A stretch of DNA of 64,000 bases from Nitrospirota bacterium. Its GTDB lineage: Bacteria > Nitrospirota > Thermodesulfovibrionia > Thermodesulfovibrionales > Dissulfurispiraceae. Under the pieces are notes generated by a model. It was given only the letters and a program-made list of their open reading frames with translations, searched no databases and was not told the origin of the DNA. The position numbers and the translations under genes are program-made. The stretch lies in the NCBI GenBank assembly GCA_040754455.1, contig JBFMCP010000015.1, positions 1 to 64,000 of the forward strand, written 5' to 3'. The stretch's first letter is position 1. Each line of letters begins with the position of its first letter. This document shows positions 1 through 64,000 of the stretch, piece by piece.

Positions 1-125
1 GCCTGCTATCGACTCCTTGCTTTCATCTCATTGAAGATGGAACTGAGCTGGAGAACCACGAAGGTTGGAAAGGTGCGCCCCAATTTGCCCCTTTACCAAA
101 TTTACACAAAATAATTGACAGCACC
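1..125 (+). mobile_element. Right end of an IS256-family insertion sequence (transposase C-terminus plus terminal inverted repeat); continues off the left edge
   Basis: Frame +1 reads ACYRLLAFISLKMELSWRTTKVGKVRPNLPLYQIYTK* (stop 112-114), resembling IS256 transposase C-termini. Bases 100-125 read GGTGCTGTCAATTATTTTGTGTAAAT on the minus strand, the typical IS256-family IR pattern (TTTACACAAAAT..TTGACA). Confidence 0.8.
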
Positions 126-797
126 GTCGATCTCCTTCTGCCCCTCCTCGACAAGCTGTCTGAAGTGAGCGCTCTCCAGTGTAAGCTTGTCTCTCAGACG
201 AATGAAGGGCAGTTCGGCGAGAACAATGTTGGCGTCCTTCGTACTCAACATTTTCCCGTTGCACTCTATTGTTGCAGGTTCCTTCGGCTTATAAAAGAAA
301 TCAGGGTTCGACTCGAATTCCGGCGTGACCAGCACATGGTACAGTTTATCCCACGGCCTCCCGAAAAGCTGCAGGGCGGCCCCGAGATAAAAGGCCATGG
401 TCTTTCTTCCGCCTGCAAGGGAGCAGTGGAGCCGGATTGAATGATCCTGTGTCTTATCCCTGACGAAAGAAGTTATCAGGTCGCCCATAGCCTCATTTTC
501 TTCAGAGTCCCTTATATCGTCGAGGGGATTACCGGCACAATCGGCAGGTACAATAAAGGAACGGTCATTGAGCGTAATGTCTGGCAGTCCGTATTCGGCG
601 GCAAGCCGCCTCAGGATGCCTTTTACGGTAAGCGCATGCTCGACAATCTCCCTGCCTTTTCGGGTAGTAATTATATAGAGTTCGTAAGGGTAGATAGCGG
701 GATCCTGAACCGCAAGGGCATAAATAGTCTCAGTGATCACCTGCGGCGTTGATCCTGCGATGAAAACAAAGACCTCCCTACAACCTGTTTTTTTCAT
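102..797 (-). pseudogene. csm6: CARF-domain CRISPR-associated protein (NE0113/Csm6 ring-nuclease-type family), 3'-truncated by the IS at 125/126
   Basis: GSTPQVITET and LHCSLAGGRKTM CARF motifs, LYHVLV..FES and LAELPF. The last 7 aa (GAVNYFV*) are encoded by the IS inverted repeat. At 231 aa it is shorter than typical family members. Confidence 0.8.
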
Positions 798-852
798 AAT
801 GCCACTATATCATTTGTCAGAGCCCGGCATAAAGAAAAACAATATTGTCGCA

Positions 853-1833
853 CTATTGCTGTACTATCTCGTATTTTCCCAATCCAAACCCCGTCCCTTT
901 ACCCACATGAAGGATTTCTCCTGCCTTCAACAGCGGCACGAACGGCGCCATGTCGCCTTCAAAGCTGATACTGCCCACAAATCCTCCCATTTTCATCCTT
1001 GTATCCTGCCGCGCTGAGTAGCGCTCCCAGTCGTACCAGCGCAGATGGCGCTCTTTAACCTTTATCTTTTGTGCCATTTCGATAATGCCCCTGAACTCCC
1101 ATGCAGACGGATCACCGTTACAGTGGAAATAGAAGAGGAGCGCAAGCCGTCGCAAAAGGCTTCGTATCAGAATGTGGAATTCAAGATCAAGGATAAGGTG
1201 GCCGTCATAAGAGATACGTGTAGGTGTCGAGAAATTGAGCAGTACTGTTTTCGTATGTTGCCCGGTCTCGCCGAAACGGATGTCGAGGGGTGCCGGCTTG
1301 AAGGCATTGAGTGCCCTGCTGCCGGAATCGTAGATTACCTGCCCCTCATGGGTGACATCCTTCAGCACGAATTTTCCCTTCCCTCTGCCGATCCCCAGCT
1401 TTCCCATTTCGTCAAAGGCGTAGATGAAATACGGAAGATAACTGACGGCCCTGCCGATGAGGGTAAGTCCGAAGGTGATTTCATCCCCGGGCTTGTAGCC
1501 CATCCGCTTTTCCGGCGGCGGCTCGATAATGAAAGGGTGCGGTGCAGTCCTATATTTCTTCATTATTTTCGTATCTGACGGCGGCGGCGTCTCAAAAACG
1601 TAAGAATAAATGCATTTCTCTTTGAGTATGCAGTCGGAGCAGTCCTCCTTCCTGAGTGCACAGATGACGCGCTTGAAAGCGCAGCCGAAGCCGCCACGAA
1701 GGGTAGAACCTTTAAAAGAGGGGAGTATCAGGGGTTCTCTCGGAACAATGACAAACCGGAATCTGCCCACGCTCATGCGGCAGATTCCGGGATCACTATC
1801 AGGCGGAGTGTTTGACGGCATGATTTCCCCCAC
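853..1833 (-). CDS. cas6: CRISPR pre-crRNA processing endoribonuclease Cas6 (RAMP)
   Basis: GSTLRGGFG, Cys cluster (C..C..C..C-Y..VFE), PHPFII, and the C-terminal G-rich loop HVGKGTGFGLGKY. Start uncertain (ATG at 1821 or 1776). Confidence 0.92.
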   Translation of the reverse strand: MGEIMPSNTPPDSDPGICRMSVGRFRFVIVPREPLILPSFKGSTLRGGFGCAFKRVICALRKEDCSDCILKEKCIYSYVFETPPPSDTKIMKKYRTAPHPFIIEPPPEKRMGYKPGDEITFGLTLIGRAVSYLPYFIYAFDEMGKLGIGRGKGKFVLKDVTHEGQVIYDSGSRALNAFKPAPLDIRFGETGQHTKTVLLNFSTPTRISYDGHLILDLEFHILIRSLLRRLALLFYFHCNGDPSAWEFRGIIEMAQKIKVKERHLRWYDWERYSARQDTRMKMGGFVGSISFEGDMAPFVPLLKAGEILHVGKGTGFGLGKYEIVQQ

Positions 1834-1884
1834 AAAACAGCCTTAGGTACAATAGCAAGAGGAAGGGTGCTTCTGTCAAGGCAA

Positions 1885-2137
1885 CTTTGGGCTGAAGATA
1901 CGGACGAGCTGCTTACGGCACATCTCAACGCACGGAAGGTATTCGATCGCATGGAGGAGCCGCGCTATATGCCCCATCTGAGCCTTATGTACGGCGATCT
2001 GCCCATGAAGACAACGGAGGACATCATTCGGAAGGAAATGGCATATTGCCTTTGGAGTGAAGAGCCAGCATTGCTTCTCAACCGAAGGTGAGCCGAAGGA
2101 ATGGTACAAGAGAAGGGAGTTCGCCCTTAAAGGGTGA
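1885..2137 (+). pseudogene. Remnant of a 2H phosphoesterase (cyclic phosphodiesterase, CPDase-like), C-terminal half, frameshifted
   Basis: YMPHLSLMYGDL gives the second HxS motif. After a frameshift near 2029 another frame continues GRKWHIAFGVKSQHCFSTEGEPKEWYKRREFALKG* (stop 2135-2137). No N-terminal half or first HxT motif is present. Confidence 0.6.
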
Positions 2138-2141
2138 TGAA

Positions 2142-2804
2142 TTATCGTTTGACTTCCTGGTAGAGAAGATGGCGCTCGAACCATTCGGTTGCCAGGCGCG
2201 CCGCCTCTTCCAGAGCACCCGGCTCCTCGAACAGGTGTGTAGCGCCTGGAATAATGCTCAGTTGTTTTTCCGATTTGATGAGCGAGTAAGCGAGCTGGTT
2301 TAATTGAATCACCACATCATCATAGCCGCCGACAATGAGGAGGATGGGTGCTTTTATTCGTTCCAGGGCTTCTGTTGCGAGATCGGGCCTGCCGCCGCGC
2401 GAGACAATCGCCTCGATGCGGGTATCAAGATCGGCGGCTGCCTTGATCGCCGCTGCGGCTCCGGTGCTCGCACCGAAGTAGCCGATGTGGAGGTCTCTGG
2501 TGCGGGCCTGCTCTCCAAGCCAGAGTGTTGCTGTTTCAAGCCGCTGTGCAAGGAGCTCGATATCAAAGCGGTTTTCGTAGAATGCGTCCTCCGCCCTGGT
2601 AAGGAGATCGAAGAGCAGTGTGCCGATGCCGGCCCTGTTGATCTGATCGGCAACGAATTTGTTCCGTGGACTCTTTCTGCTGCTGCCGCTGCCGTGAGCA
2701 AAAACGACGATTGCCCCGGTGTCTCGGGGCAATGTTAATGATCCCTCGAGCGTTATCGAATCCGCCGGAATCGATACCGTTTCCGTATATATCTCACGTG
2801 TCAT
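2142..2804 (-). CDS. Dienelactone hydrolase-family alpha/beta hydrolase
   Basis: VFAHGSGSSR, GYFGASTG nucleophile elbow, SRGGRPDL and GATHLFEE. Start taken at MTREIY (2804), downstream of GGAGG. Confidence 0.88.
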   Translation of the reverse strand: MTREIYTETVSIPADSITLEGSLTLPRDTGAIVVFAHGSGSSRKSPRNKFVADQINRAGIGTLLFDLLTRAEDAFYENRFDIELLAQRLETATLWLGEQARTRDLHIGYFGASTGAAAAIKAAADLDTRIEAIVSRGGRPDLATEALERIKAPILLIVGGYDDVVIQLNQLAYSLIKSEKQLSIIPGATHLFEEPGALEEAARLATEWFERHLLYQEVKR

Positions 2805-2835
2805 TCTGTCCTCCCCGGCTCCAGAGCCGTTCCTT

Positions 2836-3495
2836 TTACGAGGTTTTTTTGCATGCCCCCGAGGGCTCACGCAACAGTGCCACGACTTCATCATCGCTCA
2901 CCTGTGAGAAATCCGCATAATAGCTTCCGACCGAAATGAAGTAGAGAGGAGTAGCGAGACAAATGAATTCATCAACGAGCGCTTTCAGTTCCTCGGCCGT
3001 CTCCGGCGGTGCGACAGGAAGGGCGAGTATCAGCTTTCTCACGCGCTTCTCTCTGATGGCGGCGATCGCCGCTTTTACTGTTGCACCTGTTGCGACGCCG
3101 TCATCGACAAGGATGATGTCCTTTCCCTCGAGTCCGGCAATCGCTCTCCCCCCACGGTACCGGTCTTTTCTTCTCGCAATTTCATCTTTCTGACGCTCAA
3201 CTTCGCGTTCGATGTACTCCTGCGGCACATTCAACAGTGCTATAATGTCCCTGTTCAAGACCGTGGCACCAGTCTCGGAAAGAGCGCCGATTGCCAGCTC
3301 GGGCTGTTGAGGCGCGCCCAGTTTGCGCACGATGAGCACGTCAAAAGGCGCATTGAGACGGCAGGCGACCTCATAGCCTGTCACCACACCGCCCCTGGGG
3401 AGAGCAAGCACGAGCACCCCGCTTTGATGTTTATACCGCTCCAGTTGCTCCGCCAGTCGTATCCCCGCGTCTCTCCGGTCGAGAAACATGGCCAC
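2836..3495 (-). CDS. Phosphoribosyltransferase family protein
   Basis: LALPRGGV and the ILVDDGVATGAT PRPP-binding motif. Confidence 0.9.
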   Translation of the reverse strand: MAMFLDRRDAGIRLAEQLERYKHQSGVLVLALPRGGVVTGYEVACRLNAPFDVLIVRKLGAPQQPELAIGALSETGATVLNRDIIALLNVPQEYIEREVERQKDEIARRKDRYRGGRAIAGLEGKDIILVDDGVATGATVKAAIAAIREKRVRKLILALPVAPPETAEELKALVDEFICLATPLYFISVGSYYADFSQVSDDEVVALLREPSGACKKTS

Positions 3496-3496
3496 C

Positions 3497-3901
3497 CTAC
3501 GAGTGACGTTCCGATAGTGCCTCTTCCACGGCCGGTTTGAAGAGGTCGTGGAACTCGGCAGGAAGTTCCGAGAGTATATCCTTTATCTCTCCCGGTGAAA
3601 CAGCTTCGGTAAGAACCGACAGCACTACCCTTGCGTGATGGGTGGCTGTAGGAAGATCTACTCCCTCCCGCTCGCTGACACGATTGAAGAACTCTTTCAG
3701 GTCGAAACGTCTGGTCTGTTGTGTTTCGAGGAGATAGCGACCGATCTCGGAAGGAAGCTGGGCCGCGAGGTCCTCGGCTTCGCCTCTGACGAGACGCTCA
3801 CCGAGCACTTCGAGTGTAGCCCCGATAGCTTTTACCGCTTCGTCGGTGCTGCCGAGACGGGCGCTGTTCTGAACTCTACTGACAAACGCATCGTATTTCA
3901 T
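3497..3901 (-). CDS. DUF2267 family protein
   Basis: ATLEVLGERL..GEAEDLAAQLP and ARVVLSVLTEAVSPGE..LP motifs. Confidence 0.85.
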   Translation of the reverse strand: MKYDAFVSRVQNSARLGSTDEAVKAIGATLEVLGERLVRGEAEDLAAQLPSEIGRYLLETQQTRRFDLKEFFNRVSEREGVDLPTATHHARVVLSVLTEAVSPGEIKDILSELPAEFHDLFKPAVEEALSERHS

Positions 3902-3947
3902 AGTGTGTACCCCCTTCGTGAACGCCGGTACGTCTTTCAGAGATGCG

Positions 3948-4406
3948 CTAGCGGACGATGGCCGCCATATGCTGCTCTTTGATTTCCATTATCCTGTTCG
4001 CCATGATGCTCCTCTGCTCGCTCTCGATGAGATCCTCTGCATTATCGAGGATATCGTCTTCTTCATCTTCGATGTGGTGCTCCACCTCCTCCCGCAAAAC
4101 ACTTATTTTTGCGGCCCACTGCTCTCCTTTGGGAAGTCTGCCGATCTCGGTGAGCAGCAGCCTAATGAGACGGTGCTCCTCAACCGCCTCCAGAACAATA
4201 GGATGCAGGTGTTCGTTACCGCTCAGCACCGGATAAAAGACCTCCTCTTCGCCCATCATGTGGAGCTCGAGCTCCTGTCGCAGCTGATTGAAGAGCCTGT
4301 CGTGCCTGTAATGCTTTTTGCCGCCTTTGTCTTTTATCTGATCCAGCTCGTCAAGCAGAAGCAGTGCATGTTCATGGTCCCTTTTTAATATTTCGAGAAT
4401 ATCCAT
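3948..4406 (-). CDS. Hemerythrin (HHE) domain protein
   Basis: DH...H..GEEEVFYP...EEH...HHIEDEE pattern. Start MDILEIL at 4406 with a GAGGAGG RBS. Confidence 0.85.
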   Translation of the reverse strand: MDILEILKRDHEHALLLLDELDQIKDKGGKKHYRHDRLFNQLRQELELHMMGEEEVFYPVLSGNEHLHPIVLEAVEEHRLIRLLLTEIGRLPKGEQWAAKISVLREEVEHHIEDEEDDILDNAEDLIESEQRSIMANRIMEIKEQHMAAIVR

Positions 4407-4697
4407 AGACACCTCCTCTATTCGTTCGGTACTGCCGAGATGAATCGAAAAGCGTCGCACACGATTTCAGCGGACGGATCGTAGCAAAGGGGAGGACTAC
4501 CGAGAGCATCATCGCTGCTGAAGGGGATATGAAGGTACTGCCGGAAATGTCTCCATACTTAAATTGGATCACAGCGGACAGCAAAAATCAAGTTTTTCAA
4601 CTGCACATTGGAATTGTTGCTTATTGAAGATCGATTTCTTTTCCCCTATAATGTAAAAAAGGTGTATTCGATGCGCGGATCGCAAGGAGGCAGTTCC

Positions 4698-5033
4698 ATG
4701 AAAAAGGCAGCTTCAGTGATACTCATGGTGGTCATTATCCTCACTTCCACGTTGTCGTATGCTTACGAGAGGGATAACGGCGCAGGCGCTATCATAGCGG
4801 ATACCTTGATTGTAAGGCCTATCGGCATTGTCTCCATCGCAGTGGGAACCGCGGTCTTCATTGTTGCGCTTCCCTTTGCCCTGATCAGCGGCAGTGTCGG
4901 AACGACAGCGGATGAGCTCATCGTCAAACCCGCCGAATTCACCTTCACCAGGGACCTTGGAGATTTCGACAGCACCAAGACCGGGTACTATCAGGATCAG
5001 AAGACGGGAGATCCTGCGCGGCCCGGGGAGTAG
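4698..5033 (+). CDS. Small exported/membrane protein of unknown function
   Basis: AGGAGG RBS before ATG 4698, signal peptide (..SYA), and D.LIVRP.G....GT.VF....PF and P..FTF.R.LG motifs of a conserved small-protein family. Confidence 0.7.
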   Translation: MKKAASVILMVVIILTSTLSYAYERDNGAGAIIADTLIVRPIGIVSIAVGTAVFIVALPFALISGSVGTTADELIVKPAEFTFTRDLGDFDSTKTGYYQDQKTGDPARPGE

Positions 5034-5076
5034 TGCGCGCCGTAATCCGGTGGCTATGATGCGCACCGGAAAGCAT

Positions 5077-7746
5077 TCACGGGAGCGCCTCAACCCCCTT
5101 CAGATAGGCGCTGGCCTGACCGTATACCGCCGGGCTGGTCTCCGGAGCAACGCGGTCGACGATCCGTTCAAGCGCCGCCTTCACCTTTACCCTTAGCTGC
5201 GGCTTCATGTTGCGCACCTGCTGGAAGGTATTGAGCAGGCGTCCTGTTGTTGTCGCATTAATCGGTGCCAGCTCGATAATAGTCCCGGTAATCCATTCGA
5301 TACCTTTGTCTGTCCAGATCATCTTGTTATTGGCGGCCATGGGGAGGAAGAGCGACCTGCTCCAGGTAGGTTGCGTGATATCGAACCCGGGGCGGCGCCG
5401 TTCAGCTTCGATCATATCAAAGACGTCCTCCCGCGTTCCGCTCGCAACGATACGAAGGTAGTTCGCATAGCCGCTGAGATGGGTGTGCCAGCGGCGATAG
5501 ACATCCTCAAGGACATCACGCCGCTGCGGGGCAGAACTCCTGTTCAGCGCAAGGAGCGCCGCGACACGATCATTCGCTGTCGTCGCTGCAGTGAAATGCT
5601 CCAGAATGAGCTGATGGCTTTCAGGCGTATCGTCAATGACGATCAGATCGAGGAGCACCTGTTTGAGGATACGGTCCTCTATCCCGTCCCGTGGCGATCT
5701 CCTCTTTTCAGGCGAGTAGGTGTCGAGATGTTTAAAAGCTTTCAGAAGCGGTTTCCTGTAGCGACGATTGACCGCCGTCATAAGTATTTCCCGTGCCGCA
5801 ACCAGCTCCTGATACCATGCGCTGTATGCCCTCTCCATTGGCTGCTCATCAATGCGGAGTAAATAGGCTTTCAGCGACGAGGGTATCGTTGCATCGGCAA
5901 GCAGCGTGCCATAGAGATCGAGCCAACGTTCGTCCGGAGCTGCATCGGGGTCGTTCAGGAGTTTGATCCGTTCTCTATCGGTCAATTGGCGCATGGCATC
6001 GATCCTGCAGAAGGCATTGGGATCGAAGCGGGCCTGTAGCTCCCGGGCTCTGTCATCGGCATTGGTGTGGCGAAAGGTTCCGTAGAAGGAGTAGTCCCGG
6101 TTCATTGAAGGGAATGCAGGAGGAGTCGCAATGTGCTCAAAGACAAGTTCCGCCTCTTCCTCTTTCAATTGGAACACCCTTTGCGTCCCTTCCATATCCC
6201 TTCCTTCACCATCAACCAATGCCAGCTCGATGGGCAGATGAAAAGGCGCCCGACCTGGTGGCTCCTGCCGGAAGCGGATGAGATAACGCTGCGCAGCTGC
6301 TTCATACTGCGTTGTTGCCGTCACGTTCGGGTAGCCGATCGTGTAAAGCCACTGCCGTTTGAACTGCTCGAGGGATATCCCCGACACCTCTTCAAAGCAT
6401 GCGAAAAATTGATCGGTCGTAGCATTGCCGTTATGGTAGCGGGAGAAATACAATGATTTGGCGGCATGGAACTTTTCAGGGCCGAGCACCAGGCGGAGCA
6501 TCCTGATGACCTCAGCGGCCTTTACATAGGTGACGCCGTCGATCAGTTCGTCGGGATCATTGAACCCTTCGCGGACAATTCTGCCCGCATGCCCGGCATC
6601 CTCGATCGCCAGGGGCCCGAGGAGAGGATTGCGGATTGCATCGACCTGGTAGAGTCTCATGAAGGAGGGATTGAATTGATCGGCCATGAATTGCCGCTCT
6701 ACATCAACGGTATAGGCCTCATTGAGCCAGACGTCGAAAGGGGTATCCATCGTCGTCTCGCTGCCGCACTGGTTATGTTCGAATTCATGCACGATGACGG
6801 CATGAGCATAGAGCAGCGAGAGGTCGAGCGTATGCTCTGTGATCAGCGCCGCATCGGTCACAATGGTGGTATTACCGACATTTTCCATACCGCCGAAATT
6901 CGACTTGTTCATGCAGATCGTGCGGTAGGTCTCACCGGTGTATTCATACCCCTGGGTCTTCCCGATCCAGAGGACCGCCTCTTTGAGAATCTGCATGGGA
7001 ATGCGGGCGTCCTTCACCATACCGGGAGGTACAAGATATTCGAGGCGCACCGTGCGGCCCGATGGATAGGTGACCTGGTCGACCAGGGTGTCCCATGTCC
7101 CTGCACAGGCAATAAAAAGATAGGGAGCCATGGGGACATGATTCTCATAGGTGATGATCTGCCGTGTGGGATCACCCGGTTTCGGCACCGGTTTCCCTTC
7201 AGGGTTCAGCGAACGGCTTATATTTCCGTTGCTGATGAGATGGGTATACCGCGCGTCTGCCTCGAGCGTCGTCGTCATGGTGCATTTGGCACGACAATCG
7301 TCGAAGATAGGCATGATCCGCTGAAATCCCCATTGCTGGCACTGGGACATGTACTGCTGCGGAGCGCCCGGGGGAGTCGTATCTTTGTAGATACCCTCAA
7401 GGATGTGGTCTGAAGGAACGCAGCGCGTAACCGTACGCACGTAAAAGCGCTCTCCCTTCCCGATGTTTCCGGGCAATTTTACTTTCAATTTGTTTGCGTC
7501 GCGGACATATTCATAGTCCAACGGTGATCCTTTGTCCGCGGGGCCGGCGCACCACTCAACACTCATGATCTCAAGGCTGTTTGCATCCAGCTGGATTTCA
7601 TTCAGATCATGCCGGGCACTCATCTCGAGGCAATTCATGGCTTCAACATGGTCGCTGAGGAAATTAAGGTAGATGGTCAGATGGTGGAGCGTCACCGGCA
7701 GCTCACCGAAGTCCTCACGCCGGTACTTGTAGTGTCGCTCGTTCAT
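5077..7746 (-). CDS. pepN: M1-family aminopeptidase N
   Basis: GGMEN exopeptidase motif, HEFEH...WLNEA zinc motif and a long C-terminal helical domain; 889 aa. Confidence 0.92.
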   Translation of the reverse strand: MNERHYKYRREDFGELPVTLHHLTIYLNFLSDHVEAMNCLEMSARHDLNEIQLDANSLEIMSVEWCAGPADKGSPLDYEYVRDANKLKVKLPGNIGKGERFYVRTVTRCVPSDHILEGIYKDTTPPGAPQQYMSQCQQWGFQRIMPIFDDCRAKCTMTTTLEADARYTHLISNGNISRSLNPEGKPVPKPGDPTRQIITYENHVPMAPYLFIACAGTWDTLVDQVTYPSGRTVRLEYLVPPGMVKDARIPMQILKEAVLWIGKTQGYEYTGETYRTICMNKSNFGGMENVGNTTIVTDAALITEHTLDLSLLYAHAVIVHEFEHNQCGSETTMDTPFDVWLNEAYTVDVERQFMADQFNPSFMRLYQVDAIRNPLLGPLAIEDAGHAGRIVREGFNDPDELIDGVTYVKAAEVIRMLRLVLGPEKFHAAKSLYFSRYHNGNATTDQFFACFEEVSGISLEQFKRQWLYTIGYPNVTATTQYEAAAQRYLIRFRQEPPGRAPFHLPIELALVDGEGRDMEGTQRVFQLKEEEAELVFEHIATPPAFPSMNRDYSFYGTFRHTNADDRARELQARFDPNAFCRIDAMRQLTDRERIKLLNDPDAAPDERWLDLYGTLLADATIPSSLKAYLLRIDEQPMERAYSAWYQELVAAREILMTAVNRRYRKPLLKAFKHLDTYSPEKRRSPRDGIEDRILKQVLLDLIVIDDTPESHQLILEHFTAATTANDRVAALLALNRSSAPQRRDVLEDVYRRWHTHLSGYANYLRIVASGTREDVFDMIEAERRRPGFDITQPTWSRSLFLPMAANNKMIWTDKGIEWITGTIIELAPINATTTGRLLNTFQQVRNMKPQLRVKVKAALERIVDRVAPETSPAVYGQASAYLKGVEALP

Positions 7747-7918
7747 GGGGGCGTGCTCCTTTCAGGTATAAGAAGTTGAGATCAGCTGTGTACGGCATCG
7801 GTTTATCGTACTTAATTGTACTATAACTCAGCATAAATGTAACGATCTCTCTTCTCTTGGAAATAACACTGGATAAAAAGGCATTCCACATTTTAAAATA
7901 CTACGAAAGAATTTCATT

Positions 7919-8560
7919 ATGAAAAGCAAGAAAACCCCACAGCGCTCCCATTTCCCCACTGATGAAGCAACGTTCTCCTGGCTCTCCCCCCTGCTCGATG
8001 CCTATGCAGTGATTGATGAAGGGATCGCCGCTGCAGTGAAAGCAGCGGAGAAACAACGCGGAGCAAAGCTTGCTTGTGCCAAAGGGTGCACCAATTGCTG
8101 CTGCAACCTCAAAGATATTCCTGTATACCCTCTTGAGCTGGTAGGCATCTACTGGTTCTCTGTCGAAAAGATCTCTCAGCCTGTGCGGGGCGCACTCAAA
8201 AAAAGACTCCTGAATCATGCCCGCTGGGCACCCTGCCCCTTTCTGATAGACGACTCCTGCTCGATCTACCCCCTTCGTCCGGCTGCATGCAGGCAATTCA
8301 ATGTCTTCACCACTCCCTGCACCGAGGGTGAAGACCCCTATTATACGAGGAGGGATGACGTGCTGACGCCGATACCGGAGTACGTCGACCGGGCTTTTTC
8401 AATCATGCTTCCCTTTTATGGTGTGACCGACAAGGCGGCACAAGAAAGAGTCATCAAGGGCAAGCTCCTGCATACCCAGGCACGGGTGCTGCAGGCATGC
8501 AGCTGGAACGAGCTTGCCGGCAGAATGGACGACTTCGATCTCAGGAACAGCAGGGGGTAA
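7919..8560 (+). CDS. YkgJ-family cysteine-cluster protein
   Basis: CAKGCTNCC ... CPFL..CSIYPLRP.ACR. Confidence 0.88.
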   Translation: MKSKKTPQRSHFPTDEATFSWLSPLLDAYAVIDEGIAAAVKAAEKQRGAKLACAKGCTNCCCNLKDIPVYPLELVGIYWFSVEKISQPVRGALKKRLLNHARWAPCPFLIDDSCSIYPLRPAACRQFNVFTTPCTEGEDPYYTRRDDVLTPIPEYVDRAFSIMLPFYGVTDKAAQERVIKGKLLHTQARVLQACSWNELAGRMDDFDLRNSRG

Positions 8561-8562
8561 AA

Positions 8563-9852
8563 CTATTTCCCTTGCAGTGCACGCTCGACCGTTTTTATTG
8601 CGCAGAACTCACCGCACATGCTGCAGACCTCTTTTTCAGAGGGCGGTACCTGCCCCCTCCACTCTCTTACCCTGTCAGGATTGAAGCTCATCGAAATCTG
8701 GCCATCCCAGTCAAGATTCTTCCGGAAGCGGGCCATTTGTTTATCTTTCTCCAGAGCGCCGGGAACACCCTTTGCGATATCGGCGGCATGGGCGGCGATT
8801 TTTGAGGCGATAACGCCATCACGTACATCCTCAATGTTCGGGAGCCGTATATGTTCGGCGGGGGTGACATAGCAGAGGAAATCAGCACCTGCTGCACCTG
8901 CAATGGCGCCGCCGATGGCTGCGGCGATGTGATCATAGCCCATCGCAATATCGGTAACCAGAGGGCCGAGCACATAGAAGGGAGCCCCCTTGCAGATCTC
9001 CTTCTGCATTTTGATATTGAGCTCCACCTGGTTCAGCGGCACGTGGCCGGGTCCCTCGATAATCGCCTGGACCCCTGCGTCAAGCGCCCTATCCCTGAGC
9101 TCGCCGAGGGTTACCAGTTCCTCGATCTGGCTCCGGTCAGTTGCATCGGCAAGACAGCCGGGCCGGAAACCATCCCCGAGACTCAGGGTGAGGTCATAGG
9201 TCCGTGCAAGGTCGAGCAAGCGGTCATACTGCTCATAGAGGGGATTCTCTTTATCATTGTAGATCATCCATTCGAGAAGGAACGCGCCGCCTCTGCTCAC
9301 GACATCGAGAATACGCCGGTCCTCTCTCAATCTCTGTATCGCTTTTTGGGTTATACCGCAGTGGACGGTTATAAAATCGACACCGTCCTTTGCATGCTCC
9401 TCGATTACCTGAAAGAGGTCTTCGGGATCCATTTTTGCGATGTGCCCGTTTTTCTCGGCGGTTTTGACGACCGCCTCATAAATAGGCACCGTACCTACCG
9501 CAACAGGAGACTTCCTGATGAGCGTCGTCCGTAGTTCCCTTATCGCTCCTCCGGTAGAGAGATCCATGACGGCGTCGGCTCCGTGCTTTACCAGCACCTC
9601 GAGCTTCCGGAGCTCATCCTCGTAAGATATCCTGTCCTTTGAGGTCCCGATGTTGGCATTTATCTTTGTCGTTAATCCTCTGCCGATGCCGAGCGGGGCA
9701 ATGTCATGCAGGCGATTCCTCGTGATGACGGTGACGCCGGCGGCGATATCGGCTGCAAGCCGTTCCGGGGAAATACCCTCAGCCCGTGCAACCGTTTCCA
9801 TCTCTTCGGTGATGCTCCCTCTCTTAGCCTGCTCTATTCTTGTCATAGTCAC
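8563..9852 (-). CDS. thiC: Phosphomethylpyrimidine synthase ThiC
   Basis: KINANIGTS, DAVMDLSTGG, SLGDGFRPG, EGPGHVP and CSMCGEFC Fe-S motif. Confidence 0.96.
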   Translation of the reverse strand: MTMTRIEQAKRGSITEEMETVARAEGISPERLAADIAAGVTVITRNRLHDIAPLGIGRGLTTKINANIGTSKDRISYEDELRKLEVLVKHGADAVMDLSTGGAIRELRTTLIRKSPVAVGTVPIYEAVVKTAEKNGHIAKMDPEDLFQVIEEHAKDGVDFITVHCGITQKAIQRLREDRRILDVVSRGGAFLLEWMIYNDKENPLYEQYDRLLDLARTYDLTLSLGDGFRPGCLADATDRSQIEELVTLGELRDRALDAGVQAIIEGPGHVPLNQVELNIKMQKEICKGAPFYVLGPLVTDIAMGYDHIAAAIGGAIAGAAGADFLCYVTPAEHIRLPNIEDVRDGVIASKIAAHAADIAKGVPGALEKDKQMARFRKNLDWDGQISMSFNPDRVREWRGQVPPSEKEVCSMCGEFCAIKTVERALQGK

Positions 9853-10475
9853 TCTCCTACCTCTTTCAAATAGTGTACAGCAGCAGCCCGTACATCGGAT
9901 GCACCGAGTATCCCGCTTATGAGCGCAATGCCCTGTGCGCCATGACCGATCACTTCTCCGATCGTCGTTTCCTTTATCCCTCCGATCCCGAACACGGGGA
10001 GGGAGACCTTACCGGCAACCTTCTTCAATTGCTCGACGCCTACGGGCCTGCCGTAGGCCCGCTTGGAAGGAGTATCGTACAGCGGTCCGAAGGTAATGAA
10101 ATCAGCGCCTTCCTGCTCTGCAGCAATTGCCTCTTCCATGGTGTGCGTTGAAACGCCGATTATCGCCATGTCGCCGATGACCTTTCTGACCGCAAATGCA
10201 GGCATGCCCGCCTGCCCGAGATGAACGCCGTCAGCCGCAACAGAAAGGGCGATATCCGCCCTGTCATTGATGATAAGCTTTGCGTTATAGTGTGCCGTCA
10301 TCTCTCTCATTTTATATGCCAGAGAGAGCAATTGCCTCGTCGGCATATCCTTTTCCCTTAGTTGAACGACTTTTACTCCACCTTCAAGCGCATGTTCGAT
10401 TGCGGTGAAAAACATCTCCTGGGTGGAAAATAGTGCTCTATCGGTAATCAGATAAAGCTTGAAATCTATGTTCAT
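9849..10475 (-). CDS. thiE: Thiamine-phosphate synthase
   Basis: QLREKD, INDRAD, GVHLGQ, GVSTH and TPSK. Confidence 0.95.
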   Translation of the reverse strand: MNIDFKLYLITDRALFSTQEMFFTAIEHALEGGVKVVQLREKDMPTRQLLSLAYKMREMTAHYNAKLIINDRADIALSVAADGVHLGQAGMPAFAVRKVIGDMAIIGVSTHTMEEAIAAEQEGADFITFGPLYDTPSKRAYGRPVGVEQLKKVAGKVSLPVFGIGGIKETTIGEVIGHGAQGIALISGILGASDVRAAAVHYLKEVGE

Positions 10476-10543
10476 AGCTGATGGTTCATAGTTTATAGCT
10501 CATAGCAGAATAAATACATCTATGGGCTAGCAGCCGTGAGCTG
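10470..10543. repeat. Inverted heptamer array (thiG-thiE junction)
   Basis: gttcata gctgatg gttcata gtttata gctcata ... tatgggc tagcagc cgtgagc (reverse-complement arm). Confidence 0.8.
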
Positions 10544-10551
10544 AAGATGGT

Positions 10552-11322
10552 CTACAGCATTCCCTCGAAAGGGCTGCTCGCTGTTGCATAAAGCTTCTTG
10601 CCGATCCGCCCTGCCCTGTACGCAAGCCTTCCCGCAAGAACAGCATGCTTCATCGCTTCCGCCATGGCAATAGGGTCTCCGGCACCGGCGATCGCGGTGT
10701 TGATCAGCACCGCATCACAGCCGAGCTCCATAGCGATTGCTGCGTCAGAGGCAGTCCCCACTCCCGCATCGACAATGATCGGCACTTTTGCCGCTTCAAG
10801 GATGATTTTTATGTTGTAGGGATTCCGTATACCCAGCCCCGAGCCGATCGGCGCACCGAGGGGCATCACCGCAGCGGCCCCTGCATCCTCGAGCCGTTTG
10901 GCCATGATGGGATCATCATTGGTGTAAGGAAAGACAATGAACCCCTCTTTTGCGAGCGTCTCCGTTGCTTTGAGAAGCCCGATGGTGTCAGGGAACAGCG
11001 TCCTCTCGTCGCCTATCACCTCGAGCTTGATCATATCGGAGACACCCGCCTCACGCGCAAGACGGGAATAGCGCAGCGCATCCTCGACAGTGTAGCAGCC
11101 AGCGGTATTGGGAAGTATCTTGTATTTTTTCGGATCGAGGTAATCGAGGAGATTCTCCGATTTCCTGTCGATGATGTTCACTCTCCTCACGGCTACCGTC
11201 ACCATATCGGCGCCTGAAGCCTCAATCGCCCGTGCCGTTTCATTAAAGTCCTTATACTTTCCGGTGCCGACCCAGAGTCTGGATCTGAATTCGATCCCCT
11301 TGATGACCAATGTATCTTCCAT
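10552..11322 (-). CDS. thiG: Thiazole synthase
   Basis: [33 protein letters not shown] and VDAGVG. Confidence 0.96.
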
Positions 11323-11337
11323 GTGTTCCTCCCAGCT

Positions 11338-11383
11338 TGTTCACTGCGCACCATTCATCGCAAAAGAGCATAAACAGTGGACG
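11338..11383. repeat. Degenerate inverted heptamer array (thiS-thiG junction)
   Basis: tgttcac tgcgcac cattcat ... ataaaca gtggacg. Confidence 0.5.
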
Positions 11384-11387
11384 TCTA

Positions 11388-11585
11388 TTATCCCCCACCG
11401 ACGAAATTGACAACCTCGACGGCATCACCCTCGTGCAATGCATAGTGAGCGAAATCAGCGCGCTTGATTACCTTGAGGTTCACTTCGACCGCAACCCTCT
11501 CAGGGAGTATGCCGAGCTCGTCAAGGAGCTCTGCTATGGTCGAGCGCCCTGTCTCGTACCTCTCACCATTTACCTTGAGTCTCAT
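11388..11585 (-). CDS. thiS: Sulfur carrier protein ThiS
   Basis: 65 aa ubiquitin-like protein with VAVEVN and C-terminal FVGGG. Confidence 0.95.
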   Translation of the reverse strand: MRLKVNGERYETGRSTIAELLDELGILPERVAVEVNLKVIKRADFAHYALHEGDAVEVVNFVGGG

Positions 11586-11611
11586 TTCCCTTCACCCTCA
11601 GCATCATATTC

Positions 11612-11650
11612 AAAAAAAATCCTCTATCCCTGGAAAGGAATAGAGGATTC
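11612..11650 (-). terminator. Intrinsic terminator (TPP riboswitch expression platform)
   Basis: mRNA reads GAAUCCUCUAUUCC-UUUCC-AGGGAUAGAGGAUUUUUUUU, between the aptamer and thiS. Confidence 0.85.
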
Positions 11651-11667
11651 TGAATTCCTCATCGCTG

Positions 11668-11767
11668 TATTCCCGATTCCTACGCCAGAATTATCTGGAT
11701 CAGGTTCAAGGGGTCTTCCCGTAATAACCGGAAACTCTCAGGCCGGCGGCCTCCCCCAGGGATAGTT
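11668..11767 (-). ncRNA. TPP riboswitch
   Basis: Minus strand GGGGG...CUGAGAG...ACCCCUUGAACCUGAUCCAGAUAAUUCUGGCGUAGGAA matches the THI-box, and it lies upstream of thiS. Confidence 0.95.
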
Positions 11768-11769
11768 AA

Positions 11770-11799
11770 ATCATAGTACAACAAAATTATAATTGTCAA
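11770..11799 (-). promoter_or_regulatory. Putative sigma70 promoter of the thi operon
   Basis: TTGACA-N18-TATGAT immediately upstream of the aptamer. Confidence 0.6.
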
Positions 11800-11871
11800 T
11801 CAAACAATTATATATAAGGTGTAGGGTATTCTGAAACGTACATGACGGAGCCCAAACAAGTATGTCGTGAA

Positions 11872-12687
11872 CTAAGGCGACCGCTTCCGTATGACAACCT
11901 GCTCGCCCTTCTTGATATTGAATCTCTCAGCTGCGTTGCCTTCTTTAATAAACAGCTCAAGATGATGCGAACTATTGATAAGGCAGCCGAGCTCTCCCTC
12001 AGTTGCCTGGGCATAGAAGCGGAAAAGATTGATCCTTCGTCCTTTGAAGAAGACCTCGACAGTCTCCCCAAGCAGCTTCAGCATATCGCGCTCGATATTG
12101 GTAATCGCATTCCCGAAGCGGTCGATATAGATCACCTCTCCTGTAAGAGTATCTTTTCCGATAACCGGCCGGGGAATCGGTATGATCCTGTAATCAGTTA
12201 TCACAGGGCCGAACGCTTCGGGCGGCACTCCCTTTGACAGCCATCCGGCAACGGGAGCGAACATATCCCTTCCCTGAAAGGTCGCGCTTTCTTTATCGAG
12301 CATGTATTTCTCTTCGGTAATGTGAATCACTTTTGCTGAAGGCGATGCGGAAAGTATCGAGGAGAACAGGCCGTTATCAGGGCCAACGAAGCAGTAGCGC
12401 TCCGTTTCAATAATGATCGGCCGCCGCTCGGAGCCGACGCCGGGATCGACAACGGCAACATGAATAGTGCCTTCGGGGAAATGGGGGGTGCTTGAGCCGA
12501 TGATAAAAGCTCCCTCGTCTATGGCATGTGCTGCTATCTCATGCGTAATATCAACAATGGTGACATGAGGATTGACCGACAGGATCGCGCCCTTCATCTC
12601 GCCGACAAAGGAATCCTTAAGGCCGAAGTCGGTGGTAAGCGTAATGATATTACTTTTTTGATGTGGTGAGACTTCCGATAAGGTCAT
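11872..12687 (-). CDS. SAM hydroxide adenosyltransferase / chlorinase-fluorinase family protein (DUF62)
   Basis: [28 protein letters not shown] and IDRFGN. Confidence 0.92.
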
Positions 12688-13570
12688 TGATATCAGAAAT
12701 CCGCTCTTCCTTCAGGAACGCTTCGATACCGTCGCATATATCGGTGGTGGCGGTCGGCATGATGAAGTTTGCCGTACCGACGGCAACAGCCCTCGCGCCG
12801 GCGATCATGAATTCGATGGCGTCGTGGGCGGTCATGATCCCTCCCATGCCGATGATGGGGATCTTCACTGCCTTGTACACCTCCCATACCATCCTCACCG
12901 CAATAGGCCGTATAGCCGGTCCGGAGAGTCCTCCGGTAGCATTGGCAAGCACCGGCTTCCGCCGTCTGATATCGATCACCATGCCGGTGATGGTGTTCAT
13001 GACCGATACGGCATCGGCTCCTGAGTCCTCGGCAACCTTTGCCATACAGCCGATGTCGGTGACATTCGGAGAAAGCTTCACGATCAGGGGAAGCTTCGTC
13101 ACGTTCCTCACCGCACCTACTACCTGGTCCATGGTCTTCGGGTCGGTGCCGAAGACGATCCAGCCCGCCTGTTTGTTGGGACAGGAGATATTCATTTCGA
13201 GGGCACGGACGCCATCTGCAGCGCTCAGTTCCTCTGCTGCCTGTACATACTCATCGATGGTGTCGCCGAAAAAATTGGCAATGACGGGGGTATCGAACTG
13301 CCGCAGGAAAGGAAGCTTTTCTTTAATGAAGGCCCTGACGCCGATGTTCTGCAGGCCGATGGCATTGAGCATTCCTGCCGGCGTCTCGACAATCCGCGGT
13401 GTCGGATTCCCCTCGCGCGGCGTGAGAGAGAGGCCTTTGACCACAATCGCTCCGAGCCGGTTCAGGTCAACGAACTCGGCATACTCCTCGCCATAGCCGA
13501 AGGTCCCCGAAGCAGTCATGACCGGGTTCTTCAGCTTGAGCGGGCCGATCTCTACCGCGAGATTTACCAT
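12650..13570 (-). CDS. pyrD: Dihydroorotate dehydrogenase B, catalytic subunit
   Basis: [23 protein letters not shown] and GGLSGPAI. Start MVNLAVE at 13570. Confidence 0.95.
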
Positions 13571-14328
13571 ATGATTTCCTCTGCCGCAAACACCGGCCCT
13601 TCCTTGCACACCCTTTTTTGTCCCGCCGTCGTCTTCACAACACACCCCAGGCAGGCGCCGATGCCGCAGGCCATATGCTCCTCCAGCGAGACATAGCAAG
13701 GGATACCTCTATCCCGGACCTTTTTCGCGACTATGTGAAGCATCGGCGTAGGACCACAGGCATAGACCGGCGCACCAGGGAATGAGTCGAGACAGTGCTT
13801 TAAATATTCCGTTACGAAGCCCTTTCCCCCCGCTGAGCCGTCGTCGGTAGCTATGAACAGTTCTTTTGCCGCCTTCCGTGCCTCATCAACCATGACCAGT
13901 TCAGCCTTGTTTCTCGCTCCGTAACAAAGGTGAGCCCTTTTTTCGAATTTCTGTAGCAACGGAAAAAGTGAAGCGATCCCTATGCCTCCCGCAACAGCGA
14001 TAAAATCACCTTCTGGGGCAGGATAGCTGTTTCCAAGAGGCCCGATCAGCTGAATATCGGTCCCCTCTTTAAGTTTTGAAAGCGAGTGCGTACCCTTACC
14101 GCGTATACGGTAGAGAAAATGCAAGGTATTCTCTTCATAGCTGAAGATGCTGAAGGGCCTCTTTAAAAGAGGGTCGAACGAGTCCCCTGTCTGGAGCATA
14201 TAGAACTGACCGGGTTTCGGCAGAATGACCGTGGACGACGGTTTTACCACTAGTCGTTTAAAAAGGCTGGACTGATAATCGTTGTGCAGTATGGTAGCGC
14301 TGAAGGACCTAGACAAAGTTGATCTCAA
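13564..14328 (-). CDS. pyrK: Dihydroorotate dehydrogenase electron-transfer subunit
   Basis: PGQFYM, RPFSI, GPLGN, AGGIG and [11 protein letters not shown]...C [2Fe-2S] motif. Confidence 0.93.
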
Positions 14329-14782
14329 TGATTTCGTATTCTATGGTCCTCGCCGGTGCCTTGACCACGGCCACATCGCCGACCTCTTTGCCGATCAAGG
14401 CCTTGGCGACGGGAGAGCTGATCGATATTTTACCTTCTTTGACATTCGCTTCGTCAGGGCCGACGAGAATGAACAGGTATTCCTCGTCCGCCTCCACATC
14501 GAGCACCTTGACCTGAGCGCCGAAGGCGACCTTCGATTGGTTTATCCGCGAGGGGTCGATGACATCCGCCAGCGCTATCTTCGCCTGGAGCTCCTGGATG
14601 CGCCCCTCGATAAAAGACTGCCGCTCCTTTGCCGCATGGTACTCTGCATTCTCGGAAAGGTCCCCGTGCGCGCGTGCCTCTGCAATATCCTGAATGTTCT
14701 TGGGCCTGTCGACCTTGAGCAGCCTGTCGAGCTCTTCCTTGAGCCTCTGGTAGCCCTCGGGGGTCATGGGGACACGGGCCAT
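14309..14782 (-). CDS. greA: Transcription elongation factor GreA
   Basis: ARAHGDLSENAEYHAAK and SPVAKAL. Start MARVPM at 14782. Confidence 0.96.
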   Translation of the reverse strand: MARVPMTPEGYQRLKEELDRLLKVDRPKNIQDIAEARAHGDLSENAEYHAAKERQSFIEGRIQELQAKIALADVIDPSRINQSKVAFGAQVKVLDVEADEEYLFILVGPDEANVKEGKISISSPVAKALIGKEVGDVAVVKAPARTIEYEIIEINFV

Positions 14783-14903
14783 GAAATGATCAACCTCCTC
14801 ACACAATAATGCTGTAACGATTTAAATAAAATAACACGTTCCCATAATTTTTTCAAAGAAAAGCACGGGAATCAATGAAAGAAATCTACATGAGAGCAAA
14901 CAA

Positions 14904-15359
14904 CTATGCTGTTTCGGAGTGCCTGGGTTCGGTCTTCGAAGGTAATGCCGGTAGAGGTACCTTGAAGGAGTAGCGGTCGTCTTCCAGAAGTATTTGTGCG
15001 GCTTTGAAGTTTGAGGAGTTTACGATAATCGGGGCTTTCAGGTTCGCAGTCACTACAGTATCAGCAACGGTAAGAATAGTGAATATTACCGTATCCGTCG
15101 GCTCCTTGATCTCGAGAAAAAGTTCCACTTCATCATCGATATCAACAGAATAAGCGGGAAAGAGGGAAAACGGGTCCATCACAATAAATGCCACATCGGG
15201 ATCATCAACCGCGTGCAGCCATTTGATGGGGTCTTTGTAATCGAGAAGAAAATAACGCTTCAGCTCCGGAAACCCGGGAATGCCGAGAGGAAACGTAATG
15301 ATCTTCCCTTCGTCTATTTCGATTTCACCGAACCTGGTAGTAGCGACTTTCATGGTCAT
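14904..15359 (-). CDS. fliW: Flagellar assembly factor FliW
   Basis: TTRFG, FPLGIPGF and TANLKAPI; adjacent to csrA. Confidence 0.93.
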   Translation of the reverse strand: MTMKVATTRFGEIEIDEGKIITFPLGIPGFPELKRYFLLDYKDPIKWLHAVDDPDVAFIVMDPFSLFPAYSVDIDDEVELFLEIKEPTDTVIFTILTVADTVVTANLKAPIIVNSSNFKAAQILLEDDRYSFKVPLPALPSKTEPRHSETA

Positions 15360-15366
15360 CCCCCGT

Positions 15367-15597
15367 CTAACGCTCCTCTTTTACCCCTAAGAAATTCTTG
15401 AGTTTATCGATGTCCATACGCGCTGACTCCTGATTGAGCTGTTTCAGTTTCTCGTACAGTTCTTCCCTGTAGATAGGCATATCTTTGGGCGCATCAATGC
15501 CGAGTTTGACAAAGCCGTTGCCGATTTCGACTATTTTGATCTGAATAGTGTCGCCAATAGTTATTGTCTGACCGGTCTTCCGCGTTAGAACAAGCAT
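15367..15597 (-). CDS. csrA: Carbon storage regulator CsrA
   Basis: MLVLTRK...IG..I...VKLGIDAP...IYREE. Confidence 0.95.
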   Translation of the reverse strand: MLVLTRKTGQTITIGDTIQIKIVEIGNGFVKLGIDAPKDMPIYREELYEKLKQLNQESARMDIDKLKNFLGVKEER

Positions 15598-15604
15598 TTA
15601 ATCC

Positions 15605-17080
15605 TCATCTGAGAAAGTCAAAGAGACTTGTCCTCATGAAATCCGTAGAAACGGCCCTCAGCCCCTCAAGTGCAACCTGCCGCTGGCTCATATCGGTAAC
15701 GACTTTTGCGATATCGGTATCCTGTTCATTGGAGAGATAGGTTTTGACATTGTACTCCCGATCATCGTGATAGCTTTCTTCGGCATCGATCTTATTTAAT
15801 CGGGCACCGATTTCAGCAGTAAATTGAGCGAGCTTGTCAGAGAGCTTGTTCAGATAGCCGAGTGACTTCTGAATTCTTCCGACGTCATTTGATTCGAGGG
15901 AGGCTTTCAGAAAATGAAGCGCACGTAGTAAATTGTTCTCATTAAGATAGTTATTATTGAAGCTGTAATAATTCGGATGCGAAGGGTCGGTGATGTAATT
16001 GTAGTTCGTAATATTCGTTCCGAGCAACATCGACTGGGCGCCTGTGGGGTCATAGGCGAGATCGTTGAGTCCCGTTCCGGCACCGTCCGCGGTTGTGACG
16101 GTAATTTTTATTTTATCGGAGCTTCCCACCGGCTTCGACGCGATGACGATTCTGAAGTCATCATTTGCAGGGTTGCCAGTCGTGTTGAAATTGACCACCT
16201 CCGCCTTAACTTTTGACCCGGCCTGTGCATTAATAGCATTCCGAACCTCATCAAGGCTGTAGTCGCCACTCGCATCAGCATCCTGAGCAGCACCAAGAGT
16301 AACGGTTACCGGCGATTGGTCATTATCTCCGACAGTAATGGTCAACGTCCCTCCGTTTGAGGAAAAAACATCGCCGGAGCTCGTGAAGCTCGCAACGGCA
16401 GGGAGACGTTCAGGGTCGCCTTTGGACGTATGCAATGCAGAAATCGGGTCTGCATCGGGAATCGTAATGGTTCCGCCATTATCCCAATTGTACGGCGGCA
16501 AGACGGCATTTTGCGGATCAGCGGCACTTGTCTTTCTAAAGCTGAAGATATCTCCGGCTGAAATATTTAAAGCGATTTTGACATTAAGTCCAATATCAAC
16601 CTGCAGGGAGCTTGTATCCGAAACAAATTCTCCCGTGGTGGCGTTGATGGGAGGGACATTCGATTGGAAACCGGCGAAAATGTAACGATCACCAACTTTT
16701 GTATTGGCGATCCTGATGGCATTCCCGATGAGGCCGTCAACCTCCTTTGCAATCATCGTTCTCGACCGGGGATCCATTGTCCCGTTTGCACCGCTCAAGG
16801 CAAGCTCCGTCGCCCTCGTTATATTTTCACCAAGTGTGATAAAGGCCGAGTCAAATGCCTCAAGGGGGCCCTTGGCGGTCGTAATCGATCGCAAGTACTC
16901 ACCGGTAGACGACAGCATGGTATTATAGTTGATGATTCTCGACATCGCCGTCGGATCATCCGATGGTTTGCCGATCCGTTTTCCCGTCGAGAGCTGTTCA
17001 CTGTCCTTTATTACAGCTTCCATGTTCCGCTGCATGCCGGAAAGGAAGCGGTCATAGAACATCTTCATGGTAACTTTCAT
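15605..17080 (-). CDS. flgL: Hook-associated protein 3
   Basis: LSTGKRI.KPSDDP, DRYIFAG and C-terminal SLFDFL; follows flgK. Confidence 0.92.
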   Translation of the reverse strand: MKVTMKMFYDRFLSGMQRNMEAVIKDSEQLSTGKRIGKPSDDPTAMSRIINYNTMLSSTGEYLRSITTAKGPLEAFDSAFITLGENITRATELALSGANGTMDPRSRTMIAKEVDGLIGNAIRIANTKVGDRYIFAGFQSNVPPINATTGEFVSDTSSLQVDIGLNVKIALNISAGDIFSFRKTSAADPQNAVLPPYNWDNGGTITIPDADPISALHTSKGDPERLPAVASFTSSGDVFSSNGGTLTITVGDNDQSPVTVTLGAAQDADASGDYSLDEVRNAINAQAGSKVKAEVVNFNTTGNPANDDFRIVIASKPVGSSDKIKITVTTADGAGTGLNDLAYDPTGAQSMLLGTNITNYNYITDPSHPNYYSFNNNYLNENNLLRALHFLKASLESNDVGRIQKSLGYLNKLSDKLAQFTAEIGARLNKIDAEESYHDDREYNVKTYLSNEQDTDIAKVVTDMSQRQVALEGLRAVSTDFMRTSLFDFLR

Positions 17081-17082
17081 GA

Positions 17083-19242
17083 TTACCTCCCCGTCATCCC
17101 CAGAAGAACCTCAAGCAGCTCGTCAGCAATGCCGATCATCTTTGCAGCAGCTTCAAAGGATTTCTGATATTTAACAAGGTTGGCCGCTTCCTCATCGAGA
17201 CTGATCCCGGAAATTTCCTCTCTCCTTCCCTCAAGCTCACTGACAAGGGCGCTCTGGAACTTCTGGCTGTCCTTTGCCGACAAAGATTCAACGGCGACAT
17301 CTGAAACGATTTCACGATAGAAATCTATAGGCTTTCTGCCGGCGATGATCAGTTGACTTGCAAGACCGGCGATCATTTTTGCGTTCTTATTATCGCCGGG
17401 GATGTTGGGGTATACCGCATTGTCGCCCGTCTCCGAGCCTGCAGCATTAATGTGTGAGTTTGAGGTGAAGCCGAACAGTCCCCTTCCTGTAGAGGCTGCA
17501 TTGGTCCAGTCAAAAACGATTGCATTAAGGTTGTCGTTCGGACCGACACCGGCGATGCCATCCTCATTGGTGATCGTGTATTTTTTAGTTCCTGAATTGT
17601 ATGCAACAGTATACTGGTACGCTGTCGTGCTGTCGGCGCTCTCCAACGCCTGCTTCAACTTGTCTGCAAGCTCCGACCTCGTATAGACACCGGAGGGAAT
17701 GGTCGCCGTCACAAAAGTAGAGCCGCCGTCCTCGCTGAACCTGATGTTGTTATTGGTTTCATCAACAGTGACCAGATCTCCTTCCGCGGCGGCGACCTTC
17801 TGAGGCTCGGTAATGGCAACGGCAATCTCCAATGCCGCATTTGTATTAAGCCGGAAGCTGAAGGTTTCACCCGCGGCGATCAGATTATTGTCAAACCGTA
17901 CCTTGATCCCTTCAAACTCAAGGGTCCTCCAGGAGCCGGCGGTAGAACTGGGCGTCAAATTAACTCTACTCTGATTGAGCGTCGAGGGATCCGAAGGATC
18001 AAACAATGTATTGGGAGCAATGGTCGTCCATGTTGCACCATCGTCGGTCGATTTCTGGACCCGCCAGTAAAAACCAGTCGTACCTTCCTGTATGTAATCA
18101 GCCTGATCCGCGGGGGGAAGGGCAGCGTAAGCAACTGCGTCGATATAATCCGACCTGTATTGATTCGAGAAGCTGACGCTGTTTGTGTTGGTAATGCTTA
18201 AGGAGGTTATCGTCGCTCCGGCGGAGGGGTCGGAATCGGTGATGGTGTTCGTCGCAAAAGAAAAAAAATTATTCCCCGTTGACCCATCCGTTCCATACCC
18301 CTGCCGGTGGTAGTAATTAACGACATCGGAAAGGTTAATGGCCATGATATTGAGTTTATCTATGTATTCGGGAATCTGCGTATCCCTGAGATCATAATTT
18401 GCTTTCAGTTCGCCACCCGTAATATAGTGCGAAACCTCTCGTGTCTCGGTCAGCACTCCCCTGGAGTCGGTGAAATTGACATAAAAATGCAGATTGTTGT
18501 TGATATCGATACTGGAATCCAGATGGAATACCCGAGCGCCGTCTACAAGAGGGACACCGCTTATCATAACGGCATATCTGCCCACGTTATCCTCAAAAGT
18601 AGTCACCTTGACGATTTCATTGAGGCGCTCAATAAGCCTGTCTCTCTGGTCTTTAAGGTCCAGTGAGCCGGGAGATGCGGAGATTTTTTCGTTCAGATCC
18701 GCGATCTTTGCCGTAATGGTATTAACTTCATCGACCAGAAACTCATTGCTCTTCACCAGTTCATTACGCTCTTCATCCAGTGTGGTATACGCTCTGTTGA
18801 TGCGCGCAGTGAGATACTCGGCTTTTTTAATGAGCAACGACCGTTCGGCATATCCTTCGGGATTGTTTGAAAGCTCCTGCCAGGCATTGAAAAAATCGTT
18901 TATTGAAGTCGACAGATTGACATCGGATGCCTCGTTGAATACATTTTCTATCTTGACGATGCCCTCTCCGTATGCTTCCCAATAGGCAAGGTTGGATTTC
19001 TCATTTCTTAATTGGAGGGCAATGAATGAATCATACAACCTCTGGACACCGGTGGTCTTGACCCCTCGCCCGCTCAAGCCCGTGCTGCTTAAAACTCCGG
19101 AGGGCACACTCTCAAGGACAAGCTCCTGTCTCGTATAGCCGGGAGTATTAATATTAGCGACATTATGTGCCGTAGTGTCCAGTGCTTTTCTCGTCACATA
19201 CATTGCGGTCTTTCCGATGTCAAATACCCCGAGTATCGACAT
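17083..19242 (-). CDS. flgK: Hook-associated protein 1
   Basis: AHNVANINTPGYTRQ and SGISLDEEAANL..YQ..F.AAAK. Confidence 0.94.
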   Translation of the reverse strand: MSILGVFDIGKTAMYVTRKALDTTAHNVANINTPGYTRQELVLESVPSGVLSSTGLSGRGVKTTGVQRLYDSFIALQLRNEKSNLAYWEAYGEGIVKIENVFNEASDVNLSTSINDFFNAWQELSNNPEGYAERSLLIKKAEYLTARINRAYTTLDEERNELVKSNEFLVDEVNTITAKIADLNEKISASPGSLDLKDQRDRLIERLNEIVKVTTFEDNVGRYAVMISGVPLVDGARVFHLDSSIDINNNLHFYVNFTDSRGVLTETREVSHYITGGELKANYDLRDTQIPEYIDKLNIMAINLSDVVNYYHRQGYGTDGSTGNNFFSFATNTITDSDPSAGATITSLSITNTNSVSFSNQYRSDYIDAVAYAALPPADQADYIQEGTTGFYWRVQKSTDDGATWTTIAPNTLFDPSDPSTLNQSRVNLTPSSTAGSWRTLEFEGIKVRFDNNLIAAGETFSFRLNTNAALEIAVAITEPQKVAAAEGDLVTVDETNNNIRFSEDGGSTFVTATIPSGVYTRSELADKLKQALESADSTTAYQYTVAYNSGTKKYTITNEDGIAGVGPNDNLNAIVFDWTNAASTGRGLFGFTSNSHINAAGSETGDNAVYPNIPGDNKNAKMIAGLASQLIIAGRKPIDFYREIVSDVAVESLSAKDSQKFQSALVSELEGRREEISGISLDEEAANLVKYQKSFEAAAKMIGIADELLEVLLGMTGR

Positions 19243-19680
19243 TTACGCCTCCACCGATACCTTCGACGATGGGCTGATATCGAAGGTGCCCAGGAAATTA
19301 GATGAAGTCCTTATATAATAAAGTGATTTTTCAATGAGCTTACTGTTGAACTGGTTCAGCTCAGAGATATTGCGGATAATCACCGAAAACCTGGATGCAA
19401 GCGCATCGAGTCTCTTACGGTACACCGTATCAGCGAGTGCTGCAACCTCGGTAATTGTTTTTCCTTTAAATCCAAGTGCTTCCAATATCTTCTCTCGTGT
19501 TTCATCGCAGACTTTTATGCTGGTGGTGATCTCCTCCTTCTCGCGCAGAAGCTGCTCCAGTGCCGAGGGATCAAGGCTGACAATAACCTCCTTCTCCCGT
19601 TGCAAAAGCTCCATCAGCCTGGTGCAAAGCAGGAACTCCTTTTCCAGAATGCCCATTAAATCGTCATACGATTGAGTCAA
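19243..19680 (-). CDS. flgN: Flagellar export chaperone FlgN
   Basis: Helical 145 aa protein between flgM and flgK, with LN..N..LI motif. Confidence 0.85.
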   Translation of the reverse strand: MTQSYDDLMGILEKEFLLCTRLMELLQREKEVIVSLDPSALEQLLREKEEITTSIKVCDETREKILEALGFKGKTITEVAALADTVYRKRLDALASRFSVIIRNISELNQFNSKLIEKSLYYIRTSSNFLGTFDISPSSKVSVEA

Positions 19681-19972
19681 TGATCGCCTCCCGTATCATT
19701 TTGCCTGCCACTGCTTCACCTTTTACGTTATAAGTGCCCTCATTGATGGCTTTCTTTACCGCCTCTACACGGTCAGTCCTCACCTCCGGAATAGTGCCGA
19801 CCTGTGCCTGGAGAGTTTCTATTTCTTTGGCCTTTTCTTTTGCCTTCTCGGATACTGTTACCTGGTCCCTCGGCGCGATCTTTTCGGCTTTTCCACCAGC
19901 GACATTTTCTTTGATCTTGTCGGTTTTCTGCAGGCTCGCGCTGACAACATCGACCTTATTGGTGATCTTCAT
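19664..19972 (-). CDS. flgM: Anti-sigma28 factor FlgM
   Basis: DQVTVS...VRTDRVEAVKKAINEGTYNV....VA.KM. Confidence 0.9.
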   Translation of the reverse strand: MKITNKVDVVSASLQKTDKIKENVAGGKAEKIAPRDQVTVSEKAKEKAKEIETLQAQVGTIPEVRTDRVEAVKKAINEGTYNVKGEAVAGKMIREAIIDSIV

Positions 19973-20020
19973 CCTTTCTCCTCCTCGTTTATAGTGTCAG
20001 TTCTGTACATATATAATTAT

Positions 20021-20047
20021 ATATCGGAGGATTTTCACAAAACATTA
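20021..20047 (-). promoter_or_regulatory. Putative sigma28 (FliA) promoter for flgM-flgN-flgK-flgL
   Basis: TAAT-N15-TCCGATAT versus consensus TAAA-N15-GCCGATAA. Confidence 0.7.
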
Positions 20048-20806
20048 ACCTATCTCCCTCAAGGGATTCACCGGTATTCCATACTTCCTTATTTCAAAAT
20101 GCACATGAGGCCCTGTAGCCTTACCCGTAGCGCCCGACAAGGCAATTATGCTTTTTGAGTCAACAACTTCTCCGTTTTTTACATAATTTACGGCATTATG
20201 GGCGTACAAGCTACTGAGCCCATCATCGTGTTTTACTATAATACAATTACCGTAACTATTTGAATAACCACTAAAAACAACTGTGCCCGGCGCTGCGGCA
20301 CTGATCGGTGTCCCTTCGGGAACAGCGATATCCATACCATTATGGTGGCGCAGCTTTCCGTCAAAAGGGTCGTGCCTCAAACCGAATCCCGAAGTGATAA
20401 GACCTTTTACAGGAAGCCTCAGCTTTTCACTATTCCATATTGAAGCAGCACTTTCGTTTTGAGCAGATATCTTATTGTTATTTATATCAGAACTTTCATT
20501 ATGACCTGCTTCCGGCTGATTTTCTACCGAGGGTCGTACCATTGTAGGATTATTCATAAGGTGATCACCTATGCCGATCCCTCTTTCGGCAAGAGATTGT
20601 GCAATTTCGGCGGTTATGATGGGAATAAAGGTAGAAACGGTCTTATCCTTGTTGAATGAAGTCTGTTCCATCATAATCTTCAAGAATTCATTTAAGAATA
20701 TCGTTTCGACCTCTTTTGCTGCTTTACGCAGATCAGAGCTCTCGCCGTTATGATCGTTTCTTCGTATGTTCATTAACTGCTGATTGAGAGGAATAATCGG
20801 TTTCAC
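20045..20806 (-). CDS. flgJ: FlgJ-like protein: N-terminal rod-binding-like segment fused to an M23 peptidase domain
   Basis: Directly after flgI. LRKAAKEVETIFL..LK.M...IAQSLA..GIGI resembles the FlgJ N-terminus. HNGMD and GPHVHFE are M23 zinc motifs. Confidence 0.75.
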   Translation of the reverse strand: MKPIIPLNQQLMNIRRNDHNGESSDLRKAAKEVETIFLNEFLKIMMEQTSFNKDKTVSTFIPIITAEIAQSLAERGIGIGDHLMNNPTMVRPSVENQPEAGHNESSDINNNKISAQNESAASIWNSEKLRLPVKGLITSGFGLRHDPFDGKLRHHNGMDIAVPEGTPISAAAPGTVVFSGYSNSYGNCIIVKHDDGLSSLYAHNAVNYVKNGEVVDSKSIIALSGATGKATGPHVHFEIRKYGIPVNPLREIG

Positions 20807-21993
20807 ATTATCACCAGATCCGCTTTGAGACTTCCTGCTGCCTTGATGGCCTGCAGTATCGCGACCAGGTCGCGGGGAGCAACACCGAGGGCATTGAGCG
20901 CCTTCACCAGCTCACCGATTGTTGCGCCCTTGACTTCGACAAAAGAGGCCTTTTTCTCTTCTGCCGCAACCTCCTTTTTGGGTACAACGATGGTCTCTGC
21001 GCTCTCGGGTGCAAAAGAGGGAGGCTGGGAGACCTGAAACTCGGTCTTGATTTCAATAGTGAGACCTCCATGCGCTAGTGCTACCGAGCTGATACTGACA
21101 TTCTCGCCGACAACAACTGTTCCGGTCCGCTCGTTGACCACCACCCGAGCCGGCAGATCGACATCTACATGAATCGCCTCAACTGCTGCCATGAGCTCCA
21201 CTACTCTGTCGGCATAGGCATCGGGGACGGTTACCGAAATAACCGACGGTCCCTCAGCCTTGGCAAAATTGCCGCTCAATTGCCCGTTTATCCTATCAGC
21301 TACTCTTTTCGCTGTCGTGATATCCTGGGTCATCAGCAGTACGTCGAACCTGTTTCTCAGATTCAACTGCACCGGAACCTCCCGCTCGACAATGGCACCA
21401 TTGGGAACAGTCCCCACATTGGGGTGGTTCTTAATCGTCTGGGCACCTCCCCCACCCGCCGAAAACCCCCCTATCGAGAGCGGCCCCTGGGCAACAGCAT
21501 ACACGCTGCCGTCCGGTCCCTTAAGTGGGGTCATAAGGAGCGTGCCTCCCTGAAGACTCTTTGCATCACCAATGGATGATACCTGCACGTCTACTTTTGA
21601 ACCGGGCTTCACCATTGTGGGAAGCTTGGCCGTTACAATTACTGCGGCGATATTCTTTGTCTTTCCTTTTACATCAGCGGGATTGATGCTAATTCCCATT
21701 CTGGTGAGCATGTTGGCAAAAGGCTGGAATATGTAGGTGCCGTCCTTGTCACCTGTCCCGTTAAGCCCAACCACAATGCCGTAGCCGATAAGCTCATTCT
21801 CCCTGACCCCCGAAAAAGTGGCAATATCCTTTATCCGTTCGGCGTATACATCGGAAGATAAAAGACAGAAGACAGAGGTCAGAAATAGATAAATAGACAA
21901 AAGCGCTCTCGCTTTTCTTTTGCTGCGCGGTTTACATCTGCCTTTGGCCATCTTTGTCCTTGTCCTCCCGGCTCTTATCAACTGTTTCCTCAC
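20803..21993 (-). CDS. flgI: Flagellar P-ring protein
   Basis: RIKDIA..GVR.N.LIGYG.VVGL.GTGD, GDAKSLQGGTL and NERTGTVV. Start uncertain. Confidence 0.95.
   Translation of the reverse strand: MRKQLIRAGRTRTKMAKGRCKPRSKRKARALLSIYLFLTSVFCLLSSDVYAERIKDIATFSGVRENELIGYGIVVGLNGTGDKDGTYIFQPFANMLTRMGISINPADVKGKTKNIAAVIVTAKLPTMVKPGSKVDVQVSSIGDAKSLQGGTLLMTPLKGPDGSVYAVAQGPLSIGGFSAGGGGAQTIKNHPNVGTVPNGAIVEREVPVQLNLRNRFDVLLMTQDITTAKRVADRINGQLSGNFAKAEGPSVISVTVPDAYADRVVELMAAVEAIHVDVDLPARVVVNERTGTVVVGENVSISSVALAHGGLTIEIKTEFQVSQPPSFAPESAETIVVPKKEVAAEEKKASFVEVKGATIGELVKALNALGVAPRDLVAILQAIKAAGSLKADLVIM
21854..21898. repeat. Heptamer array inside the flgI signal peptide
   Basis: gaagata aaagaca gaagaca gaggtca; the minus strand encodes ..FLTSVFCLLS.. 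Confidence 0.65.
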
Positions 21994-22001
21994 ACCTTGC
22001 T

Positions 22002-22772
22002 TCAGAACGGCCAGACCTGATCGAGGAATCTCACCAGCCAGCCCTGGGACTGTTTGTCATCCAGGACGCCATCACCCACAAGGTATATCTGGGCATCGGC
22101 GATATTCTGTGATAAAACGGTATTATTGCTCGATATATCATCGGGCCGTATAATACCCCGCAATACAACGATTTCCTTTTCATTATTCACCACCACCTCT
22201 TTCCTCGATTCGAGCACCAGATTGGCGTTCGGGAGTACTTCGACGACCTTCGCCGTGATCGTCGCCGTCAGTCTCCCTTCCCTCGTCGTATCGCCTTTTC
22301 CCTGGAAATCGGATGATCCGCTCCCCTGGACCCTGGGGGTGAAGGTGTTTGCACCCTTATAGAAATCTTTCAAAGCGAACGCATTATGCAGGTTGAAATC
22401 GAGGTTGGCCCCGAAAAGGTTCGTTATGTTGTAGTCATTGTCTTTTGAGTCACGGCTTGCATTGGTGGTCGCTTTTTTCGAAGCAGCGGACCGTTCGGTA
22501 ATGAGAATGGTCACGAGGTCATTGACCCTCTTCGCCTTTCTGTCCTCATAGAGGGATGCCGCATCTTTCCAGAGCGAACCCTCCGACGAGTATACTGCAC
22601 GCTCCCTTGTCTCGACATAGGCCGGGGGCATCGGTGCGTTTTTTATTTCACGGGCATCCCTGAGACCCTGTGCGCAGCCCCCGATCATCGTCGCCAGAAA
22701 ACACAGAAGTATACCTTTCCTTAGTACGGACTTCCGACTTCTGTATTCCGACTTCTGTATCCTCTTTTTCAT
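22002..22772 (-). CDS. flgH: Flagellar L-ring lipoprotein
   Basis: Lipobox IGGC, GSLW, D.KA..V.D.VTI, VLPNANL, G.IRP.DI...N.V.S and C-terminal WPF. Confidence 0.95.
   Translation of the reverse strand: MKKRIQKSEYRSRKSVLRKGILLCFLATMIGGCAQGLRDAREIKNAPMPPAYVETRERAVYSSEGSLWKDAASLYEDRKAKRVNDLVTILITERSAASKKATTNASRDSKDNDYNITNLFGANLDFNLHNAFALKDFYKGANTFTPRVQGSGSSDFQGKGDTTREGRLTATITAKVVEVLPNANLVLESRKEVVVNNEKEIVVLRGIIRPDDISSNNTVLSQNIADAQIYLVGDGVLDDKQSQGWLVRFLDQVWPF
22729..22763. repeat. Heptamer array inside the flgH N-terminus
   Basis: gacttcc gacttct gtattcc gacttct gtatcct encodes RIQKSEYRSRKS. A partial complementary arm lies at about 22695-22712 (ILLCFL). Confidence 0.75.
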
Positions 22773-23503
22773 ATTTTCACCTTTACCATCGTAGGGGCAA
22801 CGAGAATGCCGTATATCTCCTTTTTAGAACTGTCGCACCACACTTTCGCAGTGCCTCCGAGTACCGCATCGTTACGTAATACTCCCTTGGTTGAAATACT
22901 TACGTTGTTTCCCTCAACCACAACATCAACTTTTTGTCCTCTCTTGCCCGATGCCGGTGCATTTACGTGGTTGGTCTTCAAGATGATGCCCTGTCCCAGC
23001 GAAGCCCGCAATGCTTTTCCCTCGAGCTCATCCTTATTAAGAAGCGCACCTGCAGGGATCCGTGAGCTTTTCTGCTTCACGGTATAAAAATCGTTCTCCG
23101 TCAGTATCGTTCCGCTCATGAGCGGCCTGGAAGTAACGAAGACATCAACCGGTACATCATATGCAGTTTCGATGAGCAATGAAGAATCTTTCTCTTCATT
23201 GGAGACGGTTATTAAAAAGACCGCCTTATTCCTTCCATTGTACCCGTTCATTACCGCGCTCTTTATTACCGAGGGACCTTTGCGATGAATGATCTCTCCC
23301 CCCCTTATAATCCTCAATCCGGTAAGTTCCACCTCATCCGAGATGAGGTGGGATAACTTTTCGTGTAGTATCGTCTCTATCTCACCAAGCAGAGCACTCT
23401 TCTCGTCTGCACGGGAAACAGAGGCAAGCAAAAAGAGCATGACAGGAAAGATCATGCCAAGTATCCAGCCCTGCCCTCTCCTGGTTTCCTTGTAAAGTGT
23501 CAT
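22769..23503 (-). CDS. flgA: P-ring assembly chaperone FlgA
   Basis: Position between flgG and flgH, signal peptide, SAF-like region and C-terminal G..V.V...G..L.D...G...V....S.K. Confidence 0.85.
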   Translation of the reverse strand: MTLYKETRRGQGWILGMIFPVMLFLLASVSRADEKSALLGEIETILHEKLSHLISDEVELTGLRIIRGGEIIHRKGPSVIKSAVMNGYNGRNKAVFLITVSNEEKDSSLLIETAYDVPVDVFVTSRPLMSGTILTENDFYTVKQKSSRIPAGALLNKDELEGKALRASLGQGIILKTNHVNAPASGKRGQKVDVVVEGNNVSISTKGVLRNDAVLGGTAKVWCDSSKKEIYGILVAPTMVKVKI

Positions 23504-23507
23504 CGCG

Positions 23508-24296
23508 TTATCGCTTCAGTGCCGCACTCGTCTGCAGCATCTCATCCGATGCCTGCACCGCACGCGAATTCAGGTCAAAGGCACGCTGGGCGGTTATGAG
23601 GTTGGCCAACTCTTCGACGACGTTAACGTTCGAATTCTCAAGGAACCCCTGGCTGAGCGACCCCCTCCCCTCGGTGTCAGGCACTCCAACGGTGGGCTCA
23701 CCGGAAGCATCGGTGGCGAGGAAAAGATTTTTTCCGATTGCCTGAAGTCCGGCAGGATTGACGAATTTTGCTATCTCGATCTGCCCGATCTCCTGAGGAG
23801 TGGTATTTCCCGCCTGGAGCACCGTAACACGTCCGTCAAAGCCTATCGTGATTTTTGTCGTATCCGTAGGAATTGTGATGGAGGGCTCGAGAGGAAAGCC
23901 ATCGGAATTGACGATCCTGCCGTCCTGGTCCAGTTTAAATGCACCCGCCCTTGTATAGGCGATTGTCCCATCAGGTCTTGTGAGCTGGAAAAAGCCATCG
24001 CCCTCGATAACGAGGTCGAGATCATTGCCGGTATTAATAAAATCACCCTGGGTAAAGAGCTTCTGAACCGCCACGGGCCGTACACCGAGCCCCACCTGTA
24101 TTCCTGAAGGGACTTGAATACCCTCTGCCGACGGGACACCGGGTGCCTTGATCGTCTGATAGAGCAGATCCTGAAAATCGGCCCTGCTCCGTTTGTACCC
24201 TACCGTATTGACATTCGCAATATTGTTCGAGATAACATCAACGTTAAGTTGCTGAGCCTGCATCCCTGTTGCTGCGGTAAAGAGCGATCTGATCAC
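23508..24296 (-). CDS. flgG: Distal rod protein FlgG
   Basis: [32 protein letters not shown] and LENSNV. Confidence 0.96.
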
Positions 24297-24348
24297 AACG
24301 ACCTCCGTTTATTGCGTTATACGTTCTTAAGTCCGTTGCCCTCGGTGT

Positions 24349-25077
24349 TTATACTTTTGCTATTTCAGAGACACTTCTCTGTGAAAGCTCATTGAAATTC
24401 TGGATCACCTTCTGAGCTGAATCATATTGACGCAAGGCAGTAATGATGCCTACCATCTCCCGCACCGGGTTGACGTTCGACATCTCGGTGCTGCCCTGCA
24501 CCATATCGCCGCTTGCGATTCCACGCTCAGTGCCGGTAAACAACGATTCTCCTATATGCTGGATATCCACGAGCCGCGCCATTTTGATCTTCCCTGCTGC
24601 GTTGCCGTCCACATAGACGGTTCCTTCAGCATTGATGTTGATCTCCCTGCCCTCGATCCTGATCGGCTTGTTGGCGGTATCGAGTACCCTCTGCCCCCTC
24701 TCGGTCACAAGGAATCCCTCTTTGCTCTTACTGAAGCTTCCGTTTCTCGTATAAAATATGTTCCCCTTGCCCTCGACAGCGAAAAAGCCTTCACCCCTGA
24801 TGGCAAGGTCGAGGGGGTTTCCCGTGGTCCTCAGGTTCCCTTCCTTTACATCGATCGAGTATGTTCCGAAATACGTCATCGCCCGGGCATCAGGGTACAA
24901 CGAATTCCGGTCCTGTGCAACATCCTCCATGAGCGGATAAAGCCGGGAGGAAAAGGTACCCTTCTTGTATCCCGTTGTGCTGGCGTTAGCCAAATTATTG
25001 GCAACATTGTCCAATTCTTGACTCCTCAGCACTGCTCCGGTCATTGCAACATATATACCTTTATACATTAATCGCAA
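24349..25077 (-). CDS. flgF: Proximal rod protein FlgF
   Basis: ANNLANASTTGYK, TGNPLDLAI.GEGFF, YTRNG and EMSNVN.V.EM. Start probably ATG 25068. Confidence 0.9.
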   Translation of the reverse strand: MRLMYKGIYVAMTGAVLRSQELDNVANNLANASTTGYKKGTFSSRLYPLMEDVAQDRNSLYPDARAMTYFGTYSIDVKEGNLRTTGNPLDLAIRGEGFFAVEGKGNIFYTRNGSFSKSKEGFLVTERGQRVLDTANKPIRIEGREININAEGTVYVDGNAAGKIKMARLVDIQHIGESLFTGTERGIASGDMVQGSTEMSNVNPVREMVGIITALRQYDSAQKVIQNFNELSQRSVSEIAKV

Positions 25078-25104
25078 TCTCCTTTATCGGGCTGTGTAAT
25101 GAAA

Positions 25105-25120
25105 AGCAATATCGATGCCA
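25105..25120 (-). promoter_or_regulatory. sigma54 promoter upstream of flgF
   Basis: TGGCATCGATATTGCT matches the -24/-12 consensus TGGCAC-N5-TTGC. Confidence 0.85.
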
Positions 25121-25128
25121 CAAAAAGA

Positions 25129-25256
25129 AAATCCTACATACAAATATCGAAATCCTAAACAAATGAAAAATTCACGAGCGATCGAGCGCTATTACAGCAT
25201 CGCCTGAATGAAAAATATGCCGTTGTTTAGAAATTGTGACTTAGGACTTAGGATTT
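25129..25256. repeat. Inverted heptamer array upstream of the flgF promoter
   Basis: aaatcct acataca aatatcg aaatcct aaacaa ... ttgtttag aaattgt gacttag gacttag gattt. Confidence 0.75.
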
Positions 25257-25297
25257 GATGTGAAAGATGGTGGGAAAATTTTTCCCGACAGGGAAAA

Positions 25298-25501
25298 TTA
25301 TACCGTGATATCGACGCCCCCGGGGCCCTTTCCCGGCGGTCGCCCGGGCTGCTTTTTGTTCGCCTTACGGGATCGTTCCTTCTCCTCTTTTGAACGCCGT
25401 TCCGTCTTCACGGTACGGCTCTTCGGAAAGACATACGGAGTGCCGATGGCCCTTATGCCCTGGGCACCATAGAGATCTCTTATTCCCTCATCGCTCGCCA
25501 T
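25298..25501 (-). CDS. Small basic hypothetical protein (flagellar-cluster associated)
   Basis: 67 aa, co-oriented directly after the HDOD gene, ending GGVDITV. Confidence 0.55.
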   Translation of the reverse strand: MASDEGIRDLYGAQGIRAIGTPYVFPKSRTVKTERRSKEEKERSRKANKKQPGRPPGKGPGGVDITV

Positions 25502-25519
25502 GATACGTTGTAATTGCGG

Positions 25520-26404
25520 TTACTCCATCAACTGGGCCTTCTGCTCGGTATAGGTTTTCTTCAGTTGCTCCTGTAGCGCATTGAAACGATCAGCAGTGAT
25601 GCCGATATGCTCAAACCCTATTTCTGCGGAAGTGCCGGGAACCCTTAACCCTATGCCCATATTCAGGCACATGGCATCCGCTATCTTGATAATCTGGCAG
25701 AGCGGCTCGTAATCGCCGAGTACCTCGGCAGGGAAGGGGTCGGCAGAGTGGTGAAACTCAATCACCACTTCAAGATTTCTGGGAAGCTTCCATTTCCGTG
25801 CAACGAGCCCGCCCACATTGCAGTGATTGAACCCGAGCATCTCTTCCTCCGCCTTCAATGCGGGCATGCCCTCCTCATAGACCCTCTCGATAATCAGGCT
25901 GTACGAGTCCGGCATGCTGTTGTTGAGAATGATTTTTCCCATATCGTGTATCAACCCCGCGATTTGCGCCTCCTCAGGCGGGACCATCTGTGTTTCGCCG
26001 GCAATCAGGCTTGCAGCAATGGAGACGCCAAGACTGTGTTCCCAGTGCCGCTGCTCGAAGAGACCGAACCTGCGGTGAAGATCTTTCATCGAAGCGGCAG
26101 CAACAAGAGACCTCATCGAGTTAAACCCGATCATAATGATCGCGTTCGAAACGGTGTCGATGCTTCTTCCTCTTCCATAGTAAGGAGAATTGGCGATCCG
26201 CAGCAGCCGGGCGGAGAACGCCTCATCCTTCGAGATGATCTTCTCAAGCTCGTTCACAGATGAAAAATCGTCATTGATGAGCTGGAGCACTTTCGAGGCG
26301 ATAGGCGGGAGACTCGGAACATCAACGGTCTCCAGAACAATCTTCTCCAACATGTCTTCTCTCATGCCATCACCCCGCTTCCCGTTCATGGTACTGTGGT
26401 ACAC
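25520..26404 (-). CDS. HDOD-domain protein
   Basis: PSLP, LL.IANSPYY, W.HS, AGLIHDMGK and WKLP...FHH. Start may be 26365. Confidence 0.9.
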   Translation of the reverse strand: MYHSTMNGKRGDGMREDMLEKIVLETVDVPSLPPIASKVLQLINDDFSSVNELEKIISKDEAFSARLLRIANSPYYGRGRSIDTVSNAIIMIGFNSMRSLVAAASMKDLHRRFGLFEQRHWEHSLGVSIAASLIAGETQMVPPEEAQIAGLIHDMGKIILNNSMPDSYSLIIERVYEEGMPALKAEEEMLGFNHCNVGGLVARKWKLPRNLEVVIEFHHSADPFPAEVLGDYEPLCQIIKIADAMCLNMGIGLRVPGTSAEIGFEHIGITADRFNALQEQLKKTYTEQKAQLME

Positions 26405-26446
26405 TGCGCAAATCGTGCATCATAACATCCCCCCTCGAAGGCGTTC

Positions 26447-27514
26447 CTATACCGAATTGACGATTTCTCCGGCAATCTCTTCCAGGTATAATACCTTGTC
26501 GGCGAGACCCGCATCGACAACCGCTTTCGGCATGCCGTAGACGACGCAGGTCTCCTCATTCTGGGCGAAGATTCTGCCGCCGCTCTTTTTCAAGGCCGTC
26601 AGTCCCTTCAGGCCGTCGTTGCCCATACCCGTCAGAATAACGCCCAATGCCCTGCCCGGGAAAAACTCGGCAACAGAGCTCATAAGCGCATCAACCGAGG
26701 GGCGATAGATAAAGTCTTCCTTATTCTCGGAAATGCTGACGACGGTCTCGATACCCTTCACCCTCGTTACTCTCATATGGCCGCGCCCTGGGGCTACCAA
26801 CGCAAGACCCGGCCTCAGCATTTCGCCCTCCACCGCTTCTTTCACATCAATCTGACTGAGCTGATTGAGCCGTTCCGCAAAGGGGCCCGTGAAATTCGGC
26901 GGCATATGCTGTGCAATAACGATGGGGACCGGAAAATTCTTCGGCAATTTGGGGATGATCTCCTGGAGCGCCTTGGGCCCTCCTGTGGAAGTGCCGATGG
27001 ACACCACCCCGACCCTCCGTTCGCCGGTAGTCCTGACCGGTATCGCGCGAGGCATTTCGAGGGGGGGTGGTGCAGCAAGCGGCCGTGGAACGGGCCGAGC
27101 CTTCCTCTTCACGATCCCTTTCCTTCCGATATGCTTTATCTTTTCGATCAGTATCTCCTTAATTTTCACGATATTCACCGAGAGTTCCGAAAGGTTTTTC
27201 GGGATGAAATCGACCGCCCCGTGATCCAGAGCATCGAGCGTAGCCTTTGCTCCCTCGGTGGTGATGGAACTCACCATAATGACGGGAAGCGGGTTGGTCT
27301 CCATGATATGCTTGAGGGCGGTGATACCGTCCATTCGAGGCATCTCCACATCCATGGTAACCACATCGGGCTTGAGACTTTCTATTTTTTCGATGGCTTC
27401 CAGCCCGTCACGAGCCGTACCGATGATCTTGATCTCCGGGTCCGAGGCGAGCATATTGGAGAGCGCATTCCTCATGAATGCAGAATCATCGACAATGAGT
27501 ATCTTAACCGTCAT
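26447..27514 (-). CDS. cheB: Chemotaxis methylesterase CheB (receiver plus methylesterase)
   Basis: IVDDSAFMR, GTSTGGP, QHMP, RPSVD and LTGMG.DG. Start MTVKIL at 27514. Confidence 0.96.
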   Translation of the reverse strand: MTVKILIVDDSAFMRNALSNMLASDPEIKIIGTARDGLEAIEKIESLKPDVVTMDVEMPRMDGITALKHIMETNPLPVIMVSSITTEGAKATLDALDHGAVDFIPKNLSELSVNIVKIKEILIEKIKHIGRKGIVKRKARPVPRPLAAPPPLEMPRAIPVRTTGERRVGVVSIGTSTGGPKALQEIIPKLPKNFPVPIVIAQHMPPNFTGPFAERLNQLSQIDVKEAVEGEMLRPGLALVAPGRGHMRVTRVKGIETVVSISENKEDFIYRPSVDALMSSVAEFFPGRALGVILTGMGNDGLKGLTALKKSGGRIFAQNEETCVVYGMPKAVVDAGLADKVLYLEEIAGEIVNSV

Positions 27515-27516
27515 TT

Positions 27517-27574
27517 GTTCACCGTTCATCGTTCATCGTTCACCGTCTTTCGCTATGAACGGTGAACAATGAGC
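27517..27574. repeat. Inverted heptamer array (MCP-cheB junction)
   Basis: gttcacc gttcatc gttcatc gttcacc ... tatgaac ggtgaac aatgagc. Confidence 0.9.
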
Positions 27575-27578
27575 TTTT

Positions 27579-30062
27579 TCACACCTTGAACCAGCTTGCC
27601 ATTGCATTGAGGTCCCCGGCAAGTCTCGAGAGGTCCTCGGATGCACGCTTTATCTCGTTCACCGAACTGTTCAGCTGCTTCGTTACGATCGAGATGTTTT
27701 CCATGTTGTGCGAGACTTCTTCCGAAGCGGACGACTGCTCTTCGGTTGCTGCAGCAATGCGCTGGACCATATCGGCGACCTGCTCCACGTACGCAACAAT
27801 GTCATCAATCGACTTCAACGTATGATCGACATGATCGATAACCTTCCCGACGGATTCACGTTCCTCTTTCATGAATCTTACCGATCCGTCGACCTCGGTC
27901 TGCATGGTATGGACGGTAGTGGCGATATCGTTGGCCGCTACCGTTGTCCTCTCTGCCAGCTGCCGCACGCTGTCGGCGACGACGGCGAATCCCCTCCCCT
28001 GCTCACCGGCACGCGCCGCTTCGATTGCGGCATTCAGGGCGAGAAGGTTCGTCTGGTCAGCGATCTCTTTTATCAGGGTAACGATATTGTTGATCTGTTC
28101 CGACTTCTGACCCAACGATTCCACCATCGCCGCGGATTCTTTTACCGTCTCGGCAAACTTCGTCAGCTCCTGCATCGTCGTATGCATCGCTTCTTTTCCC
28201 TGTATTGCGGTCGTCTTCATCTTTTGAGCAGCCTCCGAGGTCTGGGAGGCGTTTTTTGCCACATCGAGGGTCGTCTGTGACATTTCAGTCATGGCGGTAG
28301 CCGATTGCTCGACCTGCATAGCTTGATCCTGGGATCCCTTTTCAAGCGCCGTAGCAGTAGCGGACAGTTCCTCTGAACTGCTCGCGAGGCTCCCTGTCGA
28401 GGTCCTGATCTTTCCGACGATCTCCCGCAGATTCGTTACCATCTTCGACATCGAGGATTGTACAGTCCCTATTTCATCGTTGGTATTCGCCGCCATCTCG
28501 ACGGCGAGATCTCCGCCGGCAACCTCATCGGAAACTTTGATGAGCTGTCCTAAAGGTTTGGCTATGGAGCGGTACACCCAGGCGCCGAAGAGAATCCCGA
28601 ATACCACAGCACCGATGCTGATGGCGATGATCAATACCATACTGAATCTGACCATCCTGTTGACCGTACCGATCGCTTTTTCCTGCTCTCCCTGGGCAAC
28701 GGAAACCGTCTGTTTTCCCTTCTCCGCCTGTTTCAGGACGATCTCGCGTAGTGTTCCCATCGCCTGCAGCGCCTTTTCATTCATAATCATCTGATGGCGG
28801 ATCTTTGCAATGATGCCGTCCTGCGCAAAAAGCAGTCCTCGCACCGAGCTCAGCGCTGCCTGGGCGCTATTGAGTATTTTCAGCTCCTCTTTCGCACTGA
28901 GTTTAGCAAGCGCTTTTTCCAGATTCTTTTCGACACCACCGACGAGATCGAATATTCTCTTCAGCTCCGCGCCGGCGGCATCCACCTCTTTGACGGTCGT
29001 CAGGGTAAAAAGTTTTGTCGATAACCCTTCGATGGACAGACCGAGGGCGACCAGTTCGGAATTGCTGGTCAACACGGTATTTGCTATATTCGATTGCGTA
29101 AAGACCTCTCCCTGCTTTCCTGATTCGACGCCGTACTTCTCGCTGGCGGCGACAACGTCCTGCTCGACAGCAAGCAGCACTGCCGAAAGACGCTCATTTA
29201 CATCCTTGCTGACGGTCTCATACTGCTTTCTGGCGTCATCGTTGACCGGGGCTGCCTGCCCGGGCTGCAGAGACGGCTGAGACATGAGCGCGGTCTGGGC
29301 CTTAACCAATTCCTCAAGCTTCTCACTCAGCGATTTTATATCATTGTAGAGATGCTTCGCATCCTTCAGATACTCATTCTGGAGCGCTTTGCTGATCGCC
29401 GCATTGATCTTGCCGCGTCCGATAATGACGGATTTTTTATCCTGGGCCCTCTGCACCTCTATAATGCCGAGCTGAAGGTCTTTTAATGATGCTTTGAGCA
29501 TTTCGATGCTCCGCAGCCGGGAAGTGATGCCTTTGGTGTCCTCAAGCGAGGTCACGAACGCCGCAGAGCGGCTCAGCTGAAGACCTTTAATTTTGGAGTC
29601 GAGATCTTTAAGACGGCTCGATGTATCCTTTAATCGTTGGGTAATCGTTTTATTCGCAGCCACTGCTTCGTCTTCAGCCCTGAGTCTTCCATCGGTGATA
29701 TCGAACAGCTCACGGGCAATCTTATTTAATTCATCAGCGGCCTCCATCTTTGCGCCGCCTGCAAGCGATTCCAATGCACTCTGTGTATTTCTAACCTCCG
29801 CAAGGGATTTTTCCGCCTCTGTGCGGAAGGACCTGTATTCTTCTTTTGTTTTCGCTGCGCCGACTTTGATGAGGTCCGCCGTGGCGCCCTGAATTGCTCT
29901 CTGGAATTCTACGGTCCTCATCTGAAAGGGTGTACTCCGCTCGGTGAGGTAGTAGAGCTTGCTTTTGACAAAGCCCATCCCGATGATGCTCGTCACAGCG
30001 ACTGCTGCTATAACCGTCAGCACAATAACGACATTCAGTGTCAATTTTGTTTTTATCGTCAT
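27579..30062 (-). CDS. Methyl-accepting chemotaxis protein with a very large helical periplasmic domain
   Basis: Two TM segments, HAMP domain and [30 protein letters not shown]. Confidence 0.95.
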
Positions 30063-30146
30063 AGTTCCCCCTCGGCCCCCCCTCTGTTACCGTCCATCCT
30101 GACCTTTTTCATAATAACCTCTTCTTTATTCACGGTTAAGAACTTA

Positions 30147-30201
30147 GGTAAAAGCGGAGCAGAAAGCTCTTCCCCACTTTCTGTAGCTCTCCGCTTTTAC
30201 C
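30147..30201. repeat. Intergenic stem-loop between the binding-protein and MCP genes
   Basis: ggtaaaagcggag/ctccgcttttacc 13-bp outer stem plus cagaaag/ctttctg inner stem; no U-tract on the coding strand. Confidence 0.7.
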
Positions 30202-30220
30202 GATGACTCATATACGGCTA

Positions 30221-30985
30221 TTACTGTTTTATATATTTCTGTCCCTCGCCTTTGATGAAATCGATCAACTTCTGAACACTGGCGGACGGCTTCCCTTTTG
30301 TCAACAGAATTATCGGCCTCGCTACTTCGGGAGTGCTCGGGGATTTGACCGAAGCATCAACAACCGCCAACGGGCCGATGCCGATGGCCTCGGGGTTGGA
30401 CGAGACGTTCTGCCTGACATCCTCTGCCGTGGTTGCCTCAAGGACGTCCTTGGCCTGATTTTCTCCGTCCATGATATTCTTTATGAACATGCTATTGGTT
30501 CCCGGAATGAGCTTGCCCCATACGATGATAATGGGAGCATCTTTGCCGCCTACTTCCTTCCAGTTGCTTATCTTTCCGGTAAATATACCCTTGAGCTGGT
30601 CTTTTGAGAGGTTTGAAACAGGATTGTCTTTATGGATAAGCACTACGATCTTGTCTTTTCCTATCGTCACCTGCTGAAAAGCGCCGGCGTCCTTTACCCC
30701 GGCACCCTCTTTCTTCATCAGGGCCATCCAATCGTCGAAGCTGAGACCGGCCGCAGCTGCATCGACAGCCCCTTTCTCCAGGTCCTGCAACGCAATCTTA
30801 GGCCCCGAGGCAATGATGTTAAGCTTTATCCCCGTCGCTTTTTCGAAATGATCTTTCACCGGCTTGAGCACGTTTTCGGTCGGCGCCGCACCGGCACCTA
30901 TCTTGATTTCATCCGCATACGCGCTGAGCGACCACACTAATACAAACAACACAAGGATTCCAACAGTCAGACCGATCTTTCTCAT
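30221..30985 (-). CDS. PstS-like (PBP superfamily) periplasmic substrate-binding protein
   Basis: Signal peptide (..AYA), IGKDKIVVLIHKDNPV.NLS..QLKGIFTGKI.NWKEVGG.D.PI and PGT motif. Confidence 0.85.
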   Translation of the reverse strand: MRKIGLTVGILVLFVLVWSLSAYADEIKIGAGAAPTENVLKPVKDHFEKATGIKLNIIASGPKIALQDLEKGAVDAAAAGLSFDDWMALMKKEGAGVKDAGAFQQVTIGKDKIVVLIHKDNPVSNLSKDQLKGIFTGKISNWKEVGGKDAPIIIVWGKLIPGTNSMFIKNIMDGENQAKDVLEATTAEDVRQNVSSNPEAIGIGPLAVVDASVKSPSTPEVARPIILLTKGKPSASVQKLIDFIKGEGQKYIKQ

Positions 30986-31073
30986 AAATCTCCCTCCTTT
31001 TTATATCTTTTGCTAAAAAAGCAGAAAAAAATCCCCCGATTTCCTTCCCTGTTTCACCTCCCTCGCCATATTT

Positions 31074-32252
31074 CTAGAAGCCGAATTCCTTGAGAAGGTC
31101 GTTGACATCCTCCTGGGAGACCTTCTCCGGCGCTTCGGTCATTGATCGGGCGCCGGGTTCGATCTTGACGCCGAAGGTCGCGATCAGCTTGACCAACTCT
31201 TCTTCTATATCACCCACAAGGGTAATTACCTTCTTTATCGTCTGTCCTGTCAAATCCTGAAACGACTGGGTCGTTAATATTTCGGTAAGGTCGTCCTCAA
31301 GATTCTTTTTGAACTCCTTGAGGTATCCCACAGAATCTTCCGGCTCTTTGATGTTCCTTATATGGTTCGCCAGGTCGTCCATGGTCAGGATATATTTTTC
31401 GACAATCCCCATTGTCTTGTTGGCAGCGTCCTCGGTCCTTTCAATAACATACTGGAGCTGGTCGACGGCATTGGGCATTTCGGTAATCGCCATATCCTTG
31501 AGTTTCGGGTCCAGGGCCTCTTTGAAGCTCCTGATCGCGTCGTGAAGCTTTCTGGTAACCTTTCCGACCTCCTTGAAGAGGTCGTTCTGGCCTTTTTTCA
31601 TTATATTCTGGATTGCTGCATCCGCCTTTTCATAATCCTGACTCGTTACGGCGTTCATAAAGGCAACCATGTCGTCGAAGATCGCATAGCGGGGGTCCTG
31701 GGCATCCAGGCCTCTCCTCTCAAAAAAATCCTTTGCGTCCATAACCTCTTTGACGAGCATCTCACCGCCCACACCCTCGATCTTTTTTATTACTTCAACC
31801 TGATTGCCGTTGTCCTTGACCTCGAATATCTCATCTTCAAAGATGCTCATGTCCTCCATCGGGATAAGCTTCTTGGTATCGAGCAGCACAATAAGGCGGT
31901 CATCCACTTTTGCAACACCAGAAACGATCTCCGAGGTATTGAATTCGGTCGGCGGCTCTATCTCGGAGTCCTCTATCGCAATCACACCGGTAATCTCGTC
32001 GACAAGGACGCCGAAGGTCATACGACCGCTGGTGATAACGATAACCTTCCCGCCAACGGAATCTCCACCGAGTCCCGCCATCTGTTTGAGGTTGACGATG
32101 GGGATGATCCTCCCCCTCAGATTGGTAACCCCCTCAATGTAATCGGGCACCTGCGGCAGCTTCGTCAGCTGCGGAACATTGACGATCTCCTGGACCTTCA
32201 GGATGGGAATGGTATATTCGTTATTGTTCATAGTGAAGCCGATATATTGCAT
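31074..32252 (-). CDS. CheW-CheZ fusion protein
   Basis: N-terminal CheW domain (VQEI, P.YIEGVTNLRGRIIP, GVLVD). C-terminal CheZ (QL.YV...TE.AA, QSFQDLTGQ.IKKV, terminal SQEDVNDLLKEFGF). Confidence 0.88.
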   Translation of the reverse strand: MQYIGFTMNNNEYTIPILKVQEIVNVPQLTKLPQVPDYIEGVTNLRGRIIPIVNLKQMAGLGGDSVGGKVIVITSGRMTFGVLVDEITGVIAIEDSEIEPPTEFNTSEIVSGVAKVDDRLIVLLDTKKLIPMEDMSIFEDEIFEVKDNGNQVEVIKKIEGVGGEMLVKEVMDAKDFFERRGLDAQDPRYAIFDDMVAFMNAVTSQDYEKADAAIQNIMKKGQNDLFKEVGKVTRKLHDAIRSFKEALDPKLKDMAITEMPNAVDQLQYVIERTEDAANKTMGIVEKYILTMDDLANHIRNIKEPEDSVGYLKEFKKNLEDDLTEILTTQSFQDLTGQTIKKVITLVGDIEEELVKLIATFGVKIEPGARSMTEAPEKVSQEDVNDLLKEFGF

Positions 32253-32282
32253 GCCTCCTCCTCGTTAAAAGTTACCTAATGA

Positions 32283-32393
32283 CCATCAGTCATCAGCTAT
32301 CAGTAGTCAGCAAAAAAATGGAAAAGATACTCTGTTATTGCATTCTGCTTTACGCTTTTTATTTACTGACGGCTGAGGGCTGCTAGCTGATGT
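32283..32393. repeat. Inverted heptamer array (cheA to cheW-cheZ junction)
   Basis: ccatcag tcatcag ctatcag tagtcag ... ctgacgg ctgaggg ctgctag ctgatgt. Confidence 0.9.
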
Positions 32394-32408
32394 CAGTCTT
32401 CTCATTTC

Positions 32409-34241
32409 TTATTTCGCCCCTGTGGCAAAGAGCCCCCGTGACAGGATTGCAAGATCGATGATGAGAACAACCCTGCCGTCACCGGTAATGGTCGCCCCGA
32501 GAATGCCGCACTCCTCGGACTCGATACCGTTGATCGTCTTAATGACGATCTCTTCCTGGCCGAGGAGTTCATCCACGGCGATACAGAATCGCCGGTCGCC
32601 GATCAGTGCTACAAGAACATAGCTGTTATCGTGGTTGTCCGCCTCCTGACGACGCACGCCGAGGACATCGGCAAGGACAAACATCGGAATGACCCTGCCG
32701 CGTATCGTCATGACCTTCTGTCCCATCACGTCTTTGATATCGCTCTTTTTGATCCTGAGTGTCTCCTCGATCATCGACTGAGGAAGGGCGTAGGATTCCC
32801 TGCCGACCCTCACCATCATGGCCTGGAGTATGGCAAGGGTCAACGGCAGGCTTATCTTGAATGTGCTTCCTATATCTTTCTTCGTGATCACCTCGACATA
32901 GCCGTTCAGCTTTGCGACATTGGTCTTGACCACATCCATACCGACGCCGCGGCCGCTCAGTTCGGTCGAAACCTCCTTGGTCGAAAATCCGGGCAGGAAG
33001 ATGAGATTGACAATAGCGTCATCCGACATCTTCTGCGCCTCTTCCTCGGAAATAAGACCTTTTGAGAGCGCTTTTCTTTTGACCGCCTCGACATTGATCC
33101 CTTTTCCGTCATCGGACACTTCGATGACGATCTGCGTCCCTTTCTGATACGCGCTGAGAATGATCCTCCCCTTGCGGGGCTTGCCCTTCTGCTCTCTCTC
33201 GTCAGCGGTCTCGATCCCATGATCGATAGAATTCCTGATAATATGTACCAGGGGGTCGCCGATATTTTCGATGACCGTTTTATCCACTTCGGTGTCCTCA
33301 CCGAACATTTCGAGATCGATATCCTTGCCGAGCGTCCGTGAAAGATCCCGTACCATGCGGGGAAATTTGCCGAAGACCTTCTGGATCGGCTGCATACGCA
33401 TTTTCATCACCGCGAGCTGCAGATCAGAGGTAACCCTGTCCAGAAAGCCCGTCGTTTCGAGGAGGCTCTCGACAGCGGGGTCGTCCGCATAGCTGAGGTC
33501 GAGCTTCGCTGCCAGGTTGAGCAGCCGGTTCCGCGCAAGCACGATCTCTCCCGCAAGGTCCATGACCTTGTCGATCCTTGATACATCGACCCTCAGGTTG
33601 GAGACGACTTCGCGCTCCCTGGTAATCTGCTGGACCTGCTCATCCGCAGCTGCTGAAGCGGCAGAGGGTGACGGCTTGGGCTGGGGGTGAGGTTCAGGAC
33701 GAACATCCTGCTGCGGTTCAGGTTCAGGAACAGTCTCATGCACATGCTCGTGCTCAGGTGGCGAGGCATGGATATCTTCCGTCTCTGCGGCTTTCTCTCC
33801 GGCCCCTGCCTCAATCTCAGGCTTACTCTCCCTCTGCTCCTTATTCCCCGCTGCGGATGACACGAGCGCCGCATCAAGCTCTTTCAACAGCGCCGACGTA
33901 TCTTCTTCGATCCCGTCTTTAAGTTTTATGTGGAATATGAGGAGCCGCAAGGTATCGACACTCTTCAGAATGACATCCATCAGGTTCTGTGAAAGGTCGA
34001 CTTCGGCATCACGGAGCTTTTTCATGATGCTCTCGGCACGGTGGGCGACGTCGACGATCGGCTGGAATCCTAAAAACCCGGCAGCTCCCTTGAGGGTATG
34101 CATGCCGCGAAAGATCTCATTGAGGATATCCTTGTCGTAGCCCTTTGCCTCGAGCTCGACGAACATGGGGTCTATTTTTTCGAGGGTCTCTTCGGCTTCG
34201 GTAACGAATTCATTTATTATTTCATCCATCTCGTCAGCCAT
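32409..34241 (-). CDS. cheA: Chemotaxis histidine kinase CheA
   Basis: HPt FRGMHTLKG, RMQPI, HIIRNSIDHG, DDGKG, GFST..SGRGVGMDVV and C-terminal CheW domain. Confidence 0.96.
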   Translation of the reverse strand: MADEMDEIINEFVTEAEETLEKIDPMFVELEAKGYDKDILNEIFRGMHTLKGAAGFLGFQPIVDVAHRAESIMKKLRDAEVDLSQNLMDVILKSVDTLRLLIFHIKLKDGIEEDTSALLKELDAALVSSAAGNKEQRESKPEIEAGAGEKAAETEDIHASPPEHEHVHETVPEPEPQQDVRPEPHPQPKPSPSAASAAADEQVQQITREREVVSNLRVDVSRIDKVMDLAGEIVLARNRLLNLAAKLDLSYADDPAVESLLETTGFLDRVTSDLQLAVMKMRMQPIQKVFGKFPRMVRDLSRTLGKDIDLEMFGEDTEVDKTVIENIGDPLVHIIRNSIDHGIETADEREQKGKPRKGRIILSAYQKGTQIVIEVSDDGKGINVEAVKRKALSKGLISEEEAQKMSDDAIVNLIFLPGFSTKEVSTELSGRGVGMDVVKTNVAKLNGYVEVITKKDIGSTFKISLPLTLAILQAMMVRVGRESYALPQSMIEETLRIKKSDIKDVMGQKVMTIRGRVIPMFVLADVLGVRRQEADNHDNSYVLVALIGDRRFCIAVDELLGQEEIVIKTINGIESEECGILGATITGDGRVVLIIDLAILSRGLFATGAK

Positions 34242-34242
34242 A

Positions 34243-34659
34243 TCAGCTCCCTGCTTTAAGAGACTTTTTCTTCTCCGCTATCTTCTCAAGTTTTTCTTTA
34301 AGAATCTCTGCGGTAAAGGGCTTCACGATATAGTTGTCGACCCCCGCCTTAATCGCCTCGATCACCTTTTCCTTTTCTGCTTCTGCGGTTACCATAAGAA
34401 AAGGGACATCCTTGAGCGGCTCGGGTTCTTTCCTGACGTTTCTGAGAAGCTCGATACCCTCCATATTGGGCATATTCCAGTCCGAGACGACAAGGCCGTA
34501 ACTACCTCCCCGCAATTTGCCGAGCGCCTGGGCTCCGTCTTCGGCTTCATCTATATTTTCAAATCCCAACTGTTTAAGAAGATTTTTTACAATGCGCCTC
34601 ATCGTCGGGAAATCGTCCACAACGAGCACTTTGAGGGAGAGATTAAACATTGCGGCCAC
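34243..34659 (-). CDS. cheY: Chemotaxis response regulator CheY
   Basis: [23 protein letters not shown] and YIVKPF. Confidence 0.93.
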
Positions 34660-35029
34660 CTCCTGCTATATTCTTTACAATTCGTTGTATACTTTCGTTT
34701 ATCTGATCCGCATTGGTGGGCTTGACGAGATAGTCATTCACCCCGGCCTCGAGCGCTTTTTTCCGCTCCTCGTCGTCCGCCTCGGTCGTAATCATGACGA
34801 TGGGGGTTTCCTTCCATGTCGGGTCGTTCCGTAACGTTTTCGTCAATTCGATACCGTCCATATAGGGCATGTTCATATCGGTTAAAATAAGGGCGATGGT
34901 CTCGGTAGCCAGCTTCTCCATGGCATCCAGCCCGTTCTCCGCAGTGACCACCTCATATCCCTTTCCCTTGAGATAGAGACTGAGCAGTTTCCGTGTCGTC
35001 CTATCATCATCAACAATTAATAGCCTCAT
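34643..35029 (-). CDS. Single-domain response regulator (CheY-like)
   Basis: IVDDD, TDMNMP, ITTE and YLVKP. Confidence 0.88.
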
Positions 35030-35059
35030 AGTTGCGCTCCTCGCTCCGTCTTTGAATGT

Positions 35060-35890
35060 CTATACTTTCTGATACACGATCACTTTATTAATGACGACCG
35101 GTCTGAAGGCCCTCGTAATATTGTGGAGACTCTCAGAGGTGCCGATGAACAGATAGCCGTTCGGCCGCAGCGCATCGTAGAGCAGCGACACGGCCCGCTG
35201 CTTTGCCTTGTCATCAAAATAGATGAGCACATTCCTGCAAAAAATAACGTCCATTCCCCGCATCGTCTTCATGTCTTTTTCATCGATGAGATTGATTTTC
35301 ATGAATTTCACTGCCGCCTTGACGGTGGACGAGAGGGCATACTGCTGGTTCGAATTGGTGAAGTATTTCTTCAAGTACGGCTCGGGGACATTCCGCACTG
35401 CATAGGAGCCGTACACGCCTGCCTTCGCAGACTGCAGCACGTTCTCGCTCAGGTCCGAAGCGTATATCTCCTTTTTGAACCCGATGAGCTCAGGCTTCTC
35501 GAGGAGCAGCATCGCAATCGTAAACGGTTCCTCGCCGGTGGACGAGGCGGCCGACCATATCTTCACCTCCCGCCGCCCGTTCTTGCCGTTTTCGTCGATA
35601 ACACGCTTCATCAGTTCTCCGCTGAAGACATCGAATTGCTGCGGCTCCCTGAAAAAAAAGGTTTCATTGGTAGTAATAAGGTCGTACAGCTTGATCAGTT
35701 CCTCTTTGTCCGTATCATACTTGAGGTTATAGAGGTAGTCCTCATATCCCTTGAGGTTCTTGTCCTGAATCCGTTTGCTCAGGCGGTTCTCGAGGAAATA
35801 CTTTTTGTTGTCCGGGATAAAGATACCACACTTCTCGTAAATGAAATCCCTGGTCTGCTTGAAGACGTCGTCGGTAATCGGCAAGGTCAT
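35060..35890 (-). CDS. cheR: Chemotaxis methyltransferase CheR
   Basis: TTNETFFFRE, IWSAASSTGEEP and IFCRNVLIYF. Confidence 0.96.
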   Translation of the reverse strand: MTLPITDDVFKQTRDFIYEKCGIFIPDNKKYFLENRLSKRIQDKNLKGYEDYLYNLKYDTDKEELIKLYDLITTNETFFFREPQQFDVFSGELMKRVIDENGKNGRREVKIWSAASSTGEEPFTIAMLLLEKPELIGFKKEIYASDLSENVLQSAKAGVYGSYAVRNVPEPYLKKYFTNSNQQYALSSTVKAAVKFMKINLIDEKDMKTMRGMDVIFCRNVLIYFDDKAKQRAVSLLYDALRPNGYLFIGTSESLHNITRAFRPVVINKVIVYQKV

Positions 35891-37758
35891 AGGGAGCTCA
35901 GCGCCTCCCTGACCTTTTCCCGCACATCGGGGTTGTGGTGCTGCTCGTGAGCCGAAAGCACTTCGAAGGCCTCTCCCCCTCCGATCTCGACCAGTACATC
36001 AATGGCGGACATCACGGCAGGGATAAAGGAATCGTGCAACATAGGGCTTATGCGTCTGACCGCTTCCTCTTTATCACAGGAGAAGGCGATCGCTTTAATG
36101 GCATAGAACCGGACCCATGGATCATCATCATGGAGCGTTTCGAACAGCTCCGGCGAGCAATACCGCGCCTTGCCGAGCCCGACGACCGCCGCCTTCCGGA
36201 TATCAGGGTCCTGATCACCAAGAAACCGGACGAGCCGTGAAAGCGCCTTGTCGGTACCAATATGGCCGAGACTGTAGATGGAGGCGATCTTAATTTTTTT
36301 ATTGGGGTCTTCGGCGAGTTTGAGGAGGATGTCGGCATCACGCACCATTTTGGCGACAATTTCACGTATATTGTCGCTGTACCTCGAGACATCGTTTAAA
36401 AAAGCCCGGGCGTTGATCTTGAGCAATGCTTCAACGATTTTTTCAATGACATCGTAGTAGCGCTCCAGGGCAAGCAATTCCACCAGCGGTTCAAATGCGT
36501 CTTTTGCCTGTATATTGCCGAGCGCCTCAATGGCCGAGCGCCGTACATGGGCATCGACATCACGCTGTGACGCCTCGAGCAGCGGTTCGACCGATTCGGA
36601 TGCGCCGATTGATCCGAGTGCGTTGGTAGACGCCCTCCGCAGATCCCTCCGCATGTCATTCAGGTAGTTGACGAGATGAGGCACCGATTTCCGGCTCCTC
36701 GTCTCACCAAGGACCTCGATGGCAAAGGATTTTCCGCGGTATTTGATATCGGAAGACTCCAGTAGCTCGAGAAGGGCATCTTCCGATTCGATCGCTTTGA
36801 CGGCATCTTTCAGGATCATGAGCCGCTCTTCGTTTTCAGGTAACGAGGGATCGAGCGCCCCTGCGATATCGACGATAAGGGGAACAGCCGCCTTGCTGTT
36901 GAGAGTGACCAGCCCTTTGAGGGCTATTTCCTTCTCCTCCCAATCCCCTTCACGGAGCATCGTGACAAGGTGCTCCGAAAGGTCAGCCATTTCAGGGGTA
37001 ATGCCGATCTGGAGGAGGCTCTTGATAACGGCATTCCTTTCCTCTCCGGTCGTTTTGGGGAGATAGGTCCGTAATATGTCGATCGCCTTCTCGGTCCCCA
37101 GCCTGCCGAGCGTCTCGATGACCGCAAGACGGACCGCCTCGGAGACTGCAGTGCGTACCGTCTCGGACGATCCCGAGAGGAGGCCTGCAATCTGCTCTAT
37201 GGCATTCTCCGCCTGGAGCTGGCCGAGTGCCTCAAGGGCCGAAAAGCAGACCCACTCATCGTCATTCAGCGCATGGATCAGTTCCGGGATCGCCTCGCGG
37301 TGCTCCAGCTCGCTCAGGGCCTTCACCGCAGCCGCCCGCACATTTGCGTTGACGTCTTTAAGGTAGGGAATGATTTCCGAGGGATCGGCACCGTCTTTGA
37401 TCTCACCGAGCAGGTCTATGGCAAATTTTCGTATATCGGGGTCCTTGTCTTTCAGCAGCGGGTAAAGGAGAGGAACCGTAGCACTCCCCAGCTCCCTGAG
37501 AATAATCAATGCGGTATTCCTGAGCAGCGACCCTTCCCGTAAGAGCGGCAGGACCATGTACGCCGTCGTTTCGCCGCCGATGCGAATGAGCGCCCTCATG
37601 GCCGCGTCCTGCACGCCGGCGTTCTCATCATTGAGCGCCTTAACGAGCGGATAGACCGCCCGCTCATCGGAATCAGCAAGCTCTTCAGCGGCTTCTCTGC
37701 GCAGTGAGGGGTCGTTGTCGGTGAGCTTCTGAATCAATTTCTGTATGTTTTTAGCCAC
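35887..37758 (-). CDS. HEAT-repeat (PBS lyase-like) protein
   Basis: Many L.D....VR..A..ALG repeats over 623 aa; overlaps the cheR start. Confidence 0.9.
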   Translation of the reverse strand: MAKNIQKLIQKLTDNDPSLRREAAEELADSDERAVYPLVKALNDENAGVQDAAMRALIRIGGETTAYMVLPLLREGSLLRNTALIILRELGSATVPLLYPLLKDKDPDIRKFAIDLLGEIKDGADPSEIIPYLKDVNANVRAAAVKALSELEHREAIPELIHALNDDEWVCFSALEALGQLQAENAIEQIAGLLSGSSETVRTAVSEAVRLAVIETLGRLGTEKAIDILRTYLPKTTGEERNAVIKSLLQIGITPEMADLSEHLVTMLREGDWEEKEIALKGLVTLNSKAAVPLIVDIAGALDPSLPENEERLMILKDAVKAIESEDALLELLESSDIKYRGKSFAIEVLGETRSRKSVPHLVNYLNDMRRDLRRASTNALGSIGASESVEPLLEASQRDVDAHVRRSAIEALGNIQAKDAFEPLVELLALERYYDVIEKIVEALLKINARAFLNDVSRYSDNIREIVAKMVRDADILLKLAEDPNKKIKIASIYSLGHIGTDKALSRLVRFLGDQDPDIRKAAVVGLGKARYCSPELFETLHDDDPWVRFYAIKAIAFSCDKEEAVRRISPMLHDSFIPAVMSAIDVLVEIGGGEAFEVLSAHEQHHNPDVREKVREALSSL

Positions 37759-37869
37759 TTACAAGCCTCCTGCTCTCATATGGCATTATCATTTCCGGTA
37801 GTGGACAAATAAAAATAGAGATAGCGTGCGACGTTATCCATGTGATATACGTCACAGCGGCTATATACT

Positions 37870-37896
37870 GTATCGAAGGATTTCTTATTTTCTGAA
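37870..37896 (-). promoter_or_regulatory. Possible sigma28 promoter for the che operon
   Basis: TTCA-N15-TTCGATAC. It shares AAATCCTYCGATA with the flgM promoter, but the -35 is weak. Confidence 0.4.
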
Positions 37897-38625
37897 GTCT
37901 TCCATTTTTCCTTTTAATCTCATGAGTGCTTTACCGTGCAGCTGACAGACCCGGGACTCGCTGATATCCATGACTTTCCCTATTTCCTTCATGGTAAGCT
38001 CCTCATAATAGTAGAGGGTGACCACCAGACGCTCGTTTTCCGGAAGGGCGTCGATGGACGCGCCGAGGGCATGTTTCAGCTCCTTAAGGTTCAACTCCTC
38101 AAGAATATCGCAGTCGTCTTCCTTGGAGATGCATTCGAGGATATCGAGCGATTCTCCATCGCTGCTCATGCCCAGGTCTTCCAGGTTTACCATATTCATC
38201 GTATTTGCAATGGAGAGCGTCTTATAGAGCTCATCGAGGGTTATGTCCAATGCCGCGGCGACCTCCTCATCGGAGGCGACCCGGTTCAACTCCCGCTCCA
38301 GCTTCGCGTAGGTGTTGCGCACCTCCTCGAGCTTTTTCCGCGCGTCCTTTGAAGCCCATTGCATGGAACGGATCTCGTCGATGATCGCGCCCCGTATCCT
38401 GAAGTCAGCAAACGTGCTGAGGCTGGTCTTCAGTGAGGCATCGTACCGGTCGATCGCCTCCAGCAGCCCGACAATGCCTGCCGAAACAAGATCCTCCGTG
38501 CTCAGCTCCGGCGGCAGGCAAAAACCGTACTTGGAGGCGTAATATTTTATCCTCGGCAGGAACTGCTCGATGATCTTCTCCCTCTGCTTTTCGGTGACCT
38601 TCGCGGTCTTTTTCTTTGTCGCCAT
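37885..38625 (-). CDS. fliA: Flagellar sigma factor sigma28
   Basis: EDLVSAG..GL..A, RIRGAIIDE.R and YYEELT.KEIG....SESRVCQ.H. Start MATKK at 38625. Confidence 0.95.
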   Translation of the reverse strand: MATKKKTAKVTEKQREKIIEQFLPRIKYYASKYGFCLPPELSTEDLVSAGIVGLLEAIDRYDASLKTSLSTFADFRIRGAIIDEIRSMQWASKDARKKLEEVRNTYAKLERELNRVASDEEVAAALDITLDELYKTLSIANTMNMVNLEDLGMSSDGESLDILECISKEDDCDILEELNLKELKHALGASIDALPENERLVVTLYYYEELTMKEIGKVMDISESRVCQLHGKALMRLKGKMEDFRK

Positions 38626-38693
38626 CTGCACATCACCTCTTTTATAAGCCACTGCCTTGACGCTGCATCGTTCTGCACGCACACTCATGGTTT

Positions 38694-39503
38694 TCATCGT
38701 ACCCTCAACGCCTTTCTCAAGAAGAATTGTACATTCCCCTTAACGTCGTTAAGGGGGTTGTCCAGCACCTTTTTCCCGATGGCAGCAAGCTTTTTGGTAA
38801 ACGTACTGTTCGGGTACATTGCAATATATCCCTTTTGTGCAATGATGGCGTCCTTGACATGCTGATCATAGGGCAGATAGCCGAGGTAATCAATGGAGAG
38901 ATTGAGGAACTTATCCGCTACGATGGCCAGTTTCCTGAAGGTATCAAATGCCTCTTTTTCGGACCGCGCCGTATTCACCAGCACTCTGAAGTGCTTCTCT
39001 CCGAAGTCCCTGGAGAGCACCTTGATCAGGGCGTAGGCATCCGCAATGGAGGTAGGCTCAGGTGTAACAATGACGACCGTCTCCTGGGCTGCGCTGCAGA
39101 AGAAGAGGACATTGTCCGAGATACCTGCTCCGGTGTCGATGAGGAAGACATCAAAGGGCGTATCGAAATGGTCCAGCTCTGCGACGAGTTTCAGACGCTT
39201 TTCCTCGCTCAACCCGGTCAATTCCCGTATGCCCGAGCTTGCCGGCAGAATCATGATCCCCAGCGGGCCATTGACGATGATATCTTTGATCTTCTTCTCG
39301 CCGAACAGTACATGCTTCAGATTATATTTCGGGGCGATCCCGAAGAGCACATCGATATTGCTCAATCCGAGATCCGCGTCGAGGACGAGCACTTTCTTGT
39401 TGAGGCTTGCGTAGAAGAGCGCGAGATTGGCGACAAAGTTGGTCTTACCGACACCACCCTTACCGCTCGAAACAGCAACAATACGTGGTCCTTTCGTGTT
39501 CAT
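38694..39503 (-). CDS. flhG: Flagellar number regulator FlhG (FleN)
   Basis: SGKGGVGKTN, DADLGL.N.D, DTGAGI and PEPTS..DAYA. Confidence 0.94.
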   Translation of the reverse strand: MNTKGPRIVAVSSGKGGVGKTNFVANLALFYASLNKKVLVLDADLGLSNIDVLFGIAPKYNLKHVLFGEKKIKDIIVNGPLGIMILPASSGIRELTGLSEEKRLKLVAELDHFDTPFDVFLIDTGAGISDNVLFFCSAAQETVVIVTPEPTSIADAYALIKVLSRDFGEKHFRVLVNTARSEKEAFDTFRKLAIVADKFLNLSIDYLGYLPYDQHVKDAIIAQKGYIAMYPNSTFTKKLAAIGKKVLDNPLNDVKGNVQFFLRKALRVR

Positions 39504-40546
39504 TAGATACCTCCAATGATCAGGCCTGCAAGAAAGTCTGATGACGGTACGCGTATATCATCGGGTACACCAGGTCCTGTCGTTATGAATGAGAGCGGTC
39601 TGCTCGTAAGAAGCGAAAGATTGTAGAGACTGCCGTACTGCGTCGCCATATCAACTTTGGTAAAACCGATGGAATCGATCGTATCGCTCTGGCAGCTCTG
39701 CCATGATTTTATGGCTGATGATGCGCTCATGGAGGCATCGATGAGGAAGCATTTTTTTAAGGGGAACCCCGTACTGAAGATTTCCTTGATGTTATTCAGC
39801 ATCCCGCTGTACTGGTAGCCTGGCGTGTCGATGAGCAGCGGCCCACGTTGCATCTCTTTGTAGATCACTTTCGGCAGGTCGCTTATTTTTCGGATGATCT
39901 TCAACGGGCACCGGAGTTGCTGCGAGAGCTCTTTCATCGAAGCCACCGCTCCGATCCTGTTGGCATCGAGGGAGATGAGATTGACCTGTTTTCGTTTTGC
40001 TGCAAACATATGCGCAATTTTCGATATGGACGTCGTCTTTCCCACGCCGGGAGGGCCGAAAAAGATGATCCCCCGCTCCTCGGCAGGCAGGAGCCCTTGT
40101 ATCTTTACATCCTGTTTTATTACATTCTTGAGGCTGTCGAGAGAATCCTGCGAGCGTTCAAGCAGAATGACGGCAAACTGCGAATCGACACCCTGTTTCA
40201 TAAGGAGGTTGAAGAGTCCCTTTTTGTCCCTGCCGACCCTGAGGGAGGGAACGATGGGCCGCAGCGTATCCTTGAGAAAACAGACCTCGTCCCGTATTCC
40301 GCGAATCTCTTTCAGGATGTCCGAAAGACCGGGCTGCGAGCTTGCAGGGAGCACGTGCGGCGCGGACGCCGTATCACCTGCCTCGTCGATAGCGGCGGTG
40401 ACTTCCACGGCATCCTTATTGAGGACGCCGAAAGGTCCGGTCTTGAGCGATCTGCTCGAAAGAATGATAGCGTCGGACCCGAGTTCCTTCTTTACCGCTT
40501 CGAGCGCTTCTTTAAAGCTCCTGCCGACAAATTTCTTAATTTTCAT
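39503..40546 (-). CDS. flhF: SRP-family GTPase FlhF
   Basis: EAL..VK.ELG.DA.ILS, GPPGVGKTT, DTPG and TKVD. Start MKIKKF at 40546. Confidence 0.88.
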   Translation of the reverse strand: MKIKKFVGRSFKEALEAVKKELGSDAIILSSRSLKTGPFGVLNKDAVEVTAAIDEAGDTASAPHVLPASSQPGLSDILKEIRGIRDEVCFLKDTLRPIVPSLRVGRDKKGLFNLLMKQGVDSQFAVILLERSQDSLDSLKNVIKQDVKIQGLLPAEERGIIFFGPPGVGKTTSISKIAHMFAAKRKQVNLISLDANRIGAVASMKELSQQLRCPLKIIRKISDLPKVIYKEMQRGPLLIDTPGYQYSGMLNNIKEIFSTGFPLKKCFLIDASMSASSAIKSWQSCQSDTIDSIGFTKVDMATQYGSLYNLSLLTSRPLSFITTGPGVPDDIRVPSSDFLAGLIIGGI

Positions 40547-40581
40547 ACTGTCTTCCTCCCTGTACAAGGTACACCATATCG

Positions 40582-42627
40582 CTATTCCATCCTCAGCGTC
40601 CCGATGGAATACACTTTCGTGTTCGGAGCCACCTCACTGTGAGAGACCACCATAATGCTGTTCGAAACCCGTTCCGCCAGCCGCTTTAAAAACCTCCGTA
40701 CCGACGGGGAGCAGAGCAGCACCGGCTGATAGCCTTTGAGCATTCCCTCTTCAAAGCTCTTCTTGATGCTCTCGCTGATCCTGTCCGATGTAGCAGGATC
40801 AAGGGCAAGGTACGATCCCTGTGCAGTCGTCTGGACCGCCTCGATGATCAACCGTTCCAGTTTCGGATCGACGACAATGACCGTGAGCGCGCCGTCGGCA
40901 CCCTGCAATTGCTTGGTGATACTCCGGGCGAGCGCCTGCCGCACATACTCGGTAAGGAGCTCAGGGTCCTTGGTAAAGCCCGCATATTCCGACAGCGTCT
41001 CGAGGATCGTCTGGAGATCCCTTATGGAGATCCTCTCTCTCAGGAGGTTCTGAAGCGTCCGCTGCACCCCGCTAAGATTCAGAACACCGGGAATGAGGTC
41101 TTCGACAACCTTAGGATGCGTCTTTGCAAGATTATCGATCAGCTTTTGTACATCCTGCTTGCCCAGCAGCTCATGGGAGTAGTTCTTTATCACCTCCGTC
41201 AGGTGCGTGGTGATCACGGAGGGGACATCGACGACAGTGTACCCGGCAAGCTGCGCCCGCTCCATGTCACGCTCTTCGATCCAGACCGCCTGGAGGCCGA
41301 ATGCCGGGTCCTTGGTAGGTATCCCTTCGAGCATCTCCTTTTCCGTGCCCGGCGAAATGGCGAGATACTTATTCAGCATCACCTCAGCCGATGCGACCTC
41401 CACGCCTTTGATGAGGATCGAATATCCCGAGGGCTTGAGCGAAAGGTTGTCCTTGATATGCACCGGAGGAACAATAAAGCCCATTTCGGTAACCATCTGT
41501 TTGCGAATAGCCTTGATCCTGGACAGCAGCGGCCCCCCTTCCTCAACAAGTGAAATGAGCCCGTAACCGATCTCGAGCGAGAGCGGATCAATCGGCAGAT
41601 AGGACTCCAGGCTCTCCGGCTGTTTCAGCTCTTCAACTGCCGGCGCAGGCGCGGCCGCCTCTTCTTTCGGGGCCTTGCCTATGAAGTAGGCGCCGGTGCC
41701 GGTGATGGTGGCGAGCATGAGGAAGGGGACATGGGGGAGACCGGGAATGATGCCGAAAAACGCCAGAATTCCGGCAGCCGTGCCGAGGGCCTTGGGACTC
41801 GCAAAGAGCTGCTTCACGACATCGGAACCAAGATTGCTCTCCGAAGCCGCCCGGGTCACGATAATACCCGCTGCGGTCGAAGTAATCAGCGCAGGTATCT
41901 GTGCAACGAGCCCCTCACCGATGGTGAGAATGGTATAAGTGGTGGCGGCATCTGCAACGGCCATTCCTTTCTGCAGCACGCCGATGAAAAAACCGCCGAC
42001 AATGTTGATCACCATAATAATGATTGCGGCGATAGCGTCGCCCCGGACGAACTTGCTCGCTCCGTCCATGGCGCCGTAAAAATCCGCCTCCCTGCTTATC
42101 TCCTGCCGTCGTTTTCGTGCCTCTGCATCATCGATCAGTCCGGCGTTAAGGTCGGCATCAATGCTCATCTGTTTGCCCGGCATTGCATCGAGCGTGAACC
42201 GTGCGGAGACCTCGGCAACCCTGCCCGCACCTTTGGTGATGACGACGAAATTGATGATGATCAGGATAAAGAAGATGATGAAGCCGACGACGAAGTTGCC
42301 TCCGACCACAAACTCTCCGAAGGATTTAATCACCTTTCCGGCTGCCTCGACGCCGAGGTCTCCTTTCATCAAAATGAGCCTCGTCGAGGCGATATTCAGC
42401 GAGAGCCTGAGGAGCGTCGAGATGAGGAGGATCGAAGGGAACACCGAGAAGTCGAGGGGCCTCTTCGCATACGCCGAGACAAGAAGAATGACGATGGAAA
42501 GGGTGATGCTGAAAGAAAGAAAGAGATCGAGCAGCAATGACGGCATGGGGATGATCATCAGCCCGAGGATGACAACGATTCCCACCGCCAGCATCACGTC
42601 ACTCTGTCTGAGCAATCTTTCCAGCAT
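40582..42627 (-). CDS. flhA: Flagellar export protein FlhA
   Basis: RFTLDAMPGKQMSIDAD and FYGAMDGASKFVRGD. Confidence 0.97.
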   Translation of the reverse strand: MLERLLRQSDVMLAVGIVVILGLMIIPMPSLLLDLFLSFSITLSIVILLVSAYAKRPLDFSVFPSILLISTLLRLSLNIASTRLILMKGDLGVEAAGKVIKSFGEFVVGGNFVVGFIIFFILIIINFVVITKGAGRVAEVSARFTLDAMPGKQMSIDADLNAGLIDDAEARKRRQEISREADFYGAMDGASKFVRGDAIAAIIIMVINIVGGFFIGVLQKGMAVADAATTYTILTIGEGLVAQIPALITSTAAGIIVTRAASESNLGSDVVKQLFASPKALGTAAGILAFFGIIPGLPHVPFLMLATITGTGAYFIGKAPKEEAAAPAPAVEELKQPESLESYLPIDPLSLEIGYGLISLVEEGGPLLSRIKAIRKQMVTEMGFIVPPVHIKDNLSLKPSGYSILIKGVEVASAEVMLNKYLAISPGTEKEMLEGIPTKDPAFGLQAVWIEERDMERAQLAGYTVVDVPSVITTHLTEVIKNYSHELLGKQDVQKLIDNLAKTHPKVVEDLIPGVLNLSGVQRTLQNLLRERISIRDLQTILETLSEYAGFTKDPELLTEYVRQALARSITKQLQGADGALTVIVVDPKLERLIIEAVQTTAQGSYLALDPATSDRISESIKKSFEEGMLKGYQPVLLCSPSVRRFLKRLAERVSNSIMVVSHSEVAPNTKVYSIGTLRME

Positions 42628-42630
42628 ACG

Positions 42631-43689
42631 CTAGCTCCTCCTTCCCTTCAGGCGGTAGACGTTGGCGAGTATGGTCGCAAGGGCCTTGTAAAAAGCCTCG
42701 GGGATCTCCTGCCCGATCTTCAGCTTGAACAGCGACCTCGCGAGCGGTTTATCCTCGAAAACAGGGACGCCGTGCGCTTTCGCCACCTCTTTTATCTTTT
42801 CAGCGACCAGGTTGGCGCCTTTTGCAACGACCGTCGGCGCACCCATTTTTGCCGCATCGTATTTCAGGGCCACGGCAAAATGAGTGGGGTTGGTGATCAC
42901 CACGTCCGACTTCGGAACCTCCTGCATCATCCGTTTGCGGGCCATTTCCCTCTGGAGGCTCTTGATGCGCGCCTTGACCCGTGGATCACCCTCCACTTCC
43001 TTATGCTCCTCTTTTACCTCCTGCTTGGTCATGCGCAAATTACGCTCGAACTGCCATCTCTGATACGCATAGTCGGCGACGGCAAAAATGCTGAGCACCG
43101 CTGCCGAAATGAGGAGGAGCTTCTTTACCTGTACATAGGAAAAACCGGCGATGGATGCGATATCCATATCCACCAGCGCCGGGAGATTGACGACCTCTTT
43201 TTTAAGGAGGAGGTAGAGGATGACACCGAGTATGATCACCTTCAGAAATCCCTTGAGCGCCTCGACGACGGTGTTCAGCTTGAAAAACCTCTTGATGCCT
43301 TCAATCGGATTGATCTTCGACAGGTCAGGGCTGAGCGGCTGTGCGGTTACCAGAAAGCCCGTCTGCAGAAAATGCACGGCAGCAACAATGACAAGAACGG
43401 TGCCGAAGAGGGGCGCCATCATCATACCGATCTGAAAGGAATCGTTCTTGAATATCTCGACGAAGGATGCGTCACTCAGATGGATATCGAACCCCCGTTT
43501 CAGTGATGCTCTCAAATAGGTAAGCAGAGTCGTAAACATAAAGCCGCCGAAGGAAAGATAGGCGAATACCACCCAGAGCGGCATAAGGCCGATAAGGTCG
43601 CGGCTTCGGGGTACATCGCCCTTTTCCCTCGCCTTTTGGCGCCGTCGTGGTGTCGCTTGTTCTGTCCGTTCGTCAAACTCTTCCGGCAT
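42631..43689 (-). CDS. flhB: Flagellar export protein FlhB
   Basis: RTE.AT, EGDP..K and NPTH autocleavage motif. Confidence 0.97.
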   Translation of the reverse strand: MPEEFDERTEQATPRRRQKAREKGDVPRSRDLIGLMPLWVVFAYLSFGGFMFTTLLTYLRASLKRGFDIHLSDASFVEIFKNDSFQIGMMMAPLFGTVLVIVAAVHFLQTGFLVTAQPLSPDLSKINPIEGIKRFFKLNTVVEALKGFLKVIILGVILYLLLKKEVVNLPALVDMDIASIAGFSYVQVKKLLLISAAVLSIFAVADYAYQRWQFERNLRMTKQEVKEEHKEVEGDPRVKARIKSLQREMARKRMMQEVPKSDVVITNPTHFAVALKYDAAKMGAPTVVAKGANLVAEKIKEVAKAHGVPVFEDKPLARSLFKLKIGQEIPEAFYKALATILANVYRLKGRRS

Positions 43690-43690
43690 A

Positions 43691-44428
43691 TTACCTCGTA
43701 AACAGCATGATCGAATCTTTTACATGCAAAAAGGCCTTGGAAATCACCATTAAGGTCAACGGAAGCGAAAGTGCCATAAAAACAATTCCAAGAGTAATAA
43801 ACAGGGGGAACCCTATAAAAAAGATATTTGCCTGCGGAAGCGCCCGCGACAGGAACCCCAGTGCCAGATTGGCCAGCACCTGCACCAGCATCACCGGTGC
43901 AGCGATCTTGAAGGCCAGAGGAAATAGAAAGGAATTCAACTTGATGATGGCGTTAAAAATGCCGTTGTAGTGAATCGTCGTGATATCAAAGCTGCGCACG
44001 ACCCCTTCAATGAAGTAATAATGCATATCGAGGATAAAGAAGAGCCCCATCGCTACGATGGTATAAAAGAGGCTCAGCGGTCCCAGCACCTCGCCGAACT
44101 GGGGATTGAAAATCGCTGCAACGCCCAGCCCCATCTCGATGCTCATCCATTGTGCCGCCATCTCAATCGCACCGAGGATAATCCGTGCAGCCAACCCCAT
44201 CGCAGAACCGACAATAAAGGCCTCAAAGACCGCCCTCACCGGATTTTCGACACGCACCGTAACGACCGGCAGGAGCAGGAGCGTCAGCGCCAGGGCGAGC
44301 GATCCTCTCACAAGAATCGGCGTGCTTCTCCCCCCGATGAACGGGATGAAAGCGAGCATCGTCGCAACCCTTATAAAGACGGGGATGAGCTTCTCGGAGT
44401 AGATGTTTATCAGATTATAGAGTTCCAT
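43691..44428 (-). CDS. fliR: Flagellar export protein FliR
   Basis: Multi-TM protein with R..PQ.NIFF.G.P; synteny fliQ-fliR-flhB. Confidence 0.92.
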   Translation of the reverse strand: MELYNLINIYSEKLIPVFIRVATMLAFIPFIGGRSTPILVRGSLALALTLLLLPVVTVRVENPVRAVFEAFIVGSAMGLAARIILGAIEMAAQWMSIEMGLGVAAIFNPQFGEVLGPLSLFYTIVAMGLFFILDMHYYFIEGVVRSFDITTIHYNGIFNAIIKLNSFLFPLAFKIAAPVMLVQVLANLALGFLSRALPQANIFFIGFPLFITLGIVFMALSLPLTLMVISKAFLHVKDSIMLFTR

Positions 44429-44443
44429 ATTAACTTCGTCTCA

Positions 44444-44529
44444 GCGTCAGGCGTCGCGCGTCGGCAGCCGACTTAAAAATGAATGCTGCGCCTTTTGACG
44501 CTCGAATCTCGACGATTTGTGCATGACGC
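44444..44529. repeat. Inverted heptamer array (fliQ-fliR junction)
   Basis: gcgtcag gcgtcgc gcgtcgg ... ttgacgc tcgaatc tcgacga tttgtgc atgacgc. Confidence 0.8.
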
Positions 44530-44534
44530 ACGTT

Positions 44535-44804
44535 TCACCTCACGTAGAGCGGTATGTTTTCAAAAATACTGCGGGTAAACGTCACCAGCACGCGCACCAT
44601 CCAGGGCAGCGCAACCAGCAGGGTAAGAAAGACCGCCACGATTTTCGGGACAAAGGTCATGGTCATCTCCTGAAGCTGCGTCACCGCCTGGAAGATACTT
44701 ATCAGGATACCGACAACAAGGCTGACTAGCAGTACGGGCCCGCCCACCAGCAGAATGGTCTCAAACGTCTGTTTGGATATCTGGCCCAGGAGCTCGACGG
44801 TCAT
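44535..44804 (-). CDS. fliQ: Flagellar export protein FliQ
   Basis: SIFQAVTQLQEMTMTFVPK. Start MTVEL at 44804. Confidence 0.95.
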   Translation of the reverse strand: MTVELLGQISKQTFETILLVGGPVLLVSLVVGILISIFQAVTQLQEMTMTFVPKIVAVFLTLLVALPWMVRVLVTFTRSIFENIPLYVR

Positions 44805-45868
44805 CTGAACCCTCCCACGAGTGAGCCGATCAGCAGCTCCCACCCGTCGACGAGCACAAAGAGCAGCAGCTTGAACGGCATGGAAACCATTACCGGCGGA
44901 AGCATCATCATCCCCATCGAAAGTAAAACACTCGCCACAACCATATCGATAACGAGAAAGGGAAGAAAAATAAGAAAGCCGATCTCAAAGGCCTTTTTGA
45001 GCTCGCCGATCGCAAAGGCAGGGATCACCACCCTCATCGGCAGATCCATCGGTGTAGCAGGCCGCTCAGACTTCGACATCTTCAGGAAAAGTGCGAGATC
45101 CTTCTCCTTCGTCTGCTTCAGCATGAACTCTTTCAGGGGGACCCCTGCCCTGTTCAGGGCATCCTCTGCATTGATCTCCTTTTTGGTGTACGGCACATAG
45201 GCATCAGCATATATCTTATCGATAACCGGCGACATGATAAAGAAGGTAATGAACAGCGAAAGCCCGATCACCACCTGTGTCGGCGGCACCTGCGGCGTAC
45301 CGAGCGCCTGACGCAGAAAGGAAAGGACAATCACAATACGGGTAAAGGAAGTCACCATCACGAGAAGGGATGGCAGGATCGAGAGCAGTGTAAGGAAGAG
45401 GAGCACCTCCATGGGAGTGCTCAAACCGAAAAGCCCGCCTCCGGGTGCTGCAGGCGGCGCAGGCGCTGCCTGCGCAACAACAGGAGCCAGGAGCCAGAAC
45501 CCGGTAGCCAGAATAATACCGATAAGCCCGAAAAATCCCTTTTTGATATAATCTTTTATTCTCATTCCTGGTCTCACCCCTGGCTCCTGCCCCCTGGTTT
45601 CCGACTCCTGTTTTAACGCCTCATAAACGTCAGAGGCATTGAGCTTGCTCAGGAGCGATATGTTTTCATCAGCAACACCGACGACCAGGAACTCTTTTAA
45701 CACCTTTACAATCGCGATCCCCTTTTTCGGCCCGAAGGGCTGGTAATGAAAAATCTCAATCATCCCTTTCTGGGGCATTACCTTCTGCTTGAGAAACCGC
45801 AGGACAAGGTAGAGCCCGCCGAGGACAATCAATAAGGCAACCGCAACTTTCATCAACTCAAAACCCAA
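44801..45868 (-). CDS. fliP: FliO-FliP fusion protein
   Basis: The N-terminal ~80 aa is FliO-like (TM, G.KK.I..VKV....LVVGV....ISLL). The C-terminus is FliP (TSFTRI.IVL, PP.QV..GL, ELKKAF.IGF, MMMLPP, PFKLLLF...DGW). One uninterrupted frame. Confidence 0.88.
   Translation of the reverse strand: MGFELMKVAVALLIVLGGLYLVLRFLKQKVMPQKGMIEIFHYQPFGPKKGIAIVKVLKEFLVVGVADENISLLSKLNASDVYEALKQESETRGQEPGVRPGMRIKDYIKKGFFGLIGIILATGFWLLAPVVAQAAPAPPAAPGGGLFGLSTPMEVLLFLTLLSILPSLLVMVTSFTRIVIVLSFLRQALGTPQVPPTQVVIGLSLFITFFIMSPVIDKIYADAYVPYTKKEINAEDALNRAGVPLKEFMLKQTKEKDLALFLKMSKSERPATPMDLPMRVVIPAFAIGELKKAFEIGFLIFLPFLVIDMVVASVLLSMGMMMLPPVMVSMPFKLLLFVLVDGWELLIGSLVGGFR
45481..45609. repeat. Inverted heptamer array inside the FliO-FliP linker
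   Basis: caggagc caggagc cagaacc cggtagc cagaat ... attcctg ... gctcctg cccctg gtttccg actcctg. Confidence 0.8.
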
Positions 45869-45885
45869 TCACAATCCTCCGTAAA

Positions 45886-46215
45886 CTACCCTAATTGTCT
45901 CACCCGTTCGGTCGGGCTGATGATATCCGTCAGCCTGATGCCGAACTTCTCATTGACCACGACGACCTCGCCCCTGCCGATGAGCTTGTGGTTCACATAG
46001 ACCTCCATCGGCTCACCGGCAAGCTTATCCAGAGCAATGACCGAACCTTGCCCGAGCTGCAACAATTCCTGCACGAGGATCTTCGTACTGCCGATCACCA
46101 CCGTCAGCTCGAGCGGCACATCGAGGATGAAATTGATGTCCCGCTGGACGGACGGGGCAGGTTGGACATCACCCTTGAGCTCCTGCATCTCAACGTCCTT
46201 CACGTCATCTGCCAT
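45886..46215 (-). CDS. fliN: C-ring protein FliN
   Basis: ILDVPL.L.V..G, L..GSVI.LDK.AGEP and GEVVVV..KFGIR. Confidence 0.95.
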   Translation of the reverse strand: MADDVKDVEMQELKGDVQPAPSVQRDINFILDVPLELTVVIGSTKILVQELLQLGQGSVIALDKLAGEPMEVYVNHKLIGRGEVVVVNEKFGIRLTDIISPTERVRQLG

Positions 46216-47204
46216 TACGATCTCCCTTCTTTAGTAAAGCCTTGTAGTACCCTTGTTATCTTAATCGCCTTCGCCCCTCGGTGCACGCCGAATCTCGCCT
46301 TGAATTTCGGAGCCCCCTCCACGCGGACCATAAGGTCCTCATCCACCCTCGTCGAGAGAACGAGGATATCTCCCGCCTTCATCTTGAGCACATCCTCCAC
46401 GGTAACGCTCGTCCTGCCGAGCTCTCCGGTCAATACAACGGGGATATCCTTCAACCCTTCCTTCATGCGTTCGAGCCATTTGATATCGAGTTCATCCCTG
46501 TCGGCAGAGAAGGCGCTGTACAGCTTCTCTTTGATCGGCTCGACGGAACCGTAGGGAATGCAAAGAAACGCCTTACACTGCTTCCCCTCGATCTCGAGCA
46601 CGAACTCGACCTTTATGACCACGTCGACCGGAGTGACGATGGTGACGAACTGCGGGTTCATTTCAGAGCGGACATACGTGGGCTTGATGGGATACACCGG
46701 CTTCCAGGCCTCCTCCATATCGTCAAAGAACATCATGACGACCTTGTGGATGATCTTCTGCTCGATCGGCGTAAACTCCCTGCCCTCGGGTTTGTAGTAT
46801 CCCTTCCCGGTCCCGCCGAAGAAGTATTCGATGAGACTGAAGATCATGGGTGCATCGAATACCAGCAGGCCGAACCCCCTGAGCGGCTCCATCTTGAAGA
46901 TGTTGATGCTCGAGGGGAAGGGAATACCTCTCATGAAGTCATAGAACTTCGTGATATTCACGTTGACATTGGTCACATCCACCATGTGCCGGATCGCAGC
47001 CGAAAGAGAGAGACGGAAGTTACGGGCAAGACGCTCGTTGGCGATATCGAGCGACGGCATCCTGCCCCTGACGATCTTTTCCTGCCCCGTGAAGTCATAG
47101 GCCTTTACGCCCGACGTATCCTCGAGCTTCTCCGTCTCTATTTCGCCTTCGGCGATTCCCTTCAGTAGCGCATCGACTTCATCTTGCGAAAGGATATCTT
47201 CCAT
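46215..47204 (-). CDS. fliM: C-ring protein FliM
   Basis: ILSQDEVDALL, YDF, FGG.G, REFT.IE and EMNPQF. Confidence 0.96.
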   Translation of the reverse strand: MEDILSQDEVDALLKGIAEGEIETEKLEDTSGVKAYDFTGQEKIVRGRMPSLDIANERLARNFRLSLSAAIRHMVDVTNVNVNITKFYDFMRGIPFPSSINIFKMEPLRGFGLLVFDAPMIFSLIEYFFGGTGKGYYKPEGREFTPIEQKIIHKVVMMFFDDMEEAWKPVYPIKPTYVRSEMNPQFVTIVTPVDVVIKVEFVLEIEGKQCKAFLCIPYGSVEPIKEKLYSAFSADRDELDIKWLERMKEGLKDIPVVLTGELGRTSVTVEDVLKMKAGDILVLSTRVDEDLMVRVEGAPKFKARFGVHRGAKAIKITRVLQGFTKEGRS

Positions 47205-47215
47205 CTACACCTCAC

Positions 47216-47707
47216 CTACTGCATGACAAATTCCGTAAGGTATGCATTCTTTACCGAATTGTCTCCCAGAATCTGGTTCACCATGATATTGACTTCGTCC
47301 TTGAGCTGCAGCTTTCCTTCAGGAGACATGAGCGTCTCGGAGGTCTTGCTCGTCAGCAGGGTGATGATTGCATCCCTCAACTGGGGAGTCTTCACCTTTG
47401 CCTTCTCCATGACCGCGGGACCGACAAGCTCGAGCTGCATCGAAACCTTGAGAAACTTGTTGCCGCTCTGGTCGCTGAGGTTCACCACAAAAGGATCGAG
47501 GGCGAACATCACCCCCTCCTCTTTCTTCGCCTCCTCCTTTTTCTGCTTCTCGCCGCCGGACTTCGTCACAAAAAAGAAGGCGCCGGTGCCGCCGGCAAGC
47601 ACCGCAACGGCAATGATGACAATGAGGATCAGGTTTTTACTCTTTTTCTTTTTGGGCTCTTTTGCTTCCTCTTCATTCAGCTGTTCCTCTTTGGGTTCGT
47701 CCACCAT
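47216..47707 (-). CDS. fliL: Flagellar basal-body protein FliL
   Basis: Single TM, F.VNL, LRDAII.LL, GK..LK.E and Y.TEFVMQ. Confidence 0.93.
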   Translation of the reverse strand: MVDEPKEEQLNEEEAKEPKKKKSKNLILIVIIAVAVLAGGTGAFFFVTKSGGEKQKKEEAKKEEGVMFALDPFVVNLSDQSGNKFLKVSMQLELVGPAVMEKAKVKTPQLRDAIITLLTSKTSETLMSPEGKLQLKDEVNIMVNQILGDNSVKNAYLTEFVMQ

Positions 47708-47718
47708 ATAAAAACCTC

Positions 47719-47822
47719 CGTATAGCGTTATAGCGTAATGCGTTATAGCGTGAGATCCTTATGGAACAAAATAAGAAGAGAACCTCGTACACAATAACGA
47801 CCAACGCTATAACGCTCTACGC
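47719..47822. repeat. Inverted 7/8-mer array in the fliL leader
   Basis: cgtatag cgttatag cgtaatg cgttatag cgt ... ataacg accaacg ctataacg ctctacg. Confidence 0.8.
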
Positions 47823-47826
47823 ATTT

Positions 47827-47842
47827 AGCACAGATTGTGCCA
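47827..47842 (-). promoter_or_regulatory. sigma54 promoter upstream of fliL
   Basis: TGGCACAATCTGTGCT. Confidence 0.8.
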
Positions 47843-47889
47843 AGGATTAAGTAGTTGAACTTTATGAAGGATTTTAATAAAAGGTCAAG

Positions 47890-47930
47890 AAAATGACGGT
47901 TAGACCGGGCTACGCCCGGTCTAACCGTCA
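47890..47930 (-). terminator. Intrinsic terminator after flgE
   Basis: 17-bp perfect stem tgacggttagaccgggc/gcccggtctaaccgtca followed by TTTT on the minus strand. Confidence 0.75.
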
Positions 47931-47987
47931 AAGAGTCAACTGCTTATATATACTACTGTGTGCTTCAAGCTATCAGCTTACGCTCTA

Positions 47988-49640
47988 TTACCGCTTTACA
48001 TTCCCCAATTCGGTCAGCAATTCATCGGCAGCACTGATCACCTTTGTATTCGCCTGGAAACCTCTCTGCATGGCGATCATCTTGACGAACTCGTCCGCCA
48101 GGTCGACATTGCTTGCTTCAAGCGAGTTGGCGAATATCCTGCCTCTACCGGAGGTGCCTGCGGTGCCGACGATGGGCACGCCCGAGCCGTTCGATTCGGT
48201 AAAGAGGTTTCTTCCGGACTTGGTAAGCTCCGTCGGTGCGATAAACCGCGCGAGTGCGACATCGGCAACCTTCTGTGTCTGACCATTGGTAAACACACCG
48301 GTCATGGCGCCGTTCTGGTTAACGATCAGGCTCTGCAGACTGCCTGCCGTGTAACCATCCTGGCTCTGGAAGAGGACCGAATTCGGCGTACCGAACTGTG
48401 TCGTACCATCGAGACCACTGCCGCCTGCACTCAACGAAGTACCGAAATTAAAATTTATTACCTGGCTTTGTGTTACACCGCCTGAAAAATCAAAATCGCT
48501 GAACCCCTGCGTATCGTCAACAAGTTTACCGGTTGTATCAAACTCAAGCCTGCCATGAGCGGCAACATAGTTGCTTCCGCCGGTAGCATCGGAACCAGGA
48601 ACAACCGCATACCAGTCCCATCTGTTTCCTGTACCGCCTCCGGTTACGGGCATACTTTCACCTGTCTTCCTGAAGTATATAGTAATCAGATGGCTATTAC
48701 CCAGCGAGTCGTAGGTTGTAATAGATGTTGAGAAATGTGAATACGTTGTAGGGAATGCAGGATCGAAGCCGGTCGCGCTTGTGTTATTACTGGTGATATT
48801 ACTGCCAGCAGGTGCTGCAATAACGCTCGCAGTAGAAGCAAATCCACCGACTTGCTCAAAAGTTGTCAATGGGTCTTCCCAATGGATCGTCATACCAGCG
48901 GCACCTGTTACATTGGTAAAGGTAAATGTATTATCGGCATTATAGGTGACGGTAAGGTCACCGGCTGCAAGCCCGAGAGCAGCAGATATTCGGGTATCCA
49001 GCTCAGTTGCCACCTGTGCCCCGGTATATTCCCCAGGGGCTCCGGGGAATAGAGTAATTGCCGGCAGAGCATTAATGATAATTGAATTGTTAGTACCATC
49101 TATATAGAACTTCTCAGTGGAACTATTTACATGCATGACGTTTGTGCCCGAACTCAGATTTGCGGATACGGTAATGTTCGATGTATCATTCGCCGGGCTG
49201 TTCAGTGATGATACGTTGATGGTGCCGAGCACGCCGCCCGACTGTGTCAGATAGCCCTGTAACTTCAATCCTTCCGGATTGACGATATCGCCGTTCTTAT
49301 CGAGCTTGAACTGGCCTGCCCTGGTGTAGAACTGGGCGCCGTTCTGATCTCTCACGATAAAGAAACCGTCGCCTTCTATAGCGAGGTCGAGGGGGTTGCT
49401 CGTCGTCTCGAGGGTGCCCTGGGTAAAGTTGGTCTGCACTGCCTGGAGCGCTGCGCCTCTGCCGATCTGGAAAGACGAACCGCCGCCCAGTGATGAGCTC
49501 AGGATATCGCCGAAGGCTGCACGTGATCCTTTGAATCCGGTAGTATTGGTGTTGGCGATGTTGTCGCCGACGACCGACAACCCCGTACCATTGATATTAA
49601 GACCGCTGACACCTGTAAAAAGTGCTGTTGATAATCCCAT
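47988..49640 (-). CDS. flgE: Flagellar hook protein FlgE (copy 1, 550 aa)
   Basis: GDNIAN.NT.GFK, YTRAGQF, YDSLGN.H and LEASNVDLA.EF...QRGFQAN. Confidence 0.94.
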   Translation of the reverse strand: MGLSTALFTGVSGLNINGTGLSVVGDNIANTNTTGFKGSRAAFGDILSSSLGGGSSFQIGRGAALQAVQTNFTQGTLETTSNPLDLAIEGDGFFIVRDQNGAQFYTRAGQFKLDKNGDIVNPEGLKLQGYLTQSGGVLGTINVSSLNSPANDTSNITVSANLSSGTNVMHVNSSTEKFYIDGTNNSIIINALPAITLFPGAPGEYTGAQVATELDTRISAALGLAAGDLTVTYNADNTFTFTNVTGAAGMTIHWEDPLTTFEQVGGFASTASVIAAPAGSNITSNNTSATGFDPAFPTTYSHFSTSITTYDSLGNSHLITIYFRKTGESMPVTGGGTGNRWDWYAVVPGSDATGGSNYVAAHGRLEFDTTGKLVDDTQGFSDFDFSGGVTQSQVINFNFGTSLSAGGSGLDGTTQFGTPNSVLFQSQDGYTAGSLQSLIVNQNGAMTGVFTNGQTQKVADVALARFIAPTELTKSGRNLFTESNGSGVPIVGTAGTSGRGRIFANSLEASNVDLADEFVKMIAMQRGFQANTKVISAADELLTELGNVKR

Positions 49641-49707
49641 GCTATCCTCCTTTTTGCTCTCTCAACAGAATATTATTTCTTACTCTATCATCACTTCATA
49701 TGCTGCA

Positions 49708-51081
49708 TTAAATCTCGGTGAGCTTGACCAGCATCTCATTGGTCGTCCGCATGGTCGTTGCATTGGCTTGGAACGCCCGCTGTAGCGCAATCATGTTCAC
49801 GAACTCAGACGCGAGGTCAACATTGCTCATTTCGAGGGATTGGGAGAAAACCCTCACCTCTTCCCCCGGACCTATGATCGCCTCCCGCCAGTCACCGGAC
49901 CCGGCGGTCTGCGCATAGAGATTCTCTCCCTTCTTTTCAAGCTCCTGCGGTGCGTTAAACTTTGCGATGACCAACTGGGCCATCGCCCTTTCCTGCGCAT
50001 TTGAATAGAGACCATAGAGCACTCCGTCCTGGCCCATCCTGAAATCAGTTAGCCCTCCCGCCGTATAACCATCCGATTGCTGAAACGCGACAGAGTGTGG
50101 AGCCCCGTACTGGGTTGAATTATTGAGGTCGAGGGTAACCGTTGCGGCAGGCGCGTTCCACGCAGGGTCCCACGTCAGATTGATCGGTGCCAGGGTCTGC
50201 GTCAGAAGCTGCCCGTCGTTGCCGGTAACGGGGTCGATGCCGAACGTGATGCCTCCGAGGAACTGGTACTGAAAATTGGGAGTATGCGGGCCGCTCGCAG
50301 GCGGTTTTGCACTGTCCCATACCGCATAAACGTCCCATGCGTAATTGGCGGTCTTCACAAAATGTATGTCGACGGTATGGGGCGAATTGACCAGCACCTG
50401 ATTGGTGATGGGGTCACGGGCAAAATAACCGTCGAAGACAGTAATCGAAGTGCTGTAGTTGTACGAGCCCGGCGCCGGACCTCTCAAAGGAGTGAACAGC
50501 GCAGCCCAATCGAGCGCAGGGCTCCCGCCGTCGCCCACAGGGTCGGGCACCGCATCGGCTGCATTGAGATTCACCCGGAGACTGGCCGTCGTAGTGGCCC
50601 GGGGCGGCATTATGGTCTCATTATTGGCATCTCTCGGTATTTGCAGGTCCGTCAGCGTTGGCAGGATATTCCCTGCAGCATCCGCCATATAACCACGGAG
50701 CCGTAATCCATCAGGGTTGACGAAGTAGCTCTCTTCATTCAACGAAAACATGCCCGCCCTCGTGAAATATTCCGCATCGCTCACTGCATCCCTCACGACA
50801 AAGAACCCGCTGCCCTCGATAGCAAAATCAAAGGGGTTGGTCGAGGGGGCAATGGTACCTTGTATGAATTGCGTATCGACTGTTTTGAAATCAACGCCGC
50901 CCCCGACCTGAGAAGAGGCATCGTCTTTAAGTGCGGTAGTAAAAATATCCCCGAAGAGAGAGCGGCTCCCCTTGAACCCCACGGTGTTGAGATTGGCGAT
51001 GTTATTGCCGAGGACCGACAGGCCGGTGCCGCATGCGTTGAGACCGCTGACGCTGGTGTAAAATCCTGATGACAGGCCCAT
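49708..51081 (-). CDS. flgE: Flagellar hook protein FlgE paralog (copy 2, 457 aa)
   Basis: GNNIANLNTVGFK, FTRAG.F, QQSDGYTAG and LEMSNVDLASEF...QRAFQAN. Confidence 0.9.
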   Translation of the reverse strand: MGLSSGFYTSVSGLNACGTGLSVLGNNIANLNTVGFKGSRSLFGDIFTTALKDDASSQVGGGVDFKTVDTQFIQGTIAPSTNPFDFAIEGSGFFVVRDAVSDAEYFTRAGMFSLNEESYFVNPDGLRLRGYMADAAGNILPTLTDLQIPRDANNETIMPPRATTTASLRVNLNAADAVPDPVGDGGSPALDWAALFTPLRGPAPGSYNYSTSITVFDGYFARDPITNQVLVNSPHTVDIHFVKTANYAWDVYAVWDSAKPPASGPHTPNFQYQFLGGITFGIDPVTGNDGQLLTQTLAPINLTWDPAWNAPAATVTLDLNNSTQYGAPHSVAFQQSDGYTAGGLTDFRMGQDGVLYGLYSNAQERAMAQLVIAKFNAPQELEKKGENLYAQTAGSGDWREAIIGPGEEVRVFSQSLEMSNVDLASEFVNMIALQRAFQANATTMRTTNEMLVKLTEI

Positions 51082-51096
51082 GCTCTCTCTCCTCTT

Positions 51097-51624
51097 CTAT
51101 AATAAATAGGGATTCTTGATTTCTTTGATATGGCTGTAGTCCACTACTTTCGTGAGCAGCACCGGATTTCCCTTCCCATCCAGCACGACCTGTCCTTTCT
51201 CATTCTTTTCGTATTCATACACCATATTCCCTTCATTATCGAATACGATATTGCCGTCCTTATCCGTCTGGACGACGGCGATGGAAAGGTGTGTCCCTTT
51301 ATCATCCATGCTCACTTCGGTTACCATACCGGTGTTGTTATATTCATCGGACACGACCTTGCCGATCATGCCGACTGCAGCCGCCTGCTCGGTGCTCCTG
51401 GCAGTGGCGCGGGACTGCTCCAGACTGCTGAATGTCGCGAGCTGGGCAATGAATTCGGTGTCTTTCATGGGATTGAGGGGATCCTGGTTTTTGAGCTGGG
51501 CAATAAGGAGCATGAGGAAATCCTCTTTCTCCATGCTGTCGTTTTTCTTTGCAGCAACCTGTGTATCATTGGAAACCCCGTATTTGGAATCGTTATAGAT
51601 CGGCACTGAATTTGTTACTGACAT
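51097..51624 (-). CDS. flgD: Hook capping protein FlgD
   Basis: FL.LL.AQLKNQDPLNPM..TEF.AQLA.FS.LEQ. Confidence 0.93.
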   Translation of the reverse strand: MSVTNSVPIYNDSKYGVSNDTQVAAKKNDSMEKEDFLMLLIAQLKNQDPLNPMKDTEFIAQLATFSSLEQSRATARSTEQAAAVGMIGKVVSDEYNNTGMVTEVSMDDKGTHLSIAVVQTDKDGNIVFDNEGNMVYEYEKNEKGQVVLDGKGNPVLLTKVVDYSHIKEIKNPYLL

Positions 51625-51657
51625 GAGGCCCTCCTCTTTTCGTTACAGCGTTGTGCT

Positions 51658-53028
51658 TTACACAAAATAGTCGAAGAACTGACTTGCCGGTTCTTTCTGT
51701 TTCTTCTGTTGCTGCTGCTGATATTCATCCTGCTGCCTGCCGCCGTCAGAATAGTGCTCCTCCCGCAGATCGACAAAAAACTCCCCTGCCCTTATGCCAG
51801 ATTCCTCGATGGACGCCTTTATCTGGGGCACGGCGAGCGAAAACATGTCCTTCACGGCATTTGAATCGACCTTGATATCAGCGGTGAGAATGCCGTTGTT
51901 CATTTTCAGCATTATCTGGATATCGCCGAGATCAGGAGGGGAGAGTTTCAGGATCAGATGTTTCTCCCCGGCCTGCAGTGTTTTCATGATCGGCTCGCTC
52001 ACCTCAGTGAGCCTGCTTACATGGACGACCTCTTTGGCCGGAACGCTGTGCTTCGCATAAGCGCTGTGATGGACTGATGTGGCTGCAGCAAGCTGTGTTT
52101 CAGACCCTTCAGATGACGTCCGGCCATCACCACGGCTGTCCGGTTCTGCACTGGAAGTCTTCACCACCTCTCCGGCAGCATCGGTCGTTACAGTCGCAGG
52201 TGGCGGCACAATATCTATGTTCCTGGAATTTGAAGAAATGACCTGCACGTTCATCGAGGCATCATTCTTCACCGGCCCATTGCTGGAAACGGAGATGCTA
52301 TTTTTATTCGCAGGTGCAGTATCACTACCTGGGAGCACCTTCTTGCTTTCTATCGGCGCATTCTCACGGGCCCGCTGAGGCAGAGATGGCGTATCAGGTG
52401 TTTCACCAGTGACCGGCACTGCGGTTTCGGTATCGGTCTTGCCTATGGAAGGCGCGCTCCCCTCAGCTGCGACCGGTATGCTGTCCGTCGCGACTTCAGC
52501 GTCAGCGGAACCGGTCTTGAACATCGCCTTGACATGAACCGAGGTATCGCCGTGGACGTGGATCTTTACCTTCTCCTTCACATCCTCTGCTTTGGCCATA
52601 TAGGTTATTGCAGCGTTTCCATTATGGAGGGAGACGTTCAGCTTGAACGTGTCACCTTCAGAATGTTGGATACCCTGGGATTGCAGCTCGACAATGACCG
52701 GATGGGCCACTGCCGCCTGGAGCTGGGACATCATCTGCTGAAGCATATCGAGCGTGCTCTCGGCAGTTCCTGTCTCCTCGCCCTCGCCGTCAAAAAGTGT
52801 CTGAAGCAGCTCATCGAGCGTGATGGTCGTACCATCTCCATTCATCACACCACCATTTTTAAGGCTCTCAAAGCCTTTATTGAGCCCCGAGACGACTGCC
52901 TGCAGGATATCGGAGAAGCTTTCTTCCGATGCGCCGACCTCCCGGTCTCCTTTGAGCGAAGCGTCGATGGCCGTGCTCCCGCCCTTTACGCTGCCTGCAG
53001 CAAGCTGCATCATCACATTGTCGAGCAT
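51658..53028 (-). CDS. fliK: Hook-length control protein FliK
   Basis: Low-complexity N-terminal and middle region, C-terminal LKLSPPDLG.I. Start MLDNV at 53028 after GGAGG. Confidence 0.88.
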   Translation of the reverse strand: MLDNVMMQLAAGSVKGGSTAIDASLKGDREVGASEESFSDILQAVVSGLNKGFESLKNGGVMNGDGTTITLDELLQTLFDGEGEETGTAESTLDMLQQMMSQLQAAVAHPVIVELQSQGIQHSEGDTFKLNVSLHNGNAAITYMAKAEDVKEKVKIHVHGDTSVHVKAMFKTGSADAEVATDSIPVAAEGSAPSIGKTDTETAVPVTGETPDTPSLPQRARENAPIESKKVLPGSDTAPANKNSISVSSNGPVKNDASMNVQVISSNSRNIDIVPPPATVTTDAAGEVVKTSSAEPDSRGDGRTSSEGSETQLAAATSVHHSAYAKHSVPAKEVVHVSRLTEVSEPIMKTLQAGEKHLILKLSPPDLGDIQIMLKMNNGILTADIKVDSNAVKDMFSLAVPQIKASIEESGIRAGEFFVDLREEHYSDGGRQQDEYQQQQQKKQKEPASQFFDYFV

Positions 53029-53062
53029 GTATTCCTCCGGACGACATTGGTACGGTGCTTTA

Positions 53063-53078
53063 AGCAATAGGCATGCCA
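53063..53078 (-). promoter_or_regulatory. sigma54 promoter upstream of fliK
   Basis: TGGCATGCCTATTGCT. Confidence 0.85.
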
Positions 53079-53086
53079 AACAACAG

Positions 53087-53229
53087 CAGTAGTCAGAAGC
53101 CAGGAATCAGTAGCCAGGAGAAGAAGAAAATACAAAATAAGGTGCTTTCTTGCAGTGGTACGTACAAATTGTGGCGATCCGCTTTCTTATTTTGCCTTTT
53201 GGCTACTGCATTCTGACTACTTGCTACTA
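53087..53229. repeat. Inverted heptamer array (motE-like gene to fliK junction)
   Basis: cagtagt cagaagc caggaat cagtagc caggaga ... ccttttg gctactg cattctg actactt gctacta. Confidence 0.9.
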
Positions 53230-53251
53230 GTTTTGGTGGGGAAGATTTTTC

Positions 53252-53737
53252 CTAGGGGGAAGTTTTTGCCCGGGGAATGGTTCCTTTTGAAAGGATCCTC
53301 TTTGAGAGCGTGGCCGCCTTTTCGTTCTCCATCTGCGCAAGGATCTTGCCCGCGGTCTTCGGCTTTAATGAGCCCAGTATGGTAACGGCGGTCTCGTCAT
53401 CGAGCCTTTCGAGCTTGCGCGCAGCCTCATCAGAGGGCATCGCCTCGTACATCTTTGCGAGTTTCTGCAGCTTCTCTTCATTCTTGACATCCAGCGCTTT
53501 CTGCGCCTCGTCGATCTCCTTCTTCAATTTCCTGTATTTCTCCATCTCGCGCTGAATGTCCGCCTTGAGGATGTTCAGTCGCTCTTCTTCAATGGATCGT
53601 AATGACTGCTGTTTCGCTGCAGGGGATGGTTGTTTTTGTTGCTGGGCGGAATTTGCCGAAGAAGAAGCAAAGAGCAAAAAGTAAAAGGTAAAGATAAGGA
53701 AAGATCCTTTTTTGACCTTTGAAGTGCAATTTTTCAT
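53252..53737 (-). CDS. MotE/FlbB-like protein (MgtE N-terminal-like domain)
   Basis: Signal-like N-terminus, coiled coil, LAKMYEAMP..EAA..L and KPKTAGKILAQM...KAA.L; position after fliJ. Confidence 0.8.
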   Translation of the reverse strand: MKNCTSKVKKGSFLIFTFYFLLFASSSANSAQQQKQPSPAAKQQSLRSIEEERLNILKADIQREMEKYRKLKKEIDEAQKALDVKNEEKLQKLAKMYEAMPSDEAARKLERLDDETAVTILGSLKPKTAGKILAQMENEKAATLSKRILSKGTIPRAKTSP

Positions 53738-53757
53738 TTTTCTCTTTGCTTTTTGAT
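53665..53757. repeat. Inverted heptamer array spanning the start and signal peptide of the motE-like gene
   Basis: aagcaaa gagcaaa aagtaaa aggtaaa ... ttttcat ttttctc tttgctt tttgatc. Confidence 0.75.
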
Positions 53758-53759
53758 CT

Positions 53760-54194
53760 CTAGGCTCTGTGCCTGTTATGTCCGTTGACGGCGTGCTCAT
53801 CCGTTCCGATCTGCTCCTTTCGCCTGAGCTCTTTCTCCACGAGGTGTTTTTGCTTTTCATCAAGCCGCTCAAATATCTTTTTGTCTTTTGAGGCATCGGC
53901 AAGGTGTCTTCGTGCTGCCTCGACTTCACGCTCTTTATCTGCAAGGATGCTCTTCTGCCTCTGTATGGTGCTCAGCAGGTGCTCAAGATGCTCATTGAGC
54001 CGCTTTATTTCATCGATATTGATCAGTTCATCAGCACCACCAAAACGAGTGCTGAGCGATTGGTACTGCTCTTCCAGCTTATGCAATTTCGCCTCTTCCG
54101 TCGCAAGCTCTCTCAGGAGGAGCGCAAACCTGTTCTTTGCTTCATCCTCTTTCCACCGCTTCAGGTTCAAAAGGCTCTCAACAGGGCTTCTCAC
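53760..54194 (-). CDS. fliJ: Flagellar export protein FliJ
   Basis: 144 aa coiled coil after fliI, with LL.LK...E..A, A..D.K..E.L and EQ...DE. Confidence 0.88.
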   Translation of the reverse strand: MRSPVESLLNLKRWKEDEAKNRFALLLRELATEEAKLHKLEEQYQSLSTRFGGADELINIDEIKRLNEHLEHLLSTIQRQKSILADKEREVEAARRHLADASKDKKIFERLDEKQKHLVEKELRRKEQIGTDEHAVNGHNRHRA

Positions 54195-55546
54195 GCGGTC
54201 CCCTCAAAGAGTTGATAGAGATGCTTCAATCCCTGCTCGAAGGTCACCCTTTCGGTGATGCCCTGCTTCAGAAACGCCTTTATTCTGTCCATCATTCTGA
54301 TTGCATAATCGAGCTTCGGATTGGTCCCCTCTTTATAGGCGCCGATGGTAATCACATCCTCGTATCGCTTGTAGAGCGCCATAATGTCCGTCACCCTCTC
54401 AACGTGCGCCTTGTGGTTGGCGTCGGTGATGTCCTTCATCAACCTGCTGATGCTTTGGAGGATATCGATAGCCGGGTAATGGTTGTGGTTCGCCAGGTCC
54501 CGGGAAAGCACGATGTGTCCGTCAAGAATTGACCTGACCGCATCAGCAATAGGCTCGTTCATATCGTCGCCCTCGACAAGGACGGTATAGAGCCCGGTGA
54601 TCGTCCCCTCGCCGTCGCTGGTGCCGGCGCGCTCGAGCAGTTTGGGCAGGAGATTGAAGACCGAAGGCGGATATCCCTTGGTAGTGGGAGGTTCCCCTGC
54701 CGCCAGTCCGATCTCCCTCTGCGCCATGGCAAAGCGGGTGACGGAATCCATCATGAAGAGCACGTTTTTTCCCGCAGCCCTGAAATATTCGGCAATGGCT
54801 GTTGCGACAAAGGCACCTCTGATGCGGATGAGCGGCGACGTATCGGAGGTGGCGACGACAATGACCGACCGACTGAGTCCTTCTTCGCCGAGATCCTTTT
54901 CAATAAATTCCCGTACCTCCCTGCCGCGCTCGCCGATGAGGGCGATCACATTGACGTCGGCGGCGGTGTGACGCGCAATCATACCGAGCAGCACGCTTTT
55001 CCCGACGCCGCTTCCCGCCATAATGCCGACTCTCTGTCCCTTGCCGCAGGTGAGCATGGTATTGATCGACCGGATGCCGAGATCGAGCGGTGCCGCTATC
55101 CGCCGCCGCAACAGTGGATTGATCGGTTCGTTATAGACAGGAAAGAGCTGGCCGCTCACCGGTCCCTTGTCGTCCATGGGGCTTCCCATCCCATCGAGCA
55201 CTCTTCCCAAGAGCCCGTCTCCAACCCGGATATACCGCTGTCGTCCTTTTGCGATGATGCGTGATCCGGGGCCGATGCCCATAATCTCGCCCAAGGGCAT
55301 CAGAAGGATTTTATCTTCCTTGAATCCGATAACCTCGGCCTCGACGAAATGCCGCTCCGAAACATCGGTTGAGCCGTTGGCGGAGATATTCGACTGGATC
55401 TGGCAGACGTCGCCGATATTGGCATTCGGCCCGAGGCCTTCAATAACAATACCAACGCCCTTGTTGACTCTCCCGTAGACCTTGATGGGATCAGCGTCCC
55501 GTAGTAAGCCTTTACACCTCTCGATGAGTTGCGGTGTCGATGACAT
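54191..55546 (-). CDS. fliI: Flagellar export ATPase FliI
   Basis: AGSGVGKS, IGERGREV, DSVTRFA and GEPP.TKGYPPS. Confidence 0.97.
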   Translation of the reverse strand: MSSTPQLIERCKGLLRDADPIKVYGRVNKGVGIVIEGLGPNANIGDVCQIQSNISANGSTDVSERHFVEAEVIGFKEDKILLMPLGEIMGIGPGSRIIAKGRQRYIRVGDGLLGRVLDGMGSPMDDKGPVSGQLFPVYNEPINPLLRRRIAAPLDLGIRSINTMLTCGKGQRVGIMAGSGVGKSVLLGMIARHTAADVNVIALIGERGREVREFIEKDLGEEGLSRSVIVVATSDTSPLIRIRGAFVATAIAEYFRAAGKNVLFMMDSVTRFAMAQREIGLAAGEPPTTKGYPPSVFNLLPKLLERAGTSDGEGTITGLYTVLVEGDDMNEPIADAVRSILDGHIVLSRDLANHNHYPAIDILQSISRLMKDITDANHKAHVERVTDIMALYKRYEDVITIGAYKEGTNPKLDYAIRMMDRIKAFLKQGITERVTFEQGLKHLYQLFEGTA

Positions 55547-56225
55547 CCTGGACTTCCTTCAGTTGCTCTTCGATCCGGGCATCTATCTCGCCGGTCTCGG
55601 TCTCGATATAGCACCCTCCCGGAAAGATGGTTGCCAGCGGCTCTATGGAGATATCTTTAATGCCTGACTGTCCCTTGAGCATATCAAGGTGCGAGATCAT
55701 GATCTCGTAATCGAGCGGATTCACCTTGATGACCACATGCTCTTCCCTTTCGCCGACCCTCTTCATCGCATCACGGGCGACGCCGAGGATGAGCTCCCTG
55801 TCAAGCTCTACTTCCTTGTGGATGACCTTCTTTGCGATATCCAGAGCGAGCTCGATGAGCTGCGGCATCAGCTCTTCGGCTCTTTTCTCTCTGAAATGCT
55901 CGAGGGCCGTGATGATTTCTCCAAGCCGCTGCATCCGTTCGGCGATCTCCTGCAGCCCCTGCTGCAATCCCTTCTCGTACCCTGCGGTGTACCCTTTCTC
56001 ATAGCCCGCGTGCTCCTGCTCCTTTATGCGCGCCTGCAGCTCTGCTTCGCGCACCCGCTGCAGCTCCTCCGGCGACATCTCCTGCTGCGGCGGGACGACC
56101 TCCGGTTCCCGCACAGGCGTGTCTCCTGCAAGGTCCTCATCGAACCGGACCATGGTATAGGGCTGGATGATATCGTGCTTGGTACTAAATAATGACTTCC
56201 TCTCCACCTTTCCCTCCGATAACAA
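55512..56225 (-). CDS. fliH: Flagellar assembly protein FliH
   Basis: GxxxG repeats (GYEKGYTAGYEKG), VNP.D and GGC.IET..G.IDA. Confidence 0.92.
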   Translation of the reverse strand: MLSEGKVERKSLFSTKHDIIQPYTMVRFDEDLAGDTPVREPEVVPPQQEMSPEELQRVREAELQARIKEQEHAGYEKGYTAGYEKGLQQGLQEIAERMQRLGEIITALEHFREKRAEELMPQLIELALDIAKKVIHKEVELDRELILGVARDAMKRVGEREEHVVIKVNPLDYEIMISHLDMLKGQSGIKDISIEPLATIFPGGCYIETETGEIDARIEEQLKEVQDVIDTATHREV

Positions 56226-57165
56226 TCTTGCCCTCTTCCTCGAGTCTCCGCGCCACTCTCACAATATTCATCTGCGCCTTTTCGACATCGGAGACCTTCA
56301 CCGCACCTTTCGATTCCATCTCTTCCTTCAGTATCTGCACCGCCCTCTGCGACATATTCTTGTAGATCTTCGCCTTGAGCTCGTCGCCCGCCATTTTGAG
56401 TGCAAGCGCAAGATCGTCAGTCGTAATCTCCTTGAGCACCATCTGAATGCCGCGGTCGTCGATATTGACCAGGTCGTCGAAGGTGAACATGAGCTTCCGT
56501 ATCTCGTCGGCGAGGATCTGGTCTTTCTCTTCGATGTTCTTGAGGATGAGGTCCTCGGTCGCGCGGTCGAGCTGGTTGAGGATCTCCGCCACGGTCCTGA
56601 TACCGCCGATCTTCCTGCCCCTCGTATAGCTCTGGAGCTGCGACTGGAGCACGTCTTCGAGTTCACCCAATATTGACGGTGATATCTGATCGAGGCTTGC
56701 AATCCTCAATGAAACATCTATTTTTATATGTTCGGGAAGCTTTGCAAGCACTTCAGCAGCCTGTGAGGGTTCAAGATAGGCGACGATAATGGCAATCGTC
56801 TGGGGGTGCTCACGGGCGAGCATGTTGGCGATCGCGCCAGAATCGAGCCATCTCAGGATGTCGAAGGCGCTCGCACCGCTCTCGATCTTGTCCATCAACT
56901 TCTTTGCGTGCTCTTCGCCAAAGGCCTTCACCAGTATCTTTTTGATATAATCCTCGTCAACGGAGAGCATTGCGGAGCCCACCTTGTCGGAGAAATCGTT
57001 CAGGAGCGCTTCCGCCATTTCCGGAGAGAGCTTGACCCGCGCCATCATGGGGACGACCCTCGCCAGCTCCAGAGGATCGAGGTGCTTGAATACCTGTGTT
57101 GCGGCTTCCTCGCCGACTACGGAAAGGAACGCCGCCACTTTTTCGACACCGGTGAGCTTTTTCAT
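56185..57165 (-). CDS. fliG: C-ring/rotor protein FliG
   Basis: EHPQTIA, MFTFDDL and NMSQRA. Confidence 0.96.
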   Translation of the reverse strand: MKKLTGVEKVAAFLSVVGEEAATQVFKHLDPLELARVVPMMARVKLSPEMAEALLNDFSDKVGSAMLSVDEDYIKKILVKAFGEEHAKKLMDKIESGASAFDILRWLDSGAIANMLAREHPQTIAIIVAYLEPSQAAEVLAKLPEHIKIDVSLRIASLDQISPSILGELEDVLQSQLQSYTRGRKIGGIRTVAEILNQLDRATEDLILKNIEEKDQILADEIRKLMFTFDDLVNIDDRGIQMVLKEITTDDLALALKMAGDELKAKIYKNMSQRAVQILKEEMESKGAVKVSDVEKAQMNIVRVARRLEEEGKIVIGGKGGEEVII

Positions 57166-57169
57166 AGGC

Positions 57170-58690
57170 CTATTCCGACAACCACTCCTTTACGATCATG
57201 GCAGCCTTGCGCGGGTCTTTCTTGACCACCTCGACGATCCGCTCCCGCATAATCTCCTGCTGCGTCGTTTCTGGTTCGGTAAGCGCAGGCACTGCCGGCA
57301 CTGCCTCACCGGCAGGCAGCTGCGGCGGTCCAGCAGGGGCTTTCAGCATCTCGAGCAGCGGCTTCACCACAAAGAGAATGAGCACCGCGATGACCGCGAT
57401 GGGCACAAGGTATTTGAGCAATGTAATCACGATTTTCAGATAGTCGGGCTTGCCCGCGGGGAGTTCCTCAGCGGCCGCTTCAAACGGCATGTTCTGGACG
57501 ATCACCTGATCCCCCCGTTCCCGGCTGAAGCCTACCGAGGCCTTGACGATTTCCTCGTATTTCTTTATCTCCTCTTCGCTCCTCGGCTGGTAGACCGTCT
57601 TGTTCTTTTCCTTCCTGTAGGTGCCGTCGACGAGGACAGCGACCGATATGCTCTTGATCTCGCCGCGCGGCAGGGATATCTTGCTCACGCTCCTGCTCAC
57701 TTCATAATTGATATTTTCCGACTGCTTCTGTGATGACGAGGGTGCTCCGGACGAGGCGGCGGGCTGTTGTCCCGGCTGGTTTGAGAGCACGCCGGGGATG
57801 CCGCCGTTGACCGCACCGGTAGACTTCTCCTGGTTTCGCTGCTCCGTCTTTACCACGACCGAGTCCGGATCGAATTTCTCCTCCGTCTTTTCCACCTGCG
57901 AAAAATCTATCTTCGTCGCAACCCTGACGATCGCCTTTCCCTTGCCGACGATGCCCTCGAGCATGCTCTGCAGCCTGCCCTCGTACTCTTTGTCGACCGC
58001 CTTCTGGTAACTCAGCTGTCGCGCATCGGCGATCATGTCACCGTCCATCGGCTTCGAAAGCAAATTTCCCATGTTGTCGATCACCGTGACGTTCTGGGGA
58101 GACATTCCTTCGACACTGCTCGCGACGAGATGCACAATACCGCCGATCTGTCCCTGGCTGAGCACCCTTCCCGGCTTCAACTTCAGCACCACCGAAGCGG
58201 TCGGCCGCTCTTCCTTTTCAGAAAAGAGCGTGCGTTCGGGGATAGCGATATGGACACGGGATTGCTCCACCTCGGAGAGCTGTCTGATGGTCCTTGTCAG
58301 CTCGCCCTGGAGCGCCCTGATATAATTCAAGCGTTGTACGAATTCGGTGACACCGATCTGCGTCTTATCGAATATCTCGAACCCGACGCCGCCGCCCTGG
58401 GGAATCCCCTGCGCAGCGAGATCGAGCCTGAGCTCATAGACCCTGGCACTCGGGACATAGATGACATTTCCCTCGACCTTATAGGGAACTTTCATCTCCC
58501 GCAATTTAGTAATCACCTGCCCGGCATCTTCCTGGGAGAGGTTGCTGTAGAGGACCTGGTAGTCGACCCTCTGGCTCCAGAGCATGATGCCGGTCATCAC
58601 CGCAATACTCAGGGCGATGAGCGAGGCAAGGGCTATCTTCTTTTTAAGAGGCCAGGCCTTTATCTGGTCAATCACTTCGCTGATGGTCAT
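57170..58690 (-). CDS. fliF: MS-ring protein FliF
   Basis: GFEIFD, RALQGEL.RTI, ASVVL, LVASSV.G, G.PG..SN, NYEV and RGD. Confidence 0.96.
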   Translation of the reverse strand: MTISEVIDQIKAWPLKKKIALASLIALSIAVMTGIMLWSQRVDYQVLYSNLSQEDAGQVITKLREMKVPYKVEGNVIYVPSARVYELRLDLAAQGIPQGGGVGFEIFDKTQIGVTEFVQRLNYIRALQGELTRTIRQLSEVEQSRVHIAIPERTLFSEKEERPTASVVLKLKPGRVLSQGQIGGIVHLVASSVEGMSPQNVTVIDNMGNLLSKPMDGDMIADARQLSYQKAVDKEYEGRLQSMLEGIVGKGKAIVRVATKIDFSQVEKTEEKFDPDSVVVKTEQRNQEKSTGAVNGGIPGVLSNQPGQQPAASSGAPSSSQKQSENINYEVSRSVSKISLPRGEIKSISVAVLVDGTYRKEKNKTVYQPRSEEEIKKYEEIVKASVGFSRERGDQVIVQNMPFEAAAEELPAGKPDYLKIVITLLKYLVPIAVIAVLILFVVKPLLEMLKAPAGPPQLPAGEAVPAVPALTEPETTQQEIMRERIVEVVKKDPRKAAMIVKEWLSE

Positions 58691-58706
58691 TCTTTCCTCA
58701 AAAAAA

Positions 58707-58800
58707 CGTTATAGCATCATGCGTCGTGCGTTATGCGTCGAGCGCAAAAACAACTGTTGTATCTTCTGACGCTCGGCGCTTGACGCGTGCCTCATGATGC
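58707..58800. repeat. Inverted heptamer array (fliE-fliF junction)
   Basis: gcatcat gcgtcgt gcgttat gcgtcga ... ctgacgc tcggcgc ttgacgc gtgcctc atgatgc. Confidence 0.88.
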
Positions 58801-58801
58801 T

Positions 58802-59095
58802 TTATACCTGCATTCTCATAATCTCCTCGTAGGCGGTGAGGAGCTTGTTTCTTACCTGGAGCAGCGTCTGCATGGAGATATCCGCCTTCTCCATGGCGAC
58901 GACAACGGTATGGATGTCCTTGACCTCGCCCTTGGCAAAATCCTCTATCGCCTTTTCCGCATCGTTCTGCACTGCAGAGACTTCGCGCATCGCATCGTTG
59001 ATCGCCGCCTCAAAAGAGGCGGAGCTCTTTTGCGTGTTCATCGACGGCTCAGGAAGTCCCTGCCCGATATCGCCGATATTTTTTATCTCGCTCAT
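58802..59095 (-). CDS. fliE: Hook-basal body protein FliE
   Basis: DIH.V..A.EKA......QVRNK...AY.EIMRMQV. Confidence 0.95.
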   Translation of the reverse strand: MSEIKNIGDIGQGLPEPSMNTQKSSASFEAAINDAMREVSAVQNDAEKAIEDFAKGEVKDIHTVVVAMEKADISMQTLLQVRNKLLTAYEEIMRMQV

Positions 59096-59113
59096 GGATT
59101 CCCCTCCTTAAAA

Positions 59114-59156
59114 GCGTTATAGCGTCGCCTGGCTCTTGATGCTTGACTCTCGACGC
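59114..59156. repeat. Short inverted heptamer array (flgC-fliE junction)
   Basis: gcgttata gcgtcgc ... ttgatgc ttgactc tcgacgc; same unit family as 44444 and 58707. Confidence 0.65.
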
Positions 59157-59157
59157 T

Positions 59158-59565
59158 TTACACTTTGGTAATGTCCAATGTTTTTATAAACATCTCTTTG
59201 TACGTGTTGATCATCGTCAGGTTCGCCTCATAGGCGCGGGCGGCAGCCGTGAGGTTTACCATCTCCTCGATGGTGTTGATGTTCGGATAGCTGACATACC
59301 CGTCAGCGTTGGCGTCGGGATGCCCCGGATCGTACACTGTTTTGAACGGCCTCTGGTCCTCGACAATCCTGGGGATATCGACGCCGGTCGAAGTCTCGTC
59401 ATAGAGATACGACGCAAAGACGACGTCCTTCCTCCGGTACGGCCCTCCCGCGGGGGTGCTGGTGGAGTTAATATTCGCGATATTCGAAGCGATAACGTTC
59501 ATCCGCATCTTCTGCGCTTCGAGGGCGGTTGCGCTTACCTTCAGCGGCATAAAGAGCTCTCTCAT
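59158..59565 (-). CDS. flgC: Rod protein FlgC
   Basis: ASNIAN..ST, GPYRRK, YDP.HPDA..DGYV..PN.N and R.YEAN. Confidence 0.96.
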   Translation of the reverse strand: MRELFMPLKVSATALEAQKMRMNVIASNIANINSTSTPAGGPYRRKDVVFASYLYDETSTGVDIPRIVEDQRPFKTVYDPGHPDANADGYVSYPNINTIEEMVNLTAAARAYEANLTMINTYKEMFIKTLDITKV

Positions 59566-59906
59566 TATCTGCCTCCCTTGATCACATCTTTGAGCATTCT
59601 GATTTTCATACTCATCAACTGCGTCGCCGTCGTGTAGGTCAGGGAATTTTCAGCCACCTTCGCCATCTCGATGTCGAGATTGACGGTATTGCCGTCCCTG
59701 TTCGGCATGGTCGTCACGGTCTCGTAGACTTCGTAGCCTGACGGCGCAGCGCCGCTCAATACCCTGTCCAGCTCTTTCTGGAAGGAAATATCCTTCGCCT
59801 TATACCCCGGGGTATCGGCATTGGCGATGTTGGAAGCAAGAACTTTTTGCCTAGCAGCGGCAATATCGAGCATACGCTCGAGGATTTTCATTGTAGAATC
59901 AGGCAT
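59565..59906 (-). CDS. flgB: Rod protein FlgB
   Basis: RQKVLASNIANADTPGYKAKD and DGNTVN.D.EM. Confidence 0.96.
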   Translation of the reverse strand: MPDSTMKILERMLDIAAARQKVLASNIANADTPGYKAKDISFQKELDRVLSGAAPSGYEVYETVTTMPNRDGNTVNLDIEMAKVAENSLTYTTATQLMSMKIRMLKDVIKGGR

Positions 59907-59941
59907 AAGCTCCTCCTGAATATGGTTTTATATAATATATA

Positions 59942-59957
59942 TGCAAATTCTGTTCCT
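59942..59957 (-). promoter_or_regulatory. sigma54 promoter upstream of flgB
   Basis: AGGAACAGAATTTGCA (GG-N10-GC spacing). Confidence 0.7.
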
Positions 59958-59977
59958 GTCCTGGCGCCTTTCACGTC

Positions 59978-61264
59978 CTACTGGCCGTCGTCGGCTATAT
60001 TATACTCTTTTATCTTGTTTCGTATAGTCCGTACACTGACGCCGAGCAGCTCGGCTGCACGGGTCCTGTTGTTGTTCGTTTTTTTCAGGGTCTCGATGAT
60101 CAGCTCTTTCTCCATATCGCGAATCGTTCCGGTCCTTGACGATCCCGCTGCAGCCTTCGCGGCAGCGGGACCTTCGGTAGGTGGCAGCAGGAGCTCTGAC
60201 CTGGATATGACCGCTATCCGGTAGATGAAATTCTCGAGCTCACGGACATTCCCCTCCCATTCCCTGCCCAGAAGGTAGTCCCTCAATTCAGCCGAGAGCT
60301 GGAAGGCCTTGCTCATCTTCCTCGACAGCCTTCGCACAAAGAATTCAGCCAGGGGGACAATGTCCTCCCTCCGCTCTCTGAGCGAGGGGAGCTTGAGGGG
60401 GAAGACATTCAGACGGTAGTAGAGGTCTTCCCTGAACTTTCCCTCCTTCACCTGGGAAAAGAGGTCCCTGTTCGTCGTTGCAATGATCCTCACATCCACC
60501 GGGATGGGAGCGCGGCCGCCGATACGGTCGATCTCCCGTTCCTGTATCGCCCTGAGGAGCTTTGCCTGCAGTGGATACGCCATCTCGCTGATCTCATCGA
60601 GGAGGATCGTCCCTTTATTGGCAAGCTCGAATTTTCCCATCCTCCGGTCAACAGCGCCGGTAAAGGCGCCCTTCTCATGCCCGAAGAGCTCGGATTCGAG
60701 GAGGTGTTCGGATATGGCGGCGCAATTAATCGCAATGAACGGTTTGTCCGCCCTGAGGCTGTGATGGTGGATAAACCGGGCGATCACTTCCTTGCCGGTG
60801 CCGCTCTCGCCCGAGAGGAGGACTGTGATATCGCTTCTGGCGATCTCCCTCGCCACGGACATGAGGTGCGCCATCACCGGAGATTCCGCAACGATATCCT
60901 CTTCCCCGGCAGGCAGGAGGCGGTCGATCACCCGCTGCAGGGCATCGAAGGAAAATGGTTTCATAATGTAGTCAGTAGCCCCGAGCTTCATGGCGTCGAC
61001 TGCGTTCTCGACGGTCCCGTAACCGGTAATCACGATGACCGGCACGAAGATGCCCCGCTTGCGCACCTCCTGGAGGAACTCGATGCCATTCATCTTCGGC
61101 ATTTTCATGTCGGTGATGATGAGCGCAAAGTCGGCAATATTGAGCTCTGCAAGCGCATCAGCCGGGTTGTGAAATACCGTGGGCTCAAACCCGCAGCGTT
61201 TGAGCGACTCCTTCAGCGCCAGCGCCATATCGACTTCGTCATCAATAACCAGAACCGATTTCAT
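59978..61264 (-). CDS. sigma54-dependent response regulator (FleR/FlrC-like)
   Basis: Receiver domain, GESGTGKE, ELFGHEKGAFTGA, FREDLYYRL and C-terminal Fis-type HTH. Confidence 0.93.
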   Translation of the reverse strand: MKSVLVIDDEVDMALALKESLKRCGFEPTVFHNPADALAELNIADFALIITDMKMPKMNGIEFLQEVRKRGIFVPVIVITGYGTVENAVDAMKLGATDYIMKPFSFDALQRVIDRLLPAGEEDIVAESPVMAHLMSVAREIARSDITVLLSGESGTGKEVIARFIHHHSLRADKPFIAINCAAISEHLLESELFGHEKGAFTGAVDRRMGKFELANKGTILLDEISEMAYPLQAKLLRAIQEREIDRIGGRAPIPVDVRIIATTNRDLFSQVKEGKFREDLYYRLNVFPLKLPSLRERREDIVPLAEFFVRRLSRKMSKAFQLSAELRDYLLGREWEGNVRELENFIYRIAVISRSELLLPPTEGPAAAKAAAGSSRTGTIRDMEKELIIETLKKTNNNRTRAAELLGVSVRTIRNKIKEYNIADDGQ

Positions 61265-61273
61265 AATCTTTTA

Positions 61274-61345
61274 AGAATCCAGAAGCCAGAATAACAGCAC
61301 ATTAAATCTATTATTCTGACTTGTGACTTGTGACTTCTGACTTCT
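61274..61345. repeat. Inverted heptamer array overlapping the kinase 3' end
   Basis: agaatcc agaagcc agaataa ... ttattct gacttgt gacttgt gacttct gacttct; encodes the tail QKSEVTSHKSE*. Confidence 0.85.
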
Positions 61346-62447
61346 GTTGTTCCTCCTTTGGCAGTTTAATCCTGAACTCCGTTCCCTTTCCCGCTTCGCT
61401 CGCAACATCGATCGTGCCTTTATGGGCGGCAATGATCCCGGCAGTGATCGAGAGACCGAGACCGGTGCCGCGGTCCTTGGTCGAAAAGAAGGGCTCAAAG
61501 ATGCGCGACCTCGTTGCCTCTTCCATCCCCGTTCCGTTGTCGGCAATGACAATTTCTATTCCTGCAAAGGGAGCATCGGTGCTGTCGATAGTGACCGCGA
61601 TCCTTCCGCCGTCGGGCATTGCCTGCACGGCATTCAAAAATATATTGATCATCGCTTGCCTGACAAGCCCCTTGTCGATGCAGAGCCGATACTGGTCCGC
61701 GGCGGTGACGGCAACGGTTATCTTGCCTGCGGAAAAGAGTTCTTTGAATTCGTCGATGATCTCCTCGATCACCTCGTTGATAACGCATGGCTCCGTTTTC
61801 GGCGTTATGCCCCGCGAAAATTTAAGCATGTTGTCCAGTGTATTGACCAGTGAGCGCACTGAATTCGATATCCTGTTCGCGTAGTCGCCGTGCGCCGTCC
61901 CCCCGAGGTCATTGGCGAGGAGGCTCGCGAACAACTCGATGCTCCCGAGAGGGTTGCGTATCTCGTGGGCGATCTTCAGCACCAGTTCACCCATCGCGGA
62001 AAGCCGCGCGTTCCTCGCGTTTTCGGACTCGAGCTGCTTCAGTCTCGTGATATCCTTGAAGATGAGCACATGACCAGTCGAGCCGCCTGTCCTGTCCCGT
62101 ACCTCCGAACGGGAGAGGAGGGCATAAAAGGGCTTCGCCCGCTCCGGGACAATGATCTCATCACTGATCGTTGCATGCAGGGACCGGCCACCGACCATTT
62201 CTTCAGCCTTGACCTGAAGGAGCTGCTCCACCGTGCTGTTCACGAGCCGGATCACGCCGTCCTTATCGAAAAAAACCACCCCCACATCGATGCTGTCGAG
62301 GATACTGTTGAGCAGCTGCTTCTTGTGGTCTACCTCTTCGGTCAGCAGCTTTACCCTGTCCTCGAGGGTGCGGTAGTACTGCGTCAGCGTAGCCGAGGCG
62401 GAATTGAAGCTTTCTATCGCTTTATTCAGAAGCTCTATATCAGCCAT
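61311..62447 (-). CDS. Cytoplasmic PAS-containing sensor histidine kinase (FleS/FlrB-like)
   Basis: No TM segment, PAS-like region, AHEIRNPLG, NAVQA, DNG.G and FF.TK..GTGLGL. Confidence 0.92.
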   Translation of the reverse strand: MADIELLNKAIESFNSASATLTQYYRTLEDRVKLLTEEVDHKKQLLNSILDSIDVGVVFFDKDGVIRLVNSTVEQLLQVKAEEMVGGRSLHATISDEIIVPERAKPFYALLSRSEVRDRTGGSTGHVLIFKDITRLKQLESENARNARLSAMGELVLKIAHEIRNPLGSIELFASLLANDLGGTAHGDYANRISNSVRSLVNTLDNMLKFSRGITPKTEPCVINEVIEEIIDEFKELFSAGKITVAVTAADQYRLCIDKGLVRQAMINIFLNAVQAMPDGGRIAVTIDSTDAPFAGIEIVIADNGTGMEEATRSRIFEPFFSTKDRGTGLGLSITAGIIAAHKGTIDVASEAGKGTEFRIKLPKEEQQKSEVTSHKSE

Positions 62448-64000
62448 TACGGCTCCCCTTCACCGGCAACGATCTTTGCCGCTTCGCCGACGATGCCGCC
62501 CGAAGCCGCAGCCTTTTTCAGGAGCTCGCGATCGCCGGTGAGTTTGCCATACTGGTAGTAGATCCACTGGATCGTTCCCGGATCGCTCAGATCAGAAGCG
62601 AGTGCCCGCTTGTAGTACTGTTGCGCCTTTCCATGGTCACCGCCGAGATAGAGGAGGTCGGCAGCCTTTACCATAGCGAGTGCATCCCCTTTTTCAGACG
62701 CAGAGAGATAGTACTTCAGGGCGCCTTTGCGGTCCCCGGTCGTTGCGTAGAGCTCGGCAAGCGCGGCGCTCACCCGGTGGTCTTTTGTGTGCTGCACCGC
62801 CTTTTCAAGCACAGCGACCGCCTGCCCGTAATCACCCTCCCGCTTCAGCACTTCCGACAAGAGATAGGAGGAGCGTACGAAGTAGCGGCTGTCCAGCACC
62901 AGAGGAGTGAGCAGCCGCTTTGCCTCACTGTACTTGCCGTCATTGATGAGCAGTTCGGCATGGTACAGCGCGGCATCGCCCCTGGCAAGTCCCCGTTCCG
63001 CCTTCCTGAGAAGCATAAAGCCCTCCAGCTTTCTACCGTTGGCGATCAAATAACGGGCAGCTTCGACAATAAAGGGGCTGTCCTGGTCGAGGTGTCCGGA
63101 ATATCTGGTGAAGTATTCGACCTCTTTCGGGTTCTTCGCTGCAAGGGCCGTGCTCAATCTCTTTTCTATTTCCGCTGCCTTTACTTTTTTATCATGGAGC
63201 AATGTCAGGTAGCGGAGGGCATTTCCCCTGTCTCCTTTGCGGTCGTACAGCCTGACGAGGTTCATCTTGAAATCGTCCGCCTGCTCATAGGGAAGGATTT
63301 CAAGGTTCAGGCGCAGCGCTTCATCGACATTTCCGTACACCTCGTACACTTTTGCCATGAGCCGGGTCGCCCTGCGCTTTTCCACGTTCGAAACAGGGTT
63401 GCTCATTATGCTTTTGCAGAGGCGCTCCGCTTCGGCAAACCGTGATGCGTTGTAGAGGACAATCGCCTTGTCTGGCCTGAGGTCCTCGTCCTTGAGCGTC
63501 GGTTCGAGAATTTTATTCATCAGGGCGAGCGCCTCTCGATGCTGCCCCTTTCTGCTGTGGACCATTGCCCTGACCATCAGGGCGCGCGGGTTGGTCTCCG
63601 CCGCTCTCTTTGATACCTTCGCGATGAGCGATTCGGCGCCTGCGGTGTCATCACGCCGCAGCGCCACCTCTGCCGTGCCGATGATCGCTTCATCGGAACG
63701 CGAAGCGCCGATCTTTTCGAAAGAGCGCTGCGCTTCATCAATTTTCTGCGTATAGAGCGCAATATAGCCCAGAGCGAGATACACCTCGTCGATCGATCCT
63801 GACTGCGGATACATTGAGAGAAAGCGCTGGGCATTCAGCCGCGCCTCTTGATACCGCTTCAGCCGGTAGGCGCTCTTGACCACGCCGATAAGCGCCCGCT
63901 CCGAAAGGGGGCCTTTCTTCTCATCAAGAAATACCTCCCGGTAAAGCTTATGGGCCTCGAAGTAATTTCTTGCCCTGAAATAACTGTCGGCACCCTTGAG
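62447..64000 (-). CDS. Tetratricopeptide-repeat protein (5' end outside the window)
   Basis: The frame stays open to 64000 (LKGADSYFRARNYFEA...). TPR-like helical repeats; the stop overlaps the kinase start. Confidence 0.8.
   Translation of the reverse strand, partial: LKGADSYFRARNYFEAHKLYREVFLDEKKGPLSERALIGVVKSAYRLKRYQEARLNAQRFLSMYPQSGSIDEVYLALGYIALYTQKIDEAQRSFEKIGASRSDEAIIGTAEVALRRDDTAGAESLIAKVSKRAAETNPRALMVRAMVHSRKGQHREALALMNKILEPTLKDEDLRPDKAIVLYNASRFAEAERLCKSIMSNPVSNVEKRRATRLMAKVYEVYGNVDEALRLNLEILPYEQADDFKMNLVRLYDRKGDRGNALRYLTLLHDKKVKAAEIEKRLSTALAAKNPKEVEYFTRYSGHLDQDSPFIVEAARYLIANGRKLEGFMLLRKAERGLARGDAALYHAELLINDGKYSEAKRLLTPLVLDSRYFVRSSYLLSEVLKREGDYGQAVAVLEKAVQHTKDHRVSAALAELYATTGDRKGALKYYLSASEKGDALAMVKAADLLYLGGDHGKAQQYYKRALASDLSDPGTIQWIYYQYGKLTGDRELLKKAAASGGIVGEAAKIVAGEGEP

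Follow-up and report, generated by a model that had tools for sequence, protein, structure and literature searches.

Heptamer-armed hairpins at gene junctions of a Nitrospirota genome as probable gene-less relatives of a PF05635 cassette

The 64,000-nt stretch of Nitrospirota DNA analysed here (the window) carries thi and flagellar operons, in which 15 loci, all on the minus strand, had been proposed as hairpins with arms of degenerate heptamers (table 1). Each locus was folded as mRNA-sense (minus-strand) RNA and compared with 200 dinucleotide shuffles. Strong folds (z <= -2.8) were obtained at eight of the 15 loci (22729, 27517, 32283, 45481, 47719, 53087, 58707, and 61274) and moderate folds at four (53665, 59114, 25129, and 21854), but at 10470, 11338, and 44444 the fold was not above the shuffles. 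Tandem Repeats Finder (TRF) reported a period of 7 or 14 at 11 of the 15 loci (10470, 21854, 22729, 25238, 27517, 32285, 45481, 53093, 53665, 58717, and 61314) and a period of 8 at 47721; at 11338 and 59114, neither TRF nor a separate array scan detected an array. With no array from either search and a z of -0.8, the 11338 locus was dropped from the family.

Table 1. Features of the window, with the z score of each fold against its shuffles
Feature	Positions	Strand	Evidence	Arrangement	z
thiG-thiE junction	10465..10560	-	TRF periods 14 and 7	array 10470-10506, GTTCATA/GCTGATG, period 14; inverted partner weak	-0.95
upstream of thiG	11338..11362	-		two loose GTTCA-like units, no partner	-0.8
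flgI start	21850..21980	-	TRF period 7, translation		-1.3
flgH start	22690..22775	-	TRF period 14 at 100%		-3.5
family F2 element upstream of flgF operon	25125..25262	-	TRF, family clustering	AAATYCT units, conserved inner stem, loop ~75 nt	-1.5
mcp-cheB junction, family F4	27512..27575	-	TRF, array scan	GTTCAnn x4 versus nnTGAAC x2; cheB ATG after 3' arm	-4.5
cheA-(cheW-cheZ) junction	32278..32395	-	TRF, array scan	nnnTCAG arrays in both arms, then ribosome-binding site and ATG	-2.8
fliQ-fliR junction	44436..44530	-	array scan	GCGTCnn array 44443-44464, loose partner	-0.4
fliO/fliP boundary, single open frame	45476..45625	-	fold, translation		-3.0
fliL 5' leader	47712..47835	-	TRF, fold	GCGTTAT-type arms; ribosome-binding site after 3' arm; sigma-54-like site 47827-47842 upstream	-4.6
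hairpin between orf53252 and the fliK sigma-54 promoter (53063-53078)	53085..53232	-	TRF	period-14 CAG-type arms, loop ~100 nt	-3.5
fliJ-orf53252, family F3-like	53660..53760	-	TRF, clustering, translation	CAAARnn units, GGA..TCC loop	-2.1
fliE-fliF junction hairpin	58700..58800	-	TRF, array scan	GCGTnnn units	-4.2
flgC-fliE junction, short hairpin	59105..59165	-	fold	GCGT-type	-1.7
flrB-flrC junction	61268..61350	-	TRF, array scan, translation	CAGAAGT-type 5' arm 61312-61348; 3' arm 61271-61291	-4.1

The loci had been placed between genes or at their ends; 21854, 22729, 45481, and 53665 are partly coding rather than purely intergenic. By translation, the array 21854-21901 encodes the hydrophobic core of the FlgI signal peptide, and it pairs with a purine-rich stretch containing the ribosome-binding site and ATG of flgI. 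At flgH, the period-14 duplicate (22732-22760) and its partner code for parts of a lipoprotein signal, the charged N-region and the hydrophobic region, respectively. The 5' arm at the fliO/fliP boundary consists of FliO tail codons, the FliP ATG lies in the loop, and the 3' arm (45479-45520) consists of codons for the FliP signal-peptide core. The frame of orf53252 starts at the ATG at 53737, and the core of its signal peptide is encoded by the T-rich arm 53665-53705; at flrB-flrC, the last ~13 residues of the FlrB kinase come from the 5' arm. The thiE ATG falls in the last unit of its array, and the F2 element sits directly upstream of, and adjoins, the sigma-54-type promoter of the flgF operon (25105-25120, 0 motif mismatches).

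The genome (3.27 Mb, 92 contigs) was scanned for tandem arrays with at least four copies and at least 75% identity. Period 7 gave 222 arrays genome-wide, against 4, 4, and 2 in three order-3 Markov simulations, compared with 79 against 12, 6, and 15 for period 6, and 22 against 2, 0, and 0 for period 8. Within the 1996 intergenic regions there were 147 period-7 arrays and only 1, 0, 0, 0, and 1 in dinucleotide shuffles; periods 5, 6, 8, and 9 gave 8, 10, 2, and 0 arrays, respectively. Most arrays have three to five units (97, 78, 33, 11, and 1 arrays with three, four, five, six, and seven units), each unit combining a conserved core of 4-5 nt with 2-3 free positions, and 189 canonical consensus unit types were counted. 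Among 457 arrays with at least three copies and at least 78% identity, 201 had a reverse-complement match (15/21 or better) no more than 200 nt away, versus 27, 10, and 49 for the direct, reversed, and complement controls. These results confirmed that the 7-nt period and the common architecture of the arrays, inverted symmetry included, are real and specific, as the original prediction had held.

A strict genome-wide scan yielded 142 hairpin loci, and the loci in the window are part of a genome-wide population of heptamer-armed stem-loops numbering no fewer than 142 hairpins and 220 arrays. Crude gene calls put the coding fraction of the genome at 88%, and 107 of the 142 hairpins are wholly intergenic. 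Their flanking genes are co-directional in 112 cases, convergent in 16, and divergent in 12; with 1256, 255, and 323 gaps of 40 nt or more available in these classes, divergent gaps are under-used, and the anticipated bias to co-directional junctions was borne out. The 5' arm begins a median of 7 nt past the upstream stop codon and the 3' arm stops a median of 18.5 nt short of the next start; the hairpins were thus shown to fill the slot from the stop codon to the following ribosome-binding site. TTTT follows the 3' arm at just 14 of the 112 co-directional loci, in line with the predicted lack of U-tracts, and therefore most hairpins are not intrinsic terminators. The stems have a median of 27 paired positions. 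At 68 of these 112 co-directional loci the mRNA-sense strand gave the more stable fold (Wilcoxon p = 0.07); G-U pairs numbered 315/3188 on the sense and 270/3125 on the opposite strand. The strand-biased G-U pairing that had been suggested proved weak.

BLAST grouped the 142 hairpins into clusters of 29, 10, 9, 3, 2, 2, 2, and 2, together with 83 singletons that have no relative at 44 bits or more within this genome; a looser cut gave 33 clusters. Besides the unit, members of families F2 and F3 have an inner stem or loop in common (9-10 loci), and over six unit types the polarity is fixed (43:0). The hairpins were therefore shown to form dispersed families with fixed polarity. The claim of different sequences rather than a single REP or MITE is therefore only partly true, and in some families a loop or an inner stem is conserved. 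The arms of a hairpin do not mirror each other unit by unit: in-register identity was 0.750 versus 0.751 with the unit order shuffled (35 testable loci), and both arms keep the core but not the unit order.

Orthologous junctions were compared in four relatives, L001-L004, and in strain X5, which is ~97% identical (2.4-4.9% other letters over three long aligned pieces, with 92/1,872, 255/7,184, and 234/9,761 differences). The flgC-fliE junction is filled here (62 nt); in L001 and L004 it is empty, at 20 and 14 nt. The fliE-fliF junction is filled (~100-111 nt) here, in L001, and in L004, compared with 6 nt in L003. At fliQ-fliR there are 106 nt here, 113 nt with a hairpin of a different unit in L001, and 6 nt in L003. 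Conversely, fliL-fliM, fliN-fliO, fliI-fliJ, and tpr-flrB are empty here but filled in L001 or L004. The fliL 5' leader of L001 has the orthologous hairpin with the same GCGTTAT-type unit, and an F2-type hairpin lies at orf53252-fliK in L001 but upstream of flgF here. X5 has ~102 additional nt at fliN-fliO and an unalignable replacement of the hairpin at 53079-53240, and one unit (7 nt) of the flrB-flrC array at 61317 is absent in both X5 and X6. Thus, the predicted presence/absence polymorphism was observed: orthologous junctions acquire, lose, and exchange hairpins, whose arms lengthen and shorten independently in 7-nt (or 14-nt) steps.

The original prediction had also raised the possibility of scars or empty sites of a mobile cassette carrying a four-helix-bundle ORF, and this idea fits two loci. 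The PF05635 (23S-rRNA IVS protein) gene of this genome, C2:182238-182555, is flanked by TCAGC x4 and GCTGA x4. In addition, the fliL-fliM junction, an 11-nt empty junction in the window, holds in L001 a 50-aa ORF between CGTAATG/CATTACG arms that is a truncated PF05635 (positions 1-41 of 106, E = 6e-16). Among 53 Nitrospirota PF05635 loci examined, arrays occur on both flanks at 30 and on at least one flank at 40, and the units of the two flanks match as reverse complements at 28; in viral contigs, matching arms occur at 27 of 43 distinct loci. Across 201 Nitrospirota genomes, with array load defined by CAG-type units only, PF05635 is encoded in 42 of the 43 genomes with at least 10 array hits and in 58 of the 158 others (Spearman 0.70, shared ancestry ignored). 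Exceptions are G135, with 90 array hits and no PF05635, and six genomes with at least three PF05635 hits and zero CAG arrays. Arm unit and protein clade vary together (Mantel r = 0.40, p = 0.0005), and the 4-5-nt core of the unit is kept across cassettes whose proteins are just 60-78% identical. This genome has one PF05635 cassette (and a DGR Avd) versus 142 hairpins, and the PF05635 clades paired with most of its hairpin families are absent from it; the hairpins showed neither a target-site duplication nor any other mechanism of mobility. On balance, we favor, with some confidence, the view that the heptamer hairpins are gene-less or gene-lost kin of a hairpin cassette encoding PF05635 (IVP/S23p, an Avd-like four-helix bundle), and the original interpretation is partly supported.

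A cassette of this design is already known from 23S rRNA, as its ORF-bearing intervening sequence (IVS). The available text on the IVS of Coxiella burnetii and Leptospira (PMC4990558) describes a long stem formed by terminal inverted repeats, as here, and tandem heptamers at the ORF start in a strain-dependent copy number; in Coxiella these precede the S23p start, and RNase III cuts within the IVS stem. The same S23p/IVP family lies inside the stem here (at C2:182238, at the 53 Nitrospirota loci, and in viral contigs), and in both cases a closed stem is inserted at a transcribed, tolerant position. Unlike the IVS, the loci in the window occupy spacers and 5' leaders of mRNAs and the ends of coding sequences, and none of them contains the ORF. 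The 23S gene is absent from this assembly.

Other repeats show partial likeness. Like the hairpins, REP/BIME and MITE elements are short, dispersed, hairpin-forming, and intergenic, and occur in families; unlike them, the hairpins have 7-nt periodic arms, do not share one consensus, and lack terminal inverted repeats beyond the arrays. Cyanobacterial STRR are tandem heptamers in intergenic DNA. As far as the available text of each source goes, the Xanthomonas GGGAATC repeats (Rehm 2015, PMC4692102) and the Geobacter metallireducens class-3 MTYCTGA "global regulator sites" (Aklujkar 2009, PMC2700814) are paired inverted heptamer arrays that resemble those here: two close opposite-strand arrays of ~4-5 heptamers each, mainly between co-oriented and seldom divergent ORFs, close to the upstream stop codon, and of varying length among relatives; G. 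metallireducens and this genome even have a CTGA/TCAG core in common. However, one or a few units per genome were described there, against 189 types here, and most units here are not G-rich and so do not form quadruplexes. In the same available text, neither source links its arrays to PF05635, and S23, XCC0516, and "intervening" have 0 occurrences in PMC4692102. The TAACTGA repeats of Beggiatoaceae, Cyanobacteria, and Bacteroidetes (MacGregor 2015, PMC4679880, available portion) are likewise intergenic tandem heptamers, often just 5' of start codons and patchily spread across phyla, but nearly all are direct (169 direct and 1 indirect in that genome), whereas inverted pairing is the rule here.

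The non-mirrored arms, the period-14 duplicates, and the 7-nt indel between strains show that arrays grow in place, so that much of their structure could result from slippage alone. The whole hairpin might be a mutational product made in place, in which polymerase slippage, with a preference for units of 7 nt (Mrazek 2007, cited in PMC4679880), expands arrays in tolerant spacers, selection or template switching maintains the inverted partner, and PF05635 genes merely land or survive in hairpins. The 83 singletons are consistent with this, and so is the statement in the available text of PMC4679880 that in many bacteria heptamers outnumber all other long simple repeats. Nevertheless, we regard such an origin as unlikely: both orientations would be expected within unit types, F2 and F3 have non-repeat inner stems or loops in common and F2 recurs at a different junction of another genome, entire ~100-nt hairpins appear or vanish between this genome and a ~97%-identical strain, and the core is conserved between divergent cassettes. 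It is quite unlikely that the arrays are putative protein-binding sites whose short core is read every 7 nt, with hairpin potential secondary, by a host global regulator, an IHF/HU-type protein (as proposed for the paired sites of G. metallireducens), or a PF05635 pentamer. The unit build, the core common to both arms in no fixed order, the usual three to five units, and the tracking of the PF05635 clade would suit binding, as would the sites described in the available text of PMC2700814, which come in pairs on opposite strands, consist of five MTYCTGA heptamers, and include a pair between proB and proA; but presence at a given junction comes and goes, and with many cores and a single PF05635 gene most arrays would be without a reader. 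Finally, a host-built RNA code, in which hairpins would fix the subunit stoichiometry of the thi and flagellar operons by acting differentially on the stability, processing, or translation of the mRNA, is very improbable: although the position directly before ribosome-binding sites, the under-used divergent gaps, the slightly better sense-strand folds (68:44), and the mostly transcribed Xanthomonas repeats (PMC4692102, available text) agree with it, junctions are empty, filled, or occupied by another family in relatives and strains despite conserved flagellar proteins, the G-U bias is not significant, the hairpins are genome-wide rather than restricted to multi-subunit operons, and merely tolerated insertions would show the same orientation bias.

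As probable gene-less kin of the PF05635 cassette, the hairpins may have spread as selfish, near-neutral insertions, the closed stem keeping the flanking stop and start signals adjacent, by analogy with an IVS in an rRNA helix. The genome encodes RNase III, and the ~27-bp stems, as RNA, are predicted to be probable substrates, so that the operon transcript would be cut at the junction. Certain arms may also have been taken over as coding sequence, in signal-peptide cores and C-terminal tails.

The heptamer arrays proved to be a real, abundant, and specific feature of this genome. Degenerate 7-nt units with inverted partners were visible on reading the 15 loci of the original prediction; TRF reported period 7 or 14 at 11 of them and period 8 at one, and our own array scan added 44443. 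In the whole genome, at a threshold of at least four copies and at least 75% identity, 222 period-7 arrays were counted versus 2–4 in order-3 Markov simulations, and the corresponding counts were 79 versus 6–15 for period 6 and 22 versus 0–2 for period 8. In the 1996 intergenic regions, period 7 gave 147 arrays versus 0–1 in dinucleotide shuffles, which confirmed the predicted enrichment over shuffled controls, and periods 5, 6, 8, and 9 gave 8, 10, 2, and 0 arrays, respectively. Such an over-representation of period 7 is a property by which heptanucleotide repeats of the LSSR/STRR type are recognized. In addition, a reverse-complement partner (a match of 15/21 or better, no farther than 200 nt away) was present for 201 of the 457 arrays with at least three copies, compared with 27 direct, 10 reversed, and 49 complement matches as controls. 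When the 15 loci were folded as sense RNA, z was −2.8 or lower at eight and between −1.3 and −2.1 at four; folding at 10470, 11338, and 44444 was no better than that of shuffles, and 11338 was dropped as a hairpin member.

The source assembly comprises 3.27 Mb in 92 contigs, and the window corresponds to positions 1–64000 of contig C15. FliI relatives placed the organism in the Nitrospirota, the closest FliI-based loci (75–82% identity) being from MAGs labelled Nitrospirae or Dissulfurispiraceae. The minus strand carries nearly all genes of the window, among them cas genes, pyrD, greA, a thiamine cluster (thiC/thiE/thiG) equipped with a TPP riboswitch (the sole Rfam match at gathering scores in the whole window), and a large flagellar and chemotaxis cluster that begins at ~14.9 kb and runs on from there.

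A strict genome scan yielded 142 hairpin loci; a further 237 arrays were unpaired. Relative to rough gene calls (3202 genes, coding fraction 88%, fliH among the errors), 107 of the hairpin loci were entirely intergenic, 23 were so in part, and 12 fell within coding sequence. The predicted bias to co-directional junctions was borne out, with 112 co-directional, 16 convergent, and 12 divergent loci (two more were at contig ends) versus 1256, 255, and 323 background gaps no shorter than 40 nt. The 112 co-directional loci had a median length of 81 nt; their 5′ arm (arms being read in mRNA sense) began a median of 7 nt past the upstream stop codon (quartiles −0.25 to 17), and between the end of the 3′ arm and the following start codon there was a median of 18.5 nt (quartiles 7.5 to 41). 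Arrays of 3, 4, 5, 6, and 7 units occurred in 97, 78, 33, 11, and 1 cases, and the hairpins had medians of 27 paired positions in the stem, 28 nt in the spacer, and −25 kcal/mol in folding energy.

Several host functions for these hairpins were considered. Most do not qualify as intrinsic terminators, since TTTT occurred within 12 nt past the 3′ arm in only 14 of the 112 co-directional loci, at 65% A+T; the absence of U-tracts had been noted originally. Motifs of the sigma-54 −24/−12 type adjoin three hairpins of the window (table), and those of fliK and fliL are conserved in L001 and L004, two of the syntenic flagellar loci of relatives (L001–L004); across the genome, such a site was within 40 nt of just 1 of the 142 strict loci, with ~2.8 expected, and the hairpins were rejected as sigma-54 enhancer or promoter modules. 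The strand-biased G–U pairing expected of an RNA-level element was weak (315/3188 in sense versus 270/3125 in antisense), and 68 loci folded more stably in sense versus 44 in antisense (Wilcoxon p = 0.07); the evidence for a constraint acting at RNA alone was therefore weak. For an operon code setting subunit stoichiometry, as originally suggested, we found no support in its host-designed version.

The hairpins fall into sequence families. BLAST at 44 bits or more gave clusters of 29, 10, 9, 3, 2, 2, 2, and 2 loci plus 83 singletons, and 33 clusters were obtained at a looser 36 bits or more. The genome holds 189 canonical unit types, with CAGRA, TCAGC, GTTCA, AAATYCT, CAAAR, and GCGT as the main cores; the families F1–F4 are named by their repeat unit (table). 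MITEs and REPs are copies of a single consensus scattered through a genome, bearing terminal inverted repeats plus a target-site duplication or, for REP, having a RAYT partner; here, an inner stem or loop is common within F2 and F3, but 83 of the 142 loci are singletons. Polarity was one-sided in every unit type (29:0, 4:0, 4:0, 2:0, 3:0, and 1:0; sum 43:0), and it is a family trait; a universal rule of a purine-rich 5′ arm held by locus (107 vs. 30) but was not significant by cluster (19 vs. 14). The core was common to both arms but the order of unit variants was not: in-register identity over 35 loci was 0.750, compared with 0.751 after shuffling, so that a mirror-copy origin, with one arm templated by the other, was rejected. 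These unmirrored arms, together with period-14 duplicates, showed that each arm changes independently and in place.

Comparison of orthologous junctions revealed turnover. Synteny of the flagellar region with L001–L004 was complete, and the same junctions were filled or empty among the window, L001, L003, and L004 (table), which established the predicted presence/absence polymorphism. Two hairpins, the one at fliE–fliF and the one of the fliL leader, have a GCGTTAT-type unit in both the window and L001 and look orthologous. No target-site duplication was seen by eye at the empty and filled junction pairs of relatives. We also aligned contigs of four other sequencing runs to window 44000–63000. 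Run X5 provided a single 35.8-kb contig with 2.4–4.9% differing letters on three long aligned pieces (92 differences in 1,872; 255 in 7,184; and 234 in 9,761). In X5, 123 nt at fliN–fliO take the place of 21 nt of the window, i.e., ~102 nt extra, and window 53079–53240 could not be aligned, 150 nt being present there versus 160 nt in the window. Exactly 7 nt were absent at 61317 in both X5 and a second run, X6; such a whole-unit copy-number change between strains, a further mark of LSSR/STRR repeats, was observed at this one locus only. The spacer between the two neighbouring flgE-like genes carries several small indels in X5, none a multiple of 7.

Four of the predicted loci are translated (21854, 22729, 45481, and 53665), and arms or arrays encode signal-peptide cores, N-regions, or terminal residues of flagellar and neighbouring proteins (table). 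At fliO and fliP, the start and the signal peptide of FliP are inside the hairpin, and FliP is probably made from an internal ATG at 45565.

Features of the hairpins and their surroundings, in the window unless a contig is named. Filled and empty refer to the presence and absence of a heptamer hairpin.
Feature	Coordinates	Observation
CRISPR-associated genes	102–1833 (−)	Cas_NE0113 family member and Cas6
TPP riboswitch	11659–11767	
FlgI	21854	T-rich arm is signal-peptide hydrophobic core
FlgH		Purine-rich arm is charged N-region, partner arm is hydrophobic region
FliP	45479–45520	T-rich arm is signal-peptide hydrophobic core
FliO	45570–45625	5′ arm is tail
fliO and fliP	44801–45868 (−)	One open frame, 355 codons, no intervening stop
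orf53252	53665–53705	T-rich arm is signal-peptide hydrophobic core; start at 53737
FlrB	61312–61348	Array is last residues
Sigma-54-type motif	25105–25120 (−)	Perfect; immediately downstream of hairpin 25129
Sigma-54-type motif	53063–53078 (−)	Perfect; immediately downstream of hairpin 53087
Sigma-54-type motif	47827–47842 (−)	One mismatch; immediately upstream of hairpin 47719
flgE-like hook genes	47988–49640 and 49708–51081 (−)	550 and 457 aa
flgC–fliE		Window 62 nt filled; L001 20 nt empty; L003 30 nt, small GC hairpin; L004 14 nt empty
fliE–fliF		Window 111 nt filled; L001 107 nt filled; L003 6 nt empty; L004 101 nt filled
fliQ–fliR		Window 106 nt filled; L001 113 nt, different unit; L003 6 nt empty; L004 locus without it
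fliL–fliM		Window 11 nt empty; L001 195 nt filled; L003 40 nt; L004 114 nt filled
fliN–fliO		Window 17 nt empty; L001 112 nt filled; L003 449 nt; L004 41 nt, single array
fliI–fliJ		Window overlap, empty; L001 overlap, empty; L003 2 nt empty; L004 132 nt filled
tpr–flrB		Window overlap, empty; L001 2 nt empty; L003 39 nt; L004 101 nt filled
Family F1		CAGRAnn units
Family F2	25129 included	AAATYCT units, conserved inner stem, 10 members
Family F3	53665 F3-like	CAAARnn units, conserved GGA..TCC loop, 9 members
Family F4		GTTCAnn units, loops unrelated
Further hairpin type		TCAGC units
PF05635 gene	C2:182238–182555	Four xxTCAGC units upstream, four GCTGAxx units downstream
Second PF05635 match	C2:111597–111899 (+)	Near-identical ~100-nt stretch on both sides (C2:111337–112159, outside the window)
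F3-type hairpin	C5:34163–34227	~50 nt downstream of RNase III gene rnc (C5:34276–34935, −)

There is good evidence that the hairpins belong with the cassette of the 23S-rRNA IVS protein (PF05635), a family that is homologous to Avd (PMC10053308). The genome has two PF05635 matches, both on contig C2; the second resembles the Avd of a diversity-generating retroelement, and its ~100-nt copies look like template and variable repeats. No PF05635 ORF is inside the stem at any window locus. At fliL–fliM of L001, the small four-helix-bundle ORF predicted between the arms did appear in a relative: a 50-aa ORF, enclosed by arms of CGTAATG type and CATTACG type, matches positions 1–41 of 106 of PF05635 (59 bits, E = 6e-16); it is a cassette in truncated form, and the corresponding junction of the window is empty. 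By eye, no fewer than 11 of 13 PF05635 loci (12 from other Nitrospirota plus our own) had inverted heptamer arms, the unit being particular to each locus. An automated call (threshold at least 10/14, with automated start-codon choice that misses some) found arrays on both flanks at 30 of 53 PF05635 loci, on at least one flank at 40, and reverse-complement-matching units at 28, and matching arms were found at 27 of 43 distinct PF05635 loci in IMG/VR. Across 16 sequences, Q34, R37, S41, I46-A47-E48-G49, and E71 are invariant in PF05635, and among solved structures, XCC0516 of Xanthomonas (2gsc, five chains; E = 1e-18) came closest.

The cassette surroundings are themselves unstable. Upstream of the PF05635 gene at locus L090 (G146:C125), the 5′ arm and the first gene-region bases form three tandem copies of a ~53-nt unit, and at loci L083 and L088 a complete empty hairpin is immediately upstream of the cassette. 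In locus L071, from a Thermodesulfobacteriota MAG (another phylum) with 10 period-7 arrays in 21 kb, TCAGC-type outer arms surround CCGTTnn-type inner arms at 5942–6017 and again at 11339–11410; this nesting, in an identical combination at two junctions, suggests that one hairpin was inserted into the loop of another.

The association extended to the phylum. Five CAG cores at 7-nt spacing were found in 81 of 201 Nitrospirota genomes, with a very patchy distribution by family (e.g., 35/44, 10/13, 0/28, and 0/12), and PF05635 matches in 100 of the 201. PF05635 was present in 42 of the 43 genomes with at least 10 CAG-array matches versus 58 of the 158 others (Fisher p = 2e-14), and CAG-array load correlated with PF05635 across the 201 genomes (Spearman 0.70); both tests were for CAG-type units only and not corrected for relatedness. 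Exceptions were genome G135, with 90 CAG-array matches and no PF05635, and six genomes with at least three PF05635 matches and no CAG arrays. Furthermore, the arm unit follows the protein clade: RDFKEL-like N-termini occur with TCAGY, GFRxL with AGGGTC, THKDLDVW with CGTAATG, and KHNFRNL with CAGAA-type units, the F1 core. Unit and protein were correlated in a Mantel test (r = 0.40, p = 0.0005), and mean unit similarity was 5.6/7 for 32 pairs at 60–78% protein identity versus 3.6/7 below 45%.

Inverted heptamer pairs have been described in Xanthomonas (PMC4692102) and Geobacter metallireducens (PMC2700814). In these species, as here (201/457 arrays, 142 loci), one unit occurs on opposite strands, close together, and the arrays likewise are mostly between co-oriented ORFs, rare between divergent ones, and near the upstream stop; however, those genomes are described with one dominant unit or a few (G-rich and quadruplex-forming in Xanthomonas), compared with 189 types here. 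Further reports describe heptamers as the commonest long repeats, with TAACTGA arrays (PMC4679880), and heptamers inside the Coxiella IVS that vary between strains (PMC4990558). As in the 23S rRNA IVS, terminal inverted repeats make up a long stem (median 27 paired positions); whereas the IVS sits in helix 9, 25, or 45 and holds an S23p/IVP ORF in its stem, the window loci lie in the spaces separating protein genes or at gene ends, and hold none, the genome's own armed copy being on C2. No 23S (LSU) rRNA gene was found in the assembly of 92 contigs, so that a copy in rRNA may exist. Our literature searches returned no publication linking intergenic heptamer hairpins to PF05635 cassette stems; the nearest in print is the note of heptamers in the Coxiella IVS (PMC4990558).

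Because the unit core is kept at 60–78% protein identity and array load tracks the gene in 201 genomes, we tentatively propose, as a possible though less than probable reading of these sequence comparisons, that PF05635 (an Avd-like pentamer) and the heptamer arms form a matched pair, in which each protein clade would read its own 4–5-nt core every 7 nt and the pair would maintain and spread the hairpins. The rRNA IVS, the operon-spacer and phage cassettes, and the solo stems left after gene loss would then be forms of one hairpin. 

Our main explanation, held with moderate confidence and separate from that proposal, is that the hairpins spread selfishly and that a closed stem makes their insertions near-neutral. 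The stems would also be cut by RNase III, by analogy with the IVS (PMC4990558) and in view of how long they are and of the RNase III gene rnc in the genome.

This Nitrospirota genome offers a rich example of a known repeat class that still lacks an explanation. In it the heptamer repeats are joined to the IVS protein: stems of the same kind occur both with the gene and without it, one operon junction retains a decaying gene copy, the two co-occur across the phylum, and the repeat unit changes with the protein clade. To our knowledge, the heptamer repeats of cyanobacteria, Xanthomonas, Geobacter, and Beggiatoa have been on record for decades without an explanation, and we know of no function for the IVS protein family, the structure of which is solved. 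If the matched pair does exist, STRR, GGGAATC, TAACTGA, MTYCTGA, and the present repeats would all be footprints left by a single widespread family of selfish cassettes. Should the stems serve as RNase III sites, many operon transcripts would be cut, including those of the flagellar, chemotaxis, and thiamine genes. The elements also supply new coding sequence to genes, here signal-peptide cores, and for annotation they account for unusual start-codon calls and for N- or C-terminal tails that seem "extra".
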